Shown: positions 1 through 64,000 of the stretch, one piece after another
Position numbering within the stretch: position 1 is the stretch's first letter
Layout of the letters: every line of letters begins with the position of its first letter
Assembly (NCBI GenBank): GCA_947631575.1
Contig: CANRLW010000005.1
Span: 4,264-68,263, forward strand
Reading direction: 5' to 3'
DNA: 64,000 nucleotides
DNA from: an uncultured Clostridia bacterium
GTDB taxonomy: Bacteria > Bacillota > Clostridia > Oscillospirales > Ruminococcaceae
Program-made: the position numbers and the translations under genes
The notes under the pieces: generated by a model
What the model was told of the DNA's origin: nothing
Seen by the model: the letters and a program-made list of their open reading frames with translations, nothing else
Database searches by the model: none

Positions 1-16
1 TTAGAAAGGACAAACT

Positions 17-1501
17 ATGAAATTCAAGAGATTTGACGTGCTTATAGTCGGCACGGGAATTTCGGGCATTTATGCGGCGCTCAACCTCGACCCCAAGCTT
101 AAAGTGCTTATGCTGTCGAAAAAGGAACTTTCGCTTTGCAACTCTGCGCTTGCGCAGGGCGGCGTTGCGGCAGTTATGGACAGCAAGAACGATGATTTTG
201 AGCTGCACATAAAGGACACGCTTATTGCGGGACAGTATAAAAACAATCTCGACAATGTAAAGATACTTGTCGAGCAAGGTCCTCGCGATGTTGAAAGACT
301 CGTAGAAAAATACGGAGTGGATTTCGACAGAAACGACGACGGCTCGCTTGCGCTGACACTTGAGGGCGGACATTCGCGCAGGAGAATTGCACATCACAAA
401 GACACAACGGGCAAGGAAATTGAAACCTGTCTTATTGCGCAGGTTGAAAAGCTGAAAAATGTTACCGTTATAAATCATTCGGTGCTGTGCAGACTTGAAA
501 AGGACAACGGGCTGTTCTTTGCTGACGTGTTCACCGAAAACGGCTCTCACGAATATTACTGCGCGAATTTTGTAATTATGGCGACAGGCGGAATAGGCAG
601 AGTGTATAAATATACGACAAACTCCGAAATTGCCACGGGCGACGGTATTGCTTTAGCTCACGACCTCGGCGCGGAGATAAAGAATTTAAGCTATGTACAG
701 TTTCACCCGACCGCTTTTGCCGACAAGAAAAACAACGAGTGCTTTCTTGTGTCGGAGGCAGTACGCGGAGAGGGCGCGTATCTCTTAAACTGCAACAAAG
801 AGCGTTTTATGCCCGCATATGAACCCGAAAGAAAAGAGCTTGCGCCGAGAGACGTTGTTTCAAAATGCATTATGGAAGAACAGAAGAAAACAGGCTCTGA
901 CGAATTCTGGCTCGATATTTCCTATAAAGACGCGGATTTCATCAAAAACCGTTTCCCGATGATCTATGAAAACGTGCTTGAAAAAGGCTATGACATGACA
1001 AAAGAGCCTATCCCGATATATCCCTGTCAGCACTATCTTATGGGCGGGATAAATGTAGACGGAAAAGGCGCTACAAATGTTCAGGGGTTGTACTCTGCGG
1101 GAGAATGTTCGCATACGGGCGTTCACGGAAAGAACAGGCTTGCGTCAAACTCTCTGCTTGAGGCACTTGTTTTTTCAAGGCTTATCGCCGAGGACATAAA
1201 CTCAAAGGATATTTCGGACAAGCAGCCCGAAACAGAATACCCCATGAGCGAGCCTGACGGAAAGCCTCTCACAAACAAAGCGGAAATTCAAGACGAGATA
1301 CGCTCTATTATGCAGAAAGCATATTTTGTCTACCCCGATTATGACGAAACAGAGAAAGGTCTTAAAAGGATAAAAGAGATAAAAGACGACCTCGAAAACG
1401 GCGGGTATGAGATAAACGCGGACCATACCGAAACAAGGTCGCTCGCGGTGGTTGCTTTTATAATCCTAAGTGAAATCTGGGAAAGGAGAAACGAAGAATG
1501 A
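17..1501 (+). CDS. nadB: L-aspartate oxidase
   Basis: FAD-binding GTGISG, SALAQGG, EGGHSRRRI, QFHPT, SEAVRGEG, HYLMGG and GVHGKNRLASNSLLE motifs; overlaps nadC. Confidence 0.95.
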   Translation: MKFKRFDVLIVGTGISGIYAALNLDPKLKVLMLSKKELSLCNSALAQGGVAAVMDSKNDDFELHIKDTLIAGQYKNNLDNVKILVEQGPRDVERLVEKYGVDFDRNDDGSLALTLEGGHSRRRIAHHKDTTGKEIETCLIAQVEKLKNVTVINHSVLCRLEKDNGLFFADVFTENGSHEYYCANFVIMATGGIGRVYKYTTNSEIATGDGIALAHDLGAEIKNLSYVQFHPTAFADKKNNECFLVSEAVRGEGAYLLNCNKERFMPAYEPERKELAPRDVVSKCIMEEQKKTGSDEFWLDISYKDADFIKNRFPMIYENVLEKGYDMTKEPIPIYPCQHYLMGGINVDGKGATNVQGLYSAGECSHTGVHGKNRLASNSLLEALVFSRLIAEDINSKDISDKQPETEYPMSEPDGKPLTNKAEIQDEIRSIMQKAYFVYPDYDETEKGLKRIKEIKDDLENGGYEINADHTETRSLAVVAFIILSEIWERRNEE

Positions 1502-2337
1502 TACTCCTGCCGTTTTATGTCGACGACCTTATAAAAACAGCGCTCAATGAAGATATAAACTATATCGACAGCACCGCAGATCTTCTTATTGACGAAAATT
1601 CAATTTCAAGCGCGTACTTTATGGCAAAGGCTGACGGAGTGCTTGCGGGAATTGAAATTGCACTGAGAGTGTTTACGATATTAGACCCCGATATGAAAAT
1701 GACAGTGTACAAAAAAGATGGGGACAAGATAAAAAAAGGCGAAGTCATCGCAGACTTCTGCGGTCACACGCGCCTTATGCTCAAAGCCGAAAGAACAGCG
1801 CTCAATATTTTACAGCATATGAGCGGAATTGCGACCTATACGAACAAGTGTGTTGAGGCTGTAAAAGGAACAAAAGCATCGATTACGGATACGCGAAAGA
1901 CACTTCCCGGGCTGCGTGCGCTACAGAAATACTCGGTGACGGTCGGCGGCGGCAGAAATCACCGCTATAATCTGACTGACGCGGCAATGCTCAAGGACAA
2001 CCACATTGACGCATATGGCGGCATTATTCCTGCGGTAAAAGCGCTCCGCAAAAAGGCGGGACATATGCTCCAGATAGAAGTTGAAACGCGGAATATTGAA
2101 GAAGTAAAAGAGGCGCTGGAGTGCAATGTAAATGTGATAATGCTCGACAATATGAGCACCGAACAGATGAAACAAGCCGTAGATCTTATAAACGGGCGGG
2201 CAAAGACAGAGGCATCAGGAAATGTGACGCTCGAAAACATTCGCGAGGTCGCTGAAACGGGTGTCGATATAATCAGCCTTGGCGCGCTTACGCACAGTGT
2301 TTCGGCGTTTGATATTTCAATGAAATGGAAAAAATAA
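1498..2337 (+). CDS. nadC: Nicotinate-nucleotide pyrophosphorylase (carboxylating)
   Basis: TRKTLPGLR, HRYNL, MLKDNH, IEVET, IMLDNM, EASGNVT and GALTHS motifs. Confidence 0.95.
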   Translation: MILLPFYVDDLIKTALNEDINYIDSTADLLIDENSISSAYFMAKADGVLAGIEIALRVFTILDPDMKMTVYKKDGDKIKKGEVIADFCGHTRLMLKAERTALNILQHMSGIATYTNKCVEAVKGTKASITDTRKTLPGLRALQKYSVTVGGGRNHRYNLTDAAMLKDNHIDAYGGIIPAVKALRKKAGHMLQIEVETRNIEEVKEALECNVNVIMLDNMSTEQMKQAVDLINGRAKTEASGNVTLENIREVAETGVDIISLGALTHSVSAFDISMKWKK

Positions 2338-2348
2338 CGGAGGATAAT

Positions 2349-2609
2349 ATGGCGGACGAAATTTTATACAGGTATGACACACAGCTTTTGATTGACGGTG
2401 AGAACATTGACGAGGACGAGCTTGACAGCTATATCCGCGAGCATTTTGTAGGCGACAGCCTGCTTGTTATTGCAGATGAGGATACGGCGAAAATCCATTT
2501 TCACACAAACGAGCCGTGGAAGATCCTCGAATATTGCCGAACGCTCGGTGAGATCTACGATATCGTCGTAGAAGATATGGTAAGACAAGCAAGAGGAGAT
2601 AAGGGATAA
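2349..2609 (+). CDS. Small stand-alone domain resembling the middle region of DAK2/FakA (YloV) proteins
   Basis: GDSLLVI...KIHFHTNEP...GEIYDIVVEDM pattern; start moved to the ATG at 2349 behind GGAGG. Confidence 0.65.
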   Translation: MADEILYRYDTQLLIDGENIDEDELDSYIREHFVGDSLLVIADEDTAKIHFHTNEPWKILEYCRTLGEIYDIVVEDMVRQARGDKG

Positions 2610-2611
2610 TA

Positions 2612-2974
2612 TAAGGGGGGACCCTTTTGAAAAAGGGTCCCCCCTTAAACCCCCTCCCAAAACTTTTATGTGCCGCCGCTGACGCGGCGGACGAAAGGCG
2701 AAAACCGCTGTAATAAGTAATAAGTTGTTTTGAGCGGCGAACCACTTTTATTCTTAAAACCACATAACGGGCGGCGCACAAAAGTTTTTTGAAGGAGAGT
2801 CCAGAGAGGAAACTTTTTTGAAAAAAGTTTCCTCTCTGGCAGGGGTGCGGGGACGGAGTCCCTGCGTTCTTCCCCCTTCCCCTTCGGGGAAGGGGGTCAG
2901 GGGGTTAGGGCGAATTAACGTTATTTAGAAAAATACCGTTTGAAAAGAACCACAAATAGATTTGTATACAAGAT
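2612..2974. repeat. Composite intergenic repeat locus: two inverted copies of hairpin module A, module B, degenerate MITE-like end
   Basis: GGGGACCCTTTTGAAAAAGGGTCCCC (2612-2680, minus sense) and CCAGAGAGGAAACTTTTTTGAAAAAAGTTTCCTCTCTGG (2801-2839); CCCCTTCCCCTTCGGGGAAGGGG at about 2872-2895; homologous copies elsewhere in window. Confidence 0.85.
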
Positions 2975-3008
2975 GAGGCAAGAACCGAAGTTCTTGCCTC
3001 TTTCTTCT
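2975..3008. terminator. Intrinsic terminator hairpin
   Basis: GAGGCAAGAAC-CGAA-GTTCTTGCCTC followed by TTTCTTCTT, between convergent genes. Confidence 0.75.
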
Positions 3009-3014
3009 TAACAA

Positions 3015-3284
3015 TTACATTACCTCGTGCTTTACACGAGCCTTTTCTTCGGCGCGCTTTGCGTTGTTGAAACGATCGAGCGTTCCTACGAGATAACCCG
3101 TTATCCTGCGGATACGCTGGAAAGGAACTTCCGCAAAGCTGTACTTTGCGTTTACATAGCCGCCGTCAAGCTCAAGCTCGATAGATCTGAGCGTCTTTTC
3201 GGGGTACTTCTCCTTCGCCTCGTTGATGTAATACTGAATTTCAGCTTCTGAAAGGCTTCCGCCCATAACGTTAATATCAATCAT
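3015..3284 (-). CDS. Small protein resembling the C-terminal glycyl-radical segment of anaerobic (class III) ribonucleotide reductase NrdD
   Basis: RIRRITGYLVGTLDRFNNAKRAEEKARVKH matches the NrdD C-terminus; ATG 3284 behind AGGAG. Confidence 0.75.
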   Translation of the reverse strand: MIDINVMGGSLSEAEIQYYINEAKEKYPEKTLRSIELELDGGYVNAKYSFAEVPFQRIRRITGYLVGTLDRFNNAKRAEEKARVKHEVM

Positions 3285-3396
3285 TTTTATCAATCTCCTA
3301 TCAATATTTTTGGGGTGTGATTAGAGTATAACACAATATCTTGTATATGTCAATTAGCAAAATACACAATTTTATTATAATTTTTTTGTACAAGCT

Positions 3397-4503
3397 TTAG
3401 ACAACGACCTTGTTCTTTCCGCTGTTTTTCCCCTCGTAAAGCCGTTTATCGGCAACCGATATAAGCATATCCATATATGTAGAAGACTGAGCGCCCGAAT
3501 TTATTTTAAGCTCTGTATAATTTGCAAGTCCAAATGTCATACTTACATTGATATTTTCTTCATCATAAACAAGACCGAGCTTGTTTATGTGCGATCTTAT
3601 TTTTTCAGTGCGGGCGAGGCAGTCGTTTCTTGTGCCTATAAGTATCATCAGAATTTCTTCGCCGCCCCAACGTACCGCAATGTCTTCCTCTCTGACTTCA
3701 TCAAGAAATACCTTTGCGACATTTTTCAGCACTATATCTCCGCAGTCGTGACCGTAGGTGTCGTTTATCTTCTTGAAATCGTCTATGTCGCCCATTATAA
3801 CGCAAAAGCTCTCTTCTTTCTTCATGAGCTCGTCAAAATAACCCCACAGGGCATGGCGGTTGTAAAGTCCGGTGAGCGCGTCATGTTCGGCTATGTATTC
3901 AAGCTCGTCGTTCTTTTTGCCAAGCTCTCTTATCAGCCCGGAGATCTCCGCACAGAACATCAGCGTAAATGCGCACAGGCAGACCATTGCGAAGAATATA
4001 TTGACGGTTTTCATTATGATCGTACCCGTAGCATTCAGGGTATGAATATTCATCAGCTCATAGAACGGACCGAAAATATTGTCGAAAACAACGCTTATTA
4101 TCAGCAGAATGACCGACGCGGACGTAAACAGAACGATCTGCTTTCTGAACTTTTCCCTGCTGCCGTAAAAGAACAGGCAATATGCCGCGATGGGAATTGT
4201 CAGCAGATAGTAAACATAAAAACCCACATCTACTCCGAGAAACAGCGTGCAGAGAAAAGCATGTACAACTATTTCGGAATAGATAGCGTTTATCCAGTTG
4301 TCTGCGTGCTCGGATACAGTGCCTTTGTCGCAGGCAGCCGCGCAGCATATGTAAAGGGTTACGCTCAGGACATTAAATCCCGCCAGCAAAAAATAACTAA
4401 GCGATGCAAATTCTATCAGAAAGGTCAGATGCGTCACGGCACAGCAAATACAGATGAGCCTGAATTTATTATCGACAGAAAATTTTGACGCATCAATTTT
4501 CAT
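3397..4503 (-). CDS. Membrane-bound diguanylate cyclase
   Basis: Hydrophobic N-terminal half; HDALTGLYNR, DIDDFKKINDTYGHDCGD, I-site REED and RWGGEEI active site. Confidence 0.9.
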   Translation of the reverse strand: MKIDASKFSVDNKFRLICICCAVTHLTFLIEFASLSYFLLAGFNVLSVTLYICCAAACDKGTVSEHADNWINAIYSEIVVHAFLCTLFLGVDVGFYVYYLLTIPIAAYCLFFYGSREKFRKQIVLFTSASVILLIISVVFDNIFGPFYELMNIHTLNATGTIIMKTVNIFFAMVCLCAFTLMFCAEISGLIRELGKKNDELEYIAEHDALTGLYNRHALWGYFDELMKKEESFCVIMGDIDDFKKINDTYGHDCGDIVLKNVAKVFLDEVREEDIAVRWGGEEILMILIGTRNDCLARTEKIRSHINKLGLVYDEENINVSMTFGLANYTELKINSGAQSSTYMDMLISVADKRLYEGKNSGKNKVVV

Positions 4504-4769
4504 CTTTTTCGCTCCCTCTTTAAATAAATTGCAGATATTTACCGATAACTAACACATACCTGCCCAAAACATTATAATCCCTAATACTAAAATTGTGATC
4601 TATTTCTTTCTCACAATAGGAAAAATTTTACAGACACGCTATAAAAATATCTTTTTATAATTATACCACAAACCGCGGAGAAAATCAACCGCTTTTTATG
4701 ACATCTACACAACTTATTGTTAAAAATTTTTTAGTGACACAACATTGAGTAAATTTTGCGCTTTTGGTA

Positions 4770-4798
4770 TTGACAAATTATTTTTTTTATGGTAATAT
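4770..4798 (+). promoter_or_regulatory. Sigma-A type promoter of rbr-rubredoxin operon
   Basis: TTGACA-17-TAATAT. Confidence 0.6.
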
Positions 4799-4838
4799 AA
4801 ATTTATCCAAAAATTTTATAAATCAGGAGGTTTTTATT

Positions 4839-5384
4839 ATGAAATATGTATGCCCTGTTTGCGGATACGTTTATATCGGCGAGTCCGCACCCGAGAAATG
4901 CCCTCAGTGCGGCGTTCCCGGAAGTAAGTTTAAGGTTATGGAAGAGGACAACAAGCTCGTGTTTGCCTGCGAGCATGAAGTTGGTATCATCGAGGGTGTT
5001 CCCGAGGAGATAGTTGAGGGTCTTCGCGCTAACTTTACGGGTGAGTGCACCGAGGTCGGAATGTATCTCGCTATGGCTAGAGCCGCTTTCAGAGAGGGCT
5101 ATGCCGAGGTCGGTATGTACTACGAAAAGGCTGCTTATGAGGAGGCTGAACACGCGGCAAAGTTCGCGGAGATGCTCGGAGAGGTAGTTTCCTCTTCTAC
5201 AAAGGAAAACCTCACAAAGCGTGTTGCCGCTGAACACGGCGCTACAGAAGGAAAGCTTGACCTCGCGAAAAAGGCTAAAGCGGCTAACCTCGACGCTATA
5301 CACGACACAGTTCACGAAATGGCTAAGGACGAGGCTCGCCACGGAAAAGCCTTTGAAGGTCTGCTCAACCGCTATTTCAAGTAA
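4839..5384 (+). CDS. rbr: Reverse rubrerythrin / NADH peroxidase
   Basis: N-terminal CPVCGY...CPQC rubredoxin-like domain then [23 protein letters not shown] di-iron motifs; ATG 4839 behind AGGAGG. Confidence 0.9.
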
Positions 5385-5404
5385 TTTTATCGGAGGAAAA
5401 TATT

Positions 5405-5560
5405 ATGGAAAAACACGTTTGCCCTTGCGGATATGTTTATGATCCCGCTGTAGGCGATCCCGACGGAGGAATTGCTCCGGGAACAAAGTGGGAGGATATT
5501 CCCGACGACTGGGTTTGCCCCGTTTGCGGACTGGGTAAGGACGCATTTGAGACGGAATAA
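5405..5560 (+). CDS. Rubredoxin (51 aa, not in ORF track)
   Basis: Hand translation [51 protein letters not shown]; RBS GGAGG. Confidence 0.92.
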
Positions 5561-5563
5561 ATT

Positions 5564-5595
5564 AAAAACGGACTGCTTTTCGGCAGTCCGTTTTT
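5564..5595 (+). terminator. Intrinsic terminator
   Basis: AAAAACGGACTGC-TTTTCG-GCAGTCCGTTTTT. Confidence 0.85.
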
Positions 5596-5615
5596 CAGTA
5601 TACAGAGTACAATAT

Positions 5616-5672
5616 TGAACAACCTTTCCTCTAAAACTCTAACCTCTTACCTCTTATTTCTTACCTCTAAAA
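5616..5672. repeat. Heptamer tandem-repeat module C (TAACCTC/TTACCTC)
   Basis: Near-identical reverse complement of 58173-58229. Confidence 0.85.
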
Positions 5673-5721
5673 AAGACCGGCGTTATAAAACACCGGTCGT
5701 TTTTTAACTTTTGGGGTTTGT

Positions 5722-6630
5722 TTATCCCTTTACTGCGCCGAGAGCTACGCCCTTGATGATGAACTTTGAAAGTACGAGGTAGATAGCTACAACGGGCAGG
5801 ATAGAAAGTGTAACAACAAGATATCTTGCGCCGTAGTCGCTGAGCTTATCTGCCTGAAGTACAGTCTGTACCATCATAGGCATTGTCTTTAAACTGGTGT
5901 CCGCTGTACCGAGGAGCAGGGAGGGCGTATAGAAGTTGTTCCAGCTCGTAACAAAAGCGAATATCGCCTGTACCGCAAAAGCGGGCTTAAAGATAGGAAG
6001 TGCTATCTGCAAAAACGTTCTGAACTCTCCGCAGCCGTCTATTCTAGCCGCCTCGACTATTTCGAGCGGGAAAGACGAGCGCATATACTGGAGCATATAG
6101 AATACTACAGCAGGAGCCGCTATTGACGGAAGAATAAGAGCTAAATAAGCCTGAGGTCCGCCATAGAGGTTTAACTGGATCATAAACTGCAGGAAACCTG
6201 TAGATACAACCTGCATCGGGATCATCATGACCGCAAGTATAAAGTTCGTCGCAAATTTCTTTGCTTTGAAATCATAAACTACAAGTCCGTATGCTGTCAT
6301 TCCCGAGAAGAATACAGTAAATATCGTTGAGCAGCCCGCAATGATAAGGCTGTTTCTATAGCCGTCCCAAAGACGGAAACTGCTCGCGAAAAATCCGCCG
6401 TATACCTCTGGGTTTGTAATGGTATCCCAGTTCTTTCCGAGAGCACCGCTGAAGAAACTGATACCGCTGTCAATTATCTCGGAGTTGGTTCTTGTCGCGT
6501 TTGTGATGATTACATAAAGCGGGAACAAGCAGATGATAGTAAGTATAATGCAGACTATCAATCTGATTATAGAGTGAGTCATCAAACTCCTCTTATACGC
6601 CTTGTTGGACTGATTATAAGAATCTGCCAT
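5722..6630 (-). CDS. Carbohydrate ABC transporter permease
   Basis: EAARIDGCGEFRTF (EAA motif), FVTSWNNF, multiple TM segments. Confidence 0.9.
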   Translation of the reverse strand: MADSYNQSNKAYKRSLMTHSIIRLIVCIILTIICLFPLYVIITNATRTNSEIIDSGISFFSGALGKNWDTITNPEVYGGFFASSFRLWDGYRNSLIIAGCSTIFTVFFSGMTAYGLVVYDFKAKKFATNFILAVMMIPMQVVSTGFLQFMIQLNLYGGPQAYLALILPSIAAPAVVFYMLQYMRSSFPLEIVEAARIDGCGEFRTFLQIALPIFKPAFAVQAIFAFVTSWNNFYTPSLLLGTADTSLKTMPMMVQTVLQADKLSDYGARYLVVTLSILPVVAIYLVLSKFIIKGVALGAVKG

Positions 6631-6647
6631 AATAATTCACTCTCCTC

Positions 6648-7634
6648 TCAACCCTTTTTATGTTTCTTCTTCGGCGCGGTAGAGTCGGTATTGAACTTGT
6701 TTACAATCATGCCGAGAACAAGCGTGATTATAAAGAGAATAACAGATGCCGCCGCAGAAAGTCCGTAGTTCTTTACGCCGCCCGTGGTAAATCTCTCGTA
6801 TACATATACCGCAACAGTTCTCAATGCAGGATTTATGTTGGTAGCACCGCCTGTATGGAGCATATACGGGATATCGAACATCTGAAGTCCGCCGATAAGA
6901 GAAGTAATTACAACGTAAATGAAGATGGGCTTAAGAATAGGCATTGTAATTCTGAAGAATGTACTCGGTCCGCTCGAACCGTCTATAGCCGCCGCCTCGT
7001 AAATAGAAGGATCTATTCCGAAAATACCCGACATCAGCAACAGCATGGTATTTCCGAACCACATCCACGTTTGTATCATCATAACAATTAGTCGCGCCGA
7101 CCATGCGTTACTTACAAACATGATAGGCTCATTTATTATGCCTGCGCCCACCAGGAAAGAGTTCAATGCGCCGTAGCTGCTGTCGCTGAATATCATAAGA
7201 AATATAGCCGCAATAGACGCCGCCGTGATGATGTTCGGCATATACATAACTACCTTAAAGAAACCGTTTCCGGGAGTTTTAATTCTGACGTCGGAGAACC
7301 ATACTGCAAGCAGGAGTGAAAGTACGATCTGAACCACGAAGTTTCCTACCCAAAGAATAAACGTGTTTCCTATGGAGGTCATGAACGTATCATGGTTAGA
7401 CTGTGCAAACAAAGTATCTCCGCCGAAAAGCAGGTTGGCGTAGTTTTCAAAGCCTACGAACTTATTAAGTCCCTTGGTGGAGAAACCCTGGTTTCCGAAA
7501 AAGCTCAGTCTTATGGTGTTTATCAAAGGATAAAACATAAACAATGCGTAAATGATAAAAAACGGCGCAATGAAGATATAGCCATATTTTGAATAGCTTA
7601 CCATCTTGTGCTGTTTTGTCGTCGCATTTGCCAT
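6648..7634 (-). CDS. Carbohydrate ABC transporter permease
   Basis: YEAAAIDGSS EAA motif, IGGLQMFD; start moved to the ATG at 7634 behind AGGGG. Confidence 0.9.
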   Translation of the reverse strand: MANATTKQHKMVSYSKYGYIFIAPFFIIYALFMFYPLINTIRLSFFGNQGFSTKGLNKFVGFENYANLLFGGDTLFAQSNHDTFMTSIGNTFILWVGNFVVQIVLSLLLAVWFSDVRIKTPGNGFFKVVMYMPNIITAASIAAIFLMIFSDSSYGALNSFLVGAGIINEPIMFVSNAWSARLIVMMIQTWMWFGNTMLLLMSGIFGIDPSIYEAAAIDGSSGPSTFFRITMPILKPIFIYVVITSLIGGLQMFDIPYMLHTGGATNINPALRTVAVYVYERFTTGGVKNYGLSAAASVILFIITLVLGMIVNKFNTDSTAPKKKHKKG

Positions 7635-7690
7635 AAAAACACCCCTTTTGTTAAAAATTTTTTGTATATATTTTTTTGTCAAAAAAATCA

Positions 7691-7727
7691 ATATACTGCT
7701 TACGGGATTTCTCCCGTAAGCGTATAT
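7691..7727. terminator. Intergenic stem-loop between binding-protein and permease genes
   Basis: GCTTACGGGA-TTTC-TCCCGTAAGC; typical mRNA-stabilising/attenuating hairpin in ABC operons. Confidence 0.65.
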
Positions 7728-7774
7728 TGCAAAAAATCACTATTTTACAGCTATACCGTTTAACTAAATTCTAA

Positions 7775-9112
7775 TTAAACGATCTCGCCGTAGGTTTCAC
7801 TAACCTTAGCCTTGAACGCAGCAACAGCGTCGTCAACAGTTGCGTGCTTGCCGTTTATAGCATAATCCTGAACAGCCTGGTTGAATGCGCCCTTGATTAC
7901 AGAGTCATACTTTGTAACAGAAAGGTTAACCTTGTCAGCACTCTTGTAGAGTACGCCGAACTGGTGGATACCGTCCTTGAAGAGCTTGTTTGTAAGAGTA
8001 GTATCTTTTGCTACTTCTTCCATAACCTTGCTGTTGTTCATAAGGTCGCCGCTCTTCTTCGAGTACTCTGCCATTGTATCTTCGTTGATAGAGAATGTTT
8101 CGATCCACTTCTTAGCGAGGCTCTTGGAGTTGCACTTAGAAGTTACCTGCATATATGTGCCGCCCCAATACCAGCTTGCAGGACCTTCGCAAAGACCGAG
8201 AACGCCTGTCTCGTCGCCTGCAAAGTTGTTAGCTATAGAAGTTCCGTTATCAACAACGCCCCATGTAGGTGCAAAGTCGCCGAGAGCCTTACCTTCTCTG
8301 ATTACGTTGTACCAAGGATCTGACCACTGAGTTTCCTTTGTAACATAGCCCTTATCAACATACTTCTTAACCATATCGATAAAGTCGGTAGCAAAGCTGT
8401 CTACAACGAGCTTGCCGTCCTGAACCCACTGAGAAGTTCTCTCGCACTGCTTAACCTGCCAGAGACCGCCCTCTGTTGCGCAGAGAGCAACCCCGTGTTC
8501 GGTAGCGAGCTTTTCAGCTGTCTGCTCGAAAGTATCCCAGTCTTTTACAAGAGCCTGCATCTCATCGGGAGTCTTAACTCCGAGATATTCTTCAGCATAG
8601 TCTGCTCTGTAAACAAATCCGCCGGGAGTAGCCTGCCATGTAGCGCCGACAAACTGACCAGCCTCGTTTGTACCTACCTTAATAGTATAAGGATAAGCAT
8701 TCGGGAAATCGCTCTCGCTAAGTCCGAGAGAAGAAAGCGGTGTTACATAGTCGTTTTCGTTGTTTGCATAAAGTGCTGTCCAGTCAGCATCGCAGAAGAT
8801 AAGGTCTGCGTCGCCGGAGCCATCGAGATAAGCGCCGTAGTTATCACGTGCATCTTCGCCCTTTGCACCAACCTTTGCCCAAACTACTTTCTCCTTGGGT
8901 GTACCTGTAGCCTCGCAGAAGTAGTCTATAAGACCCTGCATATCGCTGTTTGTTTCCCAAGCCAGAATGGTCAAGGTATCATCGTCATCTGTAAGTTCTG
9001 CTACGGGCAACGTATGAGGACCTGTAGCCCCGTCGTTGTTACAGCCTGAGAAAGACACTGCCGCAAGAGCAGCCGCAGAAGCTAAAACTCCTGCCAATAT
9101 TCTTTTCTTCAT
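7775..9112 (-). CDS. Sugar ABC transporter substrate-binding lipoprotein
   Basis: Lipobox FSGC, YRADYAEEYLG, WGGTYMQV; adjacent to two permeases. Confidence 0.88.
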   Translation of the reverse strand: MKKRILAGVLASAAALAAVSFSGCNNDGATGPHTLPVAELTDDDDTLTILAWETNSDMQGLIDYFCEATGTPKEKVVWAKVGAKGEDARDNYGAYLDGSGDADLIFCDADWTALYANNENDYVTPLSSLGLSESDFPNAYPYTIKVGTNEAGQFVGATWQATPGGFVYRADYAEEYLGVKTPDEMQALVKDWDTFEQTAEKLATEHGVALCATEGGLWQVKQCERTSQWVQDGKLVVDSFATDFIDMVKKYVDKGYVTKETQWSDPWYNVIREGKALGDFAPTWGVVDNGTSIANNFAGDETGVLGLCEGPASWYWGGTYMQVTSKCNSKSLAKKWIETFSINEDTMAEYSKKSGDLMNNSKVMEEVAKDTTLTNKLFKDGIHQFGVLYKSADKVNLSVTKYDSVIKGAFNQAVQDYAINGKHATVDDAVAAFKAKVSETYGEIV

Positions 9113-9281
9113 TGGTTTTTCCTCCTAAATGTTATGAGCCTTATCTTATTCCTTATGAATATTCAAAGGCCGGATTCGAGCCTAAAATGATATGGAAATC
9201 ACTGCTCGTTTACACTGTTAGTTTAACACATTTTTTTCACTTTTGCAAGTGCTTTTTTTTAATTTTTTTCCAAGCGTTTTC

Positions 9282-9295
9282 GGAAAACGTTTTCA
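9282..9295. promoter_or_regulatory. LacI-family/cre-like operator upstream of sugar ABC operon
   Basis: Palindrome GAAAACGTTTTC (minus strand TGAAAACGTTTTCC) just upstream of TTGCAA-17-TAAACT. Confidence 0.5.
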
Positions 9296-9590
9296 ATTTT
9301 TTCTTATTGTCTATTTTGCCGACTTTTTAACTTTATAACTTAAATTATGTTTTATTATAAAAAAGCCCGTAAACCCTTTATTTAATCACGTTTTCACAAA
9401 GCTTTCACTTTTTACTTAACTAATTTTCACTTTCAAACGTCAAATGTTACTGAATTGTAACTTTTATTTTGTGCATTATGCTGATTTTGATTTTTGAACA
9501 ACAAAACCCGTATAATTTGAGTAAATTACTTAAATCAGACTGTAGATAACAAAAATGTGAACAGGCAAAAGCAATTGAACTCAAAGAGCA

Positions 9591-9630
9591 AAAAACGCTC
9601 CGCCGCAAAAGCCTTTTTTTGCAACGGAGC
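9591..9630 (-). terminator. Terminator after carboxylase operon
   Basis: CGCTCCG-[c/tt]GCAAAA inverted repeat with flanking A/T runs. Confidence 0.65.
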
Positions 9631-9640
9631 GCTTGTTTTA

Positions 9641-11044
9641 TTAGACAGGGTGAACTTTGTTCTGTTTATCCGCGTGAGCAGCGTCAATTCCAAGCTGCTT
9701 GTCGCGGCGCGTTTCAAAGAACTTCGGAGCAACCTTCGGGAACATCGCGTAGGTGAGGATATCCTCAACGGACGAGCCGTCGCACCACTCCTTTGCCTCT
9801 TCCTTCATCTGCTCGAACTCGGGTTCAAGCAGGTCTGCGGGACGGCAGGTTATAGGCTCTTCTGCGCCAAGTATCTTCTTTCTGAATTCGGGGTCGATCT
9901 CGACGGGCGTTCTTCCGTACTCACCCTTTACCATGCCCTTAAATTCCTTTGTAACGGTCTTATAGCGCTCGCCGGTGATAACGTTGAACACAGCCTGTGT
10001 GCCGACTATCTGGGAAGTAGGCGTTACTAGCGGCGGGAAACCCGAATCCTTGCGGACACGGGGAACTTCTTTAAGAACTTCTTCGAGTTGATCGGCTTTG
10101 CCTGCCTGCTTTAACTGTGAGAGCAGGTTTGAAAGCATTCCGCCGGGTACTTGATAAATAAGAGCCTTTGTGTTTGTAGCGAGCATTGACGGATCGAGCA
10201 GACCGCTGTCAATGTACTTCTTGCGAAGTCCCATAAAGTACTCTCTTATTTCGCCGAGAGCTACAAGGTCAATTCCCGTGTCGTATTCCGTTCCCATAAA
10301 CGTAGCTACTATGGACTCTGTAGGAGCGTGAGATGTTCCGAGCGCAAGCGGCGACATAGCTGTATCGACCATATCTACACCCGCCTCGACTGCCTTTAAT
10401 ATGCACATCGAGGCAAGACCGGACGTGTAGTGAGTGTGGAGCTGGATCGGAATTTTAACCGCGCTCTTTAAGTCCTTTACGAGCGTTTCAGCCTCATAAG
10501 GCGTGAGCAGAGCAGCCATATCCTTTATGCAGATAGAATCCGCGCCCGCGCTTTCGACCTGTTTCGCATAATCCATATAGTACTCGTGAGTGAAAACCTC
10601 GCCCGTTGTATACGAAATAGCGACCTGTGCATGGCCGTTTTCCTTTTTTGCCGCTTTGATAGCGGTTTCAAGGTTTCTGATATCGTTTAATGCGTCGAAA
10701 ATTCTGATGATGTCTATGCCGTTTGCAATAGACTTCTGAACGAAATATTCAACAAGATCGTCCGCATAGTGGCGATAGCCGAGCATATTCTGTCCTCTGA
10801 ACAGCATCTGGAGCTTGGTGTTGGGCATTTCCTTGCGGATAATGCGGAGTCTTTCCCACGGGTCTTCATTCAAAAAGCGTATGCAGGAATCAAACGTTGC
10901 TCCGCCCCAGCACTCTGCCGAATAAAATCCTATCTTGTCGAGTGCGGGAAGAATGGGGCGCATATCGTCTATGGACATTCTCGTAGCAAGAAGGCTCTGA
11001 TGTGCGTCGCGGAGAACGGTTTCCGTTATTTTCAGTTTAGCCAT
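9641..11044 (-). CDS. oadA: Oxaloacetate decarboxylase alpha / transcarboxylase 5S-like subunit (pyruvate carboxyltransferase, no biotin domain)
   Basis: LRDAHQSLLATRM, ECWGGATFD, IKDMA, HTHYTSG, YQVPGGMLSN, LVTPTSQIVG. Confidence 0.9.
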   Translation of the reverse strand: MAKLKITETVLRDAHQSLLATRMSIDDMRPILPALDKIGFYSAECWGGATFDSCIRFLNEDPWERLRIIRKEMPNTKLQMLFRGQNMLGYRHYADDLVEYFVQKSIANGIDIIRIFDALNDIRNLETAIKAAKKENGHAQVAISYTTGEVFTHEYYMDYAKQVESAGADSICIKDMAALLTPYEAETLVKDLKSAVKIPIQLHTHYTSGLASMCILKAVEAGVDMVDTAMSPLALGTSHAPTESIVATFMGTEYDTGIDLVALGEIREYFMGLRKKYIDSGLLDPSMLATNTKALIYQVPGGMLSNLLSQLKQAGKADQLEEVLKEVPRVRKDSGFPPLVTPTSQIVGTQAVFNVITGERYKTVTKEFKGMVKGEYGRTPVEIDPEFRKKILGAEEPITCRPADLLEPEFEQMKEEAKEWCDGSSVEDILTYAMFPKVAPKFFETRRDKQLGIDAAHADKQNKVHPV

Positions 11045-11054
11045 AAATATCTCC

Positions 11055-11408
11055 TTAGTTTATAGTGATAACAGCCGCGCCTGTTTCGATAGCGTCGCCC
11101 TTGTTTACGAGGACAGCCGCAACTGTGCCGTCCTTATCGCAGACGATATCGTTTTCCATTTTCATTGCCTCAAGAACAGCAACGACAGTGCCGTTTGTTA
11201 CCTTATCGCCGACCTTTACCTTGACCTCGACGATAGTTCCTCTCATGGGAGCGTTTATGGGAGTTCCGCCCGCAGCGGGAGCAGCGGCTTTTTTGGGAGC
11301 GGGAGCCGCCTTAGGGGCAGCCTTTGGAGCGGGAGCAGCGCCCTCTCCGCTTTCCTCAACGGTTACGTCATAAGCTGTGCCGTTTACTGTGATTACATAA
11401 TTTTTCAT
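11055..11408 (-). CDS. Biotin carboxyl carrier protein
   Basis: EAMKMEN biotinylation motif; Ala/Pro-rich linker. Confidence 0.92.
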   Translation of the reverse strand: MKNYVITVNGTAYDVTVEESGEGAAPAPKAAPKAAPAPKKAAAPAAGGTPINAPMRGTIVEVKVKVGDKVTNGTVVAVLEAMKMENDIVCDKDGTVAAVLVNKGDAIETGAAVITIN

Positions 11409-11432
11409 TTTATATACCTCTCTGTATTTTTA

Positions 11433-12761
11433 TCAAAGCGACAAATTCGCGTGTTTTCTGTGCGGAGCATTCTCGCGTTTTCCCGAATACAAGTCTATCG
11501 CGCTGAATACTGCCTCATAAGAATCGGCGGGATCTATGACCGACCCAACAAGCCCCGTTTCTGCCGCGGCAAATGCGGAGGTGTCCTGCTCCTCGCCGGC
11601 AAATACTTTCAAAGCCTCGGAGTTCATCGGAGCGATCTCCGCGCCGTCCCATGCTATGGTGATATCCGCGCTGTTGAGTGCGGCAAACGCCGCGCCGAAA
11701 GCCTTTCCCGTAACGAGGTTTATCTTTGCGGTAGTTGCGTTTGCGTATACCTGTGCAAGGCGCGCGCAATCGCGGATACTTCCCGCAAGCTCTGCCGCGC
11801 TGCTGCCCTCAAAGCCCTCCGTATTGACAACAGTCACAACGGGGATAGAGAATGCGTCTGCAAATTCTACAAACTTTGCTATCTTCGCGCAATCTGCGGC
11901 TGTGAGCTTTTCAGCCTTATCGGTAGTAACAAATGCTGTCGTATTTGAATTTATTGCGGCAAGAGCCGTAACTGCCGCTTTTCCGAACTTTTCGCCAAGC
12001 TCTATATCAACGCCCTTGTCGGAGAAAGCCTTTACAAGCTCCATTCCCTTTGCGGAAACGGAAATGCTGCCGTCGGAGGGTTCTGCCTCCAAATAGCAAA
12101 AAGGCACGTCGAGATTGTTTGCGGGGAGCATAGCAAGGAGCGTCTGCGCCTTCTTTACCGCGTCAGCATTGTCCTTTGCAATTATCTGGCACACGCCCGC
12201 TTTTGCGGCGTTTTCGGCAGTACCCGCGCCCGAAAGTTTTCCGTCTTCGTTGTTGAACGGAGAAGTAAGGAAAACCTCGCTCTTTTCCGTTGCTATAACG
12301 ATATCCGCCGTAGCCGCGAGCATTGCCGCGCAGCCCGCGCAAACGCCCGTAATTACCGCTATCTGCGGAACAACTCCCGACAGCTTTGCGGAGGCGGAGA
12401 GTATCTCGGTATAATCCGCAAGAACGCTCATTCCCTCGCCTATATCGCCGCCCTTTGAATCATAAAAACCAACGACGGGGTTCCCCGCTTTTGCCGCAGC
12501 CTCATAAACGCGCTTTATCTTTTTTGACGCGTACTTGTCCACAGCGCCGCTTTTTACGCTTACGTCCTGAGCAAACGCGAAAACGTTCGCTCCGTTGACA
12601 TTTCCATATCCCGCGACAACAGAACTTGTTTCCTTGTCAGCAGCAAGGAACTTATCCGTTTCCGTAAATGTTCCCTCATCGAAAAACTCAGCGAGCCTTT
12701 TTCTCGCGTCGCTGTCAGGAACATTCTGTTCCATTTCAGCCAACGTTTTTTTCAATGCCAT
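11433..12761 (-). CDS. Acyl-CoA carboxylase/decarboxylase carboxyltransferase subunit
   Basis: DSKGGDI, SGVVPQIAVITGVCAG, FADAFSIPVVTVVNTEGF, GKAFGAA, RKHANL. Confidence 0.85.
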   Translation of the reverse strand: MALKKTLAEMEQNVPDSDARKRLAEFFDEGTFTETDKFLAADKETSSVVAGYGNVNGANVFAFAQDVSVKSGAVDKYASKKIKRVYEAAAKAGNPVVGFYDSKGGDIGEGMSVLADYTEILSASAKLSGVVPQIAVITGVCAGCAAMLAATADIVIATEKSEVFLTSPFNNEDGKLSGAGTAENAAKAGVCQIIAKDNADAVKKAQTLLAMLPANNLDVPFCYLEAEPSDGSISVSAKGMELVKAFSDKGVDIELGEKFGKAAVTALAAINSNTTAFVTTDKAEKLTAADCAKIAKFVEFADAFSIPVVTVVNTEGFEGSSAAELAGSIRDCARLAQVYANATTAKINLVTGKAFGAAFAALNSADITIAWDGAEIAPMNSEALKVFAGEEQDTSAFAAAETGLVGSVIDPADSYEAVFSAIDLYSGKRENAPHRKHANLSL

Positions 12762-12984
12762 AATCTTCCTCCTATTTAAAATATGAACCCTGAATAATTG
12801 TAATAAATTTCCATTGGCTCACAAAAATATCCACGTTAATTATACTACATCTTTCGGCAAATAACAAGGCATTTTTTTCATTAAACTGTTTTTTTACGTT
12901 TTGATAAAATTTATCTTCAATTTTTTGTGCAATCCGCATAAAGACAAGCTGCCGCTTACTACTTCCCTATAACCGCTTAACTCT

Positions 12985-13298
12985 AAAACGTTATTTCTCT
13001 CAATTACGCACACTCACCCTATCCCCCTGCCCCCTTCCCCGATGGGGAAGGGGGAGAGTGCGGGGCGCTGCGCGCCCTGCGACCCCGTAGACAGTTGACA
13101 GTAGACAATGTACAGTAGTCAGTAAAAGGAACACCCGCCTTGCGGCGGGTAGGATTTAGATTGTTTTAAGTCAACAGGCACACGAGCCTTACCTTTACGA
13201 TTGCACTTCAAAACGTTTCATTCCGATAACAATCTAAATATTGTCCGCAAAGCGGACACATAAACTGTACACTTTACACTGTAAACTGTATACTGTCA
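12985..13298. repeat. Composite repeat locus: module B plus 212-bp element with inverted heptamer arms
   Basis: GTAGACA GTTGACA GTAGACA ATGTACA GTAGTCA (13087-13121) and ACTGTAC ACTTTAC ACTGTAA ACTGTAT ACTGTCA (13264-13298); internal CCCGCC-TTGC-GGCGGG and GTCCGC-AAA-GCGGAC hairpins. Confidence 0.85.
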
Positions 13299-13607
13299 AC
13301 ACGGTGTAGCAAAAAACGCCTCAATGCTCTCTATCTCGGGCTTATCGCCGATAAAGCGCAGCCGCCTTAAAAGCTCCGTATGCTCGGGCAACTCGAACCT
13401 TGCCTTGTCTATCCCGTGCAGGTTCATCAAATTCAATATCGCGCGTATAAGTCCGTCCGCCATAAACTCGTCACACGAAAGCTCGTCAATAACGAACGTA
13501 TCGATCCCGTCCAGCCTTCCCGCAATGCGTCCGAGTTCTACGCCGTTTTCACGGGCGATATACTCTATCTTGTCAAGATTTTCCTTGTTCTGAATAATTT
13601 CTATCAT
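13296..13607 (-). CDS. Hypothetical protein
   Basis: 103-aa ORF co-oriented with and 9 bp downstream of rluB; RBS AGGT. Confidence 0.7.
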   Translation of the reverse strand: MIEIIQNKENLDKIEYIARENGVELGRIAGRLDGIDTFVIDELSCDEFMADGLIRAILNLMNLHGIDKARFELPEHTELLRRLRFIGDKPEIESIEAFFATPC

Positions 13608-13616
13608 AAACTTTTG

Positions 13617-14354
13617 TTACCTTTTGCTTTTTCCTATCGAAGAACGTAAAATGCGAAGTTCTTCTTTTGTAAGGTCGCGCCATTCGCCGGGCTTTAACAT
13701 TCCGAGCTTTACGCCGCCTATTGCAGTTCTGCGAAGTCTGCCGACTTTAAGTCCAACCGTTTCGCACATTCTGCGTATCTGCCTGTTAAGTCCCTGTTTT
13801 ATCACAAAGCGCAGAACCGTGCGCTCCGACTCCTCTGAAAGCACCTCTACTTTACAGGGGAAAGTCCTTTCCCCGCCGTCAAGCTCTACTCCTCCCGAAA
13901 GCTTTGAAAGCTGTTCGTCGGTGACATTTCCGTCAATTGTAACGCGGTAGACCTTGCTGACATGGTGAGAGGGGTGGGTTATTTCATTGGCAAATTGCCC
14001 GTCATTTGTAAACAGCAAAAGCCCCTCGGAATTTCTGTCCAGTCTTCCAACGGGGAAAACACGCTCCTCTACGCCCGTGAGCAGCTCGGAGGCTATTTTT
14101 CTTCCCTGTTCGTCGCTCATTGTAACGACATATCCGCGCGGCTTGTTCAGCATTATGTAACGCCGCTCGGGAAGAGCGGCGGAAAGTCTTTCTCCGCAGA
14201 CCGCTATAACATCATTCTGCGGGTCTGCCTTATCGCCGAGCGAACATTTTCTGCCGTTTACGGTGACTTCTCCCGAAGAAATAAGCTCCTCCGCTTTTCT
14301 TCTGGAGCAATAGCCGCTGTCGGCGATTATCTTTTGTATTCTGATAGGTTCCAT
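13617..14354 (-). CDS. rluB: rRNA pseudouridine synthase (RluB/RsuA family)
   Basis: S4 domain SRRKAEELI, NKPRGYV, PVGRLDRNSEGLL, GLNRQIRRMC. Confidence 0.92.
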   Translation of the reverse strand: MEPIRIQKIIADSGYCSRRKAEELISSGEVTVNGRKCSLGDKADPQNDVIAVCGERLSAALPERRYIMLNKPRGYVVTMSDEQGRKIASELLTGVEERVFPVGRLDRNSEGLLLFTNDGQFANEITHPSHHVSKVYRVTIDGNVTDEQLSKLSGGVELDGGERTFPCKVEVLSEESERTVLRFVIKQGLNRQIRRMCETVGLKVGRLRRTAIGGVKLGMLKPGEWRDLTKEELRILRSSIGKSKR

Positions 14355-14374
14355 ATTTCACCTTAGTTATTCAT

Positions 14375-15490
14375 TTAAGCGTATATGCCGAAGAATGACA
14401 ATATCTTCTGCCAAAGGCTGAGTTCGCTTTTTACTTCTATCGTTTCTTTTGCAAGGAGCGGAACGGTCTTTACAACTTTCCCGTCAAGCAAAAATTGCAG
14501 CTCGCCGAGTTTCTGACCCTGTTTAACGCCGCCGTAGACCATTCTCGGAAGGGCAACGCGCCGTTCGAGCTTTTGGCGGTTTTCGGGCGTAAGTGAAAGC
14601 TCCGCGCTTTCGGCGAATACTCCGACCGACCTTCCCGAACCTACTACTGCCGTCTGCGCATTACAGCCCGTTTCAAGCGGATAATTCCTGACCACCGAAA
14701 AACCGTAGTCAAGCATCTTTGTATGGTCGTTCCAGTCGTCGGGGGCGTTCAGCGTTACGGCAATAAGCGTAACTCCGTTTCTCTCTGCGGCGGACACAAG
14801 ACAGCGCCTGGCGTTGTCTGTAAAGCCTGTTTTTATGCCTATTGCGCCCTCATAATTCGATAGCATTTTATTTGAATTGTACAACGTGCGCGGATAGGGC
14901 GGGTTTCCAAACTCAAGCTTTTTGGACTTAGAGCTTACGATCTCTCTGAAAGTTTCGTTTTTCATTGCATAAGCCGCAAGCGCCGCAAGATCCCGCGCGG
15001 TCGTATAATGCCCGTCTGCGTCAAGACCGGAGGGCGTAACAAAATGCGTATTGCTAAGTCCGAGGACTTGGGCTTTTTCGTTCATCATCTTTACGAAAGC
15101 GGGAATACTTCCTCCGACCGAAACAGCCGCGGCGTTTGCCGCGTCATTTCCCGAAGGCAGCAATATCCCGTAGAGCAAGTCTCTGCGGGAAACGCGGTCG
15201 CCCTCTTGTAAGCCCATTGACGTGCCTTCGACCATTATCGCATAGCTGTCAACGGTGAACTCTTTGTCTAAGTCGCCCGCCTCAATGGTCAGTATGGCAG
15301 TCATTATTTTGGTAGTAGACGCCATTGCCCGCCGTTCGTCGGCGTTCTTTTCGCTTATGACCGCTCCCGTTTCGGATTCTATAAGGATAGCGCTAACAGC
15401 GGAAGACGCGCTCTCGGCGCTTGCTCCTATTCCCGAAAGGCAGCCGAAAAATATCGAATTTGCAAGTAACAGCGCAACAATTTTTTTCAT
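14375..15490 (-). CDS. dacB: D-alanyl-D-alanine carboxypeptidase (PBP5 family, DacB-like)
   Basis: SxxK (ASTTK), SGN, KTG motifs; signal peptide; ytfI/ytfJ context. Confidence 0.85.
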   Translation of the reverse strand: MKKIVALLLANSIFFGCLSGIGASAESASSAVSAILIESETGAVISEKNADERRAMASTTKIMTAILTIEAGDLDKEFTVDSYAIMVEGTSMGLQEGDRVSRRDLLYGILLPSGNDAANAAAVSVGGSIPAFVKMMNEKAQVLGLSNTHFVTPSGLDADGHYTTARDLAALAAYAMKNETFREIVSSKSKKLEFGNPPYPRTLYNSNKMLSNYEGAIGIKTGFTDNARRCLVSAAERNGVTLIAVTLNAPDDWNDHTKMLDYGFSVVRNYPLETGCNAQTAVVGSGRSVGVFAESAELSLTPENRQKLERRVALPRMVYGGVKQGQKLGELQFLLDGKVVKTVPLLAKETIEVKSELSLWQKILSFFGIYA

Positions 15491-15564
15491 AATAAACACA
15501 CTCCGCAAAAAATTATTTTCACGGATAGTGTGTGTTTATTTCGGGAAAATATTCCTTTTAAAAA

Positions 15565-15996
15565 TTATTCGGCAGGATTTTCTGCGCTTTCGATCTTTGC
15601 TTTTTCCTCTGCCGCCTTCTTTTCAGCCTTTGCAGCCTTCTTGTCAGCGAGGAACGCCTTTATCTTTTCAACTACTCCCGGAAGAGCGTCCATAACTCCG
15701 TCGAGCGGACTTCCCTTTGCGCCAAGCTCCATAAGCTGAACATCGCCGTCAGCCTTTATGACGATAAACGCAACGGGCTTTACCGTAACGCCTGCGCCCG
15801 AACCTCCCGCAAACTTTTCAGCCGCCTGTACGGGCAGATCGCTGCCGCCCGAGGCAAAACCAAACGCAACCTTTGAAACGGGGATTATAGTAGCTCCGTC
15901 TGCCGTTATCGGTTCTCCGATAATGGTGTTTACGTCTACCATTTCGCGTATCTTCTGCATGGAAACGTCAAGTATACCTTCAATAGGATTTGCCAT
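15565..15996 (-). CDS. ytfJ: Sporulation protein YtfJ/GerW family
   Basis: DVNTIIGEPI, IIPVSKVAFGFASGG, GGSGAGVTVKPVAF. Confidence 0.9.
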   Translation of the reverse strand: MANPIEGILDVSMQKIREMVDVNTIIGEPITADGATIIPVSKVAFGFASGGSDLPVQAAEKFAGGSGAGVTVKPVAFIVIKADGDVQLMELGAKGSPLDGVMDALPGVVEKIKAFLADKKAAKAEKKAAEEKAKIESAENPAE

Positions 15997-16046
15997 AATA
16001 AAAACTCCTCTCAAAATTTTTCATTGTATCAAAACGGGATATCCGT

Positions 16047-16682
16047 TCAGACCAGTTTTTTTACCGCCGTGCGAGCGCCCTTGCCTGTGATGAAATTCTT
16101 TATTACCCTGCCGATAAGCGTAAATGCAAACGCGAATGCCGCCGCAACTGTGAGCTTTACTTCTACATAAGCGTCAGCAGTTGTTTCCTCGCTTTCAAAG
16201 TCCACATTTACCGAAAGCTTGTCCACGGGCTTTAAAGTAAATATCGTATCGAACCAGCCGAGAAGATTTCCTATCGCCATATTTACCGCGCCATAGGTTA
16301 TCGCGGCTTTTGCGGCGTCCTCTCCCCCGCACACTATATCCAAAGAAAGATGTGAAATTTCAACGCGCTTTAATATCTTTCTCAGCGGCTTTCCTATACT
16401 GTTCAGCGCGAGCTTTGCAAGCGCTAAGATATCGTCGAGATTAAGAGATATTTTCTTCTTCGGTTTTTCCTCCTCGTCTTCGGCTTTTTCTTCCTTCGGC
16501 TTTTTGGGCTTTTTCGGCTTTTTTTCCTTCTTCGGTTTTGTTGAGGGCAGCGTCAGGATCGGGAAAAACATATATTTTATTTTCAGGATAAAGTCTTCAC
16601 TATAGTCGGCTGTTATCTGCACCCTTCCGAGCGTAAGCAGGAGAATGATAATAAAAATAATGCCGGCAATTATCCAACCCAA
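16047..16682 (-). CDS. YtfI / DUF2953-like membrane protein
   Basis: N-terminal TM, DAAKAAITYG motif, directly upstream of ytfJ. Confidence 0.75.
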   Translation of the reverse strand: MGWIIAGIIFIIILLLTLGRVQITADYSEDFILKIKYMFFPILTLPSTKPKKEKKPKKPKKPKEEKAEDEEEKPKKKISLNLDDILALAKLALNSIGKPLRKILKRVEISHLSLDIVCGGEDAAKAAITYGAVNMAIGNLLGWFDTIFTLKPVDKLSVNVDFESEETTADAYVEVKLTVAAAFAFAFTLIGRVIKNFITGKGARTAVKKLV

Positions 16683-16711
16683 AACGATCCCTCCTTTCCA
16701 AAAAACGCTTT

Positions 16712-17269
16712 TTAAAACTCGTCGTTTTCGTAATCGTCAAGACTAAGCTGGTCGGTACTTCCCGGAATGGGAGGCAGTCCGTCCAGACCGTTTAAACCGA
16801 AACACCTCAGAAAATTTTCCGTTGTCCTGTATGCAATGGGCTTTCCGGGTATGTCGTTCATTCTGCCGTGTTCTTCGAGCAGGTTGCGCTCCGTCAGGCT
16901 CTTTACAACTCCAGAACTGTCCACCCCACGGATCTGGTCTATAAATCCCCTTGTCACGGGCTGATTATACGCGACTATCGCCAACACCTCGAGCGCCGCC
17001 TGTGACAGTGGAGCTTGTCTGCGCGTTTCAACGGCGGATTTTATATAGCGCGAATATTCCGCTTTTGTCATCATCTGATAACAACTTCCGAGCTTTGCTA
17101 TTTCAAACGCGCTTTTTTGCTCGCGATAACGGTCGTTTAATCGCTCGATAACGCGAACCGTTACTTCTTCTTCAAGCTCACAAGCCTGCGCCAGCTTTTC
17201 AAGCTCTATCGGCTCTCCCACGGCAAACAAAACCGCCTCTACCGCCGACATTCCCTCCGAAAACTTCAT
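16712..17269 (-). CDS. scpB: SMC-ScpAB complex subunit ScpB
   Basis: EAVLFA, LSQAALEVLAIVAYNQPVTRG, YRTTENFLRCFGL. Confidence 0.95.
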   Translation of the reverse strand: MKFSEGMSAVEAVLFAVGEPIELEKLAQACELEEEVTVRVIERLNDRYREQKSAFEIAKLGSCYQMMTKAEYSRYIKSAVETRRQAPLSQAALEVLAIVAYNQPVTRGFIDQIRGVDSSGVVKSLTERNLLEEHGRMNDIPGKPIAYRTTENFLRCFGLNGLDGLPPIPGSTDQLSLDDYENDEF

Positions 17270-17967
17270 TTTTTCTCCTTTTCGGGAATAAGGCTCATGC
17301 TTTCGCCGTCGTCGGAAATATAAACTCTTCCCGACTTTGAAAGCTCCAATATCGCAAGAAACATCGACACTCTCTGCGAGCGCGTATGCCCCTTATAAAC
17401 GTCCTCTATCCTTACCGTTTTATTTTTCCTCAGCGCTTTTAATACCGTCATTATCCCCGTAAACACCGTTACATACGGTTTTGCCACAATGGGCGTTACG
17501 GAACGCGGAGCCTCTGTTCTTCTCCTTATGCGCTCGGATATTGCGCCGTATGCCGAGGTTATTTCCTCGGGCTGGTGGGTGCGGCGATAGGAACTGTCAA
17601 CTTCTATCTCGGTCTGCTTTCTGACAAAAACGTCATCTCCGCGCCACCTTGTTTTCAGCTTTTCAGCCATTGTCTTGCAGAGTGCGTATTCAATCAGCGC
17701 GCCCTGCAGCTCTTTTTTCATCTTTTCGGCCTCGTCCTTAGGCAACAGTGCCGCCGATTTTATCAGGATAAGCCGCGCCGCCATTTCGAGAAAATCGGAA
17801 GTTACTTCCATATCCTCGTCTGTCATTCTTTCGAGATAAATGAGAAACTGCTCTAAAAGCACCGATATCTCTATGTCCTGTATGTTCAGCTTGTGCTTTT
17901 GTATAAGCGACAAGAGCACATCAAGCGGACCCTCGAACTGCTCTAACTTGAAATTCAGCTCTACCAT
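17266..17967 (-). CDS. scpA: SMC-ScpAB complex subunit ScpA
   Basis: FEGPLDVLLSLI, DFLEMAARLILIKS, FLAILEL. Confidence 0.95.
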   Translation of the reverse strand: MVELNFKLEQFEGPLDVLLSLIQKHKLNIQDIEISVLLEQFLIYLERMTDEDMEVTSDFLEMAARLILIKSAALLPKDEAEKMKKELQGALIEYALCKTMAEKLKTRWRGDDVFVRKQTEIEVDSSYRRTHQPEEITSAYGAISERIRRRTEAPRSVTPIVAKPYVTVFTGIMTVLKALRKNKTVRIEDVYKGHTRSQRVSMFLAILELSKSGRVYISDDGESMSLIPEKEKK

Positions 17968-17968
17968 G

Positions 17969-18685
17969 CTATTTTATAAATAAAAGTGGGAGCTCAAGCA
18001 GATACATTACCCCGTTTGCCGCCATACTCAAAGGTATAGAAAGAAGACCGGAGAATATGATGACAAGGACAATTATCTGTATAACTCTGCCGTTGCGCTC
18101 CATAAAATAGAGAGCCTTTCCCGGCAGGAACGACGCAAGAACGTGATATCCGTCAAAAGGAGGAATGGGGATAAGGTTAAATATAGCCAGACCAACATTT
18201 ATCCGCGCGGCATAATATAGCATCTCCGAAATCAAAAACATTGTATCCGACAGCTGATTTACCGCCTGAACAAGAAGAATTCTGTACGGGATAAGCAGGA
18301 TAAACGCCATAAGCAGGTTTGAAAGAGGGCCAGCAAGAGAAATAAGCACGTTTGCAGTTCGGATAGGCACTTTCCTGCACTTCGCGAGATTTACGGGTGT
18401 AGGCTTTGCATAGCCGATATTGCAGATAAATATCATAAGCGCACCTATCCAGTCAATATGCGCGAAGGGATTTAATGTAACTCGTCCTTCCCTTTCCGCC
18501 GTATCGTCGCCGCAGAGCTTTGCAACAAGCGCATGAGCGCACTCGTGAACTGGAAAGCAGACGAATATAACTATAAGATCGGCGAAGATCGAGATTATAA
18601 GCGTGAAAACAGATACCTGTCCCGCAAGGCAATATATTAAATTTGTAGCAGAACTGTTCAAATCGTTCTCCTCCATATTATTCAT
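17969..18685 (-). CDS. Site-2 protease family (M50) membrane metalloprotease
   Basis: HECAH zinc motif, TLNPFAHID, AGPLSN, FNLIPIPPFDG. Confidence 0.9.
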   Translation of the reverse strand: MNNMEENDLNSSATNLIYCLAGQVSVFTLIISIFADLIVIFVCFPVHECAHALVAKLCGDDTAEREGRVTLNPFAHIDWIGALMIFICNIGYAKPTPVNLAKCRKVPIRTANVLISLAGPLSNLLMAFILLIPYRILLVQAVNQLSDTMFLISEMLYYAARINVGLAIFNLIPIPPFDGYHVLASFLPGKALYFMERNGRVIQIIVLVIIFSGLLSIPLSMAANGVMYLLELPLLFIK

Positions 18686-18808
18686 TGATATACATTTTAT
18701 ATTATAACACGCTTTATTGATTTTTTCAAGTGCTTTTTCCTTGACAAAGGTGAAAATTTATGTTAAAATAGGTAATGTGAATTTTATCGGTAATTGCAGG
18801 TGAATGTA

Positions 18809-19231
18809 TTGAGAATAATGTCTGTGGACTATGGCGACAGCCGCACGGGTCTTGCGATAAGCGACAAAAGCGAAATATTAGCGTCTCCGCTCGTGACAGT
18901 GTACGAAAAGGACTTTGACAGGTGTATAGAAACCGTCGCGGAAAATGCCGCAAAAAACGGCGCGGAGCTTATAGTTGTGGGCGACCCGATAAATATGAAC
19001 GGCACAAGAGGTCCCCGCTCGGAAAAATGCAGGCTGTTCGCTGATAAGCTGAAAGAGAAAACCGGGCTTGAGGTCGTTATGTGGGACGAGCGGTCTACGA
19101 CCGTTTCGGCTATCTCGATAATGAACGAAAACAACAAGCGCGGCAAAAAGCGCAAGGACGCTTTAGACCAAGCGGCAGCGGCTATTATTCTCGAAAGTTA
19201 TCTTGCATACAGAAAAAATCAGGGTAAATAA
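18809..19231 (+). CDS. yqgF: YqgF/RuvX family pre-16S rRNA nuclease
   Basis: SVDYGDSRTGLAISD, VVGDP, WDERSTT, DQAAAAIILESYL; likely TTG start at 18809. Confidence 0.92.
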   Translation: MRIMSVDYGDSRTGLAISDKSEILASPLVTVYEKDFDRCIETVAENAAKNGAELIVVGDPINMNGTRGPRSEKCRLFADKLKEKTGLEVVMWDERSTTVSAISIMNENNKRGKKRKDALDQAAAAIILESYLAYRKNQGK

Positions 19232-19312
19232 GTTTTGTTATTGACAGTTATACACAAGTCGTGTTATAATGTCATTGTAATAAAATGTTAAAAATTTCCG
19301 GAGGTAGAAAAA

Positions 19313-20461
19313 ATGGTAGTAGAACCAAAGGTCAGAGGCTTTATCTGCACAACGGCTCACCCCGTCGGCTGTGAAAAAGCCGTAAAAGAGCAGATAGACT
19401 ATGTAAAGTCAAAAGGTAAACTAAGCGGGGCTTGCGCTAAAAAAGTCCTTGTGTTGGGCTCGTCAATGGGATACGGGCTTGCGTCGAGGATATCCGCGGC
19501 GTTCGGAATGGGCGCGGCGACGCTCGGCGTTATGTTTGATAAGCCCGGCTCGGTAAACAAAACGGGTACTTCGGGCTGGTACAATACAAAGGCGTTTGAA
19601 AAATTTGCCGCCGAGGAGGGTCTTTATGCAAAGACGATAAACGGCGACGCTTATTCGGAAGAATGTAAAAAAGAAGTTATCGACACGATAAAATCCGACC
19701 TCGGAAAGGTGGATATGGTGGTTTATTCGCTCGCCGCTCCGAGGAGAACGGTAGGCGACGTTGTTTACAAAAGCGTTCTTAAAACAACGGGCGCGCCTTA
19801 TACAAACAAGACAATTGACCTAAGAAACAACACCGTTTCAGAAATAACAATTGAACCCGCTAATGCCGAGGAAATCGAGGCTACCGTTAAAGTTATGGGC
19901 GGCGAGGACTGGGAGATGTGGATAGAGGCGCTGAAAAAAGCTGACGCAATCGAAGAAAACGCCGTAACTATCGCTTATTCCTATATCGGTCCGGAAATAA
20001 CTCACCCGATGTATTATGAGGGCAGCATAGGCAGAGCGAAAGCCGACCTTCTTGAAAGCTCCCGTAAGATCACAAAGGGCGGTATACGCGCGTATATTTC
20101 GGTGAACAAGGCGCTCGTTACGCAGTCGAGCGCGGCTATTCCGATAGTTCCGCTTTACATTTCGATTTTGTACAAGGTCATGAAAGAACACGGAACGCAC
20201 GAGGGCTGTATTGAACAAATGCAGAGGCTTTTTAGGAGGATATCCGAAAATGACCTTAATCTTGACAGTGAGGGCAGGATAAGAATGGACGACCTCGAAA
20301 TGAAACCCGAAATTCAAGCCAAAGTAAGCGAGATATGGGAAAAACTTAACCAGGATAATTTCAAGGAATTTACCGACATAGACGGCTATTGGAAGGATTT
20401 TTACGCTCTGTTCGGGTTTGGGATCGACGGGGTGGACTATTCTGCTGATGTTGAGGTTTAA
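19313..20461 (+). CDS. fabV: Enoyl-ACP / trans-2-enoyl-CoA reductase FabV
   Basis: IC(T)TAHPVGC, VLGSSMGYGLASRI, YSLAAPRR, YYEGSIGRAK, KALVTQSSAAIP. Confidence 0.93.
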   Translation: MVVEPKVRGFICTTAHPVGCEKAVKEQIDYVKSKGKLSGACAKKVLVLGSSMGYGLASRISAAFGMGAATLGVMFDKPGSVNKTGTSGWYNTKAFEKFAAEEGLYAKTINGDAYSEECKKEVIDTIKSDLGKVDMVVYSLAAPRRTVGDVVYKSVLKTTGAPYTNKTIDLRNNTVSEITIEPANAEEIEATVKVMGGEDWEMWIEALKKADAIEENAVTIAYSYIGPEITHPMYYEGSIGRAKADLLESSRKITKGGIRAYISVNKALVTQSSAAIPIVPLYISILYKVMKEHGTHEGCIEQMQRLFRRISENDLNLDSEGRIRMDDLEMKPEIQAKVSEIWEKLNQDNFKEFTDIDGYWKDFYALFGFGIDGVDYSADVEV

Positions 20462-20511
20462 TGCGTGGTTTACGCATATGAAAAATTAACAAAATAAAGG
20501 AGATCATAAAA

Positions 20512-21117
20512 ATGTACGTTACTTGTCTTGACCTTGAAGGAGTTCTTGTACCGGAAATATGGATAGCGTTTTCAGAGGAATCGGGCATACCCGAACTTCG
20601 CCGCACAACGCGCGATGAGCCGGACTATGACAAGCTCATGAAATTCCGCATAAACATTCTCAAAGAACACGGGCTGGGGCTTAAAGAAATTCAGCAGACC
20701 ATAGAAAAGATAGAGCCTATGGAAGGCGCAAAAGCGTTTTTGGACGAGCTGCGCGAGTTGTCGCAGGTAATTATTATAAGCGACACGTTCACACAGTTTG
20801 CCGCGCCGCTTATGAAAAAGCTGGGGCTGCCAACTATTTTCTGCAACACGCTGGAAGTTGCCGAAAGCGGAGAGATAACGGGCTATAAGATGCGCGTTGA
20901 AAAGTCTAAGCTTACGACGGTAAAGGCACTTCAGTCCATAGGATTTGAAACTATAGCCGGCGGCGACAGCTTTAACGATCTTGGTATGATAAACGCATCC
21001 AAATTCGGATTTTTGTTCCGCTCTACGGAGCAGATAAAGAAGGACAATCCGAATCTTCCGGCGTTTGAGGATTATGGAGAATTGCTGGAGTACTTAAAAG
21101 AGTGTTTGGAAAAATAA
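20512..21117 (+). CDS. thrH: Phosphoserine phosphatase / homoserine phosphotransferase
   Basis: CLDLEGVLVPEIWI, RTTRDEPDYDKLM, SDTF, GDSFND HAD motifs. Confidence 0.92.
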   Translation: MYVTCLDLEGVLVPEIWIAFSEESGIPELRRTTRDEPDYDKLMKFRINILKEHGLGLKEIQQTIEKIEPMEGAKAFLDELRELSQVIIISDTFTQFAAPLMKKLGLPTIFCNTLEVAESGEITGYKMRVEKSKLTTVKALQSIGFETIAGGDSFNDLGMINASKFGFLFRSTEQIKKDNPNLPAFEDYGELLEYLKECLEK

Positions 21118-21132
21118 AAGCGGCTGGAAACT

Positions 21133-21504
21133 GTTTTGAGCGGCAAACAACGTTTAATATTCAAATCACCTGACGGGCGGCGGCACGAAAGTTTTTTGAA
21201 AAGGGAGTCCAGAGGGGAAAATTTTTTTCAAAAAATTTTTCCCCTCTGGCAGGGGCGCGGGGACGGAGTCCCCGCAATCCGCAAATTAGCGCATCAGATT
21301 AAATGCCTACGGCATTGAATCTGGGGATGTGGGGAAAACAAGAGTTTTCCCCACATTTCCGTTTTTAAAAACCGTGTTTTTAAAAACGGAAATCTTATAG
21401 AGATGTTCTGAGCGTAAAACCACCTCGGAATTGCATTTACTTTTGAGCGTGAAAGCAAATGTTCTTATGACAAAAAGAGGTAAGGACTTAAATCCTTACC
21501 TCTT
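21133..21504 (+). repeat. Long multi-hairpin repeat (about 350 bp), copy 1
   Basis: Module A plus GGGGAAAACAAGAGTTTTCCCC and TTCCGTTTTTAAAAAC-CGT-GTTTTTAAAAACGGAA hairpins; homologous to the reverse complement of 22620-22950. Confidence 0.85.
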
Positions 21505-21515
21505 ATTATTACATC

Positions 21516-22453
21516 TTAATTTGTTCTGTCAACTTCAAGAAACTCTTCGAGACAAAGTCCGCTGTCATGTACAAGCTTTGCGGTGCTCTTGCCGAGGTAT
21601 CTGATATGCCACGGCTCGTAAACATAGCCCGTTATGTCTACCTTATCGGCGGGATAGCGTATGATACAGCCGTATTTATAGCAGTTAGCCGCGAGCCATT
21701 TCCCTTCTTCCGTGTCGGCATAGTCAAGTTCTGTTTTAGTTATATCCGCCGCATAGCCCGTCTGGTGTTCGCTATGTCCGGAGCGCGCGGAATAAGTTAT
21801 GGCGTTTTCATAACCGTCCGTCTCGCAATAATAGTTGAACCACCATTCCTGCGTCGCGTAGCTCCTGTATCCCGAAGAAGGTCTTAGCGTCATTCCAAAG
21901 CCCGTGTCCGCGCGCATCTGTTCAATGGCTTGCCTGAGTTCGGGTCTAATATCGCCGATGTCCGTTCCGAATTCGCGAGGGAGACTGTATTCCTTGTTAA
22001 CGAGGAGTATGCCGCCCACATAAGTAACGCCGTCTATTTCTACAGGCTCGGGCGCGTCGATCTTTGCCGTTACGGTGCCTTTGCAGTCTATGTCGTCAAA
22101 CGAATTTACAACATGTATAATTCCCGAACCGCTTATTGTCGCGTCCTCTTCAATAATCAACTTTCCCTCTACATAAAGATCTCCCGAAAGGTCAAGATCG
22201 CCGCCGAGCGTCAGAGTGCCGCCTTTTTCTATTCTTATTTCGTTGCCCTCTTTGCAGGTGATATTATCGTTTATCACAAGAGGCTTGTCCGCCGACACCG
22301 TTATATTTTCGTCTTTCGAGGTAAGTCCTGAGCATGTATAGCTTGTGTTATTTTCCATCAGTCCGCCGTTTGTGCAAAGGCACGTTTTCGCTGTACCCCC
22401 CCCCCCGCAAGTATCATCACAGCCGCGCCTATCATTGCCATGCTTTTTTTCAT
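21516..22453 (-). pseudogene. VanY/M15B-family D-Ala-D-Ala carboxypeptidase; leader peptide out of frame across a G11 tract (catalytic ORF 21516-22358 intact)
   Basis: SGYRSY, SEHQTG, EPWHIRYLG motifs; upstream ATG 22453 with AGGAG RBS is 95 nt from the ORF-track ATG; C11 at 22396-22406. Confidence 0.7.
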
Positions 22454-22619
22454 TTTTTCTCCTATTCTGCTATATATTTTCCCACTGTGAACACACCTTG
22501 TGTTCTCAAGTATAATTATAGAACGTTTAAATATAATGTTTATTAATTTTTTCTTACGATTTGCTTGCGATATGCTTGCGATTTGCTTACAATTTTACGG
22601 CTTTAAAAAAATCAGTTTG

Positions 22620-23058
22620 TTCTTTTGGGTCATGACCAAATACGCGCAACGAACTTTGTTTACTTATCTCTGTTAAGACAACTCAGCAATCATTCATTTC
22701 CGCTCTAAGACAAATGCGTTTCTAAGGTGGTTGCCCGCTCAACACCTCTTTTAAGATTGCCGTTTCAAAGCACGGCTTTGAAACGGCAATGCGGGGAAAA
22801 CTCTTGTTTTCCCCGCACCCCGGGTTCAATGCCGCAGGCATTTAACCTGATGCGCTATGCTAACGCGTTATTGAGGGAAAACTTTTTTGAAAAAAGTTTT
22901 CCCTCAAACTCCCTTTCAAAAAACTTTCATACCGCGCCTTGCGGCGCGGTCGAATAGTCAGAACGTTGTTCGGCTATCGTCTGCCGTGCAAGCAGCGAAA
23001 AATAAAAGTTTCCGGAAATGATAAAGGGGAAAACCTTTTTCAAAAGGTTTTCCCCTTG
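22620..23058 (-). repeat. Long multi-hairpin repeat copy 2 (inverted) plus an extra module A hairpin
   Basis: Reverse complement shares ...AGCGCATCAG(A/G)TTAAATGCCT(A/G)CGGCATTGAA...GGGGAAAACAAGAGTTTTCCCC... with 21288-21350; further module A at 23004-23058. Confidence 0.85.
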
Positions 23059-23063
23059 TGTGT

Positions 23064-24932
23064 TCATATTACGCGACCGCCGCCGGGTCCTCCGGGATTT
23101 CCACCGTGACCGCCGGGGTTGCCGCCCATTCCACCGGGATTACCTCCCATGCCGCCGTTGCCGGAAACTCCGTTCTGTGCGGTAACTGTGGAAACAGACG
23201 TATCATCTACATAAATGTTATATGTGCTGCCCTCTTTGAAATTAAAGCTTGAGAATATAAGCGACTGGCAGTTTTTAGGAGTGGTCGTGCTCATAACTAC
23301 CGTGCCGTCCTCGCTCTTTACTTCTATCTTACTTCCCGCCGAAACATTCGATGTTATCGAAATGCACGGCTGTGAAAGCGTGCTCGGAGCTTGCGCCATT
23401 CCCGAAGAGCCGAGCGCGATAAGCTCGCCGCCGCTTACGGCAAATGATTTTCCGTAATCGAGCGCGCCGTTTCCGCTGTTTGTAGGTCCGAATACTGTGA
23501 GCTTTCCTCCGCTCATTGCTATAGAGCCGTTGCAGTCAATACCGTCGCCGTCAGCGTTTACGGTTATATCGCCGCCCGATATTGAAATATAATACTCGTC
23601 CGAGTCACTTCCAAATCCGAAATAATCGCCGTTGTCGCCGCCCGCGGCATTCATTCCGTCGTCCGCTGCCAAAAGGTCTATAGTTCCTCCGTTTATGGAA
23701 ATGCTCTTGCCTTCAAAGCCCTCATAACTTTTTGTAATGTTTATCGTTCCGTTGTCTATTGTCAATATCTCGTCAGCGTGAATTGCGTCGTCACAGCTAG
23801 AAAGCGTTATCTGCCCGCCCGCAATATTTACATTGGCATTTGAATGAATAGCGTCGTCGGCAGACGTTATGTCAACAACAGTGTCCTTATTGTAAATTCT
23901 TATATCGCCGCCCGCTTTAAGACCTTTTAGGCTCTGGGAAGTTTCGGTAGTTGTGTCCTGACCTGCGCTGCGTCCGCCCCAGTCGCCGCCGAACGGTCTG
24001 CCGCCGGGACCCTGACCGTTGTCGGGGGCAACTTCTTCATAAGCCGCGTCGCCGCCCGAAACTATCTTTATATTGCCGCCAAAGACAGAAAGCTTTGTTT
24101 CTGCCTGTATTCCGTCATGGTCGGAGTTTATCGTTATATCGCCGCCGTTTATGGTCACGGTGCCAAGCGAGGGGTCGTTGTCCTGGGAGGACTTTATTCC
24201 GTCTTTACCCGCGTTTACCGTAATGTTTCCGTCAAAGATCTTCAGGCTGTCTTTTCCCGTTATGCCGTCGGAAACGGAAGTCACATCATAGCTGCCGCCG
24301 ATTATCTGCAAATTGTCCTTGCATTTTATCGCGTCATTATAATTTCCGTTTACAGCAAGCTCGCCGCCGCCCGAAAGAACAAGGTCGCTGCGGCAGAATA
24401 TAGCCGCGTCCGGCTCGGTCTCGTTTGCGGCAAGGGTATAATTTTCACTGTCGGAAACGGAGTTTTCGGAATCCTTTGCCGTGCATATGATAAGTTCTCC
24501 CGCCTCTTCACAGTCGATAACCGCGCCCTTCTTATACGAAAGAGAAACTCCGTCTAATATCAAGGTCACTTTGTCCGCCTTGTCAGCCTCTATAAGCACT
24601 CTTGCGTTTTCGCTCGCGCCCGACAGGGAGAAAACTCCTCCGTTATTTATAGTTACGGTATCAGCCGATGCAAACGCGCCGTTTCCCGAAACATTTATTC
24701 CGCTGTCTGAAAAACTTATTGTACAAGTAGCCGTTTCGGACAATACATCATCATTCGATATTGTCGGTTTTTCCGTTTCAAAATTAACCTCTCCCGCCGA
24801 GCTTATGCTTGAAGAAAACTGCGGACCCGCTGAGCTTTCATTCGAGCTCTGCGTTTCGGATTTATCACAGCCCGTACAAGCAAGTACAGCCATTGCACAA
24901 ATTGCCGCAACAGATTTAAAGTTTCTTATCAT
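23064..24932 (-). CDS. Lipoprotein with Cthe_2159-type carbohydrate-binding beta-helix domain
   Basis: Lipobox CTGC; repeated DAI/DGI-x-S/A, ITINGG(D)I(T)I, EGFEG, GNGALDYG; Gly/Pro-rich tail. Confidence 0.8.
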   Translation of the reverse strand: MIRNFKSVAAICAMAVLACTGCDKSETQSSNESSAGPQFSSSISSAGEVNFETEKPTISNDDVLSETATCTISFSDSGINVSGNGAFASADTVTINNGGVFSLSGASENARVLIEADKADKVTLILDGVSLSYKKGAVIDCEEAGELIICTAKDSENSVSDSENYTLAANETEPDAAIFCRSDLVLSGGGELAVNGNYNDAIKCKDNLQIIGGSYDVTSVSDGITGKDSLKIFDGNITVNAGKDGIKSSQDNDPSLGTVTINGGDITINSDHDGIQAETKLSVFGGNIKIVSGGDAAYEEVAPDNGQGPGGRPFGGDWGGRSAGQDTTTETSQSLKGLKAGGDIRIYNKDTVVDITSADDAIHSNANVNIAGGQITLSSCDDAIHADEILTIDNGTINITKSYEGFEGKSISINGGTIDLLAADDGMNAAGGDNGDYFGFGSDSDEYYISISGGDITVNADGDGIDCNGSIAMSGGKLTVFGPTNSGNGALDYGKSFAVSGGELIALGSSGMAQAPSTLSQPCISITSNVSAGSKIEVKSEDGTVVMSTTTPKNCQSLIFSSFNFKEGSTYNIYVDDTSVSTVTAQNGVSGNGGMGGNPGGMGGNPGGHGGNPGGPGGGRVI

Positions 24933-24953
24933 AATATGACTCCCCTTTAAAAA

Positions 24954-25691
24954 TCACATTTCCTCATGATTCTCGGCTAAGACGCTGCATGAAACAGTAA
25001 GATTTCCGTTTCTTTCACGGATCTTATCCAGAAATTCCTTTTCCTTTGCGCTGTTTTTCAATACAACTTCATACCGCAGCTCATAAAGCGTGCCCATATT
25101 TACTGTTTTAGACAGTATCAGTTTATAGCTCGAAAGATATTCCTTGAACAGATCGCTGAAACAATCTGTATAGTCCATATCTTCGGGAATGACTATGCGT
25201 ATTGACTTTGCCGACTTTGTAACGGAAAATGCGGGAATAAATCCGAGGACTACGAGTATTAACCCGACCGCAGCTCCTATCAATATTGCAAAGCCTATGT
25301 AACCCATGCCCGTGGCAAGACCTATCGCCATTGAGTAAAACACATAACAAATTTCTCTTGATGTTCCGGGTGCGGAACGAAATCTCACGAGATTGAAAGC
25401 GCCCACTACCGCAAGCCCCGCGCCGAGCGACCCGCTTACGAGCATTATCACACTCTGCACCAGCACGGGCAGTACCACGAGCGTTACCATTAAATTCCGC
25501 GACGGTTTGGGGTTATGCAGTCTGTACAATATCGACGCTATAACACCGAGAACCGTTGAGGTCAATGTACAGAACAGGACGCTATCTCCCGTAAGTCCGA
25601 CTGTATTGTCGATTATGCTCGAAAAGAAGTCGAACGGCTTTTGTACGTCTGCGGCGGCGCTGACAGCGCTGTTAATTATGCCTGAAAACAT
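24954..25691 (-). CDS. DUF4956 family membrane protein
   Basis: LGAGLAVVGAFNLVRFRSAPG, MAIGLATGMG, LYELRYEV, RNGNLTV. Confidence 0.88.
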   Translation of the reverse strand: MFSGIINSAVSAAADVQKPFDFFSSIIDNTVGLTGDSVLFCTLTSTVLGVIASILYRLHNPKPSRNLMVTLVVLPVLVQSVIMLVSGSLGAGLAVVGAFNLVRFRSAPGTSREICYVFYSMAIGLATGMGYIGFAILIGAAVGLILVVLGFIPAFSVTKSAKSIRIVIPEDMDYTDCFSDLFKEYLSSYKLILSKTVNMGTLYELRYEVVLKNSAKEKEFLDKIRERNGNLTVSCSVLAENHEEM

Positions 25692-26416
25692 TGTGTTTCT
25701 CTCCTGTTCTGTATATTATTCTTTACTTCATCAAGATAAATATTTCCGTATTTTGAAAAACTGTCTGCATATATCCTGTTTTCCGAAAGGAATTTAACGA
25801 GCCAAAGCGGTATCGCGTCGGAAACTTTTATTTCCATGACCCTGTACGGCTGACCGAACAAAAGCTCTCCATAGTCGCCTTTTCTGAGGTCCACTTCGTT
25901 TCTTCTGCTCCTGACGTTTCCGTCAAACGTTATTCTGAATTCATTATCGTCATTTCCGAAATACGCCTGCCTGTCATAACAGATAACTATCTTCGGGACA
26001 AGCCCCAGCCGTTTTATGAAATACTCTATCTCCTCAAATACCTGTTTATCCTTTTCGGGAATATCCGGCACTTCGCCGCCGCTTACATAATCGAACAGCT
26101 TTTTGTATGTCATTTCAAGACGTCTTTTATAAACTATCCCTTTATATTTTTTCTTTATTTCAAGAAAAGCCTCGTCGTCGTCTTTGGCAGCTTTTCCGTA
26201 TGCCCTCAGCCTGAGCTTTTCTTTATACACTGGCTTTGAAAGAGAATTCATGATAACATCATCATTCGTGCTGTCGAAATAGATGTTCATTATCGTATGA
26301 ACGCCGTATTCATCGGCTGTCATATAAGGACTCATTTCTTTCAGGAGCATGTTGTACTGCTCTTCATCGAGAAGGAATTTCATTTCCTTCCGTTTGAAGG
26401 TATTTGCATAAGCCAT
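25676..26416 (-). CDS. VTC-domain (polyphosphate polymerase / CYTH-like) protein
   Basis: FKRKEMKFLL, NIYFD, KPVYKEKLRLRAYG, FLEIKKKYKGIVYKRR, RITFD, MEIKV, SFSKYG; start moved to 26416. Confidence 0.88.
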   Translation of the reverse strand: MAYANTFKRKEMKFLLDEEQYNMLLKEMSPYMTADEYGVHTIMNIYFDSTNDDVIMNSLSKPVYKEKLRLRAYGKAAKDDDEAFLEIKKKYKGIVYKRRLEMTYKKLFDYVSGGEVPDIPEKDKQVFEEIEYFIKRLGLVPKIVICYDRQAYFGNDDNEFRITFDGNVRSRRNEVDLRKGDYGELLFGQPYRVMEIKVSDAIPLWLVKFLSENRIYADSFSKYGNIYLDEVKNNIQNRRETQCFQA

Positions 26417-26497
26417 TCTGTTTCCCCCTTGCAACAATAGTATAAAAACTTTATGTGACAATATTATGATAAAAAAGAAAATACTATTTAAAAATTG

Positions 26498-27703
26498 TTA
26501 TTTCCCCGTGACTTTAAGGAATACTTTCTTTCCTTTTCTCACTATTATTTCCCCGTTTATTTCAATAACGGCGTTTGCGTCCTCTATAACATTATCGTTT
26601 ACGGCTATTCCCTTTCCCGCGACAAGATTTCTTGCCTCACGCTTTGAGGGAGCAAGCTTTGAATTTACAAGCAGGTCAAGAATTCCTATCTTTCCGTCAG
26701 TGAGTTCGACCTCGGCTGTCGGCATATTGTCGGTATTTCCCGCGCCGCCGAAAAGCGACTTTGCTCCGTCGAGAGCTTTCTTCGCCTCTTCTTCGCCGTG
26801 AACAAGCTTTGTCAGTTCAAATGCGAGAGTTTCCTTTGCCTTGTTGAGCTGTGAACCCTCCCATTTTTCCATTTCGTTTATTTCTTCGAGCGGCAGGAAC
26901 GTCAGCATTTTCAGGCACTTTATAACGTCCGCGTCCGCAACGTTTCTCCAGTACTGGAAGAAATCATAAGGCGAGGTCTTGTCTGCGTCGAGCCATACGG
27001 CGCCCTTTTCGGTCTTTCCCATTTTCTTGCCCTCGGAGTTTAACAGCAGGGTTATGGTCATTGCGTGGGCGTCTTTACCGAGTTTTTTGCGGATAAGCTC
27101 CGTTCCGCCCAGCATATTCGCCCACTGGTCGTCGCCGCCAAACTGCATATTGCAGCCGTATTTCTGATAGAGCATATAAAAGTCATAGCTCTGCATTATC
27201 ATATAGTTGAATTCAAGGAACGTAAGTCCTCTCTCCCAGCGCTGTTTATAGCACTCGAACGAGAGCATTTTATTGACCGAAAAGCAAGCTCCGACCTCTC
27301 TTAATACGTCAATATAATTCAAATTCATCAGCCAGTCGGCGTTGTTTACCATAAGCGCCTTATTGTCCGAAAAGTCAATAAACCTGCTCATCTGTTTTTT
27401 AAAGCAGGATATATTATGCTCGATATCTTCCTTTGTAAGCATTTTGCGCATATCGCTTTTTCCCGATGGGTCGCCTATCATTCCCGTGCCGCCGCCGAGC
27501 AGAGCAATGGGTTTGTTACCCGCCATTTGCAGGCGTTTCATAAGGCATAAAGCCATAAAATGCCCGACATGGAGCGAATCCGCCGTAGGGTCAAAGCCGA
27601 TGTAAAACGTCGCTTTTCCCGCGTTTATCATCTTGCTTATCTCGTCTTTGTCAGTTACCTGCGCGATAAGTCCGCGCGCCACAAGTTCATCATAAAGTTC
27701 CAT
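26498..27703 (-). CDS. tyrS: Tyrosine--tRNA ligase
   Basis: GFDPTADSLHVGH (HIGH), QSYDF, QFGGDDQW, KMGKT (KMSKS), C-terminal S4 domain. Confidence 0.96.
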   Translation of the reverse strand: MELYDELVARGLIAQVTDKDEISKMINAGKATFYIGFDPTADSLHVGHFMALCLMKRLQMAGNKPIALLGGGTGMIGDPSGKSDMRKMLTKEDIEHNISCFKKQMSRFIDFSDNKALMVNNADWLMNLNYIDVLREVGACFSVNKMLSFECYKQRWERGLTFLEFNYMIMQSYDFYMLYQKYGCNMQFGGDDQWANMLGGTELIRKKLGKDAHAMTITLLLNSEGKKMGKTEKGAVWLDADKTSPYDFFQYWRNVADADVIKCLKMLTFLPLEEINEMEKWEGSQLNKAKETLAFELTKLVHGEEEAKKALDGAKSLFGGAGNTDNMPTAEVELTDGKIGILDLLVNSKLAPSKREARNLVAGKGIAVNDNVIEDANAVIEINGEIIVRKGKKVFLKVTGK

Positions 27704-27763
27704 TTTTATTTCCTCCCAAATTTCAAACCGCGTTGTTCTTAACACGAAAAATTGTTGAATATT

Positions 27764-28225
27764 TTAAAGCCGAAGTTCCATTTGTATCGTCCTCGGCGAA
27801 AGTCCCTGTTTTTCATAAAAAGCGACCGCGCCGCGATTACACGCCGAAACTCCGAGCTGAACGCTTGTACAGCCGTTTTCAATTCCGAATTTTTTTACGG
27901 CGCTGAAAAGCTCTGTGCCTATCCCTTTTCTTCGGCAGTTTTCAACTACCGCAAAGCAGTCGATATAGCAAACTTTCCTCGAAAATTTATCCTCGCTGTT
28001 TATGTCCATGATTTTCACGACCGTGTAACCGTCAATACCGCCGCCGTTATCGTGAACGAAAACTTTAAGCTCGCCGTCGTCGAGAATTTCCGAAATGCGC
28101 CGCGAAAACCATTCTCTTTCGGGCATTCTGAACGTTTCGGGCTTTATCTCAATGTGATGTCTGTGAAGTTGTATAAACATTTTTATAAGTTCTTCGCGGT
28201 CGCAATTATTTGCAATTCTTATCAT
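27764..28225 (-). CDS. GNAT family N-acetyltransferase
   Basis: CFAVVENCRRKGIGTEL acetyl-CoA motif A, NRGAVAFYEKQG. Confidence 0.88.
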   Translation of the reverse strand: MIRIANNCDREELIKMFIQLHRHHIEIKPETFRMPEREWFSRRISEILDDGELKVFVHDNGGGIDGYTVVKIMDINSEDKFSRKVCYIDCFAVVENCRRKGIGTELFSAVKKFGIENGCTSVQLGVSACNRGAVAFYEKQGLSPRTIQMELRL

Positions 28226-28319
28226 AAATCCTCCTTTAATTCTTTAATTATTAAAGCGAGAATTTTTCATAGCCTGCGAGATAATTACATCTCACGTTTA
28301 ACACCCTCTTACCTTCTCT

Positions 28320-28565
28320 CAATAAAAAAGCCCTCTATGAATTTTTATCATAGAGGGCGAATTATCGCGGTACCACCTCAGTTTACGGCGAATAAACGCC
28401 GCCTTTAAAAGCTGTAACGGGCTTTCCCGTGCCTGCTATTAAGAACACAAGTTCCGTTCGCAAAGCCGCTCCGAGATGTAATTCATTTGCGGTATTCTGC
28501 CGCTTTCCACCAAACAGCGGCTCTCTGAAAGAACGCTCCGCAAACTACTTTGTTCTCATCAACGC
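28320..28565 (-). promoter_or_regulatory. Tyr T-box riboswitch
   Basis: T-box GAGGTGGTACCGCG (28366-28379), terminator GCCCTCTATGA...TCATAGAGGGC-TTTTTT, AGAGA and GGTG stem-I motifs, specifier UAC in GAATTACATC; promoter TTGACA-17-TAAAAT at about 28581-28609. Confidence 0.9.
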
Positions 28566-28631
28566 TTTAAAAAACATAATTTATTTTAACACAAACGTCG
28601 CATTTTGTCAAGGGGTTTGTTGAAAATTTAC

Positions 28632-28860
28632 GTTTACTCGCCCCAACCCCCTGCCCCCTTCCCCGAAGGGGAAGGGGGAGAGTGCGGGGCGCCGGCGCGC
28701 CCCTGCACCCCGCCTTTCGGCAGTTGACAGGATACAAGGTACTATAATCTGAAAAAGCAACTTTGATAGGTGTAAAAGAACCTTTTTGCCATCAGCCATA
28801 ATAGAAAGTTTTTGAAAAGGGTTCAAGGGGAAAACTTTTTTCAAAAAGTTTTCCCCTTGC
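28632..28860. repeat. Composite repeat locus (module B, short module D, module A)
   Basis: CCCCCTTCCCC-GAA-GGGGAAGGGGG and CAAGGGGAAAACTTTTTTCAAAAAGTTTTCCCCTTG. Confidence 0.85.
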
Positions 28861-28893
28861 TAAATCCACGCTTAGGCGTACTTAGTTCGCCTG

Positions 28894-29922
28894 TTACAGC
28901 ATGTCAGCTATTTCATAAATCAGCTTTTCGGATTTTTCCCAGCCAAGGCAAGGGTCGGTTATGGACTTTCCGTAAACGCCCTCCTCTATCTTCTGGCAGC
29001 CGTCTTCAATATAGCTCTCTATCATCAGACCCTTTACCATTTTTCCTATCTCTGCGGAGTGGCGCATGGAATGGAGGACTTCTTTAGCTATCCTTATCTG
29101 TTCGAGATACTGTTTGCCCGAATTTGAATGGTTTGTATCAACGATGACCGCGGGATTTTTAAGCCCCTTTTCATTGTACAAATCGCAGCACAACTTCAGA
29201 TCCTCGAAATGATAGTTCGGGATAGTTTGTCCGTGTTTGTTCTGTGCGCCGCGAAGAATTGCATGTGCAAGGGGATTCCCGTCAGAAGTTACCTCCCAGC
29301 CTCTGTAAAGGAATGTATGAGATGCCTGCGCCGCCTGAATTGAATTGAACATAACGGAAAGTGTTCCGCTTGTGGGGTTTTTCATTCCTACCGCGCATTC
29401 CATTCCCGACGCGACAAGCCTGTGATGCTGGTCTTCTACAGAACGCGCACCTACTGCGACATAAGAAAGTATATCCGAAAGATAGCGATAGTTTTCGGGA
29501 TAAAGCATTTCATCGGCAGTAGTCAGATGTGTTTCCTCGATAACTTTAGTATGGAGCTCGCGGATCTTTATTATTCCTTCAAGCATATCCTCGCCCTTTG
29601 TCGGGTCAGGCTGGTGTAACATTCCCTTATAGCCCATGCCGTTTGTGCGGGGCTTTCCCGTATACACGCGCGGAATAACAACAATTTTATCCTTTACCTT
29701 TTCCGCGACCTTTGCGAGGCGTGTTGTATAATCAAGCACAGACACCTCATTATCCGCCGAGCAAGGTCCGATTATAAGCAGAAACTTATCCGACGCTCCC
29801 GTCAGCACGTCGGCTATTTCCTTATCGCGCTCGGCTTTTACGGAAAGTACGATCTGAGAAAGCGGGTACATCTTTTTAATTTCCTGAGGAATAGGAAGTT
29901 TTCTTTTAAATGTCATTGACAT
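28894..29922 (-). CDS. aroF: Class I DAHP synthase
   Basis: IGPCSA, RVYTGKPRT, AVGARS, GMKNPT, HAILRG, VDTNHSNS, GKSITDPCLGWE. Confidence 0.92.
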   Translation of the reverse strand: MSMTFKRKLPIPQEIKKMYPLSQIVLSVKAERDKEIADVLTGASDKFLLIIGPCSADNEVSVLDYTTRLAKVAEKVKDKIVVIPRVYTGKPRTNGMGYKGMLHQPDPTKGEDMLEGIIKIRELHTKVIEETHLTTADEMLYPENYRYLSDILSYVAVGARSVEDQHHRLVASGMECAVGMKNPTSGTLSVMFNSIQAAQASHTFLYRGWEVTSDGNPLAHAILRGAQNKHGQTIPNYHFEDLKLCCDLYNEKGLKNPAVIVDTNHSNSGKQYLEQIRIAKEVLHSMRHSAEIGKMVKGLMIESYIEDGCQKIEEGVYGKSITDPCLGWEKSEKLIYEIADML

Positions 29923-30075
29923 AGCTTTATTTCTCCTTTACATATAATCATGTATATTATAACACTTTTGCCGCAAATTGTCAATGCCTGTATATAGACA
30001 TATACGAATTTAAAAATATTTTGAAAAAGCTATTGACAATTTTTTTAATGTGTGATATAATTCTATTGTTGTGAT

Positions 30076-30151
30076 GCTGATATAGCTCAGTTGGTAGAGC
30101 ACATCCTTGGTAAGGATGAGGTCATCAGTTCGACTCTGATTATCAGCTCCA
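30076..30151 (+). tRNA. tRNA-Thr(GGT)
   Basis: GCTGATA acceptor / TATCAGC-TCCA, D-loop TAGCTCAGTTGGTAGAGC, anticodon loop TTGGTAA, GTTCGA; upstream TTGACA-17-TATAAT. Confidence 0.96.
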
Positions 30152-30238
30152 CGCATTGAACCCCGCTGTTTCACAGCGGGGTTCAACACTGCACATTTTT
30201 ACTTTCCATTGCCCTAATGGCAATGGAATTTTTGCTAC

Positions 30239-30825
30239 GCAAAAACCGTAAAAATGCGCTGGTAGACAGTATACAGTGTACGCATTATCCGCCTTCGGCG
30301 GAAAACGCTATGTACAGTAGTCAGTAATATGTGTCCGCAAACGCGGACTTTTTTTGATTGTTTTTAGAATTTAACCTCTTATTTCTTTTATAACAAACTT
30401 GCTTTAATTCGGGAAACAGCTTTTGGATCCTAACTCTAACTTCTTACCTCTAATTTCTAACCTCTAAAAGCGCAAAAACCGTAAAAATGCGCCGGCAGAC
30501 AGTATACAGTGTACGCATTATCCGCTCGGCGGAAAACGCTATGTACAGTAGTCAGTTATGGTGTCCGCCTTGCGGCGGATTTTTTTAGATTGTTTTTAGC
30601 TGATAGGCACACGAACCGTAAAACGGGTAAACGTGGTTCTTTTCAAACGTTGTTTCTCTCAATAACGCTCACTCGCCCTATCCCCCTTCCCCTTCCCCGA
30701 AGGGAAAGGGGGGATATGCGGGGCGCTGGCGCGCCCCGTACCCCGCCTTGGGCGCAGCCTCCTCGAAACCCTGAAAAAAACTTTTTATACAGACTGAGGT
30801 TAGAGTTCAAACTCTAACCTCTTAT
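30239..30825. repeat. Repeat cluster downstream of tRNA-Thr: two about 129-bp direct repeats (30239-30367, 30472-30599), heptamer module C, module B, MITE-like end
   Basis: GCAAAAACCGTAAAAATGCGC...GTACGCATTATCCGC...TTGTTTTTAG repeated at 233-bp offset. Confidence 0.88.
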
Positions 30826-30840
30826 TGTATAAATCGTTGA

Positions 30841-31965
30841 TCAATAACTCATAAACCTGTTCTTTATCCACTTTCCGCTTTCGGACAGTTCGTTGTCCGA
30901 CCAGTTTCCGTTTGCTCCGGCAGAACCCAATATAGCGCAACAGGTCTCGTTTTTGTTTGCAAGCGCCCAGTTGCAGTAGCTTATGTTCAATTCATCGAGA
31001 AGGTCAAGCCATTTCGTTGTTTCCGAGAAATTGTTTCCGCCGCCGCCCGAGGCGTCGCAGCAGCCAAACTCCGAAACAAACACGGGCAGCCCTCCCTCAA
31101 CGCAGCTTTTCAGCTTGTTTCTAAGATCGTCCCTGTGCGTATCGGCATAGAAATGAAGTGCATACATTACGTTGTCATAGTTTAATCTGTCCGAAAGCGC
31201 CTGATCAATGTCCTGGCTCCATGTGGGAGTTCCGACGATTATCACCGCATCTGGGTCGTTTGCTCTGATAACGGGTATAACTTTTTCGGCATAGGGCTTT
31301 ACATTACCGCCCCAGCTTGCTCCGCTGTTAGGCTCGTTGCATATCTCATAGATAACGTTCGGCTTGTCGGCATACTTCTTTGAAACGCTGTCAAAAAACT
31401 CTATAGATTCGTTTGTGTATTTCAGCGGATCGCCGGGATTTAAAACGTGCCAGTCTATTATAGCGTACATATCCAGCTTTATGCAAAGATCTACGCCCTT
31501 TTCGAGCAGATCGCGGCTGCCTTGCTTGTTATTCATATAGCACTGTCCGTTGTTCCATTCATCGACGTACATCGCCAAACGCACTACGTTTGTTTTCCAT
31601 TCATCACGCAGCGTCAGAAAAGCCTGTTCGTTTACAAAATCGGGAAACCATGTCAGTCCGTGGGTGCTCATTCCCCTGAGCTGATAGGGGTTGCCGTTTT
31701 TATCGACTAAGTTTGTTCCGTTTACTGAAAGCTGTCCGTGTACGGAAACGGGAGTGCCGCTTTCGGGAATATCCGAGCTGTTTTCTTCCGAATTGCTTTC
31801 GCTGTCCTGCGTGCTGTCTGTTATATCCGAGCTGTTATTCGGTTCACTTTCCGAAACGCTTGATGAATTGCCGCCCTGCGGTGTGCTGAACTCTCTGTGA
31901 CAGCCACAGAGCATTGTTATTGACATAAACAGCGCAAGCACAAGTTTTCCTGTTGTCTTTTTCAT
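30841..31965 (-). CDS. GH5 (subfamily 2-like) endoglucanase lipoprotein
   Basis: Lipobox LCGC, Ser-rich linker, GMSTHGL, IDWH, YEICNEP (acid/base), LHFYA, FVSEFG (nucleophile). Confidence 0.9.
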   Translation of the reverse strand: MKKTTGKLVLALFMSITMLCGCHREFSTPQGGNSSSVSESEPNNSSDITDSTQDSESNSEENSSDIPESGTPVSVHGQLSVNGTNLVDKNGNPYQLRGMSTHGLTWFPDFVNEQAFLTLRDEWKTNVVRLAMYVDEWNNGQCYMNNKQGSRDLLEKGVDLCIKLDMYAIIDWHVLNPGDPLKYTNESIEFFDSVSKKYADKPNVIYEICNEPNSGASWGGNVKPYAEKVIPVIRANDPDAVIIVGTPTWSQDIDQALSDRLNYDNVMYALHFYADTHRDDLRNKLKSCVEGGLPVFVSEFGCCDASGGGGNNFSETTKWLDLLDELNISYCNWALANKNETCCAILGSAGANGNWSDNELSESGKWIKNRFMSY

Positions 31966-32023
31966 ATATTTCCTCCTAAAAAATGTTCCTATCTTTTGTT
32001 CAATACAAATATACATTATATTT

Positions 32024-32233
32024 CAGACTGTATATAAAGCCCAATTTGTGGTTCTTTTTAAACGATATTTCTCTCAATAACACTCACTCGCCCTAACCCC
32101 CTGCCCCCTTCCCCGAAGGGGAAGGGGGAGAATTGCGGGGGCTACCGCCCCCGCAACCCCTGTTGGTAGTGTACTCAGTGTCCGCAATTGGCGGATAACC
32201 ATACAACACAAATAGGGCTCTACCTAAAGTCTG
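32024..32233. mobile_element. MITE-like element with imperfect 25-bp terminal inverted repeats
   Basis: CAGACTGTATATAAAGCCCAATTTG ... CAAATAGGGCTCTACCTAAAGTCTG; interior carries modules B and D; 14-bp direct repeat TATACATTATATTT at 32010 and 32243. Confidence 0.65.
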
Positions 32234-32414
32234 CAATATAATTATACATTATATTTTTGAAAATTACAAGTAGTATTGTAAAAAATATACATACTGTCCA
32301 TTATAAAATAAATCATTGACAAATACCGACATATTGTGATATACTGTTCTTTACGGAATTGTAAATTACCGTTACAATATAAATAAAGAACGGGTCATAT
32401 TTTGGAGGCAAAAA

Positions 32415-33983
32415 ATGGAAAATAATAATGATAACGAGGTATTGTCGCTTATACCCAAGAGGAAAAAAGGACTTCTACGTATAATATTCAGCAGGATAGG
32501 TCTTGTGGCATTATTGCTTATTATTGAACTGGGCATATTGTTTTCTTTTTATCACTGGTTCTCGGAATATTTCAAGTGGTTTGCGCTGGTGCAGGCGCTG
32601 TTTTCCGTGGGCATGGTACTGTATTTGTTCAACAGCTCAATGGACGCTTCGGCAAAGCTGACGTGGCTGTTTCTGATAATGCTTTTCCCCGTGCCCGCGA
32701 CAATAATGCTCTGGTATACGCAGATGGACGTTGGACACAGACTGACAAAACAGCGCGTTTCGGAGCTTATAAAACAAAGCCGCGGAATAATTAAACAGGA
32801 CGAAGAAACAATAAACCGCACCGAGCTGGTTTCATCGGGCACGGACGACCTTTGCCGCTATCTCAGCCGCTCGGGAGATTTCCCGATATTTGAAGATACC
32901 GAGGTAAAATATTTTCCGCTTGGCGAGGATAAATTTGCCGCAATGCTCGAAGAGCTGAAGAAAGCGGAAAAGTTTATTTTCATGGAATACTTTATAGTTG
33001 ACGAGGGGTATATGTGGGGAAGTATATTGAAAATACTTGCCGACAAAGCCGCGCAGGGCGTAGACGTCAGAGTGATGTATGACGGAATGTGCGAGGTGAG
33101 CCTTCTGCCGCATGATTATCCCAAGCGCATGGAAAAACTCGGCATAAAGTGCAAGCCCTTTACGCCCATAGCTCCCTTTATTTCTACCGAGTATAACTAC
33201 CGCGACCACAGAAAGATACTTGTTATAGACGGAAAGACCGCCTTTAACGGGGGCGTTAATTTAGCGGACGAGTACATAAACAAGATAGAGCGTTTCGGTC
33301 ACTGGAAAGACACAGCCCTTATGATAAAGGGAAAAGCCGTAAAGAGCTTTACGCTCATGTTCTTGCAGATGTGGAACATAGACGAAAAAGAACCGAAGTG
33401 GGACGAGTGCCTTATTGAACACAAAGCACAGACTGACGGCTTTGTAATGCCGTATGGAGACTGCCCTCTTGATGAAGACAAGGTCGGCGAAATGGTCTAT
33501 ATGGATATACTGAACAGGGCGAAGAGCTATGTGCATATCATGACGCCGTATCTTATACTTGACAATGAGCTTGAGACCGCGCTTAAATTTGCCGCACAGA
33601 GGGGAGTTGACGTTCGGATAATTCTCCCCGGTATCCCCGACAAAAAAGCGGCTTATGCCCTGGCAAAATCACACTACAAGTCGCTCATCGGCGCGGGAGT
33701 AAAGCTCTACGAATACACGCCGGGCTTTGTGCATGCAAAGGTGTTTGTAAGCGACGATGAAAAAGCCGTAGTCGGAACGATAAACCTCGATTACAGAAGT
33801 CTTTATCATCACTTTGAATGTGCGACATATATGTATAAGACAAGTTGTATCCCCGACATAAAGAGCGATTTTGAAGAAACGCTTTTAAAATGCCGCGAGG
33901 TCACGGAAGAAACAATACGCCACGAAAAGCGCTATTATAAAATTGTCGGCGGCTTGATGAAAATAGTAGCTCCGCTTTTGTGA
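32415..33983 (+). CDS. cls: Cardiolipin synthase
   Basis: Two HKD motifs (DHRKILVIDG, VHAKVFVSDD), N-terminal TM segments. Confidence 0.92.
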   Translation: MENNNDNEVLSLIPKRKKGLLRIIFSRIGLVALLLIIELGILFSFYHWFSEYFKWFALVQALFSVGMVLYLFNSSMDASAKLTWLFLIMLFPVPATIMLWYTQMDVGHRLTKQRVSELIKQSRGIIKQDEETINRTELVSSGTDDLCRYLSRSGDFPIFEDTEVKYFPLGEDKFAAMLEELKKAEKFIFMEYFIVDEGYMWGSILKILADKAAQGVDVRVMYDGMCEVSLLPHDYPKRMEKLGIKCKPFTPIAPFISTEYNYRDHRKILVIDGKTAFNGGVNLADEYINKIERFGHWKDTALMIKGKAVKSFTLMFLQMWNIDEKEPKWDECLIEHKAQTDGFVMPYGDCPLDEDKVGEMVYMDILNRAKSYVHIMTPYLILDNELETALKFAAQRGVDVRIILPGIPDKKAAYALAKSHYKSLIGAGVKLYEYTPGFVHAKVFVSDDEKAVVGTINLDYRSLYHHFECATYMYKTSCIPDIKSDFEETLLKCREVTEETIRHEKRYYKIVGGLMKIVAPLL

Positions 33984-34032
33984 AATCACAAAACATTAAC
34001 TATAATAAACATTTTTTTAATATAAAAAAGTA

Positions 34033-34061
34033 TTGACTTTTTGCTTTTTATACGGTATAAT
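34033..34061 (+). promoter_or_regulatory. Sigma-A promoter
   Basis: TTGACT-17-TATAAT. Confidence 0.7.
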
Positions 34062-34208
34062 AAGTTTTGTAAGAATATTCAGCTCCGACATAAGGCGGCA
34101 GTAGTTTTGAAGAAAATAATGCATACCATTGACGAAGAAAATGCTGTGGACATCATCATTGAGAACCATAGCGACGTGCTGAAAAGAATAAAAGAATAAG
34201 GTGATCAA

Positions 34209-34766
34209 ATGACATTTTTTACAAGCGATCTGCATTTTGGACATGCAAACATAATTAAACACTGTAACCGTCCGTTTTCAAGCGTTGAGGAAATGGATGA
34301 AACTCTTATCACAAACTGGAATGCCCGCGTTAAAGACAGCGACAACGTGTATATTCTGGGCGATCTGATGTTCAGGAATACCATACCGCCCGATGATTAT
34401 TTAAAGCGCCTCAAGGGCAAAAAGCACCTTATTGTTGGAAACCACGACAGTAGCTGGATGAAAAACGCGGATCTCGGCAAGTATTTCATAAGCGTAGACA
34501 ATATGCTTTATATTGCCACCGGAAAGGAGCAATGCGTTTTGTGTCATTATCCCATGCTTGCATGGCTCCACGAACACAAGAGCTTTATGGTTTTCGGGCA
34601 TATCCACAACAACACCGACCAGACCTTCTGGCCTTATATTGAGCAGTCTGACGTTATGTTCAACGCAGGCGTAGACGTAAACCATTTCTTCCCCGTGACT
34701 TTTGATGAAATGGTAGAAAACAACAGAGAGTTTAAAAAGCTCATAAGCGAGCGGAGAAAGGGTTGA
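34209..34766 (+). CDS. Calcineurin-like metallophosphoesterase
   Basis: SDLHFGH, LGDL, GNHD, LCHYP, FGHIH, NAGVD. Confidence 0.88.
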   Translation: MTFFTSDLHFGHANIIKHCNRPFSSVEEMDETLITNWNARVKDSDNVYILGDLMFRNTIPPDDYLKRLKGKKHLIVGNHDSSWMKNADLGKYFISVDNMLYIATGKEQCVLCHYPMLAWLHEHKSFMVFGHIHNNTDQTFWPYIEQSDVMFNAGVDVNHFFPVTFDEMVENNREFKKLISERRKG

Positions 34767-34879
34767 CTCTTGTTGTTGAAAAGCAAAGGCTGTTTATTCT
34801 TTCGCGGCTTTAATTGCCCGAGAGTTGAACAGCCTTTTTCAAATTGATTTGACAATACAATAAGAAAGTAGAGCTATCA

Positions 34880-35089
34880 ATGATATATTATTACTCAGAC
34901 CAACTGAAAAACTACATCACACAATTAAAACGGCAGATAATGGAGCAAACAGGGCAGGTATACGAGCGGGATTTAGTCAATGATATCCGCAAGTATTGGT
35001 ATCGCGGAAAATCTCATTTCAGACAGTGTGAAATGATGTTTCACATTTATGAAGGGTATCCTTTATTGATTATCCAAAGGCTAATGTAG
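34880..35089 (+). CDS. Hypothetical protein (69 aa)
   Basis: ORF fills the gap before a terminator; weak RBS, no motif recognised. Confidence 0.35.
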   Translation: MIYYYSDQLKNYITQLKRQIMEQTGQVYERDLVNDIRKYWYRGKSHFRQCEMMFHIYEGYPLLIIQRLM

Positions 35090-35095
35090 ATTATA

Positions 35096-35134
35096 AAAAA
35101 GAGGGGCACTGCCATGGCTTGGCAGTGCCCTTGA
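35096..35134. terminator. Terminator between convergent genes
   Basis: GGGGCACTGCCA-TGGCT-TGGCAGTGCCC with flanking A run. Confidence 0.75.
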
Positions 35135-35146
35135 ATTAATTATTGC

Positions 35147-38100
35147 TTATTTTTTAGAACGTTTCTTTTTAAGAAACAGTGCGGTTGCCATTGCTAAAGT
35201 GGCTGTCGCAAACATCGTCAAATTCGGCAAAACACCTGTATGCGGATTATCATTATCATTATCACCGTCTACATCAGAATCATCGGAATCGTCAGAATCA
35301 TCAGAATCGTCGGAATCATTAGGATCATCAGGTTTGTAAGAATTGGTGAATGTAAGGTTCACTTCATCAAGGCCGTCAATGACCTGAAGAGTATAATGTT
35401 CATCATCACGCTTTACGCTGACAGTAACGGTATATTCACTTGTATCGTAAATTATTCCGTCATCTGCGTTGCTTAACTCGGTGATCGTAAATGTGTACTC
35501 TCCTTCATCCGTAAAGGTTATGTCGCCAAACGACGCTGTAGGAGCGTCCTTTGTAACAGTGACAGTAGCAATGTTGTCGGCGAATACAACGCTTTCTGCG
35601 TTGCCGCTTGTCAACGTAATTTCAAACGTGAAACTGTCGCCGTCTTTCCAGTTTTCCAGTACCTTGGTTATGATTATGGTACCTTTCGGCAGCTTTGCGT
35701 CATTAATGTAGTGGTTGACAAACTTCAGAGGATTCGTGCTGTCGCCGCTATCAACGCTTGCAACAAGTTTGCCGGTGCTTTCATCTGCGCGTACTTTAAC
35801 TGTTACTTTTTGTGATTTTGCGTAGATGATCTTATCATTTGTGCCTTCACGCTCGGTGACTGTAAATTCATAATCGCCTTCAGCCGTGAAGATTATCTTG
35901 TCAAAGGTAGCTGTTGGAACGTTCTTTGTAACGGTGAGGTAGGTAAGGTCGGGCATTATAACGTTCGCTGAATTTCCGTTTGTCAATGTAATATCAAACG
36001 TGAAACCGCCGTCATTGTCCTTCCAGCCGTCCAGTTCCTTTTCAACATAGATCGTTACATCAGTCTGTTCGGGCTTGTAGGTATTTGTAAAGCTGTAGCT
36101 ACCTGCCTCCTGAGTATATCCGCTCGAGTCCTGTTTCATTGCCGAAGGACTTACAACAAGCTCACCATTGCCATCACGTGTAACCACAACAGTTATGATG
36201 TACTGAGATAAGTCACATGTCATGTTGCCGCTGCTTTGAGTGGATTCTTTAAGGATAAACTTATAAGTGCCGGGATTTGTGAAGTTGACGCCCTCGAACG
36301 CCTTTTCCGCCTTTTTCAGCGAAACCACATCAGCAAATGTGAGCGTGATGTCATCAGGCATAGCGTCGGGTCCTACCTTATCGGGCGAATCGGGAGCAAG
36401 CGAAAGCGTAAAGGTAAATGCATCGCCGTCCTTCCAATATCTGCCGTCAATGGTCTTTTCCACAAGAGGAGGCCATGAAACTTCTGTGGAATAAGTGTTC
36501 GTAATTGTCAAATTGCTGTCGCTGCCGGTGTCTGTTCCACTGACGTCTGTAATAGTAAGCGTACCGTTTATGTCTTCTACTGTTACAGTTATCTTGTGAG
36601 GAGTGGTGTCATACTTGACAGCGCTTATATCGCCTTGCTTTTCTTGTACGGTGAATTCATACTTTCCGGCAGCCGTAAAGGTAACAGTCGGGAAGTCTAC
36701 GGTTTTGTGTTCGCTGTCTGCCGTTACGGTATTTTCCGCGTATTTAACACCGTCAGTTCTCGTGGGAGGAGTTATAGTGAAGTCGAATTTATAATTGCTT
36801 TCCCACGTCGGTTTGTAAGTAATGACCTTAGTGACTGAAGGAGTCCATGTAACGGGCTTGGGTTCATATTTGTTCACGAACTCAAATGTTACGTCGTCGA
36901 ATTTGTCTGAAACCTTGTTGTCTTCGTAGGTGATCGAGCTTATATTCAGAACTCCGTTTTCGTCGGTTACACTTACAGTGACTTTGTAAACGTGCTTGTC
37001 ATATGTCAAGCCGTTGCCGTCTGTGCCTACCTCGCTTACTGTGAAGGTATATGTGCCTGCCTTGGTGAACGTGATATCGCCAAAGCTCTTGATCTTTTCC
37101 GCATCTGTTCCATTGATGACAACCTTTCCGCCGTCAGCGAATGTTACATTTTCGGAAGTTCCGTCGAGCGCAATGCTGAATGTGAAACTGTCGGTGTCTT
37201 TCCAATTTCTGCCGCTAAGCGTCTTTGAAACCTTCGGAGCCCATTTTATTGAATTCGGCTTGTAGGTGTTCTTAAACGCCGCAACATTGTCTTTTGCTTG
37301 AGTACCGTCAGCATTAGTTACCTCGACTGTAGAACTAATTGTGCCGTCGCCGTTATCTGTAACTGTCACTTTGATATTGTACTTGGTCTTGTCGTAGATC
37401 ATTCCGTGAACATTGCCGCTGTCTTCTGTCAAAGTGAAGTTATAGACATTAGAATTGCCGCTGTCAAATGTGATGTTTTTGAAATTGATCTTAAAGATCT
37501 TCTTAGCTGCACTGCTCAGTCCGATTTCAGGAATTGAAACTCCGTCATAGTCACCATCCGGCGTAAGAGTGAATGTGAAGTTGTCGCCGTCCCACTCTTT
37601 GCCTTCAAGCGTTTTCTGAACAGTAAGCTCTGCTGCGCCTGACGCGGTATATTTGTTGGTGAAAGGAAGAACAACGTCTTTTGTCGGGTCATAGTCATCA
37701 CCATTTACCGTGATGCTTTCAATGTAAAGCTCGCCGTCCTTGTGTCCGGTTTCCGTGCCGTTATAGCTCTTTACCGTTACGACAATTCTGTATGCCTTGG
37801 TGTCCTTTGTAAGTCCCTTTGCTGCCTGATCGGAAGTGAGCTCTTCGTTAACAGTGAAAGTATACTCGCCAATTTCAACAAACCTTATCGTATTAAATGA
37901 TTTGCTTTCACTGCTTACGACAGAGGTAGTAGTATCCGTCGGCATAATTATCTTATTTTTATCAACGACGCCATTGTATGTGATACGGAATTTAAAGCTG
38001 TCGCCTTTTACCCAATCTCTGCCGCTAAGCGTTTTCTGAACGCTAGGCTTCCAATCGACTGCTTTATGAGAATGATGATTTACAAAAGTCAGCTGAACAT

Positions 38101-41100
38101 TTTCTGCGCTTGATCCTGTCCATGTTTCATCAACACCTGCATGATCGGCGTCGGTATCATGCTCAACACTTGTTATAACCAAATTTCCTTTATTGTCGCT
38201 GCCTACATGAACAGTCAGTATATGCTCGGTGGAATCATACAAAATTCCTCCTGCTGTGCCCTGTTCTTCATAAACTTTAAAGGTATAGTCTCCTTTTTTA
38301 TTGAAAGTTATCGTGTCGAAGTAAGCAGACCTTACGCCTTCTGTATTTTTACTATTCTTGTCGATTTGGATATAATTTTTCGTCGGCATATCAACATTTG
38401 TTCCATAGTCATTTTCAGGACTTATGAAGAATTTAAACACATCAATGCCGTCGAGCCAATCGCCCTCTCTGCCTTCAAGTATTTTGTTTATCGAGACAGT
38501 CCAGTCGACAGGTTTGTCTGTATAGGTATTTGTAAAGCTGAACGTGTGACCGTCAACATCTTTTCTTGCAATTGTGGTCGTGCCATAGGAAATGCTGTCT
38601 ACATAAAGCTCACCCTTATCAAGGTCGTCGCCTATCGTAACGGTCACGTTGTAAACATTCTTGTCGTATGTAAGACCGTTGCCGTCTGTGCCTGCCTCGC
38701 TTATGGTGAATCCATATGTGCCTGCCTCGGTGAATTCGATCGCCTCAAAGCTTGCATCAGCAGGAGTATTTGTGCCGATAGTGCCTGAAACGGTTGCCTC
38801 GGTGTTAGCAGGCATTTTCACGCCGTTTGCGGGTTCTCCCGTGATAGGAGTATGCTCAATGTTGAATGTGAATTTATCGCCTTTTATCCAGTTTCTGCCA
38901 ATAAGCGTCTTTGATACATTCGGAGTCCAGCTTGTAGAAGTAGCCTTATAAGTGTTTGTGAATGCCGCAACATCGTCTTCTGTTCCAACTACCTTGACCG
39001 CTGTTTCAAGTTTGCCATCGTGGTCTTCATCGGTAACAGTAACTTCGATCGTGTACACGGTCTCATCATAGGTCATTCCGGGATATTTGCTGCTGTCGTC
39101 CTCTTCCAAAGTGAAGGTATAGGTCTTTTGGGTTTCTCTTTCACTGAATGCGATATCTTCAAATACGATCTCAAACGTTGATTCTCCGTCTTTGGTCAGC
39201 TCAATGCTATCGGGAAGTGTAATTGTGCCTTTAGGATTGCCGGTGGCAGGTGTAAGAGTGAATGAGAACTTGTCGCCATCTTTCCACTTTCTGCCGTCGA
39301 TCGTCTTTTGGAATTTAACACTTGCTTTACCGGACGCGGTATATTTGTTCGTGAAAGAAAGAACTACATTTGTCGGGTCACACTCTTCACCATTTACTTT
39401 TAAGTTATCAATGTAAAGCTTACCGTCCTCACGGCTCTTAACCGTCACTATGATCGTGTATACGGTAGGATCCTTTGTAAGACCCTTTGCTATCTGCTCG
39501 GCTGTGAGATTATTCTCGGAAACGGTGAATACATAAGTTCCGATCTCATGGAAAGTGATAGTCGGGAATGAAGTTTTTGTATTTTCGTTTTTAACTGTTG
39601 CCGAACTCTTTTCATTAATATTTACTTTGTGGGTATTCGGATCATATACTAATTCTACTTCTCCTTCAACTTGCTCGCCTTTGTATTCAAGTGTAAAGTT
39701 GAAGTTGTCGCCGTCCCAAACTCTGCCTTCAAGATCTTTTGTTACAGAAGGCGTGAACGAAATAGCACCGTGATGATGAGTGTTTGTGAATTGCAGCTTG
39801 ATTTCTGTTTTATCATCATATGCTTTGTCATTGCAAGACACAGATTCGATGTACAGTTTGCCTTCATTATTGTCCGAAACAATTACAGTAATATTGTAAA
39901 CAGTTTCGTCATAATGCATTCCGCCAACTGAACCCTTTGTTTCTTTTACCGTGAATTTGTATGTGCCGGCTTTGGTGAAGATTATTGTTCCAAAACTGCC
40001 GACTCTGAACGGGCTGTCGTCCTCTTTCAACGGTGATTTCATATCGAGAATTACGGACGTTTTATTATCTTCGAATTCTACATTTGCGGGATTATTTTCA
40101 CCGGGTTCTATTGTAAACTCGAAATTGTCAACATCGGTCCAGTCTTTATCTCTGCCTGTTTCTTCTTGGTCGTAGATCTCCTTTTCAACGGTAACAGTCC
40201 AGCCAACGGGTTCAGGTTCATAATTGTTCTCGAACTCTAAGGTTATGCCGTCGAAATTGCTTTCAACCGTTATTTCATTATCTTCCTTGTCCTTATAAAC
40301 GATACTGGTTATCTTCAGGTTGCCCAGCTTGTCGTCTTCGACTGTGACTTCAACGGAGTAAACATAATCGTCATATGTCAAGCCTTTGTCGTCAGTGCCG
40401 TCCTCGCTTATAGCGAAAGTATATTCTCCTGCCTTGTTGAAAGTGATCGTGCCAAAGCTCTTGGTCTTTTCCTCATCTGTTCCATAAATGGTAACAGACT
40501 TCTCAGCAAATGTTAAATTGCCGGAAATTCCTCTGGAGAGATTGAGGTTGAATGTGAAACTGTCGCTCTCTACCCAATCTCTGCCGATGAGCGCCTTTGA
40601 TACCGTCGGAGTCCAGCTTGTAGAAGTCGGAACATACTTATTTACTACCTCTACTACATCTGTTTCTTCTTCATCATCATTTACTTTGACTGACGTACTA
40701 ATTGTACCGTCGCCGTTATCGGTAACGGTTACATTGATCTCAATTACGTCGCTATAAGTCATTCCGGGATATTTGCTGCTGTCGTCCTCTTCCAAAGTGA
40801 AGGTATAGACCTTAGACTTTCCGTCCTTGAAATCAATGTTATCAAAAGTGATCGTCAACGACTTAGGATCTGCGCTGTCCAGCTCAAAACTGCTTTCAGA
40901 AACTTTAACTCCGGAATATACTTCCTTAGGAGTAAGGGTGAATGAGAACTTGTCGCCGTTCCACTCTCTGCCTTCGATCGTTTTCTTAACGTCAAACGTT
41001 GCCTCGCCTGACGCGGTATATTTGTTGGTGAAAGGAAGAACAACGTTAGTTGAATCAGACTTTTCGCCGTTGACTGTTACGCTTTCAATGTAAAGCTTGC

Positions 41101-44100
41101 CGTCTTCATGCCCGTCATCTATGCCGTTATAGCTCTTAACAACAACGACAATTGTGTATGCCTTGGTAATCTTTGTAAGTCCCTTTTCTGCCTGCTCGGA
41201 AGTGAGCTCTTCGTCAACAGTGAAAGTATACTCGCCTATTTCTTTAAACACTATCTGATTAAACTGAGACTTGCTTTCTTCGCTTTTGGCATTCACAGTA
41301 GCAGTATAATCAGTTGGCATAATTATCTTATCGGTGCCTTCTGTGCCATTATAAGTGATAATGAATTTAAATTCGTCGTCTGCCCATTTTCTGCCAACGA
41401 GCACTTTCTGAACTTCAGGAGTCCACTTAACCGACTGATGAGAATGATCGTTTTTAAAGCTCAATTGAACGTTTGTTGCATTATCACCTGTCCATTTGCC
41501 TGTTTTACCGTAATCATAATCGACACTGGTTATAACCAGATTTCCTTCATTGTTGCTGCCAACATGAACAGTCAGTTTATACCGGGTTTGATCATAATGG
41601 ATTCCTCCAACTCCGCCATCGTATTCATAAACTGTAAAGATATAATCTCCTTGTTTATTGAAAGTTATCTTGCCGAAGGAATTAGATCTTACGCCTTCTG
41701 TATTCGCACTTGTTTTATTGTCTATTATTACAAAATTATCCGTCGGCATATCAACATTTGTTTTATCGCCTTCTTCAAGTTCCATGAAGAATTTAAACAC
41801 ATCAATGCCTTCGAGCCAATCGCCAACTCTGCCTGTAAGCGTTTTGTTTATCCAAACAGTCCAGTCAACAGGTTCGTCTGTATATACGTTTGTAAAGCTG
41901 AACTTGAGTTTTGTAATACTTTCCTCATCTTCAACTTTAGTCACGCTTGTAGTGCTGTCATTGATATCATCATAGGCAACGCTTGCAACATAAAGGCTAC
42001 CCTTTCCGTCATCAGCTATTGTGACGGTTACTTCGTATTTGGCGTTGGAATATGCTACACCGTTTAATTTGCCATTTTCGTCAAGTTTAGGTTTAACTTC
42101 GGAAATGGTGAATTTGTATGTGCCTGCATTTTTGAAAGTGATTTCTTTAAATTGTGCAGTAACATTATTTTTGCTGACCTTTGCTGTGGTATCAGCAGGC
42201 ATTTCAACGCCGTCTTTGGGTTCCCCGGCAATGGGAGTATGCTCAATGTTGAAGGTGAATTCATCGCTTTCTATCCAATCTCTGCCTTCAAGCGTCTTTT
42301 CAACATTCGGAGCCCAAGTTACCTTATCTGCCTCGTATGTGTTTGTGAACGTTGCAACAGTGCCTGTTGTTTCTTTGGTTTCATTGTCAGTTATCACTAC
42401 TGTCGTTTCAAGTTCGCCATCGTGGTTTTTATCTTCAACAGTAACTTTTATCTCGTATGTTTTATTGCTATAGGTTACCCCGGGAATACTGCCACCGTCT
42501 TCTGTCAAAGTGAACTTATATTCCTTGGAGTTTCCGTCTTCAAAGGTAATGCCGCTAAATCCAATCGTAAACGTTTTGCTGGCTGTTGTCTTGTCAGTTC
42601 CACTTATATTGTCGTAACCCAGTTCAATATCACCAAATGTAATTTTGCCTTCAGGATTGTCTTTGTCAGGCGTAAGAGTAAACGTGAATGTTTCGTCGCC
42701 GTTCCAATCTCTGCCGTCGATCGTTTTCTTAACGTCAAACTCTGCGTCGCCTGACGCGGTATATTTGTTCGTGAAAGGAAGAGTTATTTCATCATAGTCA
42801 GACTTTACCTCTGTTGTTTTGCTTGTGGTACTGTTTATATAGGTAATTTTTGTTATCACAAGCTGACCCTCATTGTTGTCATCTACAACGACGGTTACAG
42901 TGTATTTGGTGTTAGAATATTCTACGCCGTTTAATTTGCCACCTACAAGTCCTGCGGGCTTATCTTCGGTAATGGTGAATGTATATTCGCCGGGCTTGGT
43001 GAACTCGATCTCATCGAATTTCTTAGTATAATCTTCGCTCTCATCGCTATCGCTGATGGTGACCGTATTACCTTTAATTGTAGCACCATCGGGATTTTCC
43101 GCGCCAGCGGTAAGTGTGAATGTGAAACTATCACTATTCCACTCTCTGCCTGTCAGATCCTTTTTAACAGAAGGAGCCCATTCTACAGGAGCAGCCTTGT
43201 AGGTGTTTTTAAAGAGCATATGACCTTCACTGAGTTCTCCACCTGTAACTTCAACTTTGGAGGAAAGTTTGCCTTCTCCGGCGTCAGAAATTGTTACAGT
43301 AACGGTGTAAACAGTTGTATCATAGGTTATACCGCCCTTGCCGCCATTAACCTCGGAAACTTTATAGGTAAAGGTTTTTGTGTAATTGCCCAGTGTGTCT
43401 TGTTTCAGCTCAATACCATTGAAATTTAATTCAAAGTTGACGATACCTTTTTCTTCCGTGATAGTAACTTTGCTGTTCTTAATCGCAGCTTTTGCCTCTT
43501 CGTCATCTTCATCTGCTGCTTTGATTTCAAATTCAAACTGGTCGGTACCGAGCCACTCATTGTCCTCACGTCCCGTAAATGTCTTTTGAACAGGTATGCT
43601 GACATCGCCGGTTACTTTATATGTGTTGGTAAATTTAAGGCTTGTGCTTGTATCAGCGGGTTCTCCGTCAACGGTAACACTTGTAACTTCAAGAACACCT
43701 GCAGTTTCATTTGCCTTTACAACAACTTTAATTATATGTGCTGTTTCGTCATAAGTTACGCCTTTAATTGAGCCTTCAGTTTCTTTAACGGTAAAGGTGT
43801 AAGTGCCTTCAGAATAGAAGTAAACGCCAAATGTTGCTGTATGGGTGTCTTTGTTTACAGATTTTTTATCTTCCGTTTTACCTGTTCCTTCGCCAAACTC
43901 AACAGGGGTCGTTACCTCTGTGCCACTAGAAGATACTTCGGCTGTAAATTCAAATGTATCGGATTCAAGCCAATCCCTGCCCGTCAAATTCTTATCTACA
44001 TTGAAAGACCAGTTGACAGGTTTTGCCTTATTTGTGAATGTGAGTGGGGTTCCAGTTTCATAATCGGTTGGACCTTCAGTTACGGTAACGTATGTGACCT

Positions 44101-47100
44101 TCAGATTAAGTTTTCCGCCTGTGCCTCCGGTTACTTCAACTGTAACTGTATATACTGTCTTGTCGCTCTCCAGACCATTACCATCGCCGCTTGTCTCTGT
44201 AACTGTAAATGTATATGTTCCTATACGGTTAAAGATTATCTTGCCAAATTTAGCGGTATGATCAGTTGTTTTATTGTTAATTTCAACAGTAGTTTCTGTA
44301 GGCATAGTTACAGCGTCATCAATACCTTTATCAGTACGCTTTACCTCAAAAGTGAATGTATCTTTATCGATCCACTTTCTGCCTTCAATTACTTTTGCAA
44401 CTTCAAGTTCAAGCTCGCCGCTTGCACTATATTTGTTGGTGACAGTGACTGATTTTCCTTCTTTTGTAATTTCACCAGTCGCTGAAGGGGAATCTGCTGT
44501 ATATCCCGGTACATTTTCTTCTTCCTTTACAGTAAATGTCGTTCCTACGGGGATACCTTCAATAGTGGCAGTTTCGTCTTTTTTCAGCGTAATTGTATTG
44601 TGTGTGGCGTCGATTGTTCCAGCTTTAACATCGTTAATTTTGTAATCAAAAGATCCGGGAAGGTCTTCTTCACCACTCTTTAGTATCACTTTAAACGTAA
44701 ATTCGGTATTATTGTCATAGAAATTGCCATATTTACTGGTATCATAATCTACTTTTTTGGTTATGGAAAGCGAACCCTTGTCAATGTCGCCTTTGATAAG
44801 GAACACACCGAGGCGGTCGTTAATATATTCGCCAACTGTTGTATTAGCTTTCGTTTTATCATTCCAGCCGAGATAAATTTTGCTGCCATCTTCATTGCTA
44901 AATTCCGCTTTATATTTCGACCATTCGGTTAGATTATCTACCGCGGACATAAGAGCAATACCACCAGACGACTTGGGATCATAGCCGTCAAAGTCCTTAG
45001 AATAAGCATCATTTATTTCTACCGCTGTAGCAGAATCAAATCCTTTAAAGCATTTGCCCAACAAGGTTTGTAGTTCAGTTTTGCTCTCGCCGCCGATAGT
45101 TGTTTCTTCTTTAGCAAGGGTATACGAACCTATGGGCAGACCATACTTGTTCTTGAGTAATCTGTCCTCATATTCACTATCAGGAGTAAACGTTGCTTTT
45201 GTGGTAGGATTGTCGCCGCTGCAATTTATAACAACTTCAAATTTTCCTACCTGTTCGGTCATTACCTTGCCGGCATTGTCTAAATAGCTGCGCATAAGGT
45301 CGGCAGTGTATGTTATAGTTGTGTCGGGGAAGTGGTTTGCAAGATACGCTAATGTATCGTTGATAAGCTCCCATTCAAGGATTATCTCGCCTGCAACAAT
45401 ATCTACATCATACGGTCCTGCAATATGCTTTTCGGTTTGTTTTGTTCCTGCAACGGGCTTGTATTCCTTGTCACGCTTATAGTGGTCGTCTGTAACAAAC
45501 GTTTCAAGTTTTGTTTCTCTGTCAGACTCTTCGTCAGCAGTAAACTGAACCCAGATAATATAAGAGCGCTCTTTTGTATCTTTAGTCGTAACAGGACCGC
45601 CAAGCTCGTCTTCGGGCGTGTTCTGAATTATCATATAGGTGATAGAACCTGTCTGGTCTTTTTGATAATCTTTATCACCTACAGTGTTTGTATAATCATC
45701 GCCAGCTTGGTTCGGCAGATACATATACGGAACAGTCAGCTTATGAGCGGTGTTTATTGTTGTGGCGTCAATACCTTTTAGTTTCAGATAATCCTCAAGT
45801 CCTGCATAATCACTGACTTTAAAAGCATCTCCCGTAACAGTGCCTTTCAACAGTTCTGTTATTGCATTTTCAAATGCATTGGCATATGAAGTTGAATCAA
45901 CCGTTTTTCCTGCGCTTGCTAGTTGCCCCAAAGGATCCCTTGAATAATATCTTCCCAGATAATCCCAATAGCAGTTGTGCTGTACCATTTCAATAATGTC
46001 CTTCGCAACTGCCTGCGGGTTTATGGTTTCGCCCATATAGATCTCATTTTTACCGCCATCTGCCTTAGGCGTAAGCAGGCGCACGTTGACCGCGGTGCGC
46101 GGGAAACCCTTTGAAACATACGGGTCTGTAACATTCCCCTCACCGCCTTTTTCAACTTTTTTATTATCTACGCCCGAGCTTGTTTTTGTTTCATCTTCTT
46201 CAGGGCAGAATACCCAGTTTTCCTTTGCACCATTACCGTTGGAAAGGATAGCGTTTCCGCCTATAAAGTCCTCCTTGGCTTTTATGCGGAAAGTTCTTGA
46301 CCATATGGTAAGGCTGTTCTCTCTCGGAGTTGTACCGGGAATGGTCTGCTCTACCCACTCAAGATAATATCTGTCCTTGTCGGTATTATAGCAAAGTATT
46401 GCTTTTTCACCGTCGATGTTGTAGATAACGCCTTTTGCATTGGGATTTGAATAACCTTTGGGGTAGTCTGTGCTCAGTGTTTCTTCTTTAACTTTGCCGT
46501 CCTCACCTTTTATGGTCACTTTACCGTCCTTGCCGAGAACGATAGTGTCTCCCGTGCGGTCAACAAGGTCAAAGCGCGGGTCGATATAGTCCTGAACAGT
46601 GTAATCAATAAGGCTTGAGGAGATCTGGCTTAATATTTCGCCGGTAAATGCGGAAGTCAAGCTATTAACATCGTTTGCCTCAAAGATATATTTGTCTGCC
46701 AATGTTTCATAAGTTTCACCTTTTGTAGCACTATTTCCGGCGATTTCCGCCATATACTTCCGTACTCTTTCGCCTCTGGTCTCCTTTCCGGATTCAGCAC
46801 CGGTATCAAATGTCTTGTTTCTCAATACAACGCAGAAAATAGTATATTCTTTTTTTAACTCATTTGCAAGTGTAATGGCGTAATTCCGCTCATCCTCAGT
46901 TTCATCAAGCATATTATCCATACCGTCGGTAAAGAGGATAATATATTTCTTTGCCTCGTCGCCTTCGGCAATTTGTTTATTCAGAAACTCAGTATATGCC
47001 TTAAAACCTGTCCAGGTATATGTTCCGCCCGTCATGCCATAGTTATACTGTTCAAGTGCTACTGCATCTTTGGCAAGATCTTTACCCGTCGGGTCGGATG

Positions 47101-50100
47101 TTTCAGAGCCAGTGCTGGTCATTCCGCCGTCGCCGCGAGTTAAGCTCAATAACTCGGATATTTCCTTTGTGTCGGAAGTCCAGTCAAGCATAACGAGCTT
47201 TTTCAGCACATTTTTATCGTATCCATCTTCATCGGGTTTGCCTTTTGCGTAACCCTCTGCAACGTTCTGGTTGCTGAATCTTACAGCAGAAACCATACTG
47301 TTGGGAGTAGCGTTGTGGAGCTTTGCAGCAAACTGACCCAGAGCATACGAAAGGTCTTCGGTCTTTATGGTCGTATCATCGTCTTTCTGATAAACGTATG
47401 AAACGCCCGAACGAAGTTCGTCAGTATAATTGTCGTTACCCTTAGAATCTTTTGTATGTGTATTTCCGCCATTGTTATAGAAACAGCGCAAATAACCCGC
47501 ACTGTCTATAAAGAAAACGCAGGGTGAATTTCCGTCTACTTGTCTGCTGCCTTCGGAGGGTACTTCTATAGCGACTTTATATGTTGCCTCTTCTGATGAT
47601 TCGACTGTTACATTAGTAGCACTATCCTTGCCGTCCCACAAATAACCTTTGCCTGTAAAATCTTTTCCCGAAGTGGCGATAAAGCCGCCGTTGCCCTCTT
47701 CTACAAGAGCTTTCTTTTCATCGTCGCCAAAGTAATCCTGAACACTTTGAGGAAGTTTGCTGAGGTCTATTTTATTTGCTATAACCTCGTCCGGTACAAG
47801 ACCGCAGAACTCTTTTGCTGTGCCGATATTATCATAGAAGTTCTTGAGGTTGCTGCCGGAGTTTACAAAGTACCAGCCCGCTCTTTGCTCCGGTGTCAGA
47901 CTCTCCATTACATCAGGATATTTACCAATAACGCTCCCGTCTTCGGTAACTGCAATATGATTGTTTTCACTTGAGCTTATTTCTTCTACCTGCTTGTCAG
48001 TAAGAACGGAGTCGTATATGGCGAAATCTTTGATCAGAATATCTTTGCCGTCATATTCATCTTTTAAGCCGCCCAGAATGATATTAAAATCATCTTCGTC
48101 TAATAAACCAAACGTATTTTTGTTGGAAGAACCGCCGGCAGTTTCAACTGCTAAGCCATCTACATAAGCTTTTGCAACACCATTCTGAACGGTGAATGTT
48201 ACTTTTTTCCAATCTCCGCCTTGATTAAATACATTAGAACCACTAGCTTTGTTACCGTATTGACTGTTTTCAGAAAATCTTATATGTTTTGGGTCGCCAC
48301 TTGAAGAAGTACTCTTATTTTGAGAACGATATATATTATAATACTCGCTTTCTGTACTTAATGGACCCATGTAAACCAATTCTGCCTCGTGGTTTGGTGT
48401 ATCGCCGGATTCATTTTTTATAAAAAATGAAATGGTGAAATTATTTTTATCTGTCGGAACGACATTAAGCAGAATGCCGCCTTTTTTTGCGGTTTGCGTT
48501 AAATTCAGCGCGCCGTCTTTATCAAAAACCGGATCAATCGGAGTATCGTCTGTGAGCTCTTTTTTGCTGAACTCGCCGTCTTTTGCCTGTTCGATAAATG
48601 TGAGAGATTTGCTAGATTCAACAAGGTTAGCTAATTGCTCATGAGCACCATTACTTGTATCGCCAAAATCGTAATATGCAACTAAGTTGCCAATGTCACT
48701 CATTGTAGTGTATTTTTTAATATTGGTATTGGTATTTACTGTTGTGAGATCACCACTGCCTAATACTTTATCAAATACACAAAATTCTGTTAATTGCATT
48801 GGTGAATATTCACCACTTCGTCCGTCAATATCACCACCGATTATAATTTTCGCATTTTCTGTAGAAAAATCAGAAAGTGTATATGAATTCGTTCCTATCG
48901 ATGTAGTTTGTTTATTATCATATTCCGCTATTGTTATGTCTTTTCCATCGTATGATAAACATACATTTACCCATTCATTATCATGAAACGGTTTTTTTGT
49001 TGTACTACTACCATAGTTAATGATCATGTTATTATTTTTATAAACTTTTATATTTCTTGCATCGCTACTACTTCTTACCACTTTTATGTAATTTTGTCCG
49101 TTAGGATCACCGATATAAACAAGCGGAATCTCTTCGTATTTGTTTTTATCTTGGGCATAAACAGTAGACTGAATACGCATTGCAATAGTAAACTTTTCTG
49201 GTGTATCAATATCCAGCATAAGTCCACCTTTTTCAGCAGTTGCTTTTAAATCAAGCGTATTGTTATCGCCCGTAACATAAGTCGGCGCAACCGAAACTGT
49301 TGGTATTGAATCTTTATTAAATGTCCCGCCTTTTGCCACATTGTTAATTAATTTAGCCACACCGCTTTTTATTTTTTCGTTCAACGTGCCATCAAACGGG
49401 TAAAGGGCTATAGGCTTGATCTTGGATTTTTCTTCGCCCCCCCAATACGCCAGAGGAACAAACTCCTGTGTAAAGTCACGGGTATCGAAAATATAATATG
49501 TATAGCCACTGTAGCTGAGCTTTGAATTGTCCGTAAGATTTATATCGAGCAGTTGATTTACCTGCGCGGGGGTGAGGTATTGATTCGGCTTTACATCTAA
49601 ATTAGTGTTGCTCCCAATTTTATAACCTTTGCCTTCATCATAGTCAAAATGCATAGGCGTCAGACCATCGGAAATGAACGCCATACTTCCCGACGCGTCA
49701 AGTATAAGTCCTACTTTTGCTTTTGCCTGATAGTTATACCAAGCCTCAAGGTTTATATCGAACACACGGGTGCCGTTATCTTTTATGTCATCTTCGGTTG
49801 TGCCTGCATCGTTTTCATCGCCATCATAAACAGCCGTAGCCGTTTTGTCGGTATGCAGACCTTCGGAGGTATTGTAGAGCTTGATAAGATCAGTATCGCT
49901 CAAAGAATCGGGATCTATAACACCGTCGTCACCGAGAGCTTTTATTATATTTTCTTTAAGGGTGGGATCCAGGTCTCCCCACGTCTGTGTTTTTGTATCT
50001 TGGTATTCATCATCTATTTCTACGCCTGTTCCTGCTCCTACCTGCATTTCAGTACCGGGAACGAGTTTCGGCTTTGCGCTATAGAAGACATGCACCTTTA

Positions 50101-50503
50101 CGAGATGAACGTTGGGGTCATACTTTACAGTAAAATTAGGCGTTGCTGCGGAGCTGTTAAGCGTAACGCAGTCGTTGCCCGCAGACACAGCAAAGCCGGA
50201 GAACGTTTCTTTTGATGCGTCAGGATTTGCATTGAAAGTCAATGTTTGTTCATCAGCCGCACCACCTTCAGGCTGGACTTCTTCACCATTATCATTATAT
50301 GTTCCATCTTTATGAAGAGTGATGTCTGATACTTTCGGCTCATCGTCTCCGGCATGCCAGTGTTTAACAATGATATGCATTTCCGGCTCTGTGCTCGCCG
50401 CAGACATAAGAGTGTTCAGCGACAGCCCCGCGAAGGTTGAAATAACTATCGCGAAACTCAGTAATACTGAAACAAAACGATTGAATCCTTTTTTTGTTGT
50501 CAT
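35147..50503 (-). CDS. Giant (5118 aa) sortase-anchored surface protein: signal peptide, split vWA domain, two LamG-like domains, about 23 Spy0128/FctA-like Ig repeats, NPHTG anchor
   Basis: N-terminal hydrophobic leader; LILDASGS, GGTYT, ILFTDG; repeats of K-x-L/I-x-G-R-x-W...F-x-F...FTNxY; C-terminal NPHTG, TM helix, KKKRSKK. Confidence 0.88.
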   Translation of the reverse strand: MTTKKGFNRFVSVLLSFAIVISTFAGLSLNTLMSAASTEPEMHIIVKHWHAGDDEPKVSDITLHKDGTYNDNGEEVQPEGGAADEQTLTFNANPDASKETFSGFAVSAGNDCVTLNSSAATPNFTVKYDPNVHLVKVHVFYSAKPKLVPGTEMQVGAGTGVEIDDEYQDTKTQTWGDLDPTLKENIIKALGDDGVIDPDSLSDTDLIKLYNTSEGLHTDKTATAVYDGDENDAGTTEDDIKDNGTRVFDINLEAWYNYQAKAKVGLILDASGSMAFISDGLTPMHFDYDEGKGYKIGSNTNLDVKPNQYLTPAQVNQLLDINLTDNSKLSYSGYTYYIFDTRDFTQEFVPLAYWGGEEKSKIKPIALYPFDGTLNEKIKSGVAKLINNVAKGGTFNKDSIPTVSVAPTYVTGDNNTLDLKATAEKGGLMLDIDTPEKFTIAMRIQSTVYAQDKNKYEEIPLVYIGDPNGQNYIKVVRSSSDARNIKVYKNNNMIINYGSSTTKKPFHDNEWVNVCLSYDGKDITIAEYDNKQTTSIGTNSYTLSDFSTENAKIIIGGDIDGRSGEYSPMQLTEFCVFDKVLGSGDLTTVNTNTNIKKYTTMSDIGNLVAYYDFGDTSNGAHEQLANLVESSKSLTFIEQAKDGEFSKKELTDDTPIDPVFDKDGALNLTQTAKKGGILLNVVPTDKNNFTISFFIKNESGDTPNHEAELVYMGPLSTESEYYNIYRSQNKSTSSSGDPKHIRFSENSQYGNKASGSNVFNQGGDWKKVTFTVQNGVAKAYVDGLAVETAGGSSNKNTFGLLDEDDFNIILGGLKDEYDGKDILIKDFAIYDSVLTDKQVEEISSSENNHIAVTEDGSVIGKYPDVMESLTPEQRAGWYFVNSGSNLKNFYDNIGTAKEFCGLVPDEVIANKIDLSKLPQSVQDYFGDDEKKALVEEGNGGFIATSGKDFTGKGYLWDGKDSATNVTVESSEEATYKVAIEVPSEGSRQVDGNSPCVFFIDSAGYLRCFYNNGGNTHTKDSKGNDNYTDELRSGVSYVYQKDDDTTIKTEDLSYALGQFAAKLHNATPNSMVSAVRFSNQNVAEGYAKGKPDEDGYDKNVLKKLVMLDWTSDTKEISELLSLTRGDGGMTSTGSETSDPTGKDLAKDAVALEQYNYGMTGGTYTWTGFKAYTEFLNKQIAEGDEAKKYIILFTDGMDNMLDETEDERNYAITLANELKKEYTIFCVVLRNKTFDTGAESGKETRGERVRKYMAEIAGNSATKGETYETLADKYIFEANDVNSLTSAFTGEILSQISSSLIDYTVQDYIDPRFDLVDRTGDTIVLGKDGKVTIKGEDGKVKEETLSTDYPKGYSNPNAKGVIYNIDGEKAILCYNTDKDRYYLEWVEQTIPGTTPRENSLTIWSRTFRIKAKEDFIGGNAILSNGNGAKENWVFCPEEDETKTSSGVDNKKVEKGGEGNVTDPYVSKGFPRTAVNVRLLTPKADGGKNEIYMGETINPQAVAKDIIEMVQHNCYWDYLGRYYSRDPLGQLASAGKTVDSTSYANAFENAITELLKGTVTGDAFKVSDYAGLEDYLKLKGIDATTINTAHKLTVPYMYLPNQAGDDYTNTVGDKDYQKDQTGSITYMIIQNTPEDELGGPVTTKDTKERSYIIWVQFTADEESDRETKLETFVTDDHYKRDKEYKPVAGTKQTEKHIAGPYDVDIVAGEIILEWELINDTLAYLANHFPDTTITYTADLMRSYLDNAGKVMTEQVGKFEVVINCSGDNPTTKATFTPDSEYEDRLLKNKYGLPIGSYTLAKEETTIGGESKTELQTLLGKCFKGFDSATAVEINDAYSKDFDGYDPKSSGGIALMSAVDNLTEWSKYKAEFSNEDGSKIYLGWNDKTKANTTVGEYINDRLGVFLIKGDIDKGSLSITKKVDYDTSKYGNFYDNNTEFTFKVILKSGEEDLPGSFDYKINDVKAGTIDATHNTITLKKDETATIEGIPVGTTFTVKEEENVPGYTADSPSATGEITKEGKSVTVTNKYSASGELELEVAKVIEGRKWIDKDTFTFEVKRTDKGIDDAVTMPTETTVEINNKTTDHTAKFGKIIFNRIGTYTFTVTETSGDGNGLESDKTVYTVTVEVTGGTGGKLNLKVTYVTVTEGPTDYETGTPLTFTNKAKPVNWSFNVDKNLTGRDWLESDTFEFTAEVSSSGTEVTTPVEFGEGTGKTEDKKSVNKDTHTATFGVYFYSEGTYTFTVKETEGSIKGVTYDETAHIIKVVVKANETAGVLEVTSVTVDGEPADTSTSLKFTNTYKVTGDVSIPVQKTFTGREDNEWLGTDQFEFEIKAADEDDEEAKAAIKNSKVTITEEKGIVNFELNFNGIELKQDTLGNYTKTFTYKVSEVNGGKGGITYDTTVYTVTVTISDAGEGKLSSKVEVTGGELSEGHMLFKNTYKAAPVEWAPSVKKDLTGREWNSDSFTFTLTAGAENPDGATIKGNTVTISDSDESEDYTKKFDEIEFTKPGEYTFTITEDKPAGLVGGKLNGVEYSNTKYTVTVVVDDNNEGQLVITKITYINSTTSKTTEVKSDYDEITLPFTNKYTASGDAEFDVKKTIDGRDWNGDETFTFTLTPDKDNPEGKITFGDIELGYDNISGTDKTTASKTFTIGFSGITFEDGNSKEYKFTLTEDGGSIPGVTYSNKTYEIKVTVEDKNHDGELETTVVITDNETKETTGTVATFTNTYEADKVTWAPNVEKTLEGRDWIESDEFTFNIEHTPIAGEPKDGVEMPADTTAKVSKNNVTAQFKEITFKNAGTYKFTISEVKPKLDENGKLNGVAYSNAKYEVTVTIADDGKGSLYVASVAYDDINDSTTSVTKVEDEESITKLKFSFTNVYTDEPVDWTVWINKTLTGRVGDWLEGIDVFKFFMELEEGDKTNVDMPTDNFVIIDNKTSANTEGVRSNSFGKITFNKQGDYIFTVYEYDGGVGGIHYDQTRYKLTVHVGSNNEGNLVITSVDYDYGKTGKWTGDNATNVQLSFKNDHSHQSVKWTPEVQKVLVGRKWADDEFKFIITYNGTEGTDKIIMPTDYTATVNAKSEESKSQFNQIVFKEIGEYTFTVDEELTSEQAEKGLTKITKAYTIVVVVKSYNGIDDGHEDGKLYIESVTVNGEKSDSTNVVLPFTNKYTASGEATFDVKKTIEGREWNGDKFSFTLTPKEVYSGVKVSESSFELDSADPKSLTITFDNIDFKDGKSKVYTFTLEEDDSSKYPGMTYSDVIEINVTVTDNGDGTISTSVKVNDDEEETDVVEVVNKYVPTSTSWTPTVSKALIGRDWVESDSFTFNLNLSRGISGNLTFAEKSVTIYGTDEEKTKSFGTITFNKAGEYTFAISEDGTDDKGLTYDDYVYSVEVTVEDDKLGNLKITSIVYKDKEDNEITVESNFDGITLEFENNYEPEPVGWTVTVEKEIYDQEETGRDKDWTDVDNFEFTIEPGENNPANVEFEDNKTSVILDMKSPLKEDDSPFRVGSFGTIIFTKAGTYKFTVKETKGSVGGMHYDETVYNITVIVSDNNEGKLYIESVSCNDKAYDDKTEIKLQFTNTHHHGAISFTPSVTKDLEGRVWDGDNFNFTLEYKGEQVEGEVELVYDPNTHKVNINEKSSATVKNENTKTSFPTITFHEIGTYVFTVSENNLTAEQIAKGLTKDPTVYTIIVTVKSREDGKLYIDNLKVNGEECDPTNVVLSFTNKYTASGKASVKFQKTIDGRKWKDGDKFSFTLTPATGNPKGTITLPDSIELTKDGESTFEIVFEDIAFSERETQKTYTFTLEEDDSSKYPGMTYDETVYTIEVTVTDEDHDGKLETAVKVVGTEDDVAAFTNTYKATSTSWTPNVSKTLIGRNWIKGDKFTFNIEHTPITGEPANGVKMPANTEATVSGTIGTNTPADASFEAIEFTEAGTYGFTISEAGTDGNGLTYDKNVYNVTVTIGDDLDKGELYVDSISYGTTTIARKDVDGHTFSFTNTYTDKPVDWTVSINKILEGREGDWLDGIDVFKFFISPENDYGTNVDMPTKNYIQIDKNSKNTEGVRSAYFDTITFNKKGDYTFKVYEEQGTAGGILYDSTEHILTVHVGSDNKGNLVITSVEHDTDADHAGVDETWTGSSAENVQLTFVNHHSHKAVDWKPSVQKTLSGRDWVKGDSFKFRITYNGVVDKNKIIMPTDTTTSVVSSESKSFNTIRFVEIGEYTFTVNEELTSDQAAKGLTKDTKAYRIVVTVKSYNGTETGHKDGELYIESITVNGDDYDPTKDVVLPFTNKYTASGAAELTVQKTLEGKEWDGDNFTFTLTPDGDYDGVSIPEIGLSSAAKKIFKINFKNITFDSGNSNVYNFTLTEDSGNVHGMIYDKTKYNIKVTVTDNGDGTISSTVEVTNADGTQAKDNVAAFKNTYKPNSIKWAPKVSKTLSGRNWKDTDSFTFSIALDGTSENVTFADGGKVVINGTDAEKIKSFGDITFTKAGTYTFTVSEVGTDGNGLTYDKHVYKVTVSVTDENGVLNISSITYEDNKVSDKFDDVTFEFVNKYEPKPVTWTPSVTKVITYKPTWESNYKFDFTITPPTRTDGVKYAENTVTADSEHKTVDFPTVTFTAAGKYEFTVQEKQGDISAVKYDTTPHKITVTVEDINGTLTITDVSGTDTGSDSNLTITNTYSTEVSWPPLVEKTIDGRYWKDGDAFTFTLSLAPDSPDKVGPDAMPDDITLTFADVVSLKKAEKAFEGVNFTNPGTYKFILKESTQSSGNMTCDLSQYIITVVVTRDGNGELVVSPSAMKQDSSGYTQEAGSYSFTNTYKPEQTDVTIYVEKELDGWKDNDGGFTFDITLTNGNSANVIMPDLTYLTVTKNVPTATFDKIIFTAEGDYEFTVTEREGTNDKIIYAKSQKVTVKVRADESTGKLVASVDSGDSTNPLKFVNHYINDAKLPKGTIIITKVLENWKDGDSFTFEITLTSGNAESVVFADNIATVTVTKDAPTASFGDITFTDEGEYTFTITELSNADDGIIYDTSEYTVTVSVKRDDEHYTLQVIDGLDEVNLTFTNSYKPDDPNDSDDSDDSDDSDDSDVDGDNDNDNPHTGVLPNLTMFATATLAMATALFLKKKRSKK

Positions 50504-50754
50504 ATAAAGTTCCCCCTCAGAGAAAAAATATATTCAATTTTTATCTATATAGATAGATGCACACTATAATTCTAGCAAAAAAATCGTTTTCTTTCAAGTA
50601 ATTATGAATAATTTTTCATCTTCGTGTTACTTTTTTGTGCAGTCTGACGAATTTTTCTCTTTGACTTTGTTATTTGTGACCGTGAAAAAAGCCCCGCCAT
50701 TTCACGGCAGAGCAGAGGTTTTATTAAAATTTCCATATAATAGAAAACACATCA

Positions 50755-50975
50755 GCGCATTTTTGCGGTTTTAGAGGTAAGAAATAAGAGGTCAGAAATG
50801 AGCGAACAACTGTTCGGCACAAATTCTAACCTCTTACCTCTAACCTCTAACTTCTAATGCCTAACCTTTACAAAAAAGATTTTTTCGGTCGAGCCAAAAG
50901 AAATCGTCCCGCAACAGCGTACGGGACGAACCGGGTGCACGCATTATCCGCCTGCGGCGGAAAACGCTGCATTGC
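50755..50975. repeat. Composite repeat locus (inverted heptamer arms, module D) abutting the att remnant
   Basis: TAGAGGTAAGAAATAAGAGGTCAG (50772-) versus CTAACCTCTTACCTCTAACCTCTAACTTC (50826-); GCATTATCCGCCTGCGGCGGAAAACGCT as at 30285 and 30515. Confidence 0.8.
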
Positions 50976-51145
50976 TCTGCTGGCGGAAAGAGAGGGATTG
51001 AATTTAACCAATTTTTTAGTTTTGCTTTTGTCCACTTATCTTTTAAATTCCTTGATATTATGCGGAATTTTCTGTTTGCCCGTTTATGGAAAATTAAGGA
51101 AAAACCAACGAATTTCGACCAAAACGGGGTAAAAACGGGGCAAAT

Positions 51146-51709
51146 TTATAACCCAAATTTCTTGACCGTCCTATAAAAAGTGTTTGGTTTTAAGCCAACT
51201 TTCTTCATTGTTTCGGTAGCTGTTTGTTTGCCCGACCGCCAAAGTGCGCACTCTTTGCGGAGAAGTTTTTCATCATAAGAAACAGGCTTTCTTCCCGCAT
51301 ATTTGCCCTGCTGTTTAGCAATTTCAATTCCCTCACGCTGACGCTCTTTAATGACCTCACGCTCAAATTCGGCAAGCGCTCCGAAGATTGTGAGCATTAA
51401 CTTGCCCTGCGGCGTTTTCGTATCGAGGTTTTCTTTCTGCGAAATAACTGCAACGCCTTTAGCTTGAAGTTTGTCAATTATCGTCAGTAAATCTCTGACG
51501 CTCCTTGCAAGTCTTGCATACTCCGTAACAATCACGGTATCGCCCTCTCTTACATAGTCCAACATTGCCGACAGTTGAGGTCGCGCCATATTCTTCCCCG
51601 ACAGCTTATCGAGGAACACCTTGTCGCAGGGTATCTTCTTGAACGCCTCTAACTGCCGAGCCTCGTTCTGGTCGATACTGCTTACTCTCGCATAACCTAT
51701 GTTTGCCAT
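51146..51709 (-). CDS. Serine recombinase, resolvase/invertase family
   Basis: IGYARVSSIDQ catalytic Ser, DKLSGK, RPQL, RLARS, AEFEREVIKERQREG, C-terminal HTH. Confidence 0.95.
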   Translation of the reverse strand: MANIGYARVSSIDQNEARQLEAFKKIPCDKVFLDKLSGKNMARPQLSAMLDYVREGDTVIVTEYARLARSVRDLLTIIDKLQAKGVAVISQKENLDTKTPQGKLMLTIFGALAEFEREVIKERQREGIEIAKQQGKYAGRKPVSYDEKLLRKECALWRSGKQTATETMKKVGLKPNTFYRTVKKFGL

Positions 51710-51724
51710 ATTAACACCTCCAGA

Positions 51725-51880
51725 TATGTTATGTCATAATTATATCACTTTTTATGAAATATGTCAATATACACCATAACAAATGTTTTGACATAGATTT
51801 TGACATTTTCACTAAAGTATACTTCAATGACATATAAAAACAAAGTACTTCGCTTGTTGTGATTCCCGCCAACGACATAA
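51725..51880 (-). promoter_or_regulatory. Resolvase promoter overlapping a probable res site
   Basis: TTGACA-17-TATAAT on minus (51739-51767) embedded in repeated and inverted (T)GACATA motifs. Confidence 0.6.
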
Positions 51881-52134
51881 ACTGTTTTCTGGCTATTTTT
51901 TACAAATTTAACCAGAAAAGTAGAAAATTACAATAACAATATTGACAATAAGCGCAATATGTGGTAGAATGTATTAAAACAAGAGAGGAGAAGTATAAGT
52001 TTACTGTATCTTTTAAAAATTTAACATTTTGAATATGTTTCCCACTGGGCGTTTACACGCTTGGTGGGAATCTTGCATTTTAGGGAAAATGTACATTGAT
52101 TTGGTACAAAAAATTAAAGAAAGGGGTTTGTTTT

Positions 52135-52311
52135 ATGGAATTTTCGGCGGAACAAATTAACGACAAAATTAAGGAATTAAAAAGAGCGTATGCGCGTTCT
52201 TATGCGGCACAACATAAAGAGCAGCGCAAGGAACAGCAACGCCGTTGTTGGGAACGCAAGGCTCTCGCGGCTTTGGAACAGGAAATGAAAGAGCAAGAAA
52301 AAACCGATTAA
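52135..52311 (+). CDS. Small basic helical protein upstream of rep (58 aa)
   Basis: MEFSAEQ...RCWERKA...; RBS AAGGGG; upstream promoter TTGACA-17-TAGAAT at 51942. Confidence 0.65.
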   Translation: MEFSAEQINDKIKELKRAYARSYAAQHKEQRKEQQRRCWERKALAALEQEMKEQEKTD

Positions 52312-52406
52312 AAAGAAATGGCGGACTTTCGCCCGCCGAAAAACTGTGTGATGAAGGTCTGTAAACTTCACCGTTGTGATGAAGGTCTGTAAACTTCACC
52401 GTTTGC
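52308..52406 (-). ncRNA. Candidate counter-transcribed small RNA (about 95 nt) with two tandem 28-nt repeats
   Basis: Minus-strand TTGACA(52436-41)-17-TATAAT(52413-18); repeats TGTGATGAAGGTCTGTAAACTTCACCGT x2 (52347-52402); GGCGG-GCGAAAGT-CCGCC hairpin plus U tract on minus. Confidence 0.55.
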
Positions 52407-52561
52407 ATAATTATTATATCAAATATCTGGCAATATGTCAATATATTTTTTTGGAATTAACCGCAAAAATGGTTTACAAAGTACAGACCTTTATCTTCCT
52501 ACTTATATATGTTTATAGTACGTAAAAAAAGACAAATTAGTAGAAAGATGAGGTAATTTTA

Positions 52562-53866
52562 ATGCAAAAAATAGATAAATTCTTTTACGACGGACTGACA
52601 TTTACAAGGCAAAAAGAAAACTTTACTGAAATATGTAATTCAGAATTTGACTACGAAACTTTCGTCTTTCCTGCAACTTCAGACGAAAAAGTTATGGTAA
52701 ACGTAAAATTGAAATCCTGCTATCCTAAAGACCTCTTGGAAATTAATGAACTGAAAGAAGTTTACGCATATTATGACAAATTGGAGAGGGTTCATTTATT
52801 TGGCGAAAGTGAAATAGAAGAAAGCACAACTATATCTTCATCTTCATCAAGCGACAATAGCAATTCGCAAAAGCAAAAAGGTGAAAAAACAAAACGCGAA
52901 GAACCAAACGTTGCACTAATTGATGACACATACTACGTCAAGGGCTATGAAGCAGTTGAAGTTGATTTGTATAATGGTGAATTAGCATATTACGATTTGG
53001 AAAACGATGAATTAAGTAAATTCAACTTTCGAGGTTTGCAACAATTGCGAAGAGGTCATAGAGAAAAAACTAAGGACGTTTTGTTCAATTGCATCGAAGG
53101 CAAAACGCTGTTTCTCTCTTTCAATTCAGGCAATAAGTATATTCTTGACACCCTTCAAAAAATAGTTCGAGCATTTGAAAAATGGATTAAAAGAAAATAC
53201 GCAGACAACCTTAAATTTGCGGTTTTGGTATATGAACCCAACCCAGACGGCAGTTGGCACTTCCACGCTCTTATAACTTTCAATACCGTTCCCGCCGACT
53301 TTGATAAAGTTTTTGCGGACTGGGCAGACAAGTATAACAGCAAGCGCGGGATAAAAGACCAGACAAACGTGCAGCTCCTACAAACAAAGAACGATGTGCG
53401 CTTGACGTGGCTTTATTTGGACGCGACCTCTGAAAAGAAGAAAGATTATGCCGTTTTTTATCCCCCTCGGTTTAAGAATATCGTTATTTTCGGCGAGAGA
53501 ATTTCGGTACCGTCCATCAAAGTGACGGGCGAAACATTGCAGGCTTTTATAAGCGAAACCAACGCAGAGCAAATAGACGGACAGACAATGATAGTTTCAG
53601 ACACACAAACAGGAGAAGTTTTATACGAGTATGGCGAATGGTGGTTCACGGTTGATAAGAGCGTTTTGCGCGACTTAGTTACGAAAACTATAATGGATGC
53701 GATAATGTGTGACAATGAGGATATACTCACATTTTCACTATCCCGTATCGCCGAAAATGGGGGTGCAGGGGGAACGCCTGCCACAATACCTTTTGCCCGT
53801 CAGGGCGAAAGTAGTATTGTGCCTACTGTGCCACCCTATCAACTTTTAGCAAGCAAAGGAGCTTAA
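52562..53866 (+). CDS. Divergent HUH-superfamily rolling-circle replication initiator-like protein
   Basis: Motif 1-like TLFLSF, motif 2 YEPNPDGSWHFHAL, motif 3-like WLYLDA; position between a cop-like ORF and mob. Confidence 0.65.
   Translation: MQKIDKFFYDGLTFTRQKENFTEICNSEFDYETFVFPATSDEKVMVNVKLKSCYPKDLLEINELKEVYAYYDKLERVHLFGESEIEESTTISSSSSSDNSNSQKQKGEKTKREEPNVALIDDTYYVKGYEAVEVDLYNGELAYYDLENDELSKFNFRGLQQLRRGHREKTKDVLFNCIEGKTLFLSFNSGNKYILDTLQKIVRAFEKWIKRKYADNLKFAVLVYEPNPDGSWHFHALITFNTVPADFDKVFADWADKYNSKRGIKDQTNVQLLQTKNDVRLTWLYLDATSEKKKDYAVFYPPRFKNIVIFGERISVPSIKVTGETLQAFISETNAEQIDGQTMIVSDTQTGEVLYEYGEWWFTVDKSVLRDLVTKTIMDAIMCDNEDILTFSLSRIAENGGAGGTPATIPFARQGESSIVPTVPPYQLLASKGA
53759..53840. promoter_or_regulatory. 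Putative MOB-V oriT
   Basis: Hairpins TTTTGCCC-GTCA-GGGCGAAA and AGTAG-TATTGTGC-CTACT just upstream of the mob gene, the usual position of MOB-V oriT. Confidence 0.45.
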
Positions 53867-53870
53867 TTAA

Positions 53871-55124
53871 ATGGGAAATAATGGAAAATGTTTATCGGTA
53901 TCAATGAGCCAAGGGACGGTCGCACTCAATCACAATCGCAGAGAGCATACCCCGAAAAATGCAAACGCAAACCTCTCACATCACAATGTTTATATCAAAA
54001 CTTGTTCGGATTTAGAAAAAGCGTTTAATGAGATTTTTGGAAATGATGTTGCAAATTACAACGAAAAGCAAACCCGCAGTGACCGCCGAATTAAAAATTA
54101 CTATCAGAAAATTCATTCAAGTGAGGGAAAAGAAAATACGGCTAAGACCTGCTATGAATATGTATTTATGTTCGGCAACAGTGAAGATAACAACATAGCA
54201 GAGTTGGGCGAGAATGAAAGCGTATGGGACAGCAGGAATATGCTATTGGAACTTGAAAAGGCATTTGAAGAAAAATATCCAAACCTGAAAGTCGTTTCTG
54301 CGGTGGTGCATATGGACGAGCAAACGCCACATCTGCATATTGATTTTATTCCCGTTGCGACAGGTTACAAAAAAGGAATGGAACATCAATGTTCTTTAAC
54401 AAAGGCTCTTGAAAATTTAGGTTTTCAGAAAACCGAAAAACTTGCAGTTCAAAATTGGCAGGACGATGCAAAACAACTGATGACAGATATTCTTAACAAG
54501 TACGGATATGAACGCGAGTACAAGAATAACACCGAGAAACATTTGTCTGTCGACAAATTCAAACTCCTAAAGGAAAACGAAGAACTTCTCGAAGAAACTG
54601 AAATCAACAAAAAGGTTGTTCGCGAAAGTCGGGAACAGGTTGCCAAGATAAAAGCATTACAAGAGAAACTACAAACTGAAACCGAAGAATTTGTTTCATC
54701 ACTAACGCCTGCACCCACCAAAAAAGTTAAAACGCTTTTTGGAGAAAAGGAAGTTGAAAAATCTGCCGAGGAGTTACAGCGCGACAAAGAAATCTTAGCG
54801 GCACAGTCCGCACTAAAAGCCTGCGCCACTCGACAAGAGAAACAGGAGATTAAGGAAAAGCAACTGAAAGAATTGTCAAAGACCGTTGAAAAAGAAGCAC
54901 TGCAAAATGAAATAGAGCGAAAGACGCTTGTTGAAGAAAAACAGGCTCTTGAAAAAGAAAAGCAGTCATTTGCTATGGCGGTAGCATTAAAGGCAAGACA
55001 AATAGTTGACAAAGTATTGCGCTCACTTGGCATTAGACTGAATAGAGGACACGATTTGACCGAACAGATAAATTTAGCAATCCAGAAAGAAAGGAACGGT
55101 GAAGAACAGTGGAAACAACGATAA
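53871..55124 (+). CDS. mobV: MobV/Pre family relaxase (plasmid recombination enzyme)
   Basis: NHNRRE, CYEYVF, VVHMDEQTPHLHIDFIP, coiled-coil C-terminus. Confidence 0.92.
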   Translation: MGNNGKCLSVSMSQGTVALNHNRREHTPKNANANLSHHNVYIKTCSDLEKAFNEIFGNDVANYNEKQTRSDRRIKNYYQKIHSSEGKENTAKTCYEYVFMFGNSEDNNIAELGENESVWDSRNMLLELEKAFEEKYPNLKVVSAVVHMDEQTPHLHIDFIPVATGYKKGMEHQCSLTKALENLGFQKTEKLAVQNWQDDAKQLMTDILNKYGYEREYKNNTEKHLSVDKFKLLKENEELLEETEINKKVVRESREQVAKIKALQEKLQTETEEFVSSLTPAPTKKVKTLFGEKEVEKSAEELQRDKEILAAQSALKACATRQEKQEIKEKQLKELSKTVEKEALQNEIERKTLVEEKQALEKEKQSFAMAVALKARQIVDKVLRSLGIRLNRGHDLTEQINLAIQKERNGEEQWKQR

Positions 55125-55384
55125 CGATTGAGCCTATGTCAGTCTCTCACTTCTCGGAAAATGCGCAGAAACGTTATTCGGTCAGTTTTTCAACGACTAT
55201 ACCGCTTGAAATCCCTGTGCAGGACGCTTGGGAAATCGTTAGGCAGGTAATCAGTATATGCTTTCCTACCGAGAACGTAAGGCTCGAAACGCTGACAGAG
55301 GACTTAGCGCAAGACCGATATGCCTTTTCCGTCAGCGGAAACAGGATAACGCCAAAACGACAAGAGGTGACAATTTACATATAA
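55109..55384 (+). CDS. Hypothetical protein
   Basis: 91-aa ORF overlapping the mobV stop. Confidence 0.5.
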   Translation: METTITIEPMSVSHFSENAQKRYSVSFSTTIPLEIPVQDAWEIVRQVISICFPTENVRLETLTEDLAQDRYAFSVSGNRITPKRQEVTIYI

Positions 55385-55756
55385 CGTAAACTTGGACAAA
55401 CGAGGAATGGGGTTTGAAGATTGTTTCCGTACCGACAGCCACACCGAACAACAAAGCTCTTTTCTCCCTCTCGCCGCGCACGCCGAAAGGCGGTATGAGC
55501 CGCGACAGCGGCGATTTGGGTAAGCCGCAGGCTGGTAGATAAGATACATAAACTCGGTTTTCAATCAACAATAAGCGCTCAAAAATGCGTTCTATCGTGC
55601 TTATAAAGTAAGGCTTATAAGTTTATCGAATAAGCTCTGAAACGCAAATATAGGGCAATTTAGACGGCAAATATGATATATTAAAATACAAAACGAATAA
55701 AATACTTGACATTTCAAAGATAATAATCTAAAATAAAGCTGAAAGGATAAGTATAT

Positions 55757-56050
55757 ATGAGAAAAAATAAAGTTAATATACCAGCAGTTACAAGTTTAAA
55801 GACCGCTTTGGAGATTTATTACACAAAAATACAACTGAACAATGCAGACGTAGCCGAGCTGTTCGGCAACCACGCTCAAAGCACTATTTCCGCATTAAAA
55901 AAGGTTGCAAGAGATTATATGACAGAAAACAAAATTATGTTATACAATTCGAGAGATGTAAACACCAAAGCAGCGTATGCTGCGTGGGGTATCGACATAG
56001 CAGAAATCGAAAGGCGATACAAGAAAAGCAAAGAAATTGAACGAGTATAA
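55757..56050 (+). CDS. Small protein upstream of integrase, possible excisionase/regulator
   Basis: 97 aa, HTH-like NNADVAELFG...STISALK; promoter TTGACA-17-TAAAAT at 55706-55734; RBS AAGGA. Confidence 0.65.
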   Translation: MRKNKVNIPAVTSLKTALEIYYTKIQLNNADVAELFGNHAQSTISALKKVARDYMTENKIMLYNSRDVNTKAAYAAWGIDIAEIERRYKKSKEIERV

Positions 56051-56064
56051 AGGAGTAATTACAA

Positions 56065-57209
56065 ATGCCTATAACAATTGATAATCGCATTAAGAAGAAA
56101 AACGGCGTTTCGCGTTACCGTGTCCGCATAAACTATACTGATACTAACGGCAAACAAAATCAGATAGAACGGTTGGTATGGGAAAAGCAGATGCGGAGAT
56201 TGTCGAGCGTCAATTGGAAATGGAGTTCAAGAACAAAAAGCAGGTCAAATCAAGCAAAATTACCGTTGAAGAACTGTTTTTGATGTATGCCGAGTATCAC
56301 GCGACTGAAACCCGCAAAACCTCACACTATGCTGTAATGAAACGCTTAAAACTCTGGGTTTTGCCTTATTTTCAAGATAAACGTCTTGACAAACTCTCAC
56401 AACAGGACTTCGCAGAATGGAAAGTCAAGATAAACGGAACAAATTTATCTATTGCAAGCAAACAAAACGTTTATTGTGCTTTCGTTGCTATGCTCAATTA
56501 TGCTGTTAAGTTAGAAATGATACCTAAAAACGGACTTGCTGTTCTCGGAAACTTCAAAGACAGTTCTATTCCAGATAAAACAAACGAGGAGTTTCAATAC
56601 TACACCGCCGAACAATTTCAAAAATACATCTCGGTCGCAAAGTCTGAATGTAAAACAATAGAGGATTGGGACTTTTATGTTTTCTTCTGTATAGCCTTTT
56701 TTACGGGCGCAAGAAAGGGCGAAATACACGCTCTGAAATGGTCTGACATAGAGGGTAATATAATGCATATTCGGCGCAGTATTGCTCAAAAACTCAAAGG
56801 AGATGACGTTGAAACTGCGCCTAAAAACAAGAGCAGCATAAGGGATTTACAATTGCCTGTGCCGTTAATGAAAGTTTTAGACGAACACAAACAACGTCAG
56901 ATAGAGTATGCAGGCGAACATTTTAGTGAGGATTTACGAATATGCGGTTGCACCAGACCACTTCGTGATACGACCGTAGACAAGCGGAACAGGAAATATG
57001 CCGAGAAAGCGGGTTTACCTCGTATTCGCATACACGATTTCAGACATTCTCACGTTTCCCTGCTTGCAAATGAGGGAATAAATATACAAGAAGTCGCCCG
57101 CCGAATGGGGCATAGCACAGTTCAGGAAACTTGGAACAGATACAGCCATCTATATCCCCGCGAAGAAGAACGTGCTGTAAATGTGCTGAATAGCATATCG
57201 GTTGACTAA
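56065..57209 (+). pseudogene. Tyrosine integrase split by a -1 frameshift near 56180-56190
   Basis: ORF 56065 (RBS AAGGAG; RYRVRINY arm-binding-like N-terminus) overlaps ORF 56178-57209 with the full catalytic set TGARKGE, PKNKSS, HDFRHS, MGHS, RYSH. Confidence 0.85.
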
Positions 57210-57276
57210 ACTTTTTCGGGGTTTTTTCGGGGTAACAAAAAAGGAAACCGCATAACAATGCGATTTCCTGCCAATG

Positions 57277-57367
57277 TGGCGGAAAGAGAGGGATTCGAAC
57301 CCTCGAACGGGTTTAGCCGTTACACGATTTCCAATCGTGCGCCTTAGACCAGCTCAGCCATCTTTCC
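57277..57367 (-). tRNA. tRNA-Ser(GGA)
   Basis: GGAAAGATGGCTGAGCTGGTCTAAGGCGCACGATTGGAAATCGTG...GGTTCGAATCCCTCTCTTTCCGCCA; long variable arm; upstream TTGACA-17-TATAAT. Confidence 0.96.
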
Positions 57368-57598
57368 ACAACTATTACCGTAATATTATATCACAAATGC
57401 CGATTTTTGTCAATAGGATTTTTTCAATTTTTTTAGCCCGCAAAATTCCGCCAAAATGCGTTTACTGCTATAGACAAAACCCGTCTGCGTTTGTTTTTAC
57501 GCAAGCGGGCTGATTTTGGTTATGTAGTCGGAAACTTTCCCGGCAGGGACATTATATTGTCCGAACCGGGAAAATTTGCGACTGTCTTGATATTATAA

Positions 57599-57694
57599 TC
57601 AGCGATTGTTGTTCTGGTTCTGCTGGTTCTGGTTGTTCTGCTGGTTCTGATTATTCTGCTGGTTCTGCTTGTTCTGGTTATTCTGATTAGACAT
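57599..57694 (-). CDS. 31-aa Gln/Asn-rich peptide MSNQNNQNKQNQQNNQNQQNNQNQQNQNNNR
   Basis: ATG 57694 behind ACAGGAGGAAATAAGTATT; TGAATA-17-CAAAATA promoter at 57754-57783. Confidence 0.7.
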   Translation of the reverse strand: MSNQNNQNKQNQQNNQNQQNNQNQQNQNNNR

Positions 57695-57789
57695 AATACT
57701 TATTTCCTCCTGTGAAAATTCACATTTATTCAGCGGATTTTCTTCCGCAAAAATATTTTGTCCGGATTTTTCGGGAATATTCAGCATTT

Positions 57790-58050
57790 TTATTTTTGGT
57801 CAAGTTCAAACGCCTCAAGCGTTATTTTGTTTTTTCTCGCTATGCTGTAAAGCTCGTGAAGTCTGCATATTGTTGCGTTTTCTTCGAATATAAGTGCGTC
57901 TATTGAAAACGGGTCGTCTGTATGATCGAAATTTGTACGAATGTCAGAAAGACGGTCAAGAAGACGGTTGTATTCTCTGCGAAGTTTTGTGTTTTCATTT
58001 TCCGTGCTTTTACGTTTAAAAATTTTCAGAAAGATTTCCTTTATGTTCAT
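57790..58050 (-). CDS. YaaL/DUF2508-like sporulation protein
   Basis: NFDHTDDPFSIDALIFEENA pattern; ATG 58050 behind GAGGTG. Confidence 0.6.
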   Translation of the reverse strand: MNIKEIFLKIFKRKSTENENTKLRREYNRLLDRLSDIRTNFDHTDDPFSIDALIFEENATICRLHELYSIARKNKITLEAFELDQK

Positions 58051-58129
58051 AAATATCACCTCAATAATATTTACTCGTCTGTTGGACAAAAAAGAACAGT
58101 TTATATAAAAACCTTTGTTCTTGTCATAC

Positions 58130-58300
58130 TGTATTTCTCTAAATAACGTTTTTTCGCCCTATCCCCCTGCCCTTTTAGAGGTTAGATGTAAGAGGTAAGA
58201 GGTTAGAGTTTTAGAGGAAAGGTTGTTCGTTTTTCGTAAGTTTTCTTACCTCTAACTTCTAACCTCTAGACCCTGAAAAGAAACTTTTTATACAGACAGA
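58130..58300. repeat. Composite repeat locus (partial module B, inverted heptamer arms, MITE-like end)
   Basis: TTAGAGGTTAGATGTAAGAGGTAAGAGGTTAGAG versus CTTACCTCTAACTTCTAACCTCTAG; CCCTGAAAAGAAACTTTTTATACAGAC as at 30769-30795. Confidence 0.85.
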
Positions 58301-58304
58301 ATAA

Positions 58305-58820
58305 TTATGCACCCAGCAAAAGCTTTACGGTTATACCGCAGACAAGCCACGCGGTGAGGTCGGCGGTAAGAGCTGCGGCAGTCGCATAGCGCGTTTTTTT
58401 AGCTTTGACCGCCGAAAAATAAACGGCTATGGTATAAAAAGTCGTTTCGGAAGAACCGATGAGCGTTGCAGCGACGCGCTCTGCAAAGCTGTCAGCGCCG
58501 TTTGCGGCGGCTATTTCGTTATATACCGCCATTGCGCCGCTGCCCGAAAACGGGCGCAGAATAACGAGAGGCACGACTTCCGGCGGGAAAGATACCGTTT
58601 CGCATACAGGCTTTAACAAATTTGTAAGCACTTCGACTGCTCCGCTCGCCTGAAACATTCCTACGCATACTATCAGCAGCGTAAGCGCGGGAAGAATATC
58701 CGCGCAGGTCTTTAATCCCTCGGACGCGCCCTCGCAGAACGCCCCGAACACATCGACCTTTTTTATTGCCGCATAGATAAGCACTCCGACCGTAAGAACG
58801 GGAATTATGTAATCCGTCAT
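58305..58820 (-). CDS. spmB: Spore maturation protein B
   Basis: FCEGASEG, LRPFSGSGA, GSSETTFYTIAVYF. Confidence 0.92.
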   Translation of the reverse strand: MTDYIIPVLTVGVLIYAAIKKVDVFGAFCEGASEGLKTCADILPALTLLIVCVGMFQASGAVEVLTNLLKPVCETVSFPPEVVPLVILRPFSGSGAMAVYNEIAAANGADSFAERVAATLIGSSETTFYTIAVYFSAVKAKKTRYATAAALTADLTAWLVCGITVKLLLGA

Positions 58821-59410
58821 AGTTCTCCCCTTTTCCGCGTTTTTATCCTTGACATGAGCTTTGCGGAAAGCACCGCAATGAAAAGAGAATATGCGGATAC
58901 TATCCAGACGCAAGGAAGAATTTCCATGGGAGCTTTTGCACCGTTTGCCGCGCGGAGAGCGGCGGCTGTCGCGGGAATAATCTGAAGGCTCGCAGTATTA
59001 AGGACAGCCAGCATTATCATTTCATTTGTAGCATAGTCGCCGCTTTGCTGTTCTTCGGATATTGCCTTCATTGCCGCAATGCCTAAAGGAGTAGAGGCAT
59101 TTCCAAGACCCAGTATATTTGCGGCAATGTTCGCGGAAATAAGGCTCATGGCTTTTCCGCCCTTTTTTAAATTTCCAAACAGAAAACCCAGCGGCACAGA
59201 AAGCAATTTTGAGAGCTTTTCTAACAATCCCGCTTTTTGAGCTACCCGCATAAGTCCGCTCCAAAAGCACATCATTCCGCAGATCGAAATAACAAGCTCG
59301 ACTGCCTCTCCAGATTTAGAAATGATACTTCCCGAAAGCTCGCCTATGTTTCCCCTCAAAGCCGAAAATATCAGCGAAACTATAGGTATAATTATCAAAA
59401 TTACTTTCAT
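58817..59410 (-). CDS. spmA: Spore maturation protein A
   Basis: FWSGLMRVA, ANILGLGNASTPLGIAAM, VLNTASLQIIP. Confidence 0.92.
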   Translation of the reverse strand: MKVILIIIPIVSLIFSALRGNIGELSGSIISKSGEAVELVISICGMMCFWSGLMRVAQKAGLLEKLSKLLSVPLGFLFGNLKKGGKAMSLISANIAANILGLGNASTPLGIAAMKAISEEQQSGDYATNEMIMLAVLNTASLQIIPATAAALRAANGAKAPMEILPCVWIVSAYSLFIAVLSAKLMSRIKTRKRGEL

Positions 59411-59614
59411 TTTATCACCTTTTGGCAAATAATTTATTTTTTGTAAATTTTTGTCAATAAAAGTATTGACATTTTTGTAAAATTATGGTATAATATGTTA
59501 GCAGGCGAGATAACAGAACTTTTATGCAGAAAAGCATAGGAAAATTCCGTTGCTCTTCCTGCTGAAAAATCAAATAAGGACAGACAAAAGTCTGACAGAA
59601 AAGGGGAATCTATT

Positions 59615-59884
59615 ATGGTAAAATCAACGGGAATTGTAAGGAAAGTAGACGAGCTGGGGAGAGTTGTTATTCCTATAGAGTTGAGAAGAAACCTCGGTAT
59701 CGACGAGCGCGACGGCATGGAAATATTTGTAGAGGACGACAGGATAATACTTAAGAAATATTCGCCTTCCTGTATTTTTTGCAACAATGCGGGCAATATG
59801 GCTGTATTCAATAACAAAAACGTTTGTACAAGTTGTCTTGAAAAACTGAAAGAGCTTTCAATTGACTCAACTTCGGAATCTTGA
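59615..59884 (+). CDS. abrB: AbrB-family transition-state regulator
   Basis: KSTGIVRKVDELGRVVIPIELRR...LKKY-PSCIFC; promoter TTGACA-17-TATAAT at about 59465-59493. Confidence 0.9.
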   Translation: MVKSTGIVRKVDELGRVVIPIELRRNLGIDERDGMEIFVEDDRIILKKYSPSCIFCNNAGNMAVFNNKNVCTSCLEKLKELSIDSTSES

Positions 59885-59905
59885 GAAAGTATATTCGTTC
59901 TAAAA

Positions 59906-59950
59906 CAAAAAAATGCCCGCGGGAGAAAAGCTCTCCTGCGGGCAGGTTTA
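59906..59950. terminator. Terminator hairpin
   Basis: TGCCCGCGGGAGA-AAAGC-TCTCCTGCGGGCA. Confidence 0.75.
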
Positions 59951-59956
59951 TTATTC

Positions 59957-60061
59957 AGACTGTATATAAAGCCCCATCTACTTCAGCGTTTTCCGCAAAG
60001 CGGATAATGCGGTATTTGGGACTTTCTCTACAGTCTGAAACTTGACTTTTTATACAGTTTG
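59957..60061. mobile_element. Short MITE-like element
   Basis: CAGACTGTATATAAAGCCC left end; right ends GGGACTTTCTCTACAGTCTG and CTTTTTATACAGTTTG; interior module D in reverse. Confidence 0.6.
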
Positions 60062-60078
60062 CATTATTTCTTTTCCGT

Positions 60079-60861
60079 TTATTCTTCCGTTTCCTCCAGC
60101 GGCTTTATAAGGTATGGATTTTCTTTGCGGATACCCTCTACATAGGGAACATCTACAACCTTTCCTTCTACCGTTTCTGTTCTCCACTCAACAATGTCCT
60201 CGTTCAGGTTTTCATATTCGGCGGTGTGGAGGTGCTTGCTGCCGATGACCATTTTACATTCTCCGAACGGGATACTGCAATCTCCCGCTGTTTCTTCAAC
60301 ATAATACGACACCGTTCTTCTTACTCCGCTGTCCTGAAGATAACGCACCACGCGATAATCGCCCGACTTTGAAACATATTCATAAGAAGTATCCCTTCTG
60401 CTCAGATCTACTCCCGTAAAACTTATTTTTCCGATAAATATCTGTATCGCGAAAAATGCCGCAATGCTTACGACAAACATAAGAAGATAGATCGTTCCGA
60501 AAACGGTTTTAAGCGTTTCGTTTGATCTTGCTGCCAAAAACGAAATTGTCATTACAACCGCAGGCGGCACTATGATATACCAATGTCCGAATCCGAATAC
60601 CAGCAGCGCCAACACCGCGATCGGAATAATAAAAGTGTTTACCTGTGTTATTACCTGCTTTCTCGTATATATCAAAAGCCCCAAAGACGCCATATTTACA
60701 AAAAGGTAAAGTATAAAAAGCGGCGCGGGGTTTTCAAGTATCATATAATATCCCAGGCACAACCACGCGACCCATGCAATAAACGCCGTATATCCATAGC
60801 ACAACACCGCTACCCCTCGGCGAAACCATTTATTTTTTAAAAATGCTACAATTTTATCCAT
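60079..60861 (-). CDS. Hypothetical membrane protein
   Basis: 260 aa, about five hydrophobic segments then a polar C-terminal domain. Confidence 0.7.
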   Translation of the reverse strand: MDKIVAFLKNKWFRRGVAVLCYGYTAFIAWVAWLCLGYYMILENPAPLFILYLFVNMASLGLLIYTRKQVITQVNTFIIPIAVLALLVFGFGHWYIIVPPAVVMTISFLAARSNETLKTVFGTIYLLMFVVSIAAFFAIQIFIGKISFTGVDLSRRDTSYEYVSKSGDYRVVRYLQDSGVRRTVSYYVEETAGDCSIPFGECKMVIGSKHLHTAEYENLNEDIVEWRTETVEGKVVDVPYVEGIRKENPYLIKPLEETEE

Positions 60862-61051
60862 ATTTTCACTTGTCCTCGCACGCCCGAATTATACCGGTCG
60901 GTCATTTTTTAAGAATATATCCGTAAAATTACTCATATTATATTGTATAACAAATCGTAAAAAAAATCAAGTCTTTTGAGAAAAAAAGTGTATTTCAAAA
61001 AATAAATGTCCCCGAAATAAACGGAGACATTTAAGCTAATTACTCAACAAA

Positions 61052-62215
61052 TCAGTTTTCTCTTCCCTGATTGAATTTTCTGAGAAGTGTGTCGATATCC
61101 TGCGTTTCGCTGAAACCTGTTTTTCTTACTCCCGCAGACACAGCCTCGGAAGGAACAGGTGTTTCTTCAACATTTTCCGCAGGCTCGGCGTTTACTCCGA
61201 TACTAACCACGGGCTCGGGGTCTTCGTCGATAAAGTCTGTAGCGATAGCTATAATGGAGATCTCGTCTTTTTCAAGAGTTTCATCGAAAACAACTCCGCA
61301 TTTATACTTTGCCTCGGTGTCGAAATTCTCGGTTATCTTCTTCATAAGAGAATCAAACTCTTCAAGCTCGAACGATTCGGGAAGGCTTACGTTCAAAAGT
61401 CCGCGCCTTGCTCCGGAAATAGAGGTTTCGAGCAGAGGGCTGTTCATAACTTCTTCTATAGCCTCATCAACTTTTCTCTCGCCCTTGCCTGTTCCGATAG
61501 CCATATGAGCTATTCCGGACTCGCGCAGCGTCGAGCAGATGTCCGCAAAGTCAATGTTCAGATATCCTGTCTTATGGATAAGGGAGATAATTCCCATAAC
61601 GGCTTTTGTAAGTATCTCATCGACCTTTTCAAAAGCGTTCTTTATCGTGATATTGCTGCCTTTAAGCTCTTTTATGCGCTCGTTCGGAACAACTATAAGC
61701 GCGTCAACGTTCTTTTTCATCTCGTTTACGCCCTTCAGAGCCTCGCGCATTTTGGGCTTGCCCTCAAAATCAAAGGGCTTTGTAACAACGCCTACAGTCA
61801 GTATTCCCTTTTCCTTTGCAATGGAGGAGATAACGGGAGCAGCGCCTGTTCCTGTTCCGCCGCCCATTCCCGCGGCAACGAACAGCATTGACACTCCGTC
61901 GAGCTTATCTGCGATATCGTCGCGGTTTTCCTCGGCAGACTGTCTGCCTCTGGTGGGGTCGTTTCCTGCGCCCTGACCGCGTGTCGTTTTTCTGCCTATC
62001 TGGATACGGGTCATCTTACTTCCGTCTTTACTTCTGAGAGCAGCGACATCAGTATTTGCTATAACATACTCAACGTCGCCTACTCCCGAATTGACCATAT
62101 GTTCAACCGCGTTTCCGCCTGCACCGCCGACACCGAAAACCATTATCTGCGTCGCAAGCTGAAAATCCTCGGCGACTTCAAATCCGTCGTCTAAACTATC
62201 CGGTATGAATGCCAT
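61052..62215 (-). CDS. ftsZ: Cell division protein FtsZ
   Basis: GVGGAGGNAV, GMGGGTGTG tubulin signature, PFDFEG, NIDFAD. Confidence 0.97.
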   Translation of the reverse strand: MAFIPDSLDDGFEVAEDFQLATQIMVFGVGGAGGNAVEHMVNSGVGDVEYVIANTDVAALRSKDGSKMTRIQIGRKTTRGQGAGNDPTRGRQSAEENRDDIADKLDGVSMLFVAAGMGGGTGTGAAPVISSIAKEKGILTVGVVTKPFDFEGKPKMREALKGVNEMKKNVDALIVVPNERIKELKGSNITIKNAFEKVDEILTKAVMGIISLIHKTGYLNIDFADICSTLRESGIAHMAIGTGKGERKVDEAIEEVMNSPLLETSISGARRGLLNVSLPESFELEEFDSLMKKITENFDTEAKYKCGVVFDETLEKDEISIIAIATDFIDEDPEPVVSIGVNAEPAENVEETPVPSEAVSAGVRKTGFSETQDIDTLLRKFNQGREN

Positions 62216-62358
62216 ATCTGAAAATCCTCCTTAATAAACTTCCTCGGATCGGATATTTTTTTTATATTCAATTTATTATAGCACATCTCATAAAAAATTG
62301 CAACTATTTTTTTATAATTTTCATAAATATTATTTTCACTTGGCGATTTTTGAGGAAA

Positions 62359-63471
62359 TCAGCCTTGTGAAGAATCAGTGTCTTGTGTTTCGTCGGTGTC
62401 AGAATCTTCCGGCTCTTCGGGTTGTTCGGGCTGCGCGGGTATGTCGTCATTTATCGGACGAACGCCCGGTTTTTCGGGATTTGAAAGGGAGATAACGACT
62501 TTTTCTTCCGCGCCGATCTGTTTTTCTATGAGGTTCTTTGCGACAATAAATTTACTTTCAAGCTCTGTGGCGCTGCCGAGATTTAACGTTATTCTGCCGC
62601 CGTCAACATAAACCTTTGGCGAATATCTGTCGGTCATGTCTATTTCCGTTACATTATTTAGGGCGGTCTTATCTATAAGCTCAAGCATTTCCCAAGGGAA
62701 CTCGGTCTTTGTTTCATTTTTGGATCTGAGCCATGCGCCAAGCTCCAGGCTTTCGGGCTCGTATCCTTTGAGCATTATAACGCCGTCCTTTTCGGCACTA
62801 TCCGTATGTTCAATTACTCTTCCGCCGCGAGATATTCCGGCGTTTATGCCGTTTTCCGAAAGAATAAAGCACTCTTCGGCCTCTTTAACGGTAATTATTA
62901 CCTTTGTGGGGAAAGACTTTCTGACTTCGGCTGAGTCTACAAAAAGGCATTTGTCCACGATATTCTGTGCTGTTTGTTTTTCGTCTATATAGAGGAGGTT
63001 TTCGCCTGTTTTAAGCTGCGAACCCTGGATTATATTTTCAGGCAGATAACGGACGGTTCCCTTAACTTCGATATCCGAAAGCCTGAACAGAACGGTATTT
63101 GCAAGAATTACCAGCACGACAACTACAACCACCGCCGCAAGGATATAATACAGAATATAATTTTTGCCGCGATTCTTGCGCTTTTTGCTTGCGGGAGCTT
63201 TTTCTGACATAACGCGGGAAAGCTCTCTGTCGGCTTTTTGATTATAAGGTGCGTTTCTTTGAGGGGCGGGCTTTTTCTTTGCGAAAGGTCTTTTTTTATT
63301 TTTCAGGGGCTTTCCGGGAAGATTGCCCTTTGATTTGACAAAATCCGACTGTTTATAATTAGCCGTGTTCTTTTTTGCGCCGCGCTGTGGTGTATGCTGT
63401 GGTGATTGTGGTGATCGCGGTGCATTATTTGCAGGCGGTTTTCTGTTCTGCTGTACAGGCTTTTTTTCCAT
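62359..63471 (-). CDS. divIB: Cell division protein FtsQ/DivIB
   Basis: Basic disordered N-terminus, single TM, POTRA-like IEVKG...VRKSFPTKVIITVKE; between murA and ftsZ. Confidence 0.8.
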   Translation of the reverse strand: MEKKPVQQNRKPPANNAPRSPQSPQHTPQRGAKKNTANYKQSDFVKSKGNLPGKPLKNKKRPFAKKKPAPQRNAPYNQKADRELSRVMSEKAPASKKRKNRGKNYILYYILAAVVVVVVLVILANTVLFRLSDIEVKGTVRYLPENIIQGSQLKTGENLLYIDEKQTAQNIVDKCLFVDSAEVRKSFPTKVIITVKEAEECFILSENGINAGISRGGRVIEHTDSAEKDGVIMLKGYEPESLELGAWLRSKNETKTEFPWEMLELIDKTALNNVTEIDMTDRYSPKVYVDGGRITLNLGSATELESKFIVAKNLIEKQIGAEEKVVISLSNPEKPGVRPINDDIPAQPEQPEEPEDSDTDETQDTDSSQG

Positions 63472-63492
63472 ATTTTCACTTCCGGTTTTTTA

Positions 63493-64000
63493 TTACTGTA
63501 GTTTCTGAACTTTTTTAATATCAGCGCCGACCGAGCGCAATTCCTTTTCTATTGATTCATAGCCGCGCTCTATATAATTCACGCCGCTTATTTCCGTAGT
63601 ACCCTCCGCCGCTAAAGCCGCAACGACAAGCGCCGCTCCTCCGCGGAGCTCCGTCGCGCAGAGCTTTGCTCCCGAAAGCTTTTTAACGCCTTCTATAACG
63701 CATACTCTGCCCTCAACTTTTATCTGCGCGCCGAGCCTTATCAACTCGGACACATGACGAAAGCGATTTTCAAATATCGTTTCGACAAATACCGACGTAC
63801 CCTCGGCTGTAGAGCACAGCGCCGTAAAAGGTGCCTGAACGTCGGTAGGAAAAGCGGGATAGGGCATTGTGCGGACAGTCTGAGGAGCGACAAGCTTTTT
63901 TCTGCTGCTTAGATATATCTTTCCTCCGCCGTATGCGTATACCCTCACTCCCATTTGTTCGAGGACGGGAATAAAACCGTTCATCTGTGAAGGCTCGCAA
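63493..64000 (-). CDS. murA: UDP-N-acetylglucosamine enolpyruvyl transferase, C-terminal part (runs off window)
   Basis: TMPYPAFPTDVQ, ETIFENRF, TELRGGAALVVAAL, YIERGYE. Confidence 0.92.
   Translation of the reverse strand, partial: CEPSQMNGFIPVLEQMGVRVYAYGGGKIYLSSRKKLVAPQTVRTMPYPAFPTDVQAPFTALCSTAEGTSVFVETIFENRFRHVSELIRLGAQIKVEGRVCVIEGVKKLSGAKLCATELRGGAALVVAALAAEGTTEISGVNYIERGYESIEKELRSVGADIKKVQKLQ

Follow-up and report, generated by a model that had tools for sequence, protein, structure and literature searches.

Intergenic repeats of an uncultured Clostridia bacterium: a probable mosaic of MITE-like elements inserted into one another

Between the genes of a 64,000-nt stretch of DNA from an uncultured gut Clostridia bacterium (contig CANRLW010000005.1, positions 4,264 to 68,263; hereafter the window), short motifs recur in changing order and orientation, which raises the question of what kind of repeat system they belong to. 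A first-pass annotation had sorted them into five module types, A to E, and direct reading of the sequence bore these out, except for one E site. The repeated sequence lies in 12 intergenic places of the window and, as had been claimed, is missing from the integrated element, with no repeat block at 50939-58097. BLASTN searches with the intergenic pieces of the window against its own genome (97.8% completeness, 44% GC) confirmed that the modules are multi-copy genome-wide, with ~100–224 loci per type (B unit ~224, A core ~100, C arrays ~100). Regular-expression searches of the genome and of a shuffled genome gave 90 and 2 matches, respectively, for the T-type terminal inverted repeat (TIR), 179 and 0 for the B-left arm, 295 and 0 for the G-rich palindrome on both strands, 368 and 6 for the GC hairpin, 71 and 0 for C heptamer arrays and 57 and 0 for D arrays, numbers far above chance. 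Sequence present in at least five copies amounted to 103,119 nt (5.49% of the genome); there were 326 repeat blocks, together ~103–104 kb and ~5.5% of the 1.88-Mb genome, and 97% of repeat bases fell outside open reading frames. Two or more module groups were present in 179 of the 326 blocks and the longest continuous mosaic reached up to 1.7 kb; all genomes are short-read assemblies with repeats at 37 of 176 contig ends, so that some mosaics could be mis-joined.

The five-module scheme proved to be a surface description: the motifs exist, and they are parts of larger elements. A MITE family has E (CAGACTGTATATAAAG; 30781-30796, 32024-32039, 58284-58299, and 59956-59971 plus 60022-60061) as its terminal inverted repeat. 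C (5617-5672, 30432-30475, 30796-30821, 50769-50860, 58173-58269) and D (13087-13300, 30255-30352, 30490-30590, 32160-32195, 50930-50965, 59980-60011) correspond to the arms, built of inverted tandem heptamers, of two kinds of palindromic element. A (2613-2646, 2770-2839, 21175-21250, 22870-22938 in inverted orientation, 23004-23057, 28803-28858) forms part of a ~330-nt core that contains five hairpins and usually lies behind a C arm. B (2866-2912 in inverted orientation, 13020-13083, 28647-28706, 30681-30745, 32094-32150, and in part 58150-58172) is cargo, in which a conserved arm is combined with a G-rich heptamer palindrome and with GC hairpins that are REP-like. The E candidate at 9536-9551 (+) is outside the system, with 13 of 16 bases matching the TIR, in DNA that has no other copy in the genome. 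Based on directly observed copy numbers, ends, duplications, filled and empty sites, nesting, clade restriction and inversion between copies, we consider it probable that the modules are pieces of several non-autonomous selfish mobile repeat families, inserted between genes and into each other.

At the ends of the T-type MITEs stands the inverted repeat CAGACTGTATATAAAG(CC), the left end also having a variant, CAGCTTGTATAAAAACC; allowing up to three mismatches, the TIR had 167 matches compared with 27 for a reversed control. Filled and empty sites in sister species revealed target duplications of 6–10 bp for simple copies and of 13–35 nt for some composites, including exact 6-bp duplications (CCTTGT, AAAAAT). 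Flanks of 16 TIR-bounded copies in the own genome matched at 3.81/6 compared with 3.13/6 in shuffled pairings, the observed value being reached in 2 of 1000 shuffles. The spread of duplication lengths, from 6 to ~35 nt, is unlike that of one fixed-stagger DDE transposase and tells against the explanation favoured here.

In the window, a complete T-type MITE with B cargo (32024-32233, + strand), with a perfect left and a degenerate right TIR, is flanked by the 23-nt target duplication CAATAyAAwTATACATTATATTT, and is missing in genomes G127, G051 and G130, where the flank is single copy. The MITE at 58097-58299 (+) has a T' left end, the B-left arm, a nested C-type element (58173-58269) in the usual place of the G-rich palindrome, and a right TIR at 58284-58299; in G127, the mosaic at its site is longer and includes two nested C-type elements. 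A 106-nt copy (59956-60061, +), missing in G127, carries P-hairpin cargo and a doubled right end between ATTATT flanks (fold z -7.0) and is situated between a stop codon and its terminator.

B units are found in both orientations, and their GC-rich imperfect palindromes of 20–40 nt come in series of 0–3 with short linkers. The inverted unit at 2866-2975 (- strand) consists of the G-rich heptamer palindrome (2871-2903), the B-left arm (2907-2953) and a T' variant MITE end (2954-2975, CACAAATAGATTTGTATACAAG). That at 12972-13086 (+) has the B-left arm, a G-rich palindrome (13020-13056) and a GC hairpin (13059-13083); together with the adjoining D-type element (12972-13300) it is missing in G051, where a small C-like hairpin occupies the site of the B unit. 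At 28615-28758 (+), a truncated left arm is followed by a G-rich palindrome (28647-28686), a GC hairpin and a D-heptamer remnant; the block 28612-28893 is wholly absent from G130 and G122, and replaced in G127 and G051 by a different, ~90-nt C-type element. The unit at 30633-30796 (+) has its left arm at 30633-30680, the G-rich palindrome at 30681-30716 and a GC hairpin at 30717-30745, and terminates in the T-type right end CTTTTTATACAGACTG (30781-30796). A low-copy repeat of 10–13 copies with two hairpins (30152-30260, +) follows tRNA-Thr; G127 has a second, inverted copy adjoining tRNA-Ser.

A-type sequence ranges from a solitary hairpin to the ~330-nt core. A palindromic hairpin (2613-2646, AAGGGGGGACCCTTTTGAAAAAGGGTCCCCCCTT) directly follows the stop of an upstream + strand ORF and is conserved in G127 up to the end of its contig. 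The left part of a core (2726-2865, +; GTTTTGAGCGGCGAAC...), with hairpin a (2801-2839) and GC hairpin b (2846-2865), is joined directly to the B unit at 2866; its orthologous site in G130 has a longer A core with a nested C-type element. The element at 21118-21464 (+) comprises a degenerate C-arm remnant followed by a ~330-nt core with five hairpins, of which hairpin d with its T run resembles a terminator for the upstream HAD-hydrolase gene. With a second, inverted A-type element (22693-22950, -) it brackets a VanY-type gene, and in G051 the segment between the two copies is inverted. A-left fragments with a palindromic hairpin occur at 23004-23058, directly behind the stop of gene 23064-24932, and at 28803-28860 (AGAAAGTTTTTGAAAAGGG).

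The arms of C-type elements are inverted arrays of TAGAGGT-like tandem heptamers and those of D-type elements inverted arrays of xxxCAGT-like ones. Between convergent genes lies half a C-type element (5617-5672, +), with centre GAACAACC and a right arm of ACCTCTx heptamers, where G051 has ~750 nt with small ORFs instead. At 50769-50884, the heptamer arms of a short C-type element (z -6.3) enclose the centre GAGCGAACAACTGTTCGGCAC, whose words also begin the A core, and a right arm of ACCTCTx heptamers is present at 30432-30475 (+). Short C-like hairpins are found behind the VanY-type gene (21475-21504, -; AAGAGGTAAGGA...TCCTTACCTCTT with a T run, terminator-like) and behind a GH5 cellulase gene (30796-30821, GAGGTTAGAGTT-CAA-ACTCTAACCTC, also in G127 and G130). 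The D-type element at 13087-13300 has inverted xxxCAGT arms (13087-13125, 13262-13300) that enclose a centre carrying two CCGC/GCGG hairpins (MFE -70.5 kcal/mol, z -6.9), its right arm supplying the stop codon of gene 13296-13607. In the D/P unit at 30255-30352 (+), D heptamers are interrupted by a P hairpin (GCATTATCCGC-loop-GCGGAAAACGC) and followed by a terminator-like GTCCGC hairpin; a second direct copy lies at 30476-30590 (+) and a solitary P hairpin at 50930-50965 (GCATTATCCGCCTGCGGCGGAAAACGC).

Empty sites, which the annotation had proposed as a check, were found in sister species of ~90–92% nucleotide identity, with ~35 clean presence/absence sites, some overlapping between two comparisons. 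C-type elements were inserted in the G-rich palindrome at two different junctions, presence of the D core inside a D array varied between sister genomes, and B-arm/D-arm junctions without hairpins were observed. As elements nest in one another, lose parts and become duplicated, the mosaic at an orthologous site differs between sister species. Different elements at one orthologous spot could also come from recombination or gene conversion with other copies. For the A, C and D types, the few empty sites available gave no definite ends or duplications, and in many blocks neither a TIR nor a duplication can be recognised, further points against the favoured explanation. The own genome, G127, G130, G051, G133 and G178 have the TIR frequently, seven other genomes of the genus have it at low copy, and 47 of the 61 in the genus lack it. 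In 119 further genera sampled from the family, matches were single and at chance level, except in G062, with ~45 short related copies.

The mobilising gene had been placed outside the window, and none is present within it. An IS1182-type partner, one of those suggested, found no support, DUF772 and DDE_Tnp_1 being absent from every repeat-rich assembly checked. PF01609 was not detected in the own genome or in MITE-rich assemblies, including the 8-contig G062, nor PF05598 in the own genome, G127, G130, G051 and G133; the own genome had neither a TIR-bounded ORF nor a multi-copy IS-like segment. No autonomous partner was found, which weighs against the favoured explanation. The modules match no named family, none having been recognised in the annotation either, and no Rfam model, and no plasmid or phage match explained them; the TIR had no match in viral contigs and single, unpaired matches in metagenome contigs.

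Much of the repeated sequence folds, and the hairpins might have been selected by the host as terminators, 3'-end stabilisers, RNase III sites or small RNAs, spreading through their usefulness, with compensatory changes reflecting selection on RNA structure. Module folds are indeed very stable (z-scores -4 to -9 against shuffles), and terminator-like hairpins with T runs occur inside the A core, D/P units and C-like hairpins, in the orientation of the upstream gene at several loci in the window. The reported location mostly at 3' ends holds as a tendency, not as a rule: repeats occupy 34% of convergent gaps, and also 21% of divergent (promoter-side) and 12% of tandem gaps. Orientation relative to flanking genes had no strong bias; the G-rich strand of B was sense after a gene in 47 cases and on the other side in 26, copies within one array being non-independent, and A cores were near random (34 sense, 29 antisense). 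As to selection on structure, pairing is kept through double changes (at least 10 A-core pairs among 52 copies), but G-T mismatches were about as rare as A-C ones after exclusion of one invariant and two doubtful outer pairs; the pattern therefore gives no pointer to a single transcribed strand and would equally be produced by hairpin-forming DNA or by a small number of master copies. With presence varying at orthologous sites, different elements at one site, T-type ends missing from most genomes of the genus and no Rfam match, we regard a host-functional RNA as unlikely.

Origin in place, by slippage and template switching at gene ends with homogenisation by gene conversion and no transposition, has a precedent in heptamer intergenic repeats of Xanthomonas, Nostoc and Beggiatoaceae that are without known mobility (PMC4692102, PMC4679880). 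Heptamer numbers vary between copies and between the two arms of a copy, an indel in a D array has GTACA microhomology on its flanks, and around PF05635 genes in the family the heptamers are locus-specific. Yet >50–200 unlinked loci share long cores of unique sequence (the A core of ~330 nt, the B-left arm, the D centre) at ~84% median identity, and whole units with TIRs and duplications interrupt otherwise collinear DNA, which makes this origin very unlikely. A REP/BIME or REPIN system, with the GC hairpins and G-rich palindrome as REPs spread by a single-copy domesticated Y1 transposase (RAYT) and the remaining modules as BIME-like linker motifs, would account for serial GC-rich palindromes in a genome of 44% GC, for the mosaic architecture and for the lack of a multi-copy transposase, but is highly improbable, given that PF01797 is absent from this nearly complete genome while the same search was positive in six control genomes, that the hairpins, read directly, lack a consistent adjoining GTAG or CGTC tag, the rule for REPs (PMC3733652), and that the varying units have TIRs and duplications, which are not products of RAYT-type single-strand transposition.

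We thus describe the repeats as a MITE-like selfish mosaic rather than a REP/RAYT system. The earlier picture of a genome-resident, non-coding mobile mosaic stands, and for a large part its MITE reading, with terminal inverted repeats, target-site duplications and clean filled and empty orthologous sites; its BIME/REP-RAYT and IS1182-type components do not. T-type MITEs would insert at AT-rich sites with target-site duplication and carry variable cargo, in which the B unit may occur, be lacking, be multiplied or give way to a nested C-type element, and the ~330-nt A core would travel behind a C arm. Once inserted, copies would be remodelled in place by internal deletion and tandem duplication and by the nesting of further elements, and may act as substrates for inversion or deletion of the DNA between them. 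Movement would depend on a transposase or other enzyme acting in trans, which was perhaps lost from the short-read metagenome assemblies or is of a kind other than those searched for. Effects on the host, such as termination, RNA stability and supply of stop codons, would be by-products and not the reason for the repeats' existence. The C-type arms have their end motif and their design in common with those of a 23S rRNA intervening sequence in a related genus.

The intergenic modules of the window are part of a dense, genome-wide repeat population. The window spans C5:4264-68263 of the source assembly (1.88 Mb in 88 contigs, completeness 97.8%, GC ~44%), which represents a clade of a large genus made up of uncultured gut Clostridia. 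Within the public species set, it was closest to rabbit-gut 'Lapin' MAGs carrying the label uncultured Clostridia, at ~90–92% nucleotide identity in coding DNA, and the genes of the window were typical of gut Clostridia (GH5 cellulase, DAHP synthase, VanY-type peptidase), with a T-box leader in addition. Self-comparison of the genome identified 103,119 nt of sequence present in at least five copies (5.49% of the genome); about one base in 20 is thus small nested repeat DNA. This sequence formed 326 blocks (median 243 nt, longest 1,681 nt), and 97% of repeat bases were located outside ORFs according to a crude ORF-based gene call. Repeat sequence was found at 37 of the 176 contig ends; such repeats break short-read assemblies. 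Selfish, non-autonomous, nested mobile repeats are probably the general explanation of this population, and the mechanism of their movement is one that we infer. The population combines ordinary-looking MITEs, heptamer-armed palindromes and tiny GC/G-rich hairpin modules at an unusual nesting depth and density.

The first-pass annotation had described five module types, A to E, recurring in the window in shuffled order. Reading of each locus confirmed their motifs, except for an E copy placed at 9537, where 13 of 16 positions matched the E motif and the surrounding DNA had no second copy in the genome. An in-window repeat search recovered the same families, and the repeat blocks of the window occupied 12 intergenic places. 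BLASTN searches with intergenic pieces of the window against the source genome gave high copy depths, namely 170–220 for the B unit, which occurred at 224 distinct loci with a median identity of 84%, about 75–120 for the A region (~100 loci, 52 of them near full length) and about 100 copies for the C arrays; motif counts exceeded those in a shuffled genome by at least one to two orders of magnitude. The integrated element, a segment adjoining tRNA-Ser (50981-57295), contained 0 repeat blocks, in agreement with the claim that it is free of modules. At least two module groups were combined in 179 of the 326 blocks, and 74 blocks contained none of the module patterns used, indicating that further repeat families exist. 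An additional MITE-like family (…TTGTATAATTGTCCA…TGGACATAAATGTATAA…), outside the five modules and with a 10-bp duplication (TATTATACAA), was seen at C2:152732-152843 of the sister-species genome G127 and at C30:5318-5593 of the source genome.

Mobility was apparent for the units bounded by the E motif. Many orthologous intergenic gaps of sister species were collinear but for one inserted unit, and about 35 clean filled/empty sites were identified against the sister species, with some overlap between two comparisons. The inserted units started with CAGACTGTATATAAAG(CC) and finished with (GG)CTTTATATACAGTCTG, which is the E motif. Because it bounds inserted, duplication-flanked units, E is the terminal inverted repeat (TIR) of a MITE family, designated hereafter as T-type; a common variant of its left end, T', reads CAGCTTGTATAAAAACC. 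The TIR had 167 matches in the source genome at up to three mismatches, compared with 27 for a reversed control, and TIR-bounded units of 82–325 nt were common there, including a 105/129-nt subfamily with one doubled end. The sequence between the TIRs was variable and consisted of a P hairpin (GCATTATCCGC-loop-GCGGAAAACGC), other hairpins or a B unit. Target duplications CCTTGT and AAAAAT were exact and present as a single copy at the empty sites, and at five other sites duplications of 6–10 bp (CATTTAA, ATAGTA(A), AATTTT(T), xxCTTATT and TTTTATATAT) were likewise single at the empty site. Some composite copies had duplications of 13, 14, 16, 19, 23 and ~32 nt, and the overall spread was 6 to ~35 nt; these non-uniform lengths are not explained by a single transposase with a fixed stagger. 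The flanks of 16 TIR-bounded units in the source genome had a mean best match of 3.81 of 6 positions, compared with 3.13 in shuffled pairings, a value reached by 2 of 1000 shuffles, and the matches included an exact 8-mer (AATATTCT). With TIRs, target duplications, insertion polymorphism and small, non-coding, multicopy units, the T-type family is a MITE family by every structural criterion, a cognate partner IS excepted.

Two sites may record the loss of such units. At position ~75206-75214 of contig C3, where G127 has a 123-nt MITE (C19:3329-3453), all that the source genome keeps is CAGACTGT, followed by unrelated bases; either a footprint of excision or a deletion joining the near-palindromic tips of the element (CAGACTG / CAGTCTG) seems to have left this sequence. 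At C14:29977-30441 the source genome has a 436-nt composite insertion with a ~19-nt flanking duplication relative to contig C11 of G127 and to the corresponding sister-species locus (L037); in the latter, the 19-mer of this site is tandemly doubled with nothing in between, possibly as a footprint of loss.

The C and D motifs, although real, did not behave as the free-standing modules of the original scheme; instead, each forms the inverted arms of a type of palindromic element. A short C-type element (50769-50884) has TAGAGGT-like heptamer arms around GAGCGAACAAC..GTTCGGCAC (fold z −6.3), and a D-type element (13087-13300) has xxxCAGT heptamer arms and a centre with two CCGC hairpins (fold z −6.9). 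The A motif is a single hairpin of a core of ~330 nt with five hairpins. This core was located directly behind a C-type left arm in 12 of its 17 longest copies, and it opens with the words (GAGCGGCGAACAAC) found at the centre of the short C-type element; A therefore seems to be a long cargo form of the C-type element. All element types were predicted to fold far better than shuffled sequences. Double compensatory changes were seen at 10 or more pairs among 52 aligned A cores, and 94% of the cells of the alignment were Watson-Crick. Once an invariant G-T pair and two outer pairs of doubtful status were excluded, G-T pairs were no commoner than A-C mismatches, and therefore no single transcribed strand is singled out.

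The B unit consists of a conserved arm of ~50 nt (GTGGTTCTTTTCAAACG...CTCGCCC), a G-rich palindrome (CCCCCTTCCCC-GAA-GGGGAAGGGGG) with two additional C tracts in front of it, and a series of 0–3 GC hairpins of REP-like type, after which comes a D-type heptamer arm. The GC hairpins (GCGGGG-loop-CCCCGC) gave 368 matches on both strands compared with 6 in a shuffle; hairpin-less junctions, in which CTCGCCC of the B arm is followed directly by TGTTGGCAG of the D arm, also exist. The G-rich region had two distinct points at which C-type elements were nested, after TATCC and after CTGCCC. The G strand of the B core can be read as approximately four G-rich heptamers (GGGGAAG GGGGCAG GGGGTTG GGGCGAG), with four G tracts 6–8 nt apart. 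The G-rich oligonucleotide GGGGAAGGGGGCAGGGGGTTGGGGCG has a complementary C-rich arm, and a perfect hairpin is predicted for the palindrome, which would compete with a putative G-quadruplex.

Within the genus, the 18-nt T-type end was frequent in six sampled genomes only (41 copies in the source genome, 100 in G127, 78 in G130, 43 in G051 and 24 each in G133 and G178); it was rare in seven further genomes and absent from 47 of 61. Among ~120 other genera of the family sampled, it was found only in G062, a genome of a related genus, as ~45 short related copies. Repeats were commonest between convergent genes, where 34% of gaps held them; the share was 21% for divergent gaps and 12% for tandem ones. 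The orientation of the A core relative to the incoming gene was near random (34 sense, 29 antisense), and the G strand of the B unit was sense to the upstream gene in 47 cases vs 26, a modest bias in counts that are non-independent owing to arrayed copies. Terminator-like hairpins with T runs coincided with hairpin d of the A core, with D/P units, which also carry the P hairpin, and with C-like hairpins.

Comparison of the window loci with the sister species indicated movement and turnover. The B-cargo MITE at 32024-32233 is flanked by a duplicated 23-nt sequence, and G127, G051 and G130 lack the MITE and have one copy of the flank; the 106-nt MITE at 59956-60061 is absent from G127. The block at 28612-28893 is absent from G130 and G122, where the T-box promoter is 5 nt from the upstream stop codon, and G127 and G051 have a C-type element of ~90 nt in its place. 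At 2613-2975 and 58097-58299 the mosaics of sister species are related to those of the window but assembled differently, in that their A core is longer or additional C-type elements are nested in them. G051 lacks the B+D composite at 12972-13300 and has a small hairpin of C-like type in its place. The stop codon (13296-13298) of the adjoining gene for 103 amino acids (13296..13607) lies within the D-type heptamer arm, and in G051 (C1:~177000) the stop is another one, provided by a C-like arm and located two codons further on. Where heptamers contain TAG/TAA/TGA, three units suffice to place a stop in every reading frame. At 5560-5720 the source genome has only a half C-type element of 56 nt (5617-5672); in G051 (C1:168921-169722) the rubredoxin terminator and the terminator after it are separated by ~750 nt that include small ORFs resembling membrane-protein genes, suggesting a repeat-associated deletion in the source genome.

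Repeats also marked the edges of rearrangements. A 1.2-kb segment (21344-22562) encoding the VanY-type carboxypeptidase lies between inverted A copies. Its orientation in G051 is opposite to that in the source genome, G127 and G130, which fits recombination between inverted A-type repeat copies. The repeats supply stop codons and predicted terminator-like hairpins and flank the edges of at least one inversion. Given that they also break assemblies and differ between sister species, they can mislead annotation, binning and strain typing; conversely, they could serve as strain markers. Separately, the cellulase-PLD segment (window 30152-32998; 57276) was found in opposite orientation in G127 and G130, with rearrangement edges that coincide with repeat copies. 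In these two genomes the 3' end of the cellulase gene adjoins tRNA-Ser, with an inverted second copy of the ~105-nt post-tRNA-Thr repeat between them, and there was no match to most of the window from 33 to 57 kb, a region that holds the giant surface protein gene and the integrated element. The element beside tRNA-Ser (here 50981-57302) was present in G051 at 90–92% identity on another contig (C39), and was not found in G127, G130 or G122.

By analogy, the closest functional counterpart is the BOX/RUP/SPRITE set of Streptococcus pneumoniae, with 125 BOX, 110 RUP and 30 SPRITE repeats (Croucher et al., 2011; PMC3049150). Both occur in a Firmicute genome of ~2 Mb as several co-resident families of <200 bp to a few hundred bp, are modular (boxA-boxB(n)-boxC), have TIRs, duplications and stem-loops, and include one terminator-like family; restriction to one clade, a parasitic reading, a presumed co-transcription with adjoining genes and similar counts (compared with the 326 blocks here) are also shared. 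The sequences themselves bear no obvious resemblance to the BOX, RUP or SPRITE consensus. Moreover, RUP has a known partner, IS630-Spn1, whereas the window repeats have no recognised one, and nothing in the pneumococcal set corresponds to the heptamer-array arms, the G-rich palindrome or the much greater depth of nesting.

The resemblance to MITEs in general, for example the Correia elements of Neisseria, extends to TIRs, target duplications, the lack of an ORF, a size of 100–400 bp, intergenic location, filled/empty polymorphism and putative hairpin-forming transcripts, and a MITE of P. gingivalis with an internal minisatellite provides a precedent for a tandem repeat inside such an element (PMC4596501). 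The repeats studied here differ in that no cognate IS was found and in the range of duplications (6 to ~35 nt). In a census of 183,232 genomes the maxima, reached in Wolbachia, were 123 MITEs/Mb and 1.23% of the genome (PMC11602168); the values here, ~173 blocks/Mb and 5.5%, exceed both, as judged by a cruder measure and a different method.

The heptamer arms pointed to a second group of possible relatives. No match to PF05635 (S23p / IVS protein) was found in the source genome or in the repeat-rich congeners. In G062, two PF05635 matches proved to be one identical intervening sequence (IVS) inside both 23S rRNA genes (C3:220412-220729 and C3:903711-904028), with the PF05635 gene in antisense orientation. 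This IVS is bounded by CCCC|TTTAGAGGTCAGAAATCAGATGTCAGATGTCAGAAC ... GTTCTCTGACTTCTGACTTCTGATTTCTAACCTCTAAA|AGCC, and its inverted heptamer arms start with TTTAGAGGT and end with ACCTCTAAA, the end words and design of the C-type elements of the window. PF05635 was detected in 18 of 151 genomes of the family, and at at least seven evaluable loci the gene lay between inverted, locus-specific heptamer arrays. The C- and D-type arms of the window, made of tandem heptamers, would form a long paired helix, as in the 23S IVS. A long arm-arm helix is the kind of structure that is removed from rRNA by RNase III. In contrast to the IVS, which can carry a PF05635 gene as in Coxiella (PMC4990558), the window elements are gene-less, intergenic and outside rRNA. 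Homology of the C-type elements with IVS-type cassettes is plausible on the basis of architecture and a 9-nt end motif, with no long alignment. We know of no mechanism by which IVSs move.

Heptameric intergenic repeats have been described in Xanthomonas and Nostoc (GGGNATC / GGGGA(C/T)T; Rehm et al., 2015; PMC4692102) and, as TAACTGA repeats, in Beggiatoaceae (PMC4679880). Like these, the arrays here are tandem 7-nt units in non-coding DNA near gene ends. The approximately four G-rich heptamers of the B G strand correspond to the number preferred in the repeats of Rehm et al., and the D units (TCAGTAA) are similar to the Beggiatoaceae heptamer when read on the other strand. They differ in forming inverted pairs, the arms of palindromes with conserved cores nested in MITEs, and most of the heptamers (TAGAGGT, xxxCAGT) are not G-tract motifs. 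To our knowledge, none of the heptamer repeats of Xanthomonas, Nostoc and Beggiatoaceae has a known mechanism. Unrelated phyla also contain the G-rich palindrome CCCCTTCCCCGAWGGGGAAGGGG, accompanied by additional C tracts spaced ~7 nt apart. Bare copies with preceding C tracts and other flanks were found in Hymenobacter (extracted loci L001, L007, L015, L028, L043 and L067), Ignavibacteria (L023 and L045), Thermomicrobiales, Gemmatimonas and others, and in Hymenobacter the palindrome occurs as inverted pairs around CTAG-rich heptamer-like arrays. Searches of plasmid and phage collections gave no match to the repeats beyond 44 nt of a Nostoc plasmid (NZ_CP117772.1:505935-505978), which matched the G-rich palindrome of module B. 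This recurrence could reflect convergence or a very widely spread small element.

A joint reading would place the heptamer-armed palindromes (C-type, D-type and the G-rich B core), the PF05635 23S IVSs and the heptamer repeats of Xanthomonas, Nostoc, Beggiatoaceae and Hymenobacter in one cross-phylum class of cassettes, with the window elements as gene-less, MITE-like offspring. Movement would be other than by a classical DDE enzyme, for example by hairpin- or gene-end-targeted insertion through a host or PF05635-linked function, and the T-type duplications of 6 to ~35 nt would be the signature of an unusual mechanism. We regard this reading as improbable. Two links are testable, the heptamer-array arms common to gene-less intergenic elements and 23S IVSs within the same bacterial family and the G-rich heptamer palindrome recurring across phyla, both of which bear on how IVSs and heptamer repeats spread.

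Membership of the REP/BIME/REPIN-RAYT group was not supported. The first-pass annotation had proposed a BIME/REP-like or MITE mosaic, and its MITE half is borne out by TIRs, duplications and filled/empty sites. On the REP side, the repeats include serial, imperfect, GC-rich palindromes of 20–40 nt in extragenic mosaics with no multi-copy transposase, as in REP/BIME/REPIN systems (PMC3116915, PMC3733652). The mobile units here differ in having TIRs and duplications; a search for PF01797 (RAYT, Y1 HUH transposase) gave 0 matches in the source genome and was positive in control genomes, and the GTAG/CGTC tag (rule: PMC3733652) is lacking. In ~45 aligned copies read, CCCCTGTTGRCAG comes after the GC hairpins, and GTAG is sporadic, as at 13087.

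Derivation from IS4, IS5, ISAs1 or IS1182 was rejected, the corresponding PF01609/PF05598 transposases not being co-resident with the repeats. PF01609 (DDE_Tnp_1) was found neither in the source genome nor in eight of nine other TIR-bearing assemblies, including the 8-contig G062; the sole match was a fragment in G161, a low-copy genome of the genus. PF05598 (DUF772; IS1182/IS5 N-terminal domain) was present in 19 of 61 genomes of the genus; among the repeat-rich ones only G178 had one weak match, and the source genome, G127, G130, G051 and G133 had none, contrary to the IS1182-type partner suggested earlier. G161 and G062 were dismissed as the home of an autonomous element, containing only tandem or short MITEs, as were the HUH Rep of the integrated element, which is absent from the most repeat-rich genome (G127), and a co-resident PF05635 partner, absent from the source genome and its congeners. 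Rfam matches of the window at gathering score were a T-box and two tRNAs only, with no repeat module, and at E≤1 none in 21100-23100 was above gathering. No TIR match was found in viral contigs, and 76 loci in metagenome contigs included none with a TIR pair 60–4,000 nt apart and were mostly chance 18-mers.

In the source genome, 20 TIR pairs were 0.6–3.5 kb apart, and the ORFs inspected between them were all ordinary genes (for example, LytTR regulators, pantothenate kinase, RlmN and dihydroorotase). Multi-copy IS elements are commonly lost from short-read metagenome assemblies, and since the assemblies used are short-read and MAG-like, the absence of a partner is weak evidence; it was consistent across six repeat-rich assemblies and G062. 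With no recognisable transposase in six repeat-rich genomes, the mobilising activity is a concrete target. None of the multi-copy segments of at least 500 nt in the source genome was IS-like. A 1.36-kb segment at C6:5661-8367 was tandemly duplicated with 99% identity and was unrelated to the repeat families.

Follow-up and report, generated by a model that had tools for sequence, protein, structure and literature searches.

A probably immobilised integrative mobilisable element at the 3' end of a tRNA-Ser(GGA) gene of an uncultured bacterium from the gut Clostridia

Boundaries and gene content of the element

The window, by which we mean the whole 64-kb (64,000-nucleotide) stretch of DNA that was analysed, carries a 6,296-bp unit whose genes and ends mark it as an integrative mobilisable element (IME), an already known kind. 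The IME is integrated at the 3' end of a tRNA-Ser(GGA) gene and is now most likely stuck in the chromosome. Its limits are set by a 19-bp direct repeat, TGGCGGAAAGAGAGGGATT, present in two exact copies in the window (50981-50999 and 57277-57295; 0.00 expected from 100 shuffles), the spacing of which equals the length of the unit. The right copy constitutes the last 19 nt, CCA included, of the target gene, a tRNA-Ser(GGA) encoded on the minus strand at 57277-57367 (found by ARAGORN; 56.2 bits with the Rfam tRNA model). The distal copy, the other att repeat, has native tRNA-trailer sequence on its left and is followed by the left arm of the unit (51000-51145, read from sequence). Since the unit supplies a copy of these 19 nt, the target tRNA stays intact.

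Eight ORFs were recognised in the unit, none of which has a T4SS domain or encodes a coupling protein. The repeat and the domain matches bear out an earlier note on this DNA, which had described an IME-type element of 6296 bp, bounded by the tRNA-Ser 3' repeat and encoding a resolvase, a small ORF, a Rep, a MobV, two small ORFs and an integrase, four of these products being DNA-processing enzymes. The exception is the tyrosine integrase, which the note had taken for one ORF and whose N-terminal 38 residues sit in another frame as a result of a 1-nt deletion. The unit is single-copy in the host genome. All of its genes are under purifying selection (dN/dS <= 0.17) when compared with a copy in G014, a sister species from rabbit gut.

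The absence of recognisable cargo was also upheld. Searches of the small ORFs against Pfam, NCBIfam and PHROGs returned nothing indicating cargo, and PADLOC gave zero defence matches on the ORFs of the unit. The three small ORFs, orf91 in particular, could still represent unrecognised cargo. The orf91 sequence (55109-55384, plus strand), which overlaps the 3' end of mob, is a real gene under purifying selection, differing from the G014 copy by 29 nucleotides and just 5 amino acids (dN/dS 0.06); neither a family nor any homolog besides the G014 copy was found for it.

The earlier note had expected relatives lacking the element to show a clean tRNA-Ser joined to position 50980, and this expectation held in part. 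In one relative (G010), a homolog of 50864-50980 is cleanly joined, at the same junction, to the 3' end of a tRNA-Ser, but the isoacceptor is TGA and not GGA. The orthologous tRNA-Ser(GGA) sites of G010 and of another relative (G007) are unoccupied, but the downstream DNA there differs. All five public contigs that contain the Rep of this unit carry it in integrated form at the same insertion site, none being circular, and a search for the attP junction in viral contigs found none.

The split integrase and its arms

The tyrosine integrase gene (56065-57209, plus strand; PF00589, E=4e-20, and PF14659) is interrupted by a frameshift. Alignment with the intact 383-aa gene of G014 places the N-terminal arm-binding piece, a domain recognised by eye and lacking a Pfam match, in frame 56065-56283, and the core-binding and catalytic domains in frame 56178-57209, with a 1-nt deletion (GGGG to GGG) in the G-run at 56179-56182. 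Three independent assemblies (L029, L031 and L032) cover this position, and each of them has the frameshift allele. Since the gene is split and the arm-binding N-terminus cut off, this copy is probably immobilised and not autonomous now. Immobilisation would be recent, because all other genes and signals of the unit are intact.

The lost domain would matter given that doublets of CGGGG occur in both arms of the unit and across the integrase clade. In the left arm, the doublet formed by AAAACGGGG and TAAAAACGGGG at 51121-51140 provides candidate arm-type integrase sites. In the int-proximal arm (57210-57276), the doublet lies at 57212-57232 and is followed by a hairpin (57242-57269), a layout conserved beside clade integrases at tRNA-Ala, tRNA-Pro and tRNA-Ser. 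The same integrase clade is also found in 25-33-kb elements, possibly prophages.

Upstream of the integrase lies a putative partner gene, orf97 (55757-56050, plus strand), preceded by a candidate orf97-int promoter (55706-55734, plus strand; 11/12 consensus match). Homologs of orf97 (34-49% identity) stand beside clade integrases in 7 of 11 loci of the same genus or order, the G014 copy excluded. The protein matched no family and its AF2 model was unusable; its position suggests an excisionase or directionality factor, or else a regulator.

Replication, mobilisation and resolution genes

The putative HUH rolling-circle initiator Rep (434 aa; 52562-53866, plus strand) presents the motifs LFLSFN, HFH (residues 233-235) and Y285, in the order seen in HUH initiators. 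H233, H235 and Y285 are near-invariant in an alignment of 42 family members, the consensus of which reads FxTxT / EPxxDGSWHxH / YLNPTSxKKR. Pfam family PF23343 (REP_ORF2-G2P) is matched by 27 of these 42 members at E<=0.001; the Rep of the unit itself scores 24.3 bits, under the 27.8-bit cut-off, and a 48%-identical relative scores 28.8. The structural model is poor (pLDDT 48.6), with a beta-alpha-beta-beta-alpha-beta-alpha core, and its only compact Foldseek matches are the HUH Reps 2x3g, 7vg8, 6we0, 7kij and 4er8, all weak (E 1e-3 to 7e-2). The family is very small: a set of 1.84 billion proteins yielded 43 representatives, and plasmid and phage collections yielded none; tblastn with Rep against 72,556 plasmids and a search of IMG/VR gave no match.

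Upstream of rep, a divergent promoter region (51739-51970) contains a candidate promoter for the serine recombinase gene, res (P-res, minus strand, 51767 to 51739, 12/12), and another for rep (P-rep, plus strand, 51942-51970, 11/12). Promoters were called by consensus scan and are consensus matches only; they precede res, orf71-rep-mob and orf97-int. The first gene of the rep module, orf71 (52096-52311, plus strand), encodes a small basic helical protein, probably of 58 aa from the ATG at 52136, which is how independent assemblies call it. The 48%-identical Rep, which belongs to a second G014 element, is preceded by an ORF that shares 62% identity with orf71. The orf71 protein matched no protein family, CopG and RHH included. 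Between orf71 and rep, a minus-strand promoter (52441 to 52413, 12/12), two identical 28-nt repeats (52347-52402) and a terminator (52337-52320) plausibly fit a counter-transcript, for which 52315-52441 is the candidate region.

The MobV relaxase (417 aa; 53871-55124, plus strand) is of canonical type (PF01076, E=1e-14, 54.9 bits against a cut-off of 25.5; NF041497). It has the motifs HNRR at residue 21 and HMDEQTPHLH at 147, is about 35% identical to Mob/Pre proteins of 3-6-kb plasmids, and can be aligned with MobM (4lvi) across the HxDE..PHxH motif. The gap between rep and mob is 4 bp, which excludes an intergenic oriT there, and a search of the unit located no oriT, dso or sso. A conserved GC-rich non-coding block at 55393-55550 is a candidate sso or oriT. 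The block recurs at about 95% identity in the second G014 element, the one with the 48%-identical Rep; it was absent from 400 genomes of the order and gave no Rfam match and no fold signal. In the host assembly, VirD4 was unmatched and the search for VirB4-like proteins (AAA_10) produced nothing above the family cut-off.

The serine recombinase (187 aa; 51146-51709, minus strand; PF00239, E=4e-46; phrog_125, DNA invertase, E=4e-64) is of the small type, with a catalytic domain containing the catalytic Ser in YARVSS (residues 6-11), a C-terminal HTH and a length within the characteristic range of about 180-200 aa. Its closest PDB entries are Gin and the gamma-delta/Tn3 resolvases, and it aligns end to end with gamma-delta resolvase (residues 1-183). 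The protein is 100% identical in amino acid sequence to its G014 counterpart. Pfam revealed neither the Recombinase nor the Zn-ribbon domain, which occur only in distant relatives. The distant relatives of Rep also have a serine recombinase gene, of the large type, divergently upstream of rep. The earlier note's view of the resolvase as an added module is therefore doubtful, since a serine recombinase in this position recurs among those relatives and need not be an add-on.

A possible life cycle

The following sequence of events would account for these components. The unit would have entered the 3' end of tRNA-Ser(GGA) by recombination catalysed by its tyrosine integrase. Int and the product of the adjacent orf97 would excise a 6,296-bp circle, which the HUH Rep would copy by a rolling-circle mechanism under the control of orf71 and the small counter-transcript, and multimers would be resolved by the small serine recombinase. 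MobV would then nick oriT, with a coupling protein and mating pore borrowed from a conjugative helper, and Int would reinsert the unit in the recipient. In the present lineage, the 1-nt deletion that removes the arm-binding N-terminus of the integrase would have left the copy stuck in the chromosome. The sequence comparisons establish the limits of the unit, its domains and catalytic motifs, the recurrent frameshift, a recent exchange between species and the lack of recognisable cargo; each step of this cycle is putative, as are the functions given to orf71, orf91, orf97, the counter-transcript and the non-coding block.

Alternative readings

It is unlikely, in our judgment, that the unit is still mobile, either by rare -1 slippage on TGG-GAA-AAG that yields a full-length integrase, or because the 343-aa fragment with the core-binding and catalytic domains, perhaps aided by an N-terminal peptide translated on its own, suffices for excision and integration. 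The shift site does carry an A_AAG motif, but the intact G014 relative is a single ORF with GGGG, which makes the shift a deletion rather than an ancestral recoding site. The 343-aa frame keeps every catalytic residue (R178, H286/R289, H312 and Y322), whereas the conservation of arm-type repeats in both arms and throughout the clade implies dependence on the N-domain that was lost. Perfect 19-bp repeats and the integrity of all other genes and promoters would favour mobility; set against them are the constant insertion site and lack of a circle in every public contig. Furthermore, the genome offers no helper integrase of this clade, the next best integrase being only 28% identical to that of the unit.

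Two other readings question what kind of element this is. That the small serine recombinase is the enzyme for movement, or switches an invertible segment, by analogy with Tn4451-like relatives whose integrase is a serine recombinase, is very improbable. A large serine recombinase does occupy the same position upstream of rep in the distant relatives, and DNA invertases come out best in the PHROG and PDB comparisons; but a protein of 187 aa with a C-terminal HTH and without Recombinase and Zn-ribbon domains belongs to the resolvase/invertase class, which acts within one molecule. No convincing pair of inverted repeats bounds a segment inside the unit, and the ends of the unit are a tRNA 3'-end repeat beside a tyrosine integrase, an arrangement typical of elements that integrate by such an enzyme. 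We give even less credence to the idea that a single-stranded-DNA phage or phage satellite integrated here and left the unit as its remnant, so that it would not be an element mobilised by conjugation. The Pfam kin of the Rep family are phage-type initiators, namely PF23343 (ORF2/G2P) and Phage_GPA and no others, and the possible prophages that share the integrase clade point the same way. However, coat, morphogenesis and packaging genes are all absent from the unit, its MobV relaxase is complete with catalytic motifs, and a search of 50,697 phage records was matched by the integrase only, and Rep had no match in IMG/VR. An IME with a broken integrase, which we consider likely, is our preferred reading.

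Comparison with known elements

Mobilisable rolling-circle plasmids of the pMV158 type carry copG, ctRNA, repB, mobM and sso. The unit resembles them in its MobV, which has the HxxR and HxDE..PHxH motifs and aligns to MobM, and in the small ORF and candidate counter-transcript upstream of its HUH Rep. It differs in its Rep, which falls outside Rep_2 and lacks plasmid relatives, and in being integrated, not free. No CopG fold signal and no ssoA CS-6 motif were detected in the unit. The earlier note had read the unit as a plasmid backbone of cop-ctRNA-rep-oriT-mob-sso order. What survives of that reading is a plasmid-like control region with a plausible counter-transcript; CopG, Rep_2, an oriT between rep and mob, the CS-6 motif and plasmid relatives of Rep are all missing. 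A backbone of the pMV158 type, defined by CopG, Rep_2, an oriT upstream of mob and ssoA/ssoU, was consequently rejected.

Elements of the Tn4451/Tn4453 family encode the large serine recombinase TnpX, the resolvase-like TnpY and the MobV protein TnpZ. A similar arrangement is seen in the distant Rep relatives from human-gut contigs (only 22-28% identical to the Rep of the unit), where a large serine recombinase, Rep, a small resolvase-domain protein and MobV follow in that order. In the unit, rep still has a serine recombinase upstream and MobV downstream, but a large serine recombinase is absent, and integration is by a tyrosine integrase at a tRNA. Assignment to the Tn4451/Tn4453 type was rejected given a serine recombinase without Recombinase and Zn-ribbon domains.

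IMEs with MobV and IMEs with RCR initiators are both known kinds, and Tn5520 of Bacteroides fragilis was named in 2017 as the only cargo-less IME known (PMC5704250). Likened by gene content, Tn5520 is also very small and cargo-free, with a MobV-family relaxase and a tyrosine recombinase (PMC5704250). The Rep and the resolvase are absent from Tn5520, which also belongs to a host of another phylum. Insertion of Tn5520 is not known to be tRNA-specific. Among Firmicutes, canonical IMEs with MobV, for example IMESag-rpsI and those of the MOBV1 type in Faecalibacterium, share with the unit a tyrosine integrase and MobV, insertion into a conserved gene at its 3' end, and the need for the mating pore of a helper (PMC5704250, PMC12084326). 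In contrast, cargo is usual in those elements, and the unit has, in addition, a separate HUH Rep from a rare family together with a small serine recombinase, and its integrase is broken.

Possible target switching between tRNA genes

The 92%-identical, mosaic copy in G014 occupies a different gene, tRNA-Ala(CGC), with a matching 19-bp core. Long blocks shared by the two copies have dS of 0.02-0.05, whereas the chromosomal flank is only about 91% identical, which indicates recent horizontal spread. Their integrases are 100% identical in the catalytic domain and 70% identical in the core-binding domain. A second pair of integrases, 97.6% identical overall, targets tRNA-Ala and tRNA-Pro, and in both pairs each copy brings a repeat that matches its own tRNA target.

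Of the five positions at which the Ser and Ala 19-bp cores differ, four fall inside a single 7-bp segment. This concentration suggests retargeting by a swap of the strand-exchange overlap, accompanied in the Ser/Ala pair by an exchanged core-binding domain. G014 has no tRNA-Ser(GGA); the source genome has no tRNA-Ala(CGC) but keeps an att-like scar of that gene. The switch of target seems to depend on which of the dispensable isoacceptor genes remains in the host. We propose, tentatively and with more doubt than conviction, that the int-att module comes from a clade of tRNA-3'-end integrases with a naturally reprogrammable target.

The Int of phage mv4 tolerates varied core-binding sites provided that the 7-bp overlap matches (bioRxiv 10.1101/2023.11.06.565760), and a similar tolerance would explain tRNA switching here. 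By description, this heterobivalent integrase of the Tn916 family, which uses a tRNA-Ser 3' end, resembles that of the unit in its extreme tRNA 3'-end site, in an arm-binding N-domain that is putative in the unit, and in its asymmetric core; a difference is that the overlap position in the unit is deduced from where the two cores differ. Of the hallmarks of heterobivalent tyrosine integrases at tRNA 3' ends (Tn916 family, class III), the unit shows the SAM-like core-binding domain and the R-H-R-Y catalytic domain, with candidate arm-type repeats.

Overall, the unit is an IME of ordinary kind. It illustrates cleanly how uncultured gut Clostridia can carry such an element in nearly minimal form and apparently free of cargo, with a MobV relaxase of canonical type next to a separate HUH initiator that belongs to a very small family. 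The Ser and Ala copies constitute a ready-made pair for testing target choice by tRNA-3'-end integrases, and they parallel in nature the reprogramming of mv4 integrase achieved in the laboratory.

Boundaries and integration site

Exactly two copies of the 19-mer TGGCGGAAAGAGAGGGATT are present in the 64-kb window, at 50981-50999 and 57277-57295, where 100 shuffles gave an expectation of 0. A minus-strand tRNA-Ser(GGA) gene (57277-57367) ends in the right copy, which comprises its 3'-terminal 19 nt with the CCA; one repeat plus the interior measures 6,296 bp. The unit that the earlier note had delimited between 19-bp tRNA-Ser 3' repeats is therefore upheld. This integrative mobilisable element (IME) is present once in its own genome (1.88 Mb, 88 contigs), and its G+C content is 39.4% compared to 42-44% in the flanks.

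In the sister species G007 and G010, the orthologous tRNA-Ser(GGA) is 100% identical and unoccupied, and the DNA downstream of it is unlike the left flank of the window, save for a common palindromic repeat. A multi-copy family of tRNA-trailer repeats includes the 123 nt that adjoin the distal repeat on its left (50858-50980), so the left flank is ruled out as a unique probe of the empty site. A trailer copy of 88% identity abuts the 3' end of tRNA-Ser(TGA) in G010, with a junction exactly like that at 50980|50981, and copies in another genome, G021, come after tRNA-Gly(CCC). Since these copies follow tRNA genes, the left boundary reads as native DNA downstream of a tRNA. The trailer match supports this boundary, yet it does not equal a strict orthologous empty site: the clean joining of tRNA-Ser to position 50980 that was predicted for relatives is seen in G010 with an identical junction, but at the TGA isoacceptor, and the GGA sites have other downstream DNA.

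The trailer family, for which no Rfam match was found, has another copy in the window at 30276-30309, downstream of tRNA-Thr. Many species of the genus carry its 32-nt core (50939-50970) at many sites with 100% conservation, often where a contig ends. Palindromic repeats of the TTAGAGGTAAGA type at 50764-50870 and 58168-58290 flank the entire tRNA-plus-element region; they form a genome-wide family with dozens of copies in the window's own genome (G000), G007, G010 and G014, and are not ends of a larger element. The gap between tRNA-Thr(GGT) and tRNA-Ser(GGA) is 4.9 kb in G007 (L024, C71 164-5194), with a GH5-like gene in between, and 27 kb in the window (30076-57367). Consequently, the 15.4-kb gene of a 5118-aa adhesin sits in a variable inter-tRNA region.

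Gene content and control signals

The minus strand at 51146-51709 encodes a small serine recombinase of 187 aa (PF00239, E=4e-46), whose closest solved relatives, aligned over residues 1-183, are the Gin invertase and the gamma-delta/Tn3 resolvase. The other genes are orf71 (52096-52311; called in independent assemblies as 58 aa from the ATG at 52136, the probable start), an HUH Rep candidate of 434 aa (52562-53866), a MobV relaxase of 417 aa (53871-55124), orf91 (55109-55384, 91 aa), orf97 (55757-56050, 97 aa) and a tyrosine integrase in two frames. The relaxase scores 54.9 bits on PF01076, contains the motifs HNRR and HMDEQTPHLH, and can be aligned with MobM (4lvi). Searches of the element DNA against plasmids and phages gave only short integrase and resolvase matches of 65-79%.

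None of the ORFs matched the PADLOC defence models, and orf71, orf91 and orf97 had no informative family match even at E<=10, so the description of an element with no recognisable cargo stands. Note however that orf91 differs from its counterpart in a congeneric genome, G014, by 29 nt and just 5 aa (dN/dS 0.06); it is a real gene, and this is a caveat on the cargo-free reading. Roles for the three small ORFs may be suggested from position and co-occurrence only.

Perfect or near-perfect -35/-10 signals, recognised by consensus match only, would serve as promoters of the resolvase gene (51767, minus strand), of orf71-rep-mob (51942, plus) and of orf97-int (55706, plus). Three 41-nt "direct repeats" were ruled out as res sites, being three strong promoters. 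A perfect consensus match, and only that, marks a candidate counter-transcript promoter at 52441 on the minus strand, from which a transcript would cross two identical 28-nt repeats (52347-52402) and then a terminator (52337-52320). These minus-strand signals fit a small counter-transcript opposite the orf71-rep leader. The proposed cop-ctRNA-rep-oriT-mob-sso order survives in part: the counter-transcript is plausible, but the gap between rep and mob is 4 bp and therefore contains no intergenic oriT, and the ssoA CS-6 motif was not found anywhere in the element.

A GC-rich non-coding block (55393-55550) showed no Rfam match and no signal in thermodynamic folding (z-scores near 0), and no copy was found in 400 other genomes of the order; it is a candidate for an sso, an oriT or another function. 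The block recurs, over 150 nt and at ~95% identity, in a second, different small element of G014 (L027, G014:C34 ~2800-7800). The 480-aa Rep of this second element shares only 48% identity with that of the window and exceeds the PF23343 cut-off. Beside it are genes for a MobV, an orf71 homolog, a 122-aa ORF and an unrelated tyrosine integrase, and there is no resolvase.

Rep and its distant relatives

The window's Rep scores 24.3 bits against PF23343, under the 27.8-bit cut-off. No match was found by tblastn against 72,556 plasmids, no relative in the PDB by sequence or by profile, and none in IMG/VR. An exhaustive HMMER search of 1.84 billion proteins recovered only 43 representatives of the family. 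The alignment of the window's Rep with 41 homologs contains FxTxT, EPxxDGSWHxHxI and YLNPTSxKKR, which are the three classical rolling-circle motifs in their usual order, and H233, H235 and Y285 are invariant or nearly so; PF23343 was matched by 27 of the 42 aligned members and Phage_GPA by 3. The AlphaFold model is poor (pLDDT 48.6). At this confidence, its core (residues 182-286) is predicted as beta-alpha-beta-beta-alpha-beta-alpha, which places HFH in a strand and Y285 in the final helix. Foldseek returned HUH endonucleases as the sole compact superpositions of this poor model (SIRV1 ORF119, geminivirus and circovirus Reps, and TnpA-REP), with probabilities of 0.97-1.0 and weak E-values, a suggestive match. 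We take the 434-aa protein to be an HUH initiator; its family is rare, and the Pfam kin are of phage type and not of plasmid type.

Relatives at 22-28% identity come from metagenome contigs of the human gut, where a divergent serine recombinase gene precedes rep and MobV lies downstream. This arrangement does not support the earlier view of the serine recombinase as an added module. In the one relative described in detail (L040 7516-13481, UPSY01000035), the upstream gene encodes a large serine recombinase of 562 aa, and a small 231-aa resolvase-domain protein lies between the PF23343-like Rep and MobV, a layout similar to that of Tn4451 (large serine recombinase, Rep, resolvase-domain protein, MobV). 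The large recombinase of distant relatives weakens the proposal of an ancestral small resolvase-Rep-Mob unit. The modular view of the element is retained, since the Rep-MobV core combines with different integration modules. IS256-like (Mutator-family) and Mu-like transposase genes adjoin the L040 module.

Mosaicism and the broken integrase

Among 185,579 species genomes, the Rep is present in only one other, G014 (rabbit-gut MAG CANQVE01, "Lapin-032 bin103"), which belongs to the same genus of small-genome gut Clostridia with at least 101 species. The G014 copy (L026, C39 4680-10898) is 92% identical overall and mosaic: blocks of 98-100% identity (51081-52580, 53281-53880, 55781-56180 and 56681-57280) coexist with blocks of ~70-80% in the N-half of Rep, Mob, orf91 and the core-binding domain of the integrase. 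A 168-bp indel lies at 55518-55696, a stretch between the conserved block and the orf97 promoter that the G014 copy lacks. Values of dS are 0.02-0.05 in res, orf71, the C-part of Rep, orf97 and the catalytic domain of the integrase and 0.5 to saturated in the remaining blocks, with dN/dS <=0.17 everywhere. Because the chromosomal flanks of the two species are merely ~91% identical, the young blocks record recent horizontal exchange, and the element or its parts were mobile not long ago.

The integrase gene itself is broken. Its N-terminal 38 residues (MPITIDNRIKKKNGVSRYRVRINYTDTNGKQNQIERLV...) are in frame 56065-56283, and the SAM-like core-binding and catalytic domains are in frame 56178-57209. 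When aligned to the intact 383-aa integrase gene of the G014 copy, the window's gene has lost one G from a run (GTATGGGGAAAAGC to GTATGGGAAAAGC). Since each of the three independent public assemblies with coverage of the site (L029, L031 and L032; 99.99-100% identical to the window) has the GGG allele, the frameshift is a real lineage mutation and not an assembly error. The tyrosine integrase reported earlier is thus present with its catalytic residues, the 343-aa frame keeping R178, H286/R289, H312 and Y322, but it is not a single ORF.

Doublets of (A/T)nCGGGG lie in both arms of the element (51121-51140 and 57212-57232), and the int-proximal doublet and its hairpin are kept beside every integrase of the clade examined. 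These doublets are likely candidates for arm-type sites, which would require the N-terminal domain that has been cut off. A second integrase of the clade is absent from the window's genome, where the next best is 28% identical. Given the loss of the arm-binding domain and the absence of such a substitute, the element is most likely immobilised. Rare -1 slippage on A_AAG at the shift site could possibly keep the element mobile, but the intact relative in G014 identifies the shift as a deletion and not as an ancestral recoding signal. No attP junction was found in viral contigs, with any 19-bp core allowed.

Change of tRNA target

The G014 copy is inserted in the 3' end of tRNA-Ala(CGC), not of tRNA-Ser, and is flanked by two exact copies of its own 19-bp repeat, AATCCCCTTATCTCCACCA; in the same orientation, the window's core is AATCCCTCTCTTTCCGCCA. 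The arms just within the cores are nearly identical between the copies, and integrase identity is 100% over the catalytic domain and 70% over the core-binding domain. The Ser and Ala cores differ at positions 7, 8, 10, 12 and 16, four of which fall within one 7-bp window, the fifth being the discriminator base.

Members of the wider integrase clade (~60% identity) lie ~80 bp from tRNA-Ala(CGC), tRNA-Pro(CGG) and tRNA-Ser(GGA) in other species of the genus. Integrases at Ala and Pro sites (L054 in G016, L058 in G018, L059 in G036) share 97.6% identity and differ at 9 of 378 residues. Integrases of this clade also belong to elements of 33.5 kb at tRNA-Ala and 25.6 kb at tRNA-Ser, both confirmed by distal repeats, so the int-att module is common to large elements and to the 6.3-kb one. 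Across the clade, the core-binding domain did not sort by target tRNA, its identity being 47-54% to every member. A precedent that has been tested is the integrase of phage mv4, of the Tn916 family, which acts at a tRNA-Ser 3' end; its core-binding sites may vary widely provided that the 7-bp overlap is identical (bioRxiv 10.1101/2023.11.06.565760). We infer that retargeting in the clade may work by overlap replacement.

The two hosts are complementary, each being without the other's target gene: tRNA-Ser(GGA) is wholly absent from G014 (99% complete), and a full tRNA-Ala(CGC) gene is absent from the window's genome. The latter holds, on C42 (L092, ~2500-2590), a solitary exact 22-23-nt copy of the tRNA-Ala(CGC) 3' end, preceded by a CGCATTGTTATGCGGTTT hairpin that resembles the int-proximal arm, with tRNA body and integrase absent nearby. 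It looks like an att scar, possibly of an element lost along with the tRNA-Ala gene.

Relation to known elements

Neither a VirD4-type coupling protein nor a VirB4-like (AAA_10) match over the cut-off was found in the 97.8%-complete host assembly. No conjugative helper is thus visible, with the caveat that mobile elements tend to drop out of metagenome bins. Canonical MobV IMEs include Tn5520, Tn4451, Tn6215 and IMESag-rpsI; genes of rolling-circle replication (RCR) initiators are frequent in IMEs, their role in maintaining the excised form having never been studied according to the 2017 review, and every IME then known had cargo save Tn5520 (PMC5704250). Gut Clostridia such as Faecalibacterium are rich in MOBV1 IMEs (PMC12084326). 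Since MobV IMEs and IMEs with RCR initiators have been described, the element is a member of an already known kind. It is less usual in lacking recognisable cargo, in having a Rep of a rare family, and in combining four DNA-processing enzymes within 6.3 kb.

Follow-up and report, generated by a model that had tools for sequence, protein, structure and literature searches.

The window, by which we mean the whole 64-kb stretch of DNA analysed here, contains an integrative mobilizable element in which a regulatory countertranscript of about 97 nt is very likely encoded. It would be read from the minus strand between a conserved small open reading frame (ORF) and the replication initiator gene rep, and we regard it as very likely real because the same layout recurs in nine divergent relatives. 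This countertranscript (ctRNA) is probably the copy-control RNA of the element's replication module, acting on rep translation through the release of an anti-Shine-Dalgarno (anti-SD) segment in the rep leader.

The element and its predicted countertranscript

The 6.3-kb element is bounded by a 19-bp direct repeat located at 50981-50999 and 57277-57295, the second copy of which (57277-57295) is the 3' end of a tRNA-Ser. Besides the genes listed below, its cargo comprises a MobV relaxase, two small ORFs and a tyrosine integrase; it is an integrative mobilizable element, inserted at tRNA-Ser, whose replication module is plasmid-like. A megablast search of the plasmid collection using positions 51700-55200 as a query returned no match. 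The features used in this section are the following:

51146-51709, minus strand: serine resolvase, a gene of the 6.3-kb element
51942-51970, plus strand: TTGACA-17-TAGAAT with TG, scoring 11/12, the likely promoter of the operon formed by the small ORF and rep
52135-52311, plus strand: small ORF of 58 amino acids, conserved, upstream of rep in the cop position
52310-52337, minus strand: ctRNA intrinsic terminator, with a stem at 52337..52320 closed by a GAAA loop and a U tract at 52319..52310
52310-52406, minus strand: predicted ctRNA of about 97 nt (97-99), bounded by its promoter and terminator
52347-52374, no strand assigned: repeat copy 1, 28 nt, reading TGTGATGAAGGTCTGTAAACTTCACCGT on the plus strand; the mRNA 5' segment GAUGAAGGUCUGUA lies at 52350-52363, and the ctRNA side reads UACAGACCUUCAUC
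52375-52402, no strand assigned: repeat copy 2, 28 nt, identical to copy 1; its 5' segment (52378-52391) is predicted to form a 14-bp helix with 52482-52495
52413-52441, minus strand: ctRNA promoter, TTGACA-17-TATAAT with a TG extension, scoring 12/12
52562-53866, plus strand: rep, whose product is an HUH-type initiator of 434 aa from a rare family, bearing a WHFH (HUH) motif

When searched against Pfam, Rep gave a weak match to REP_ORF2-G2P (PF23343; 3.8e-5, 24.3 bits), below the gathering score, and no match to either Rep_2 or RepA_N. The rarity of the family was assessed with a full HMMER pass over 1.84 billion representatives, in which 44 representative proteins matched at E <= 1e-3, 8 of them at E <= 1e-30; a search for Rep homologues in 400 genomes of the same order found none. 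For the 58-aa protein, eight homologues were aligned, with identities of 40-88%, and AlphaFold predicts one continuous helix over residues 5-57 (pLDDT 92). The protein matches PHROG 14214, a family whose function is not known, at 4.5e-5. It gave no ribbon-helix-helix (RHH) or HTH match in Pfam, no RHH match in NCBIfam and, when searched by sequence, no match among solved structures. The single-helix prediction and the lack of an RHH match speak against a CopG-like RHH identity.

A first-pass annotation made from the letters alone had claimed a perfect minus-strand promoter, two exact 28-nt repeat copies, a terminator active on the minus strand alone and, nearer rep, an inverted partial copy of the repeat, and all of these were recovered at the positions given above and at 52482-52495 for the inverted copy. 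The 23-nt core of the repeat is found at two sites only in the 64-kb window, with 0 expected from shuffles, and the inverted partial copy is complementary to both repeat copies at 13 of 14 positions. The terminator consists of a 7-bp GC-rich hairpin (GGCGGGCGAAAGUCCGCC) followed by AUUUCUUUUU; the terminator scan flags the minus strand only, GAAAAACUG being what comes after the hairpin on the plus strand. An Rfam cmscan of 51000-57500 at E <= 10 gave nothing that overlaps 52300-52500.

We then folded the 97-99-nt minus-strand RNA, resulting in a predicted energy of -30.5 kcal/mol (z = -4.5), with 0 of 200 shuffles as good. The claim that the RNA is made of two hairpins held in part: a single unit can form a 7-bp GGUGAAG/CUUCAUC hairpin, but the predicted equilibrium fold is a nested long hairpin in which the copies, because they are identical, pair with each other (-30.5 vs -27.6 kcal/mol for the two-hairpin fold; pair probability of 0.97 for the nested fold vs 0.013 for separate hairpins). 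Two separate hairpins would therefore need co-transcriptional trapping.

Related loci were collected from homologues of Rep (L001, L002-4, L005, L010-11, L012, L013-15 and L016) and of the small ORF (L019, L020 and L021-22), their similarity in Rep extending from 91% identity to profile E-values near 1e-57. A search for more relatives in genome contigs retrieved one other MAG only, metagenome contigs searched by protein pattern yielded nothing, and DNA-pattern scans for the repeat unit returned the contig of L001 only, plus L023, whose match probably arose by chance and lies in an unrelated integrase context.

Nine divergent lineages share the same order of small ORF, minus-strand terminator, variable interior, minus-strand promoter and rep. 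The minus-only terminator (hairpin and U tract) stands directly after the small-ORF stop in 9/9 loci, and a minus-strand promoter near the consensus TTGAC(A/T)-17-TAnnnT is present in 8/9, the -10 of L012 being poor. This promoter is located 50-115 nt beyond the terminator and a further 60-120 nt from the rep SD, and the lineage-specific interior of 40-90 nt is unrelated between loci. The predicted ctRNAs are 52-114 nt long, and in every relative they comprise one 5' stem-loop and the terminator. Judged at the sequence level, a conserved orientation of promoter and terminator around a freely changing interior is the pattern characteristic of a functional small antisense RNA, so the minus-strand antisense RNA that the first-pass annotation placed between small ORF and rep, itself a prediction, is supported by the layout of nine relatives.

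A predicted switch in the rep leader

The small ORF and rep would be carried on a single plus-strand transcript, because no plus-strand terminator follows the ORF and no plus-strand promoter precedes rep, the plus-strand promoter scan from 52070 to 52562 having flagged none. In L002, the equivalent of the operon promoter (TTGACA-17-TATAAT) is located 5' of the leader hairpin. A plus-strand TTGACA (TTTACA in the window) is conserved just 5' of the 3' segment described below in several loci, and if it were the rep promoter the rep mRNA would be without the ctRNA target; we rejected this candidate, no locus having a -10 at 16-18 nt spacing.

With the ctRNA target ending at 52406 and rep beginning at 52562, the target is located 155-215 nt 5' of the rep start codon. 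The ctRNA does not overlap the rep ribosome binding site (RBS), and its promoter is 121 nt upstream of the rep ATG. Between this promoter and rep, the leader contains:

52482-52503, plus strand: 3' segment of the rep leader, of which 52482-52495 (UACAGACCUUUAUC) is predicted to pair with the 5' segment and 52487-52503 (ACCUUUAUCUUCCUACU) is the anti-SD
52539-52554, plus strand: rep Shine-Dalgarno (SD) region AGUAGAAAGAUGAGGU, the predicted partner of the anti-SD

In the window, GAUGAAGGUCUGUA and UACAGACCUUUAUC form a predicted 5':3' helix of 14 bp with one G.U (-19.8 kcal/mol), and 52487-52503 forms a predicted anti-SD:SD helix with 52539-52554 (-12.1 kcal/mol). The two helices are mutually exclusive because 9 nt are common to both. 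For the window, L021, L019, L002, L005 and L010, we obtained 5':3' helices of 11-23 pairs and anti-SD:SD helices of 12-15 pairs, which overlap by 7-11 nt, the SD helix ending 4-8 nt before the start codon.

In the ON state of the mechanism that we propose, the 5' segment GAUGAAGGUCUGUA, present twice here, would pair with the 3' segment UACAGACCUUUAUC (52482-52495), a pairing that would keep the anti-SD (52487-52503) off the rep SD (52539-52554) and let rep be translated. The ctRNA, which would be fully complementary to the 5' segment and carry a near copy of the 3' segment (UACAGACCUUCAUC), would switch the leader OFF by taking the 5' segment, upon which the released anti-SD would fold onto the SD and block rep translation. 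As the copy number of the element went up, so would the ctRNA dose, giving negative feedback. The analysis shows how the sequence is laid out and conserved, how it covaries and what energetics are predicted for it; the production of the RNA, its binding and its action on translation are inferred.

Compensatory changes are observed on both sides of the 5':3' helix. GGUCUGUA/UACAGACC in the window corresponds to GGUAUGUA/UACAUACC in L021 and L019, a C-to-A change in the 5' segment of these closest relatives being matched by a G-to-U change in the 3' segment, and distant lineages use different complementary words (GGUACGC/GCGUAUC in L002 and L005, AGAAGCGU/ACGCUUCU in L010). The flanks of the anti-SD likewise track the flanks of the SD of the same locus: UGUUGCUU x AAGUAGCA in L002, CUCUUU x AAAGAG in L005 and ACGCU x AGCGU in L010. 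When 5' and 3' segments were paired across loci, the mean duplex energy was -25.0 kcal/mol for cognate vs -17.5 kcal/mol for non-cognate pairs; in 7 of the 9 loci, first or second place in the row went to the cognate pair. Specificity was weak in the corresponding anti-SD x SD matrix, because the SDs of these loci are all purine-rich.

The positions of the leader helices that are not Watson-Crick pairs are G.U in the plus-strand sense and never A.C, which fits pairing within an mRNA rather than a DNA palindrome. The hairpin internal to the repeat has its G.U in the minus strand, corresponding to an A.C mismatch in the plus strand. This strand pattern fits an mRNA long-range helix plus a ctRNA hairpin.

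Since long duplexfold windows gave inflated, loop-rich interactions, a table of ungapped helices and ensemble opening energies were used instead. As a shuffle test, we computed the fraction of dinucleotide-shuffled 3' regions that pair at least as well as the native one:

Locus: 5':3' fraction; anti-SD:SD fraction
Window: 0.003; 0.043
L002: 0.000; 0.010
L005: 0.113; 0.000
L010: 0.007; 0.030

For the three most distant loci (L012, L013 and L016), the 5':3' and anti-SD:SD pairings were without significance, and the promoter-terminator layout is present.

To compare the two states, the window leader was folded with the ctRNA target blocked, resulting in an MFE structure that pairs 52487-52503 with 52539-52554; in the free-state MFE of the window, the SD core itself is partly paired with ACUUCA of repeat copy 1. 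Blocking the ctRNA target raised the opening energy of the SD core in 9/9 loci, by 0.5-7.4 kcal/mol, with the following values for individual loci (kcal/mol):

Locus: SD opening, free; SD opening, target blocked
Window: 2.5; 9.6
L002: 1.4; 8.8
L021: 5.8; 12.1
L012: 0.4; 5.1

Dinucleotide shuffling of the target region had the same effect as blocking, and in 7/9 loci the SD is more open with the native target than with 38-40 of 40 shuffled ones. These predictions support a role of the ctRNA target as an anti-anti-SD, within a mechanism that rests on thermodynamic prediction over a leader of ~250-270 nt, a length at which long-range pairs are uncertain. The compensatory changes, the cognate-specific pairing and the folding controls support the predicted three-part switch in 6-7 of the 9 loci.

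Rival readings and the duplicated unit

A real ctRNA could also act at the level of transcription, which we consider unlikely. The anti-SD:SD stem-loop followed by UAAUUUUAAU would then end the operon transcript before rep: in the window the induced helix (52487-52503 x 52539-52554) is followed by the U-rich spacer UAAUUUUAAUG, a similar UAAUUUU(U)AUG comes after the helix in L002, L019 and L021, and stem-loop IV of pT181, which contains the RBS, serves as its attenuator (PMC5703833). However, the plus-strand terminator scan from 52400 to 52562 found none, the induced stem is unlike an intrinsic terminator in its ~35-nt loop, its mismatches and its AU-rich composition, and the sequence 3' of the helix is not U-rich in L005 and L010. 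Interference between convergent promoters, the other form that such an action could take, would draw on the ctRNA promoter and the operon promoter facing each other. Direct action in trans on the rep SD is more improbable. It would have CCUUCAUC of the ctRNA (CCUUCC in relatives) pair with GAUGAGG (GGAAGG), the leader repeats being an SD-like decoy or sponge. In its favour, the mRNA repeat unit GAUGAAGGU is similar to the region of the rep SD GAUGAGGU, duplexes between ctRNA and SD are predicted at -10 to -14 kcal/mol in most loci, and CCUUCC or CGCUUCU is single-stranded in the predicted ctRNA of L002, L005 and L010. Against such an ~8-bp interrupted duplex, the leader target, which is fully complementary over >60 bp, should win the competition, and the cis anti-SD is stronger in most loci (-12 to -19 kcal/mol over 12-15 pairs), L005 being near parity with -14.2 in trans vs -15 to -19 in cis.

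Two further readings do without a countertranscript that acts on the leader. The repeats have a slim chance, though a better one than direct pairing of the ctRNA with the SD, of being DNA sites, that is iterons or operators for Rep, the small helical protein or the resolvase, with the minus-strand RNA incidental. A promoter lies between two direct copies on one side and one inverted copy on the other, the motif varies with the Rep lineage in the manner of co-evolving binding sites, the double-strand origin for Reps of this family has yet to be placed, and a 36-nt stretch of 78% identity is common to the ctRNA promoter and the resolvase promoter. Iterons, which the first-pass annotation had offered as an alternative, are nevertheless disfavoured by the single direct copy in the closest relatives (L019, L021 and L022), and L010, L013 and L016 have no direct repeats there. 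Nor would DNA sites call for a complementarity of 14-23 nt whose exceptions are only of the G.U type in the plus-strand sense, or for a 3' segment complementary to the variable flanks of its own SD, which no DNA-binding model predicts, and the minus-only terminator kept in nine loci needs a transcript. The pyrimidine-rich 3' segment TTATCTTCCTAC, which resembles nick regions of pC194-type origins, could also have a DNA-level role. The same annotation had raised a repeat RNA titrating a protein, as in type III toxin-antitoxin systems. Tandem identical RNA units downstream of a strong promoter are what such a system would have, yet there are two units only, and one in relatives, the terminator comes directly after the repeats with no minus-strand ORF bearing a start signal that could encode the toxin, and the repeat unit is antisense to an operon leader, leaving this reading next to no chance.

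The exact duplication, in which the first-pass annotation saw the unusual part of the locus, has less weight in the switch that we favour, based on anti-SD release. When the repeat number in homologous elements was checked, as that annotation had proposed, one 28-nt unit was found in the closest relatives L019, L021 and L022 (whose small ORFs are 69-94% identical to that of the window) vs two in the window and L001, the difference appearing as a clean 28-nt insertion in the alignment. Between the window and L001, identity is 99-100% over 51144-52560 but falls to 72-93% in the first half of rep, with a mosaic pattern elsewhere. We therefore ascribe the duplication that they share to a single recent event or to exchange of the module rather than to independent retention. 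In silico leaders with 1, 2 and 3 units gave free opening energies of 1.6, 2.5 and 2.5 kcal/mol, and 9.6 kcal/mol throughout when bound. Since the predicted switch is unchanged with 1-3 units, any effect of the duplication would be on the ctRNA itself (fold, half-life or pairing rate). The duplication is thus probably a recent lineage-specific tandem event, dispensable for the predicted switch, and it may have altered the folding or binding kinetics of the ctRNA, or be neutral.

A functional rather than neutral duplication and, separately, a 58-aa protein that is a new RNA-level cofactor are ideas that we graded jointly, as quite unlikely. With the duplication, the ctRNA could expose two identical YUNR-type loops and so be bivalent, or it could fold into one long bulged hairpin whose new apical loop, ACAAC, lies at the repeat junction. 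If the duplication were functional, pairing kinetics or incompatibility specificity would change, and the element would be a snapshot of a new incompatibility type arising by duplication before divergence. The 58-aa single-helix protein, for its part, could be Rom-like in role, not in fold, rather than a transcriptional Cop.

Comparison with known copy-control systems

Antisense-RNA copy control is textbook biology for plasmids. To our knowledge, it is little documented for the replication modules of integrative mobilizable elements, and for this HUH Rep family not at all. From the comparative set there emerges a three-element riboregulator, made of SD mimic, anti-SD and SD, that is clean and open to testing and of which natural compensatory variants are already present in metagenomes. 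One MAG carries two related elements, L001 and L002, whose ctRNA and target sequences are completely different, the pattern expected if ctRNA specificity governs the co-residence of elements. We expect the system to be of interest to specialists of plasmids and mobile elements and to designers of orthogonal riboregulators; it changes no general concept.

The first-pass annotation had assigned the locus a pMV158-type layout, and its gene order stands: as in copG-rnaII-repB of pMV158/pLS1, a small ORF, an antisense RNA and rep follow one another with no sense terminator between them, in a rolling-circle-type mobilizable replicon with a MobV relaxase whose small ORF and rep are probably co-transcribed. 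The remaining traits of the pMV158/pE194 type differ. The Rep encoded here is not a Rep_2 initiator, and the small protein is predicted to be a single helix, whereas CopG of pMV158 is an RHH repressor (PMC5703833). RNAII of pMV158, which is 48 nt long, is initiated within repB and has a pairing site that directly precedes the RBS (PMC5703833; PMC4485353), whereas the ctRNA promoter lies 121 nt upstream of rep here and the RNA points away from rep. Because its target ends ~155 nt upstream of the rep start, the ctRNA would be unable to mask the RBS directly as RNAII does.

The leader logic is closer to that of pT181 and pIP501. In systems of this type, the 5' arm of a downstream RBS stem-loop is normally engaged by an upstream pre-emptor, and RNAI of pT181 sequesters the pre-emptor, whereupon an RBS-containing terminator forms (PMC5703833). 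The three-element leader logic predicted here is like that of pT181 RNAI and pIP501 RNAIII. Unlike the present module, those systems end in transcription termination at a compact terminator; since no terminator-like structure precedes rep here, translational masking is the more likely outcome.

RNAI of pSK41, which represents staphylococcal RepA_N plasmids and was studied by Kwong et al., binds ~100 nt upstream of the initiation region without attenuation, and its binding is proposed to induce an RBS-sequestering stem-loop, resulting in indirect translational repression (PMC5703833). The module described here resembles it in having a leader target distant from the translation initiation region and a predicted ctRNA made of 5' stem-loop(s) and a terminator; RBS sequestration on ctRNA binding is predicted in silico. 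It is unlike pSK41 in its HUH-type Rep of a rare family in place of RepA_N, in a replicon that sits in a chromosomally integrated mobilizable element, in the conserved small ORF that precedes the ctRNA and in the 155-215 nt that separate the target from the start codon. Instead of two different stem-loops, the recognition module here has two exact tandem copies, and there is no sequence or Rfam relationship between the two systems. By analogy, the module would thus work most like pSK41, with the three-element logic of pT181, and it belongs to neither family, because its initiator differs and no sequence relationship exists; it appears to be an ordinary plasmid-style copy-control device whose recognition module is duplicated here.

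Signs of module exchange between related elements

When window positions 50994-55643, within the 6.3-kb integrative mobilizable element, were compared with L001, one of the related loci found through Rep or small-ORF homologues, identity was mosaic: the resolvase, the small ORF and the module encoding the predicted countertranscript (ctRNA), as well as 53394-53693, were 99-100% identical, while blocks in rep (52944-53243) and in the MobV relaxase gene mob (54144-55043) were only 70-82% identical. This mosaic pattern indicates that such elements exchange modules by recombination. The integrase region of the window element consists of two overlapping ORFs of 72 aa and 343 aa (56065-56283 and 56178-57209).

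In the related locus L020 (about 355-470), the sequence downstream of the ctRNA promoter is broken just past GATTAACCGTAAAA and is followed by an rve-family transposase gene where rep would be expected. An IS insertion in this leader is indicated.

L001 (CANQVE010000039.1) and a second family member, L002 (CANQVE010000034.1), come from the same rabbit-gut Clostridia MAG. Their Reps are 48% identical and their ctRNA/target words are wholly unlike (UACAGACC vs GCGUAUC), which fits a co-residence allowed by differing antisense specificities.

Conserved sequences around the small ORF and rep leader

Four distantly related elements share a near-invariant word, TTTCTGTTACACT(A/T)T(A/T)A, 5' of their small ORF, at the following positions:
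L010, about 925-945
L012, 8-28
L013, about 2050-2070
L016, about 362-382
Its counterpart in the window is loose only (near 51996-52015). As a candidate, this word could mark a nick site (dso or oriT).

The operon of the small ORF and rep also has, in its 5' UTR, a hairpin flagged as terminator-like:
52039-52070, + strand, 14-bp hairpin
L002 (about 3455-3490) and L019 (about 410-445) conserve it through compensatory changes, and of these three copies that of the window alone has a U-rich tail. Possible roles for the hairpin are attenuation, stabilisation of the mRNA or a part in an origin.

Directly 5' of the 3' segment, the rep-leader stretch (52482-52495 in the window) predicted to pair with a 5' segment inside the ctRNA target, a + strand TTGACA is conserved, which reads TTTACA in the window and TTGACG in L021:
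window, 52472-52477
L002, about 3909-3914
L005, about 421-426
L019, about 847-852
No -10 was found at usable spacing from it.

Likeness of the ctRNA and resolvase promoters

The ctRNA-promoter region of the window (52410-52445) is 78% identical over 36 nt to the region (51736-51771) of the resolvase promoter:
51767..51739 (coordinates descending), TTGACA-17-TATAAT
In L021 this likeness is not evident. The resolvase upstream region (51720-51815) further contains, in both orientations, several words of the TGTCA(A/T) type that resemble res half-sites. The similarity between the two promoters could reflect a common regulator, or resolvase cross-talk onto ctRNA synthesis. Such cross-talk would be akin to the situation in pMV158, where MobM acts on the RNAII promoter.

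Follow-up and report, generated by a model that had tools for sequence, protein, structure and literature searches.

The 64,000-nt stretch of DNA analysed here (the window) carries on its minus strand a gene that is almost certainly real, conserved and protein-coding, and its product, a 31-residue peptide dominated by asparagine and glutamine, is probably an undescribed small spore protein. Judged from sequence, the conservation of the gene covers one genus of uncultured, spore-forming Clostridia of the gut, with a patchy distribution beyond. Small spore-core proteins are central to the dormancy and resistance of spores. To our knowledge, Clostridia are thought to have only alpha/beta-type SASPs and a few minor ones, and we know of no counterpart in them of the abundant gamma-type reserve protein. 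The reading towards which we lean is that of a disordered, amide-rich microprotein of the spore core that would be made in the forespore.

All elements of the peptide gene lie on the minus strand (Table 1). The initial annotation had proposed an unannotated Gln/Asn peptide gene at this position; the gene is genuine and has the look of a translated one, and the AGGAGG ribosome-binding site (57711-57706) and the upstream TGAATA-17-CAAAATA (57783-57754) that had been noticed with it both stand as read. The count of 28 N or Q residues has to be lowered by one, as Asn (15) and Gln (12) together account for 27 of the 31 residues (87% N+Q). Two hairpins had been placed downstream of the ORF. The one at 57476-57510 is real and is the intrinsic terminator, its palindrome being likewise listed as terminator-like in the reading of the plus strand; the second is also real, but it extends over 57583-57526 and not over 57546-57590. 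The stretch from the 5' UTR to the terminator (57745-57460) folds with a z-score of -5.3. What had been described as a structured 3' region comes down to this terminator and one extra, clade-specific hairpin, and is not a special feature. A longer ORF of 62 aa from an ATG at 57787 was considered and rejected, because it would begin upstream of the promoter and lacks a Shine-Dalgarno sequence (SD), and because stops interrupt its frame in relatives. The downstream tRNA-Ser has a perfect TTGACA-17-TATAAT promoter of its own, which sets the peptide gene apart as a monocistronic unit.

Table 1. Elements of the peptide gene and its neighbours, in positions of the window and in the order of transcription.
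Feature	Position	Strand	Remarks
spmA-like	59428/59410-58817	-	Gate-domain match
spmB-like	58913/58820-58305	-	Gate-domain match
Orphan 86-aa ORF (orf86)	58050-57790	-	no Pfam/NCBIfam match
-35 element TGAATA	57783-57778 (core GAATA 57782-57778)	-	read directly
-10 element CAAAATA	57760-57754	-	17-nt spacer from TGAATA; conserved G at 57763
Leader hairpin 1, GCGGA/TCCGC	57733-57748	-	near predicted transcript 5' end
Leader hairpin 2, TGTGA/TCACA	57711-57724	-	abuts SD
Shine-Dalgarno AGGAGG	57711-57706	-	11 nt ahead of ATG
CDS	ATG 57694-57692 to TGA 57601-57599	-	31 codons + stop, encodes MSNQNNQNKQNQQNNQNQQNNQNQQNQNNNR; frame kept across 19 length variants, wobble variation, restricted composition
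Long 3'-UTR hairpin	57583-57526	-	about 23 bp, by folding; closest relatives only
Intrinsic terminator	57510-57472	-	stem 57509-57480, then UUUUGUCU; U-run to 57472
tRNA-Ser(GGA)	57367-57277	-	own TTGACA-17-TATAAT promoter 57413-57385

When relatives were searched at the DNA level, the matches fell mostly within the coding region itself. The match in 20 species of the genus is an ORF starting with MSNQN, which is preceded by GGAGG in all 20 and by the full AGGAGG in 18. A pattern search found exactly one copy in 35 of the 41 genomes of the genus, and the reversed control pattern gave no match across the same 41 genomes; in the 1.88-Mb genome of the window, the gene is the sole N/Q micro-ORF. 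Since 6 of the 41 genomes are without a match though SASP genes are present, three of them with a completeness of 95-99%, the gene is dispensable or divergent within the genus. A wider scan of one genome per prokaryote species, for an SD followed by ATG-Ser-Asn-Gln-Asn, returned at least 119 loci. Among the matches listed, about 70 are N/Q ORFs of 26-56 aa, and about 70 other genomes have the whole cassette, from promoter and leader through SD and ATG to terminator. The metagenome-assembled genomes that carry the family are labelled Oscillospiraceae, Ruminococcus, Clostridia or Lachnospiraceae and come from the gut of rabbit, deer, goat, mouse and human; the Lachnospiraceae variant has Y or F at the C-terminus. 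An even sample of 401 genomes of the order contained true MSNQN-type homologues in one other genus only. One typical member (L129, CAVIFG010000056.1; 45 aa, ending in ...NSRNSRS) lies on a contig filed under an Escherichia coli assembly, where it is probably a contaminant from binning or labelling.

The genome of the window is that of a spore former, with SASP, GPR, spoVA and two adjacent Gate-domain membrane proteins encoded upstream of the peptide gene, which are consistent with spmA/spmB, as the initial annotation had it. A separate, single alpha/beta-type SASP gene is located at C1:131241-131399, and SASP genes are found in 37 of the 41 genomes of the genus. The name YaaL-like, given earlier to the next neighbour, is unsupported, as orf86 matches no Pfam or NCBIfam model and has just 4 unnamed homologues. 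Synteny bears out the arrangement in part: the order spmA-spmB-orf86-peptide-tRNA-Ser is kept in about 40 family loci among the matches listed, with orf86 identity down to 31-58% and with tRNA-Ser downstream in most of the spmAB-linked loci, but it is absent from about 25 others among the same matches, in which the cassette lies amid unrelated genes, in at least two unrelated neighbourhoods. In 22 other genera of the taxonomic family that possess spmB, no N/Q micro-ORF was found at a distance of up to 1.5 kb from it. Because of these genera and of the 25 or so unlinked members, we reject a conserved link to spmAB, and the linkage is limited to part of the genus. As the same cassette stands amid unrelated genes, the unit is autonomous and patchy, and the spmAB neighbourhood, which had been taken to be informative, provides no functional argument. 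In B. subtilis, dacB-spmAB belongs to the mother-cell sigma factor, sigma-E.

The surroundings of the gene contain several further features. Between spmB and orf86 lies an imperfect palindrome of about 100 nt (58172-58272) composed of GAGGTTA/GAGGTAA-like units. With about 84-103 occurrences of its core words in the 1.88-Mb genome, it is a member of a dispersed REP/MITE-like family of intergenic repeats; in Rfam it gave only spurious plant miRNA matches. A tyrosine integrase gene (56178-57209, plus strand; PF00589), with a 97-aa ORF just upstream of it (55757-56050), abuts the 3' end of tRNA-Ser(GGA), which suggests that a mobile element has integrated at this tRNA gene. Divergent from spmA, an 89-aa protein is encoded at 59615-59884 on the plus strand. 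It combines an AbrB/SpoVT-type N-terminal domain with a Cys-rich C-terminus that has weak zinc-ribbon and Gin (anti-sigma-G) matches.

A forespore (sigma-F/G) type of the peptide-gene promoter is supported by its conservation across 71 loci and by the spoVA promoter of this genome and genus, to which it is nearly identical. The family form is G-H-A-T-A, a spacer of 17 nt and CAnAATA, the -10 element being preceded at a distance of three bases by a conserved G. Two profiles were made, one anchored only on the -10 box nearest to hairpin 1 and one by best-match selection. In the -10-anchored profile the information peaks at GAATA (-22 to -18), at the G at -3 and at CAnAATAT, and G-H-A-T-A stands at the fixed 17-nt spacing in 48-50 of 56 loci. 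Under best-match selection, the first G of the -35 element and its A, T and A are each present in all 71 loci, the H being A in 50, T in 14 and C in 7; the G at -3, which is not forced by the selection, is found in 68 of the 71 and the final A of the -10 element in 69. The spacer measures 17 nt in 65 of 74 loci. GHATR/CAHWHTA is the sigma-F/G consensus of the B. subtilis literature. The mean fit of the family to this B. subtilis-derived consensus (GHATR-17-CAHWHTA) is 11.1/12, as against 7.2/12 for sigma-A, so that the SigG/SigF match first noticed in a single promoter extends to the family. Promoters of the sigma-E and sigma-K type have -10 elements such as CATATTAT or CATATAAT and -35 elements with ATA or AC (PMC3789822). 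By contrast, the family promoters carry both forespore marks, and since T is rare at the third position of their -10 element, they are not of the CATA type.

The spoVA promoters of the lineage offer the strongest control. In C. difficile, the spoVAC-AD-AE operon is sigma-G-dependent and its sigma-G promoter has been mapped. The spoVAC promoter in the genome of the window, GAATT-17-CAAAATA, is identical to the peptide promoter at 25 of 42 positions, and across the genus the form G[ACT]ATT-17/18-CA[ACG][AG]ATA is present at 16 of 25 spoVAC loci; the -10 box and the spacing are common to both kinds of promoter. The alpha/beta-type SASP promoter of the genus (xAATA-17-nAnAATA, with G at -3 and a 5' hairpin) has the same geometry, its -35 element starting with T where that of the peptide promoter starts with G. 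Upstream of gpr there is an AT-rich region, close to the contig end. A genome-wide regex scan with the strict promoter motif gave 37 occurrences in 1.88 Mb; it was not specific for sporulation genes and so defines no regulon.

The peptide could instead be a vegetative or stationary-phase small protein that is not specific to spores, perhaps a stress hydrophilin or a regulatory peptide, expressed from a sigma-A-like promoter. This reading draws on the weak sigma-A form that the promoter takes in some species (TTGAAT-18-TAAAAT or TGnTAAAAT) and on the six spore-forming congeners without the gene. It is nevertheless improbable, as the invariant A-T-A of the -35 element, the -3 G and the last A of the -10 element fall outside the sigma-A positions, the family does not conserve the first T of TTGACA, and the promoter shares its fit and its near-identity with the forespore side of the comparisons above. 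In addition, distant family members have the textbook elements GAATAA-17-CATACTA or GATACTA. On these promoter features, expression of the gene in the forespore is likely.

Two observations on other promoters of the genus can be added. On the minus strand of contig C15, at about 9.5 kb (minus-strand coordinates), a 42-aa Cys-rich ORF, MNFITCGENCRWQKDGLCALEDLSRACLSLNPSSKCRYYEEK, lies 22 nt behind a perfect motif of the forespore type, GAATA-18-CATTATA, and may encode a CsfB/Gin-like anti-sigma factor. The SASP genes of the genus (L141-L169) have an 18-nt block, aCAATTcCCTTTAATATT, conserved beyond the -35 element and then a conserved GCAAAGG...CCTTTGC hairpin at the 5' end. The block and the hairpin could be a regulator site and an mRNA stabiliser, respectively, and in the clade of the window the SASP leader is about 190 nt long.

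The leader of the peptide gene folds into two hairpins. MAFFT alignment was defeated by the variable loop lengths, and stems were found by anchored detection, which leans towards finding them; with this method, hairpin 1 has a stem of at least 4 bp at the anchored position in all 59 leaders and starts 9-14 nt downstream of the first base of the -10 element, and hairpin 2 has a stem of at least 4 bp adjoining the SD in 39 of 59. Hairpin 1 occurs in compensatory variants (GGCGC/GCGCC, CTGCAG/CTGCAG, ACGGC/GCCGT and CGGCA/TGCCG), and hairpin 2 is built from at least four unrelated stems (GTGAA/TTCAC, GGAGC/GCTCC, GTGAT/GTCAC and GAATTT/AAATTC). Stem-loops at the 5' terminus are stabilisers of mRNA in Firmicutes. 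The codon usage in 20 family loci is strongly one-sided, with CAG for Gln in a ratio of 265:2 and AAG for Lys in a ratio of 21:1, compared with genome averages of 78% CAG and 49% AAG; the genes for EF-Tu, EF-G and RpoB use CAG 59:0 and prefer AAG. Because it combines a strong SD and leader hairpins with a codon usage like that of EF-Tu, EF-G and RpoB, the gene looks built for high output, and repeat expansion, rather than selection alone, may contribute to the CAG bias.

At the 3' end, the long hairpin is present in the closest relatives only, where its stem varies in a compensatory manner (CCCGG:CCGGG, CTCGG:CCGAG and CTCAG:CTGAG in L001-L004). In more distant members its place is taken by a terminator hairpin directly after the stop codon. 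In L006-L020 and others, the terminator stem of the peptide gene is followed in many species by a conserved TTTACATATTTT, an interrupted U-tract, for which only a terminator function is offered.

An ORF made of two amino acids (27 of 31 codons specify Asn or Gln) recalls the classical attenuator leaders, and the gene might accordingly be a regulatory leader that senses charged tRNA-Asn/tRNA-Gln, as a measure of amide-nitrogen status, and controls termination after the stop codon and read-through into the downstream region. The terminator that starts about 5 nt after the stop in many members, and the two hairpins that follow the ORF in the window, would suit such a device. However, neither an alternative (antiterminator) pairing, nor a conserved downstream target, nor in-frame read-through was seen among the family loci, which argues against an attenuator or read-through design. 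Most members possess one plain terminator, the stop codon is TGA or TAA with no conserved frame behind it, about 25 loci have unrelated neighbours, and a perfect sigma-70 promoter of its own serves the tRNA-Ser. Since the N-terminus is conserved, the C-terminus basic and hydrophobic residues excluded, selection appears to act on the product itself, and the sensing leader is very unlikely.

Selection at the protein level is demonstrable by comparison of the family members. The Oscillospiraceae-type members comprise, among the matches listed, 54 distinct peptides of 19 different lengths (26-45 aa), all in frame, and every one of the 54 has the conserved start and the basic C-terminus in a single frame (MSNQN ... 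K/R). The C-terminal residue is Arg in 49 of them, the net charge is always +1 to +4, and N+Q amounts to 77%. A, C, H, I, L, P, V, W and Y are absent from all 54 peptides; yet a single mutation would turn CAG into a codon for His, Leu or Pro, and AAY into one for His, Ile or Tyr. In close orthologues that have the same length, the 69 variable columns are distributed 52/12/5 over codon positions 3/1/2 (chi-square p = 7e-13), and 40 of the 69 variable sites are synonymous. GGAGG and ATG are invariant in a 40-sequence alignment of the leaders. The expectation, formulated with the initial annotation, that a real gene would keep the repeat in frame with its ribosome-binding site in relatives is borne out in all 19 length variants. 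The function of the peptide is proposed to depend on its composition and not on its exact sequence.

These constraints on composition, frame and codon position make a non-coding repeat or a function of the RNA alone fail as an explanation. An unstructured, CA-rich small RNA or sponge with an incidental ORF could appeal to the fold of the transcript, in which the coding part is predicted to be unpaired between structured ends, and to the repeat, which is a simple sequence with TRF periods of 9, 18 and 36. Such an RNA product is hardly credible beside the three-base periodicity of the substitutions and the invariant SD and ATG, and it matches no Rfam family, a search of the window having returned only tRNA and spurious plant miRNA matches. 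A chance ORF in a microsatellite, or an antisense hydrophobic (L/V/I) peptide of the type I toxin kind as the real gene, is effectively refuted, because although the region is a tandem repeat with an in-phase antisense frame that is always open and hydrophobic, this openness follows automatically from the CAG/AAY codons, the antisense (plus-strand) frame lacks an SD and any start codon (ATG, GTG or TTG), and the conservation of promoter, leader, SD, ATG and terminator in about 70 genomes cannot be due to chance.

The peptide encoded in the window has a size of 3.6 kDa, a GRAVY of -3.3 and a pI of 11. It contains no E, F, A, I or G and has no signal sequence. The small size and the basic, hydrophilic character are compatible with the operational definition of a SASP (small, acid-soluble, in the spore). 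AlphaFold, run on a 39-sequence alignment, gave a low-confidence coil with almost no secondary structure (pLDDT 60, pTM 0.15), and the peptide is apparently disordered. Its Q/N-rich, low-complexity composition is of the kind found in prion-like sequences, both in the window and across the family.

For the compartment, timing, abundance, core location and role of the peptide, we infer the following course of events. Late in sporulation, the forespore RNA polymerase would transcribe the gene with sigma-G, possibly already with sigma-F, from a promoter of the same type as that of the spoVA operon. The mRNA would be stabilised by its two leader hairpins, of which the first lies near the predicted 5' end and the second against the SD; the strong SD and optimal codons would lead to a high output of peptide, and the terminator would end the transcript. 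With no signal sequence, the product would be expected to remain in the forespore and to build up in the spore core, where it would act as a dense, amide-rich filler. At germination it could serve as a reserve of amino acids and nitrogen, with Asn/Gln converted to Asp/Glu and ammonium; alternatively or in addition, it could provide a hydrogen-bonding matrix in the dehydrated core. Granted that the peptide is a spore protein, its role as amide-rich reserve and/or core matrix is a tentative assignment. A bolder proposal, which we regard as rather unlikely, is that spore-forming Clostridia, which lack gamma-type SASPs, carry a hidden, convergent class of ribosomally made poly-amide (Asn/Gln) microproteins, produced in the forespore and packed as a major core component, which would be both a dense reserve of amide nitrogen and amino acids and a reversible, hydrogen-bonded (polar-zipper) gel or glass that would help to immobilise the dehydrated core.

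If the assignment to the spore is correct, the family would add a new spore component, with a spoVA-type promoter, to abundant gut anaerobes, and would provide a minimal, naturally occurring system in which to study how Q/N-rich peptides behave inside a dehydrated cell. The family also marks a systematic blind spot of annotation. An exact look-up of 20 variants of up to 56 aa found none of them among about 15 billion predicted proteins, and metaproteomic and comparative studies are therefore currently blind to this peptide family. That gene callers never recorded the 20 variants checked may be a reason for the silence of spore proteomics and annotation.

Comparison with known families returned no match. 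The window peptide has none in Pfam (hmmscan, E <= 0.1) or NCBIfam, and ten diverse family members have none in either even at E <= 10. Neither the gamma-type SASP profile (SASP_gamma, PF04259) nor the alpha/beta-type profile (PF00269), which stands for proteins with DNA-binding helix-turn-helix motifs, was matched by the window peptide or by the ten members, and the same applies to the Pfam and NCBIfam models of the minor SASPs (SspH/I/J/K/L/M/N/O/P and Tlp). A homologue search with a 42-aa member brought up 436 candidates sharing words with it, none of which scored, the composition correction of HMMER making such searches uninformative. In a 2023 review of small proteins in Gram-positive bacteria, the words asparagine and glutamine are absent (PMC10730256).

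The closest functional parallel is SspE, the gamma-type SASP of the Bacillales, for which a role as a store of amino acids for outgrowth has been postulated (PMC10730256). No clostridial genome examined contains SspE, and the only minor SASPs in any clostridia are SspH, SspI and Tlp (PMC3533761); the peptide family described here, by contrast, is clostridial. Like SspE, the peptide is small, very hydrophilic, rich in Gln/Asn and poorly conserved in sequence, and its gene is monocistronic with a strong SD. SspE does not bind DNA and is made in the forespore from a sigma-G promoter, and the peptide gene has, by motif, a promoter of the forespore type. The differences are equally clear. The peptide has about a third of the length of SspE, shows no sequence homology to it and lacks both the internal repeats with GPR sites and the residues E, F and A that are needed there, while the composition of its family is far more extreme (77-87% N+Q, with hydrophobic residues absent). 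The GPR cleavage motif (E-F/I-A/G-S-E type) is absent, A and I never occurring in the 54 distinct peptides, and mobilisation of the peptide would consequently need another protease. The peptide appears to be analogous, not homologous, to the gamma-type SASP, and may work like one.

With the minor SASPs of Bacillus (SspH-P, Tlp), which are spore-core proteins of unknown function, the peptide shares its tiny size (about 30-60 aa), restriction to a lineage, a monocistronic gene whose promoter is, by motif, of the sigma-G type, hydrophilicity and a tendency to be missed by annotation. Unlike the peptide, however, none of them is an N/Q homopolymer-like sequence. The Asn/Gln-dominated composition is instead found in prion-like domains, such as the N-domains of yeast Sup35 and Ure2 and the candidate domain of Clostridium botulinum Rho. 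In contrast to these, the peptide is free-standing, with 26-56 aa in the family, and not a domain of a larger protein, and it does without the Tyr/Gly of the yeast prion domains. Self-association through a polar zipper is plausible for a sequence dominated by Asn and Gln.
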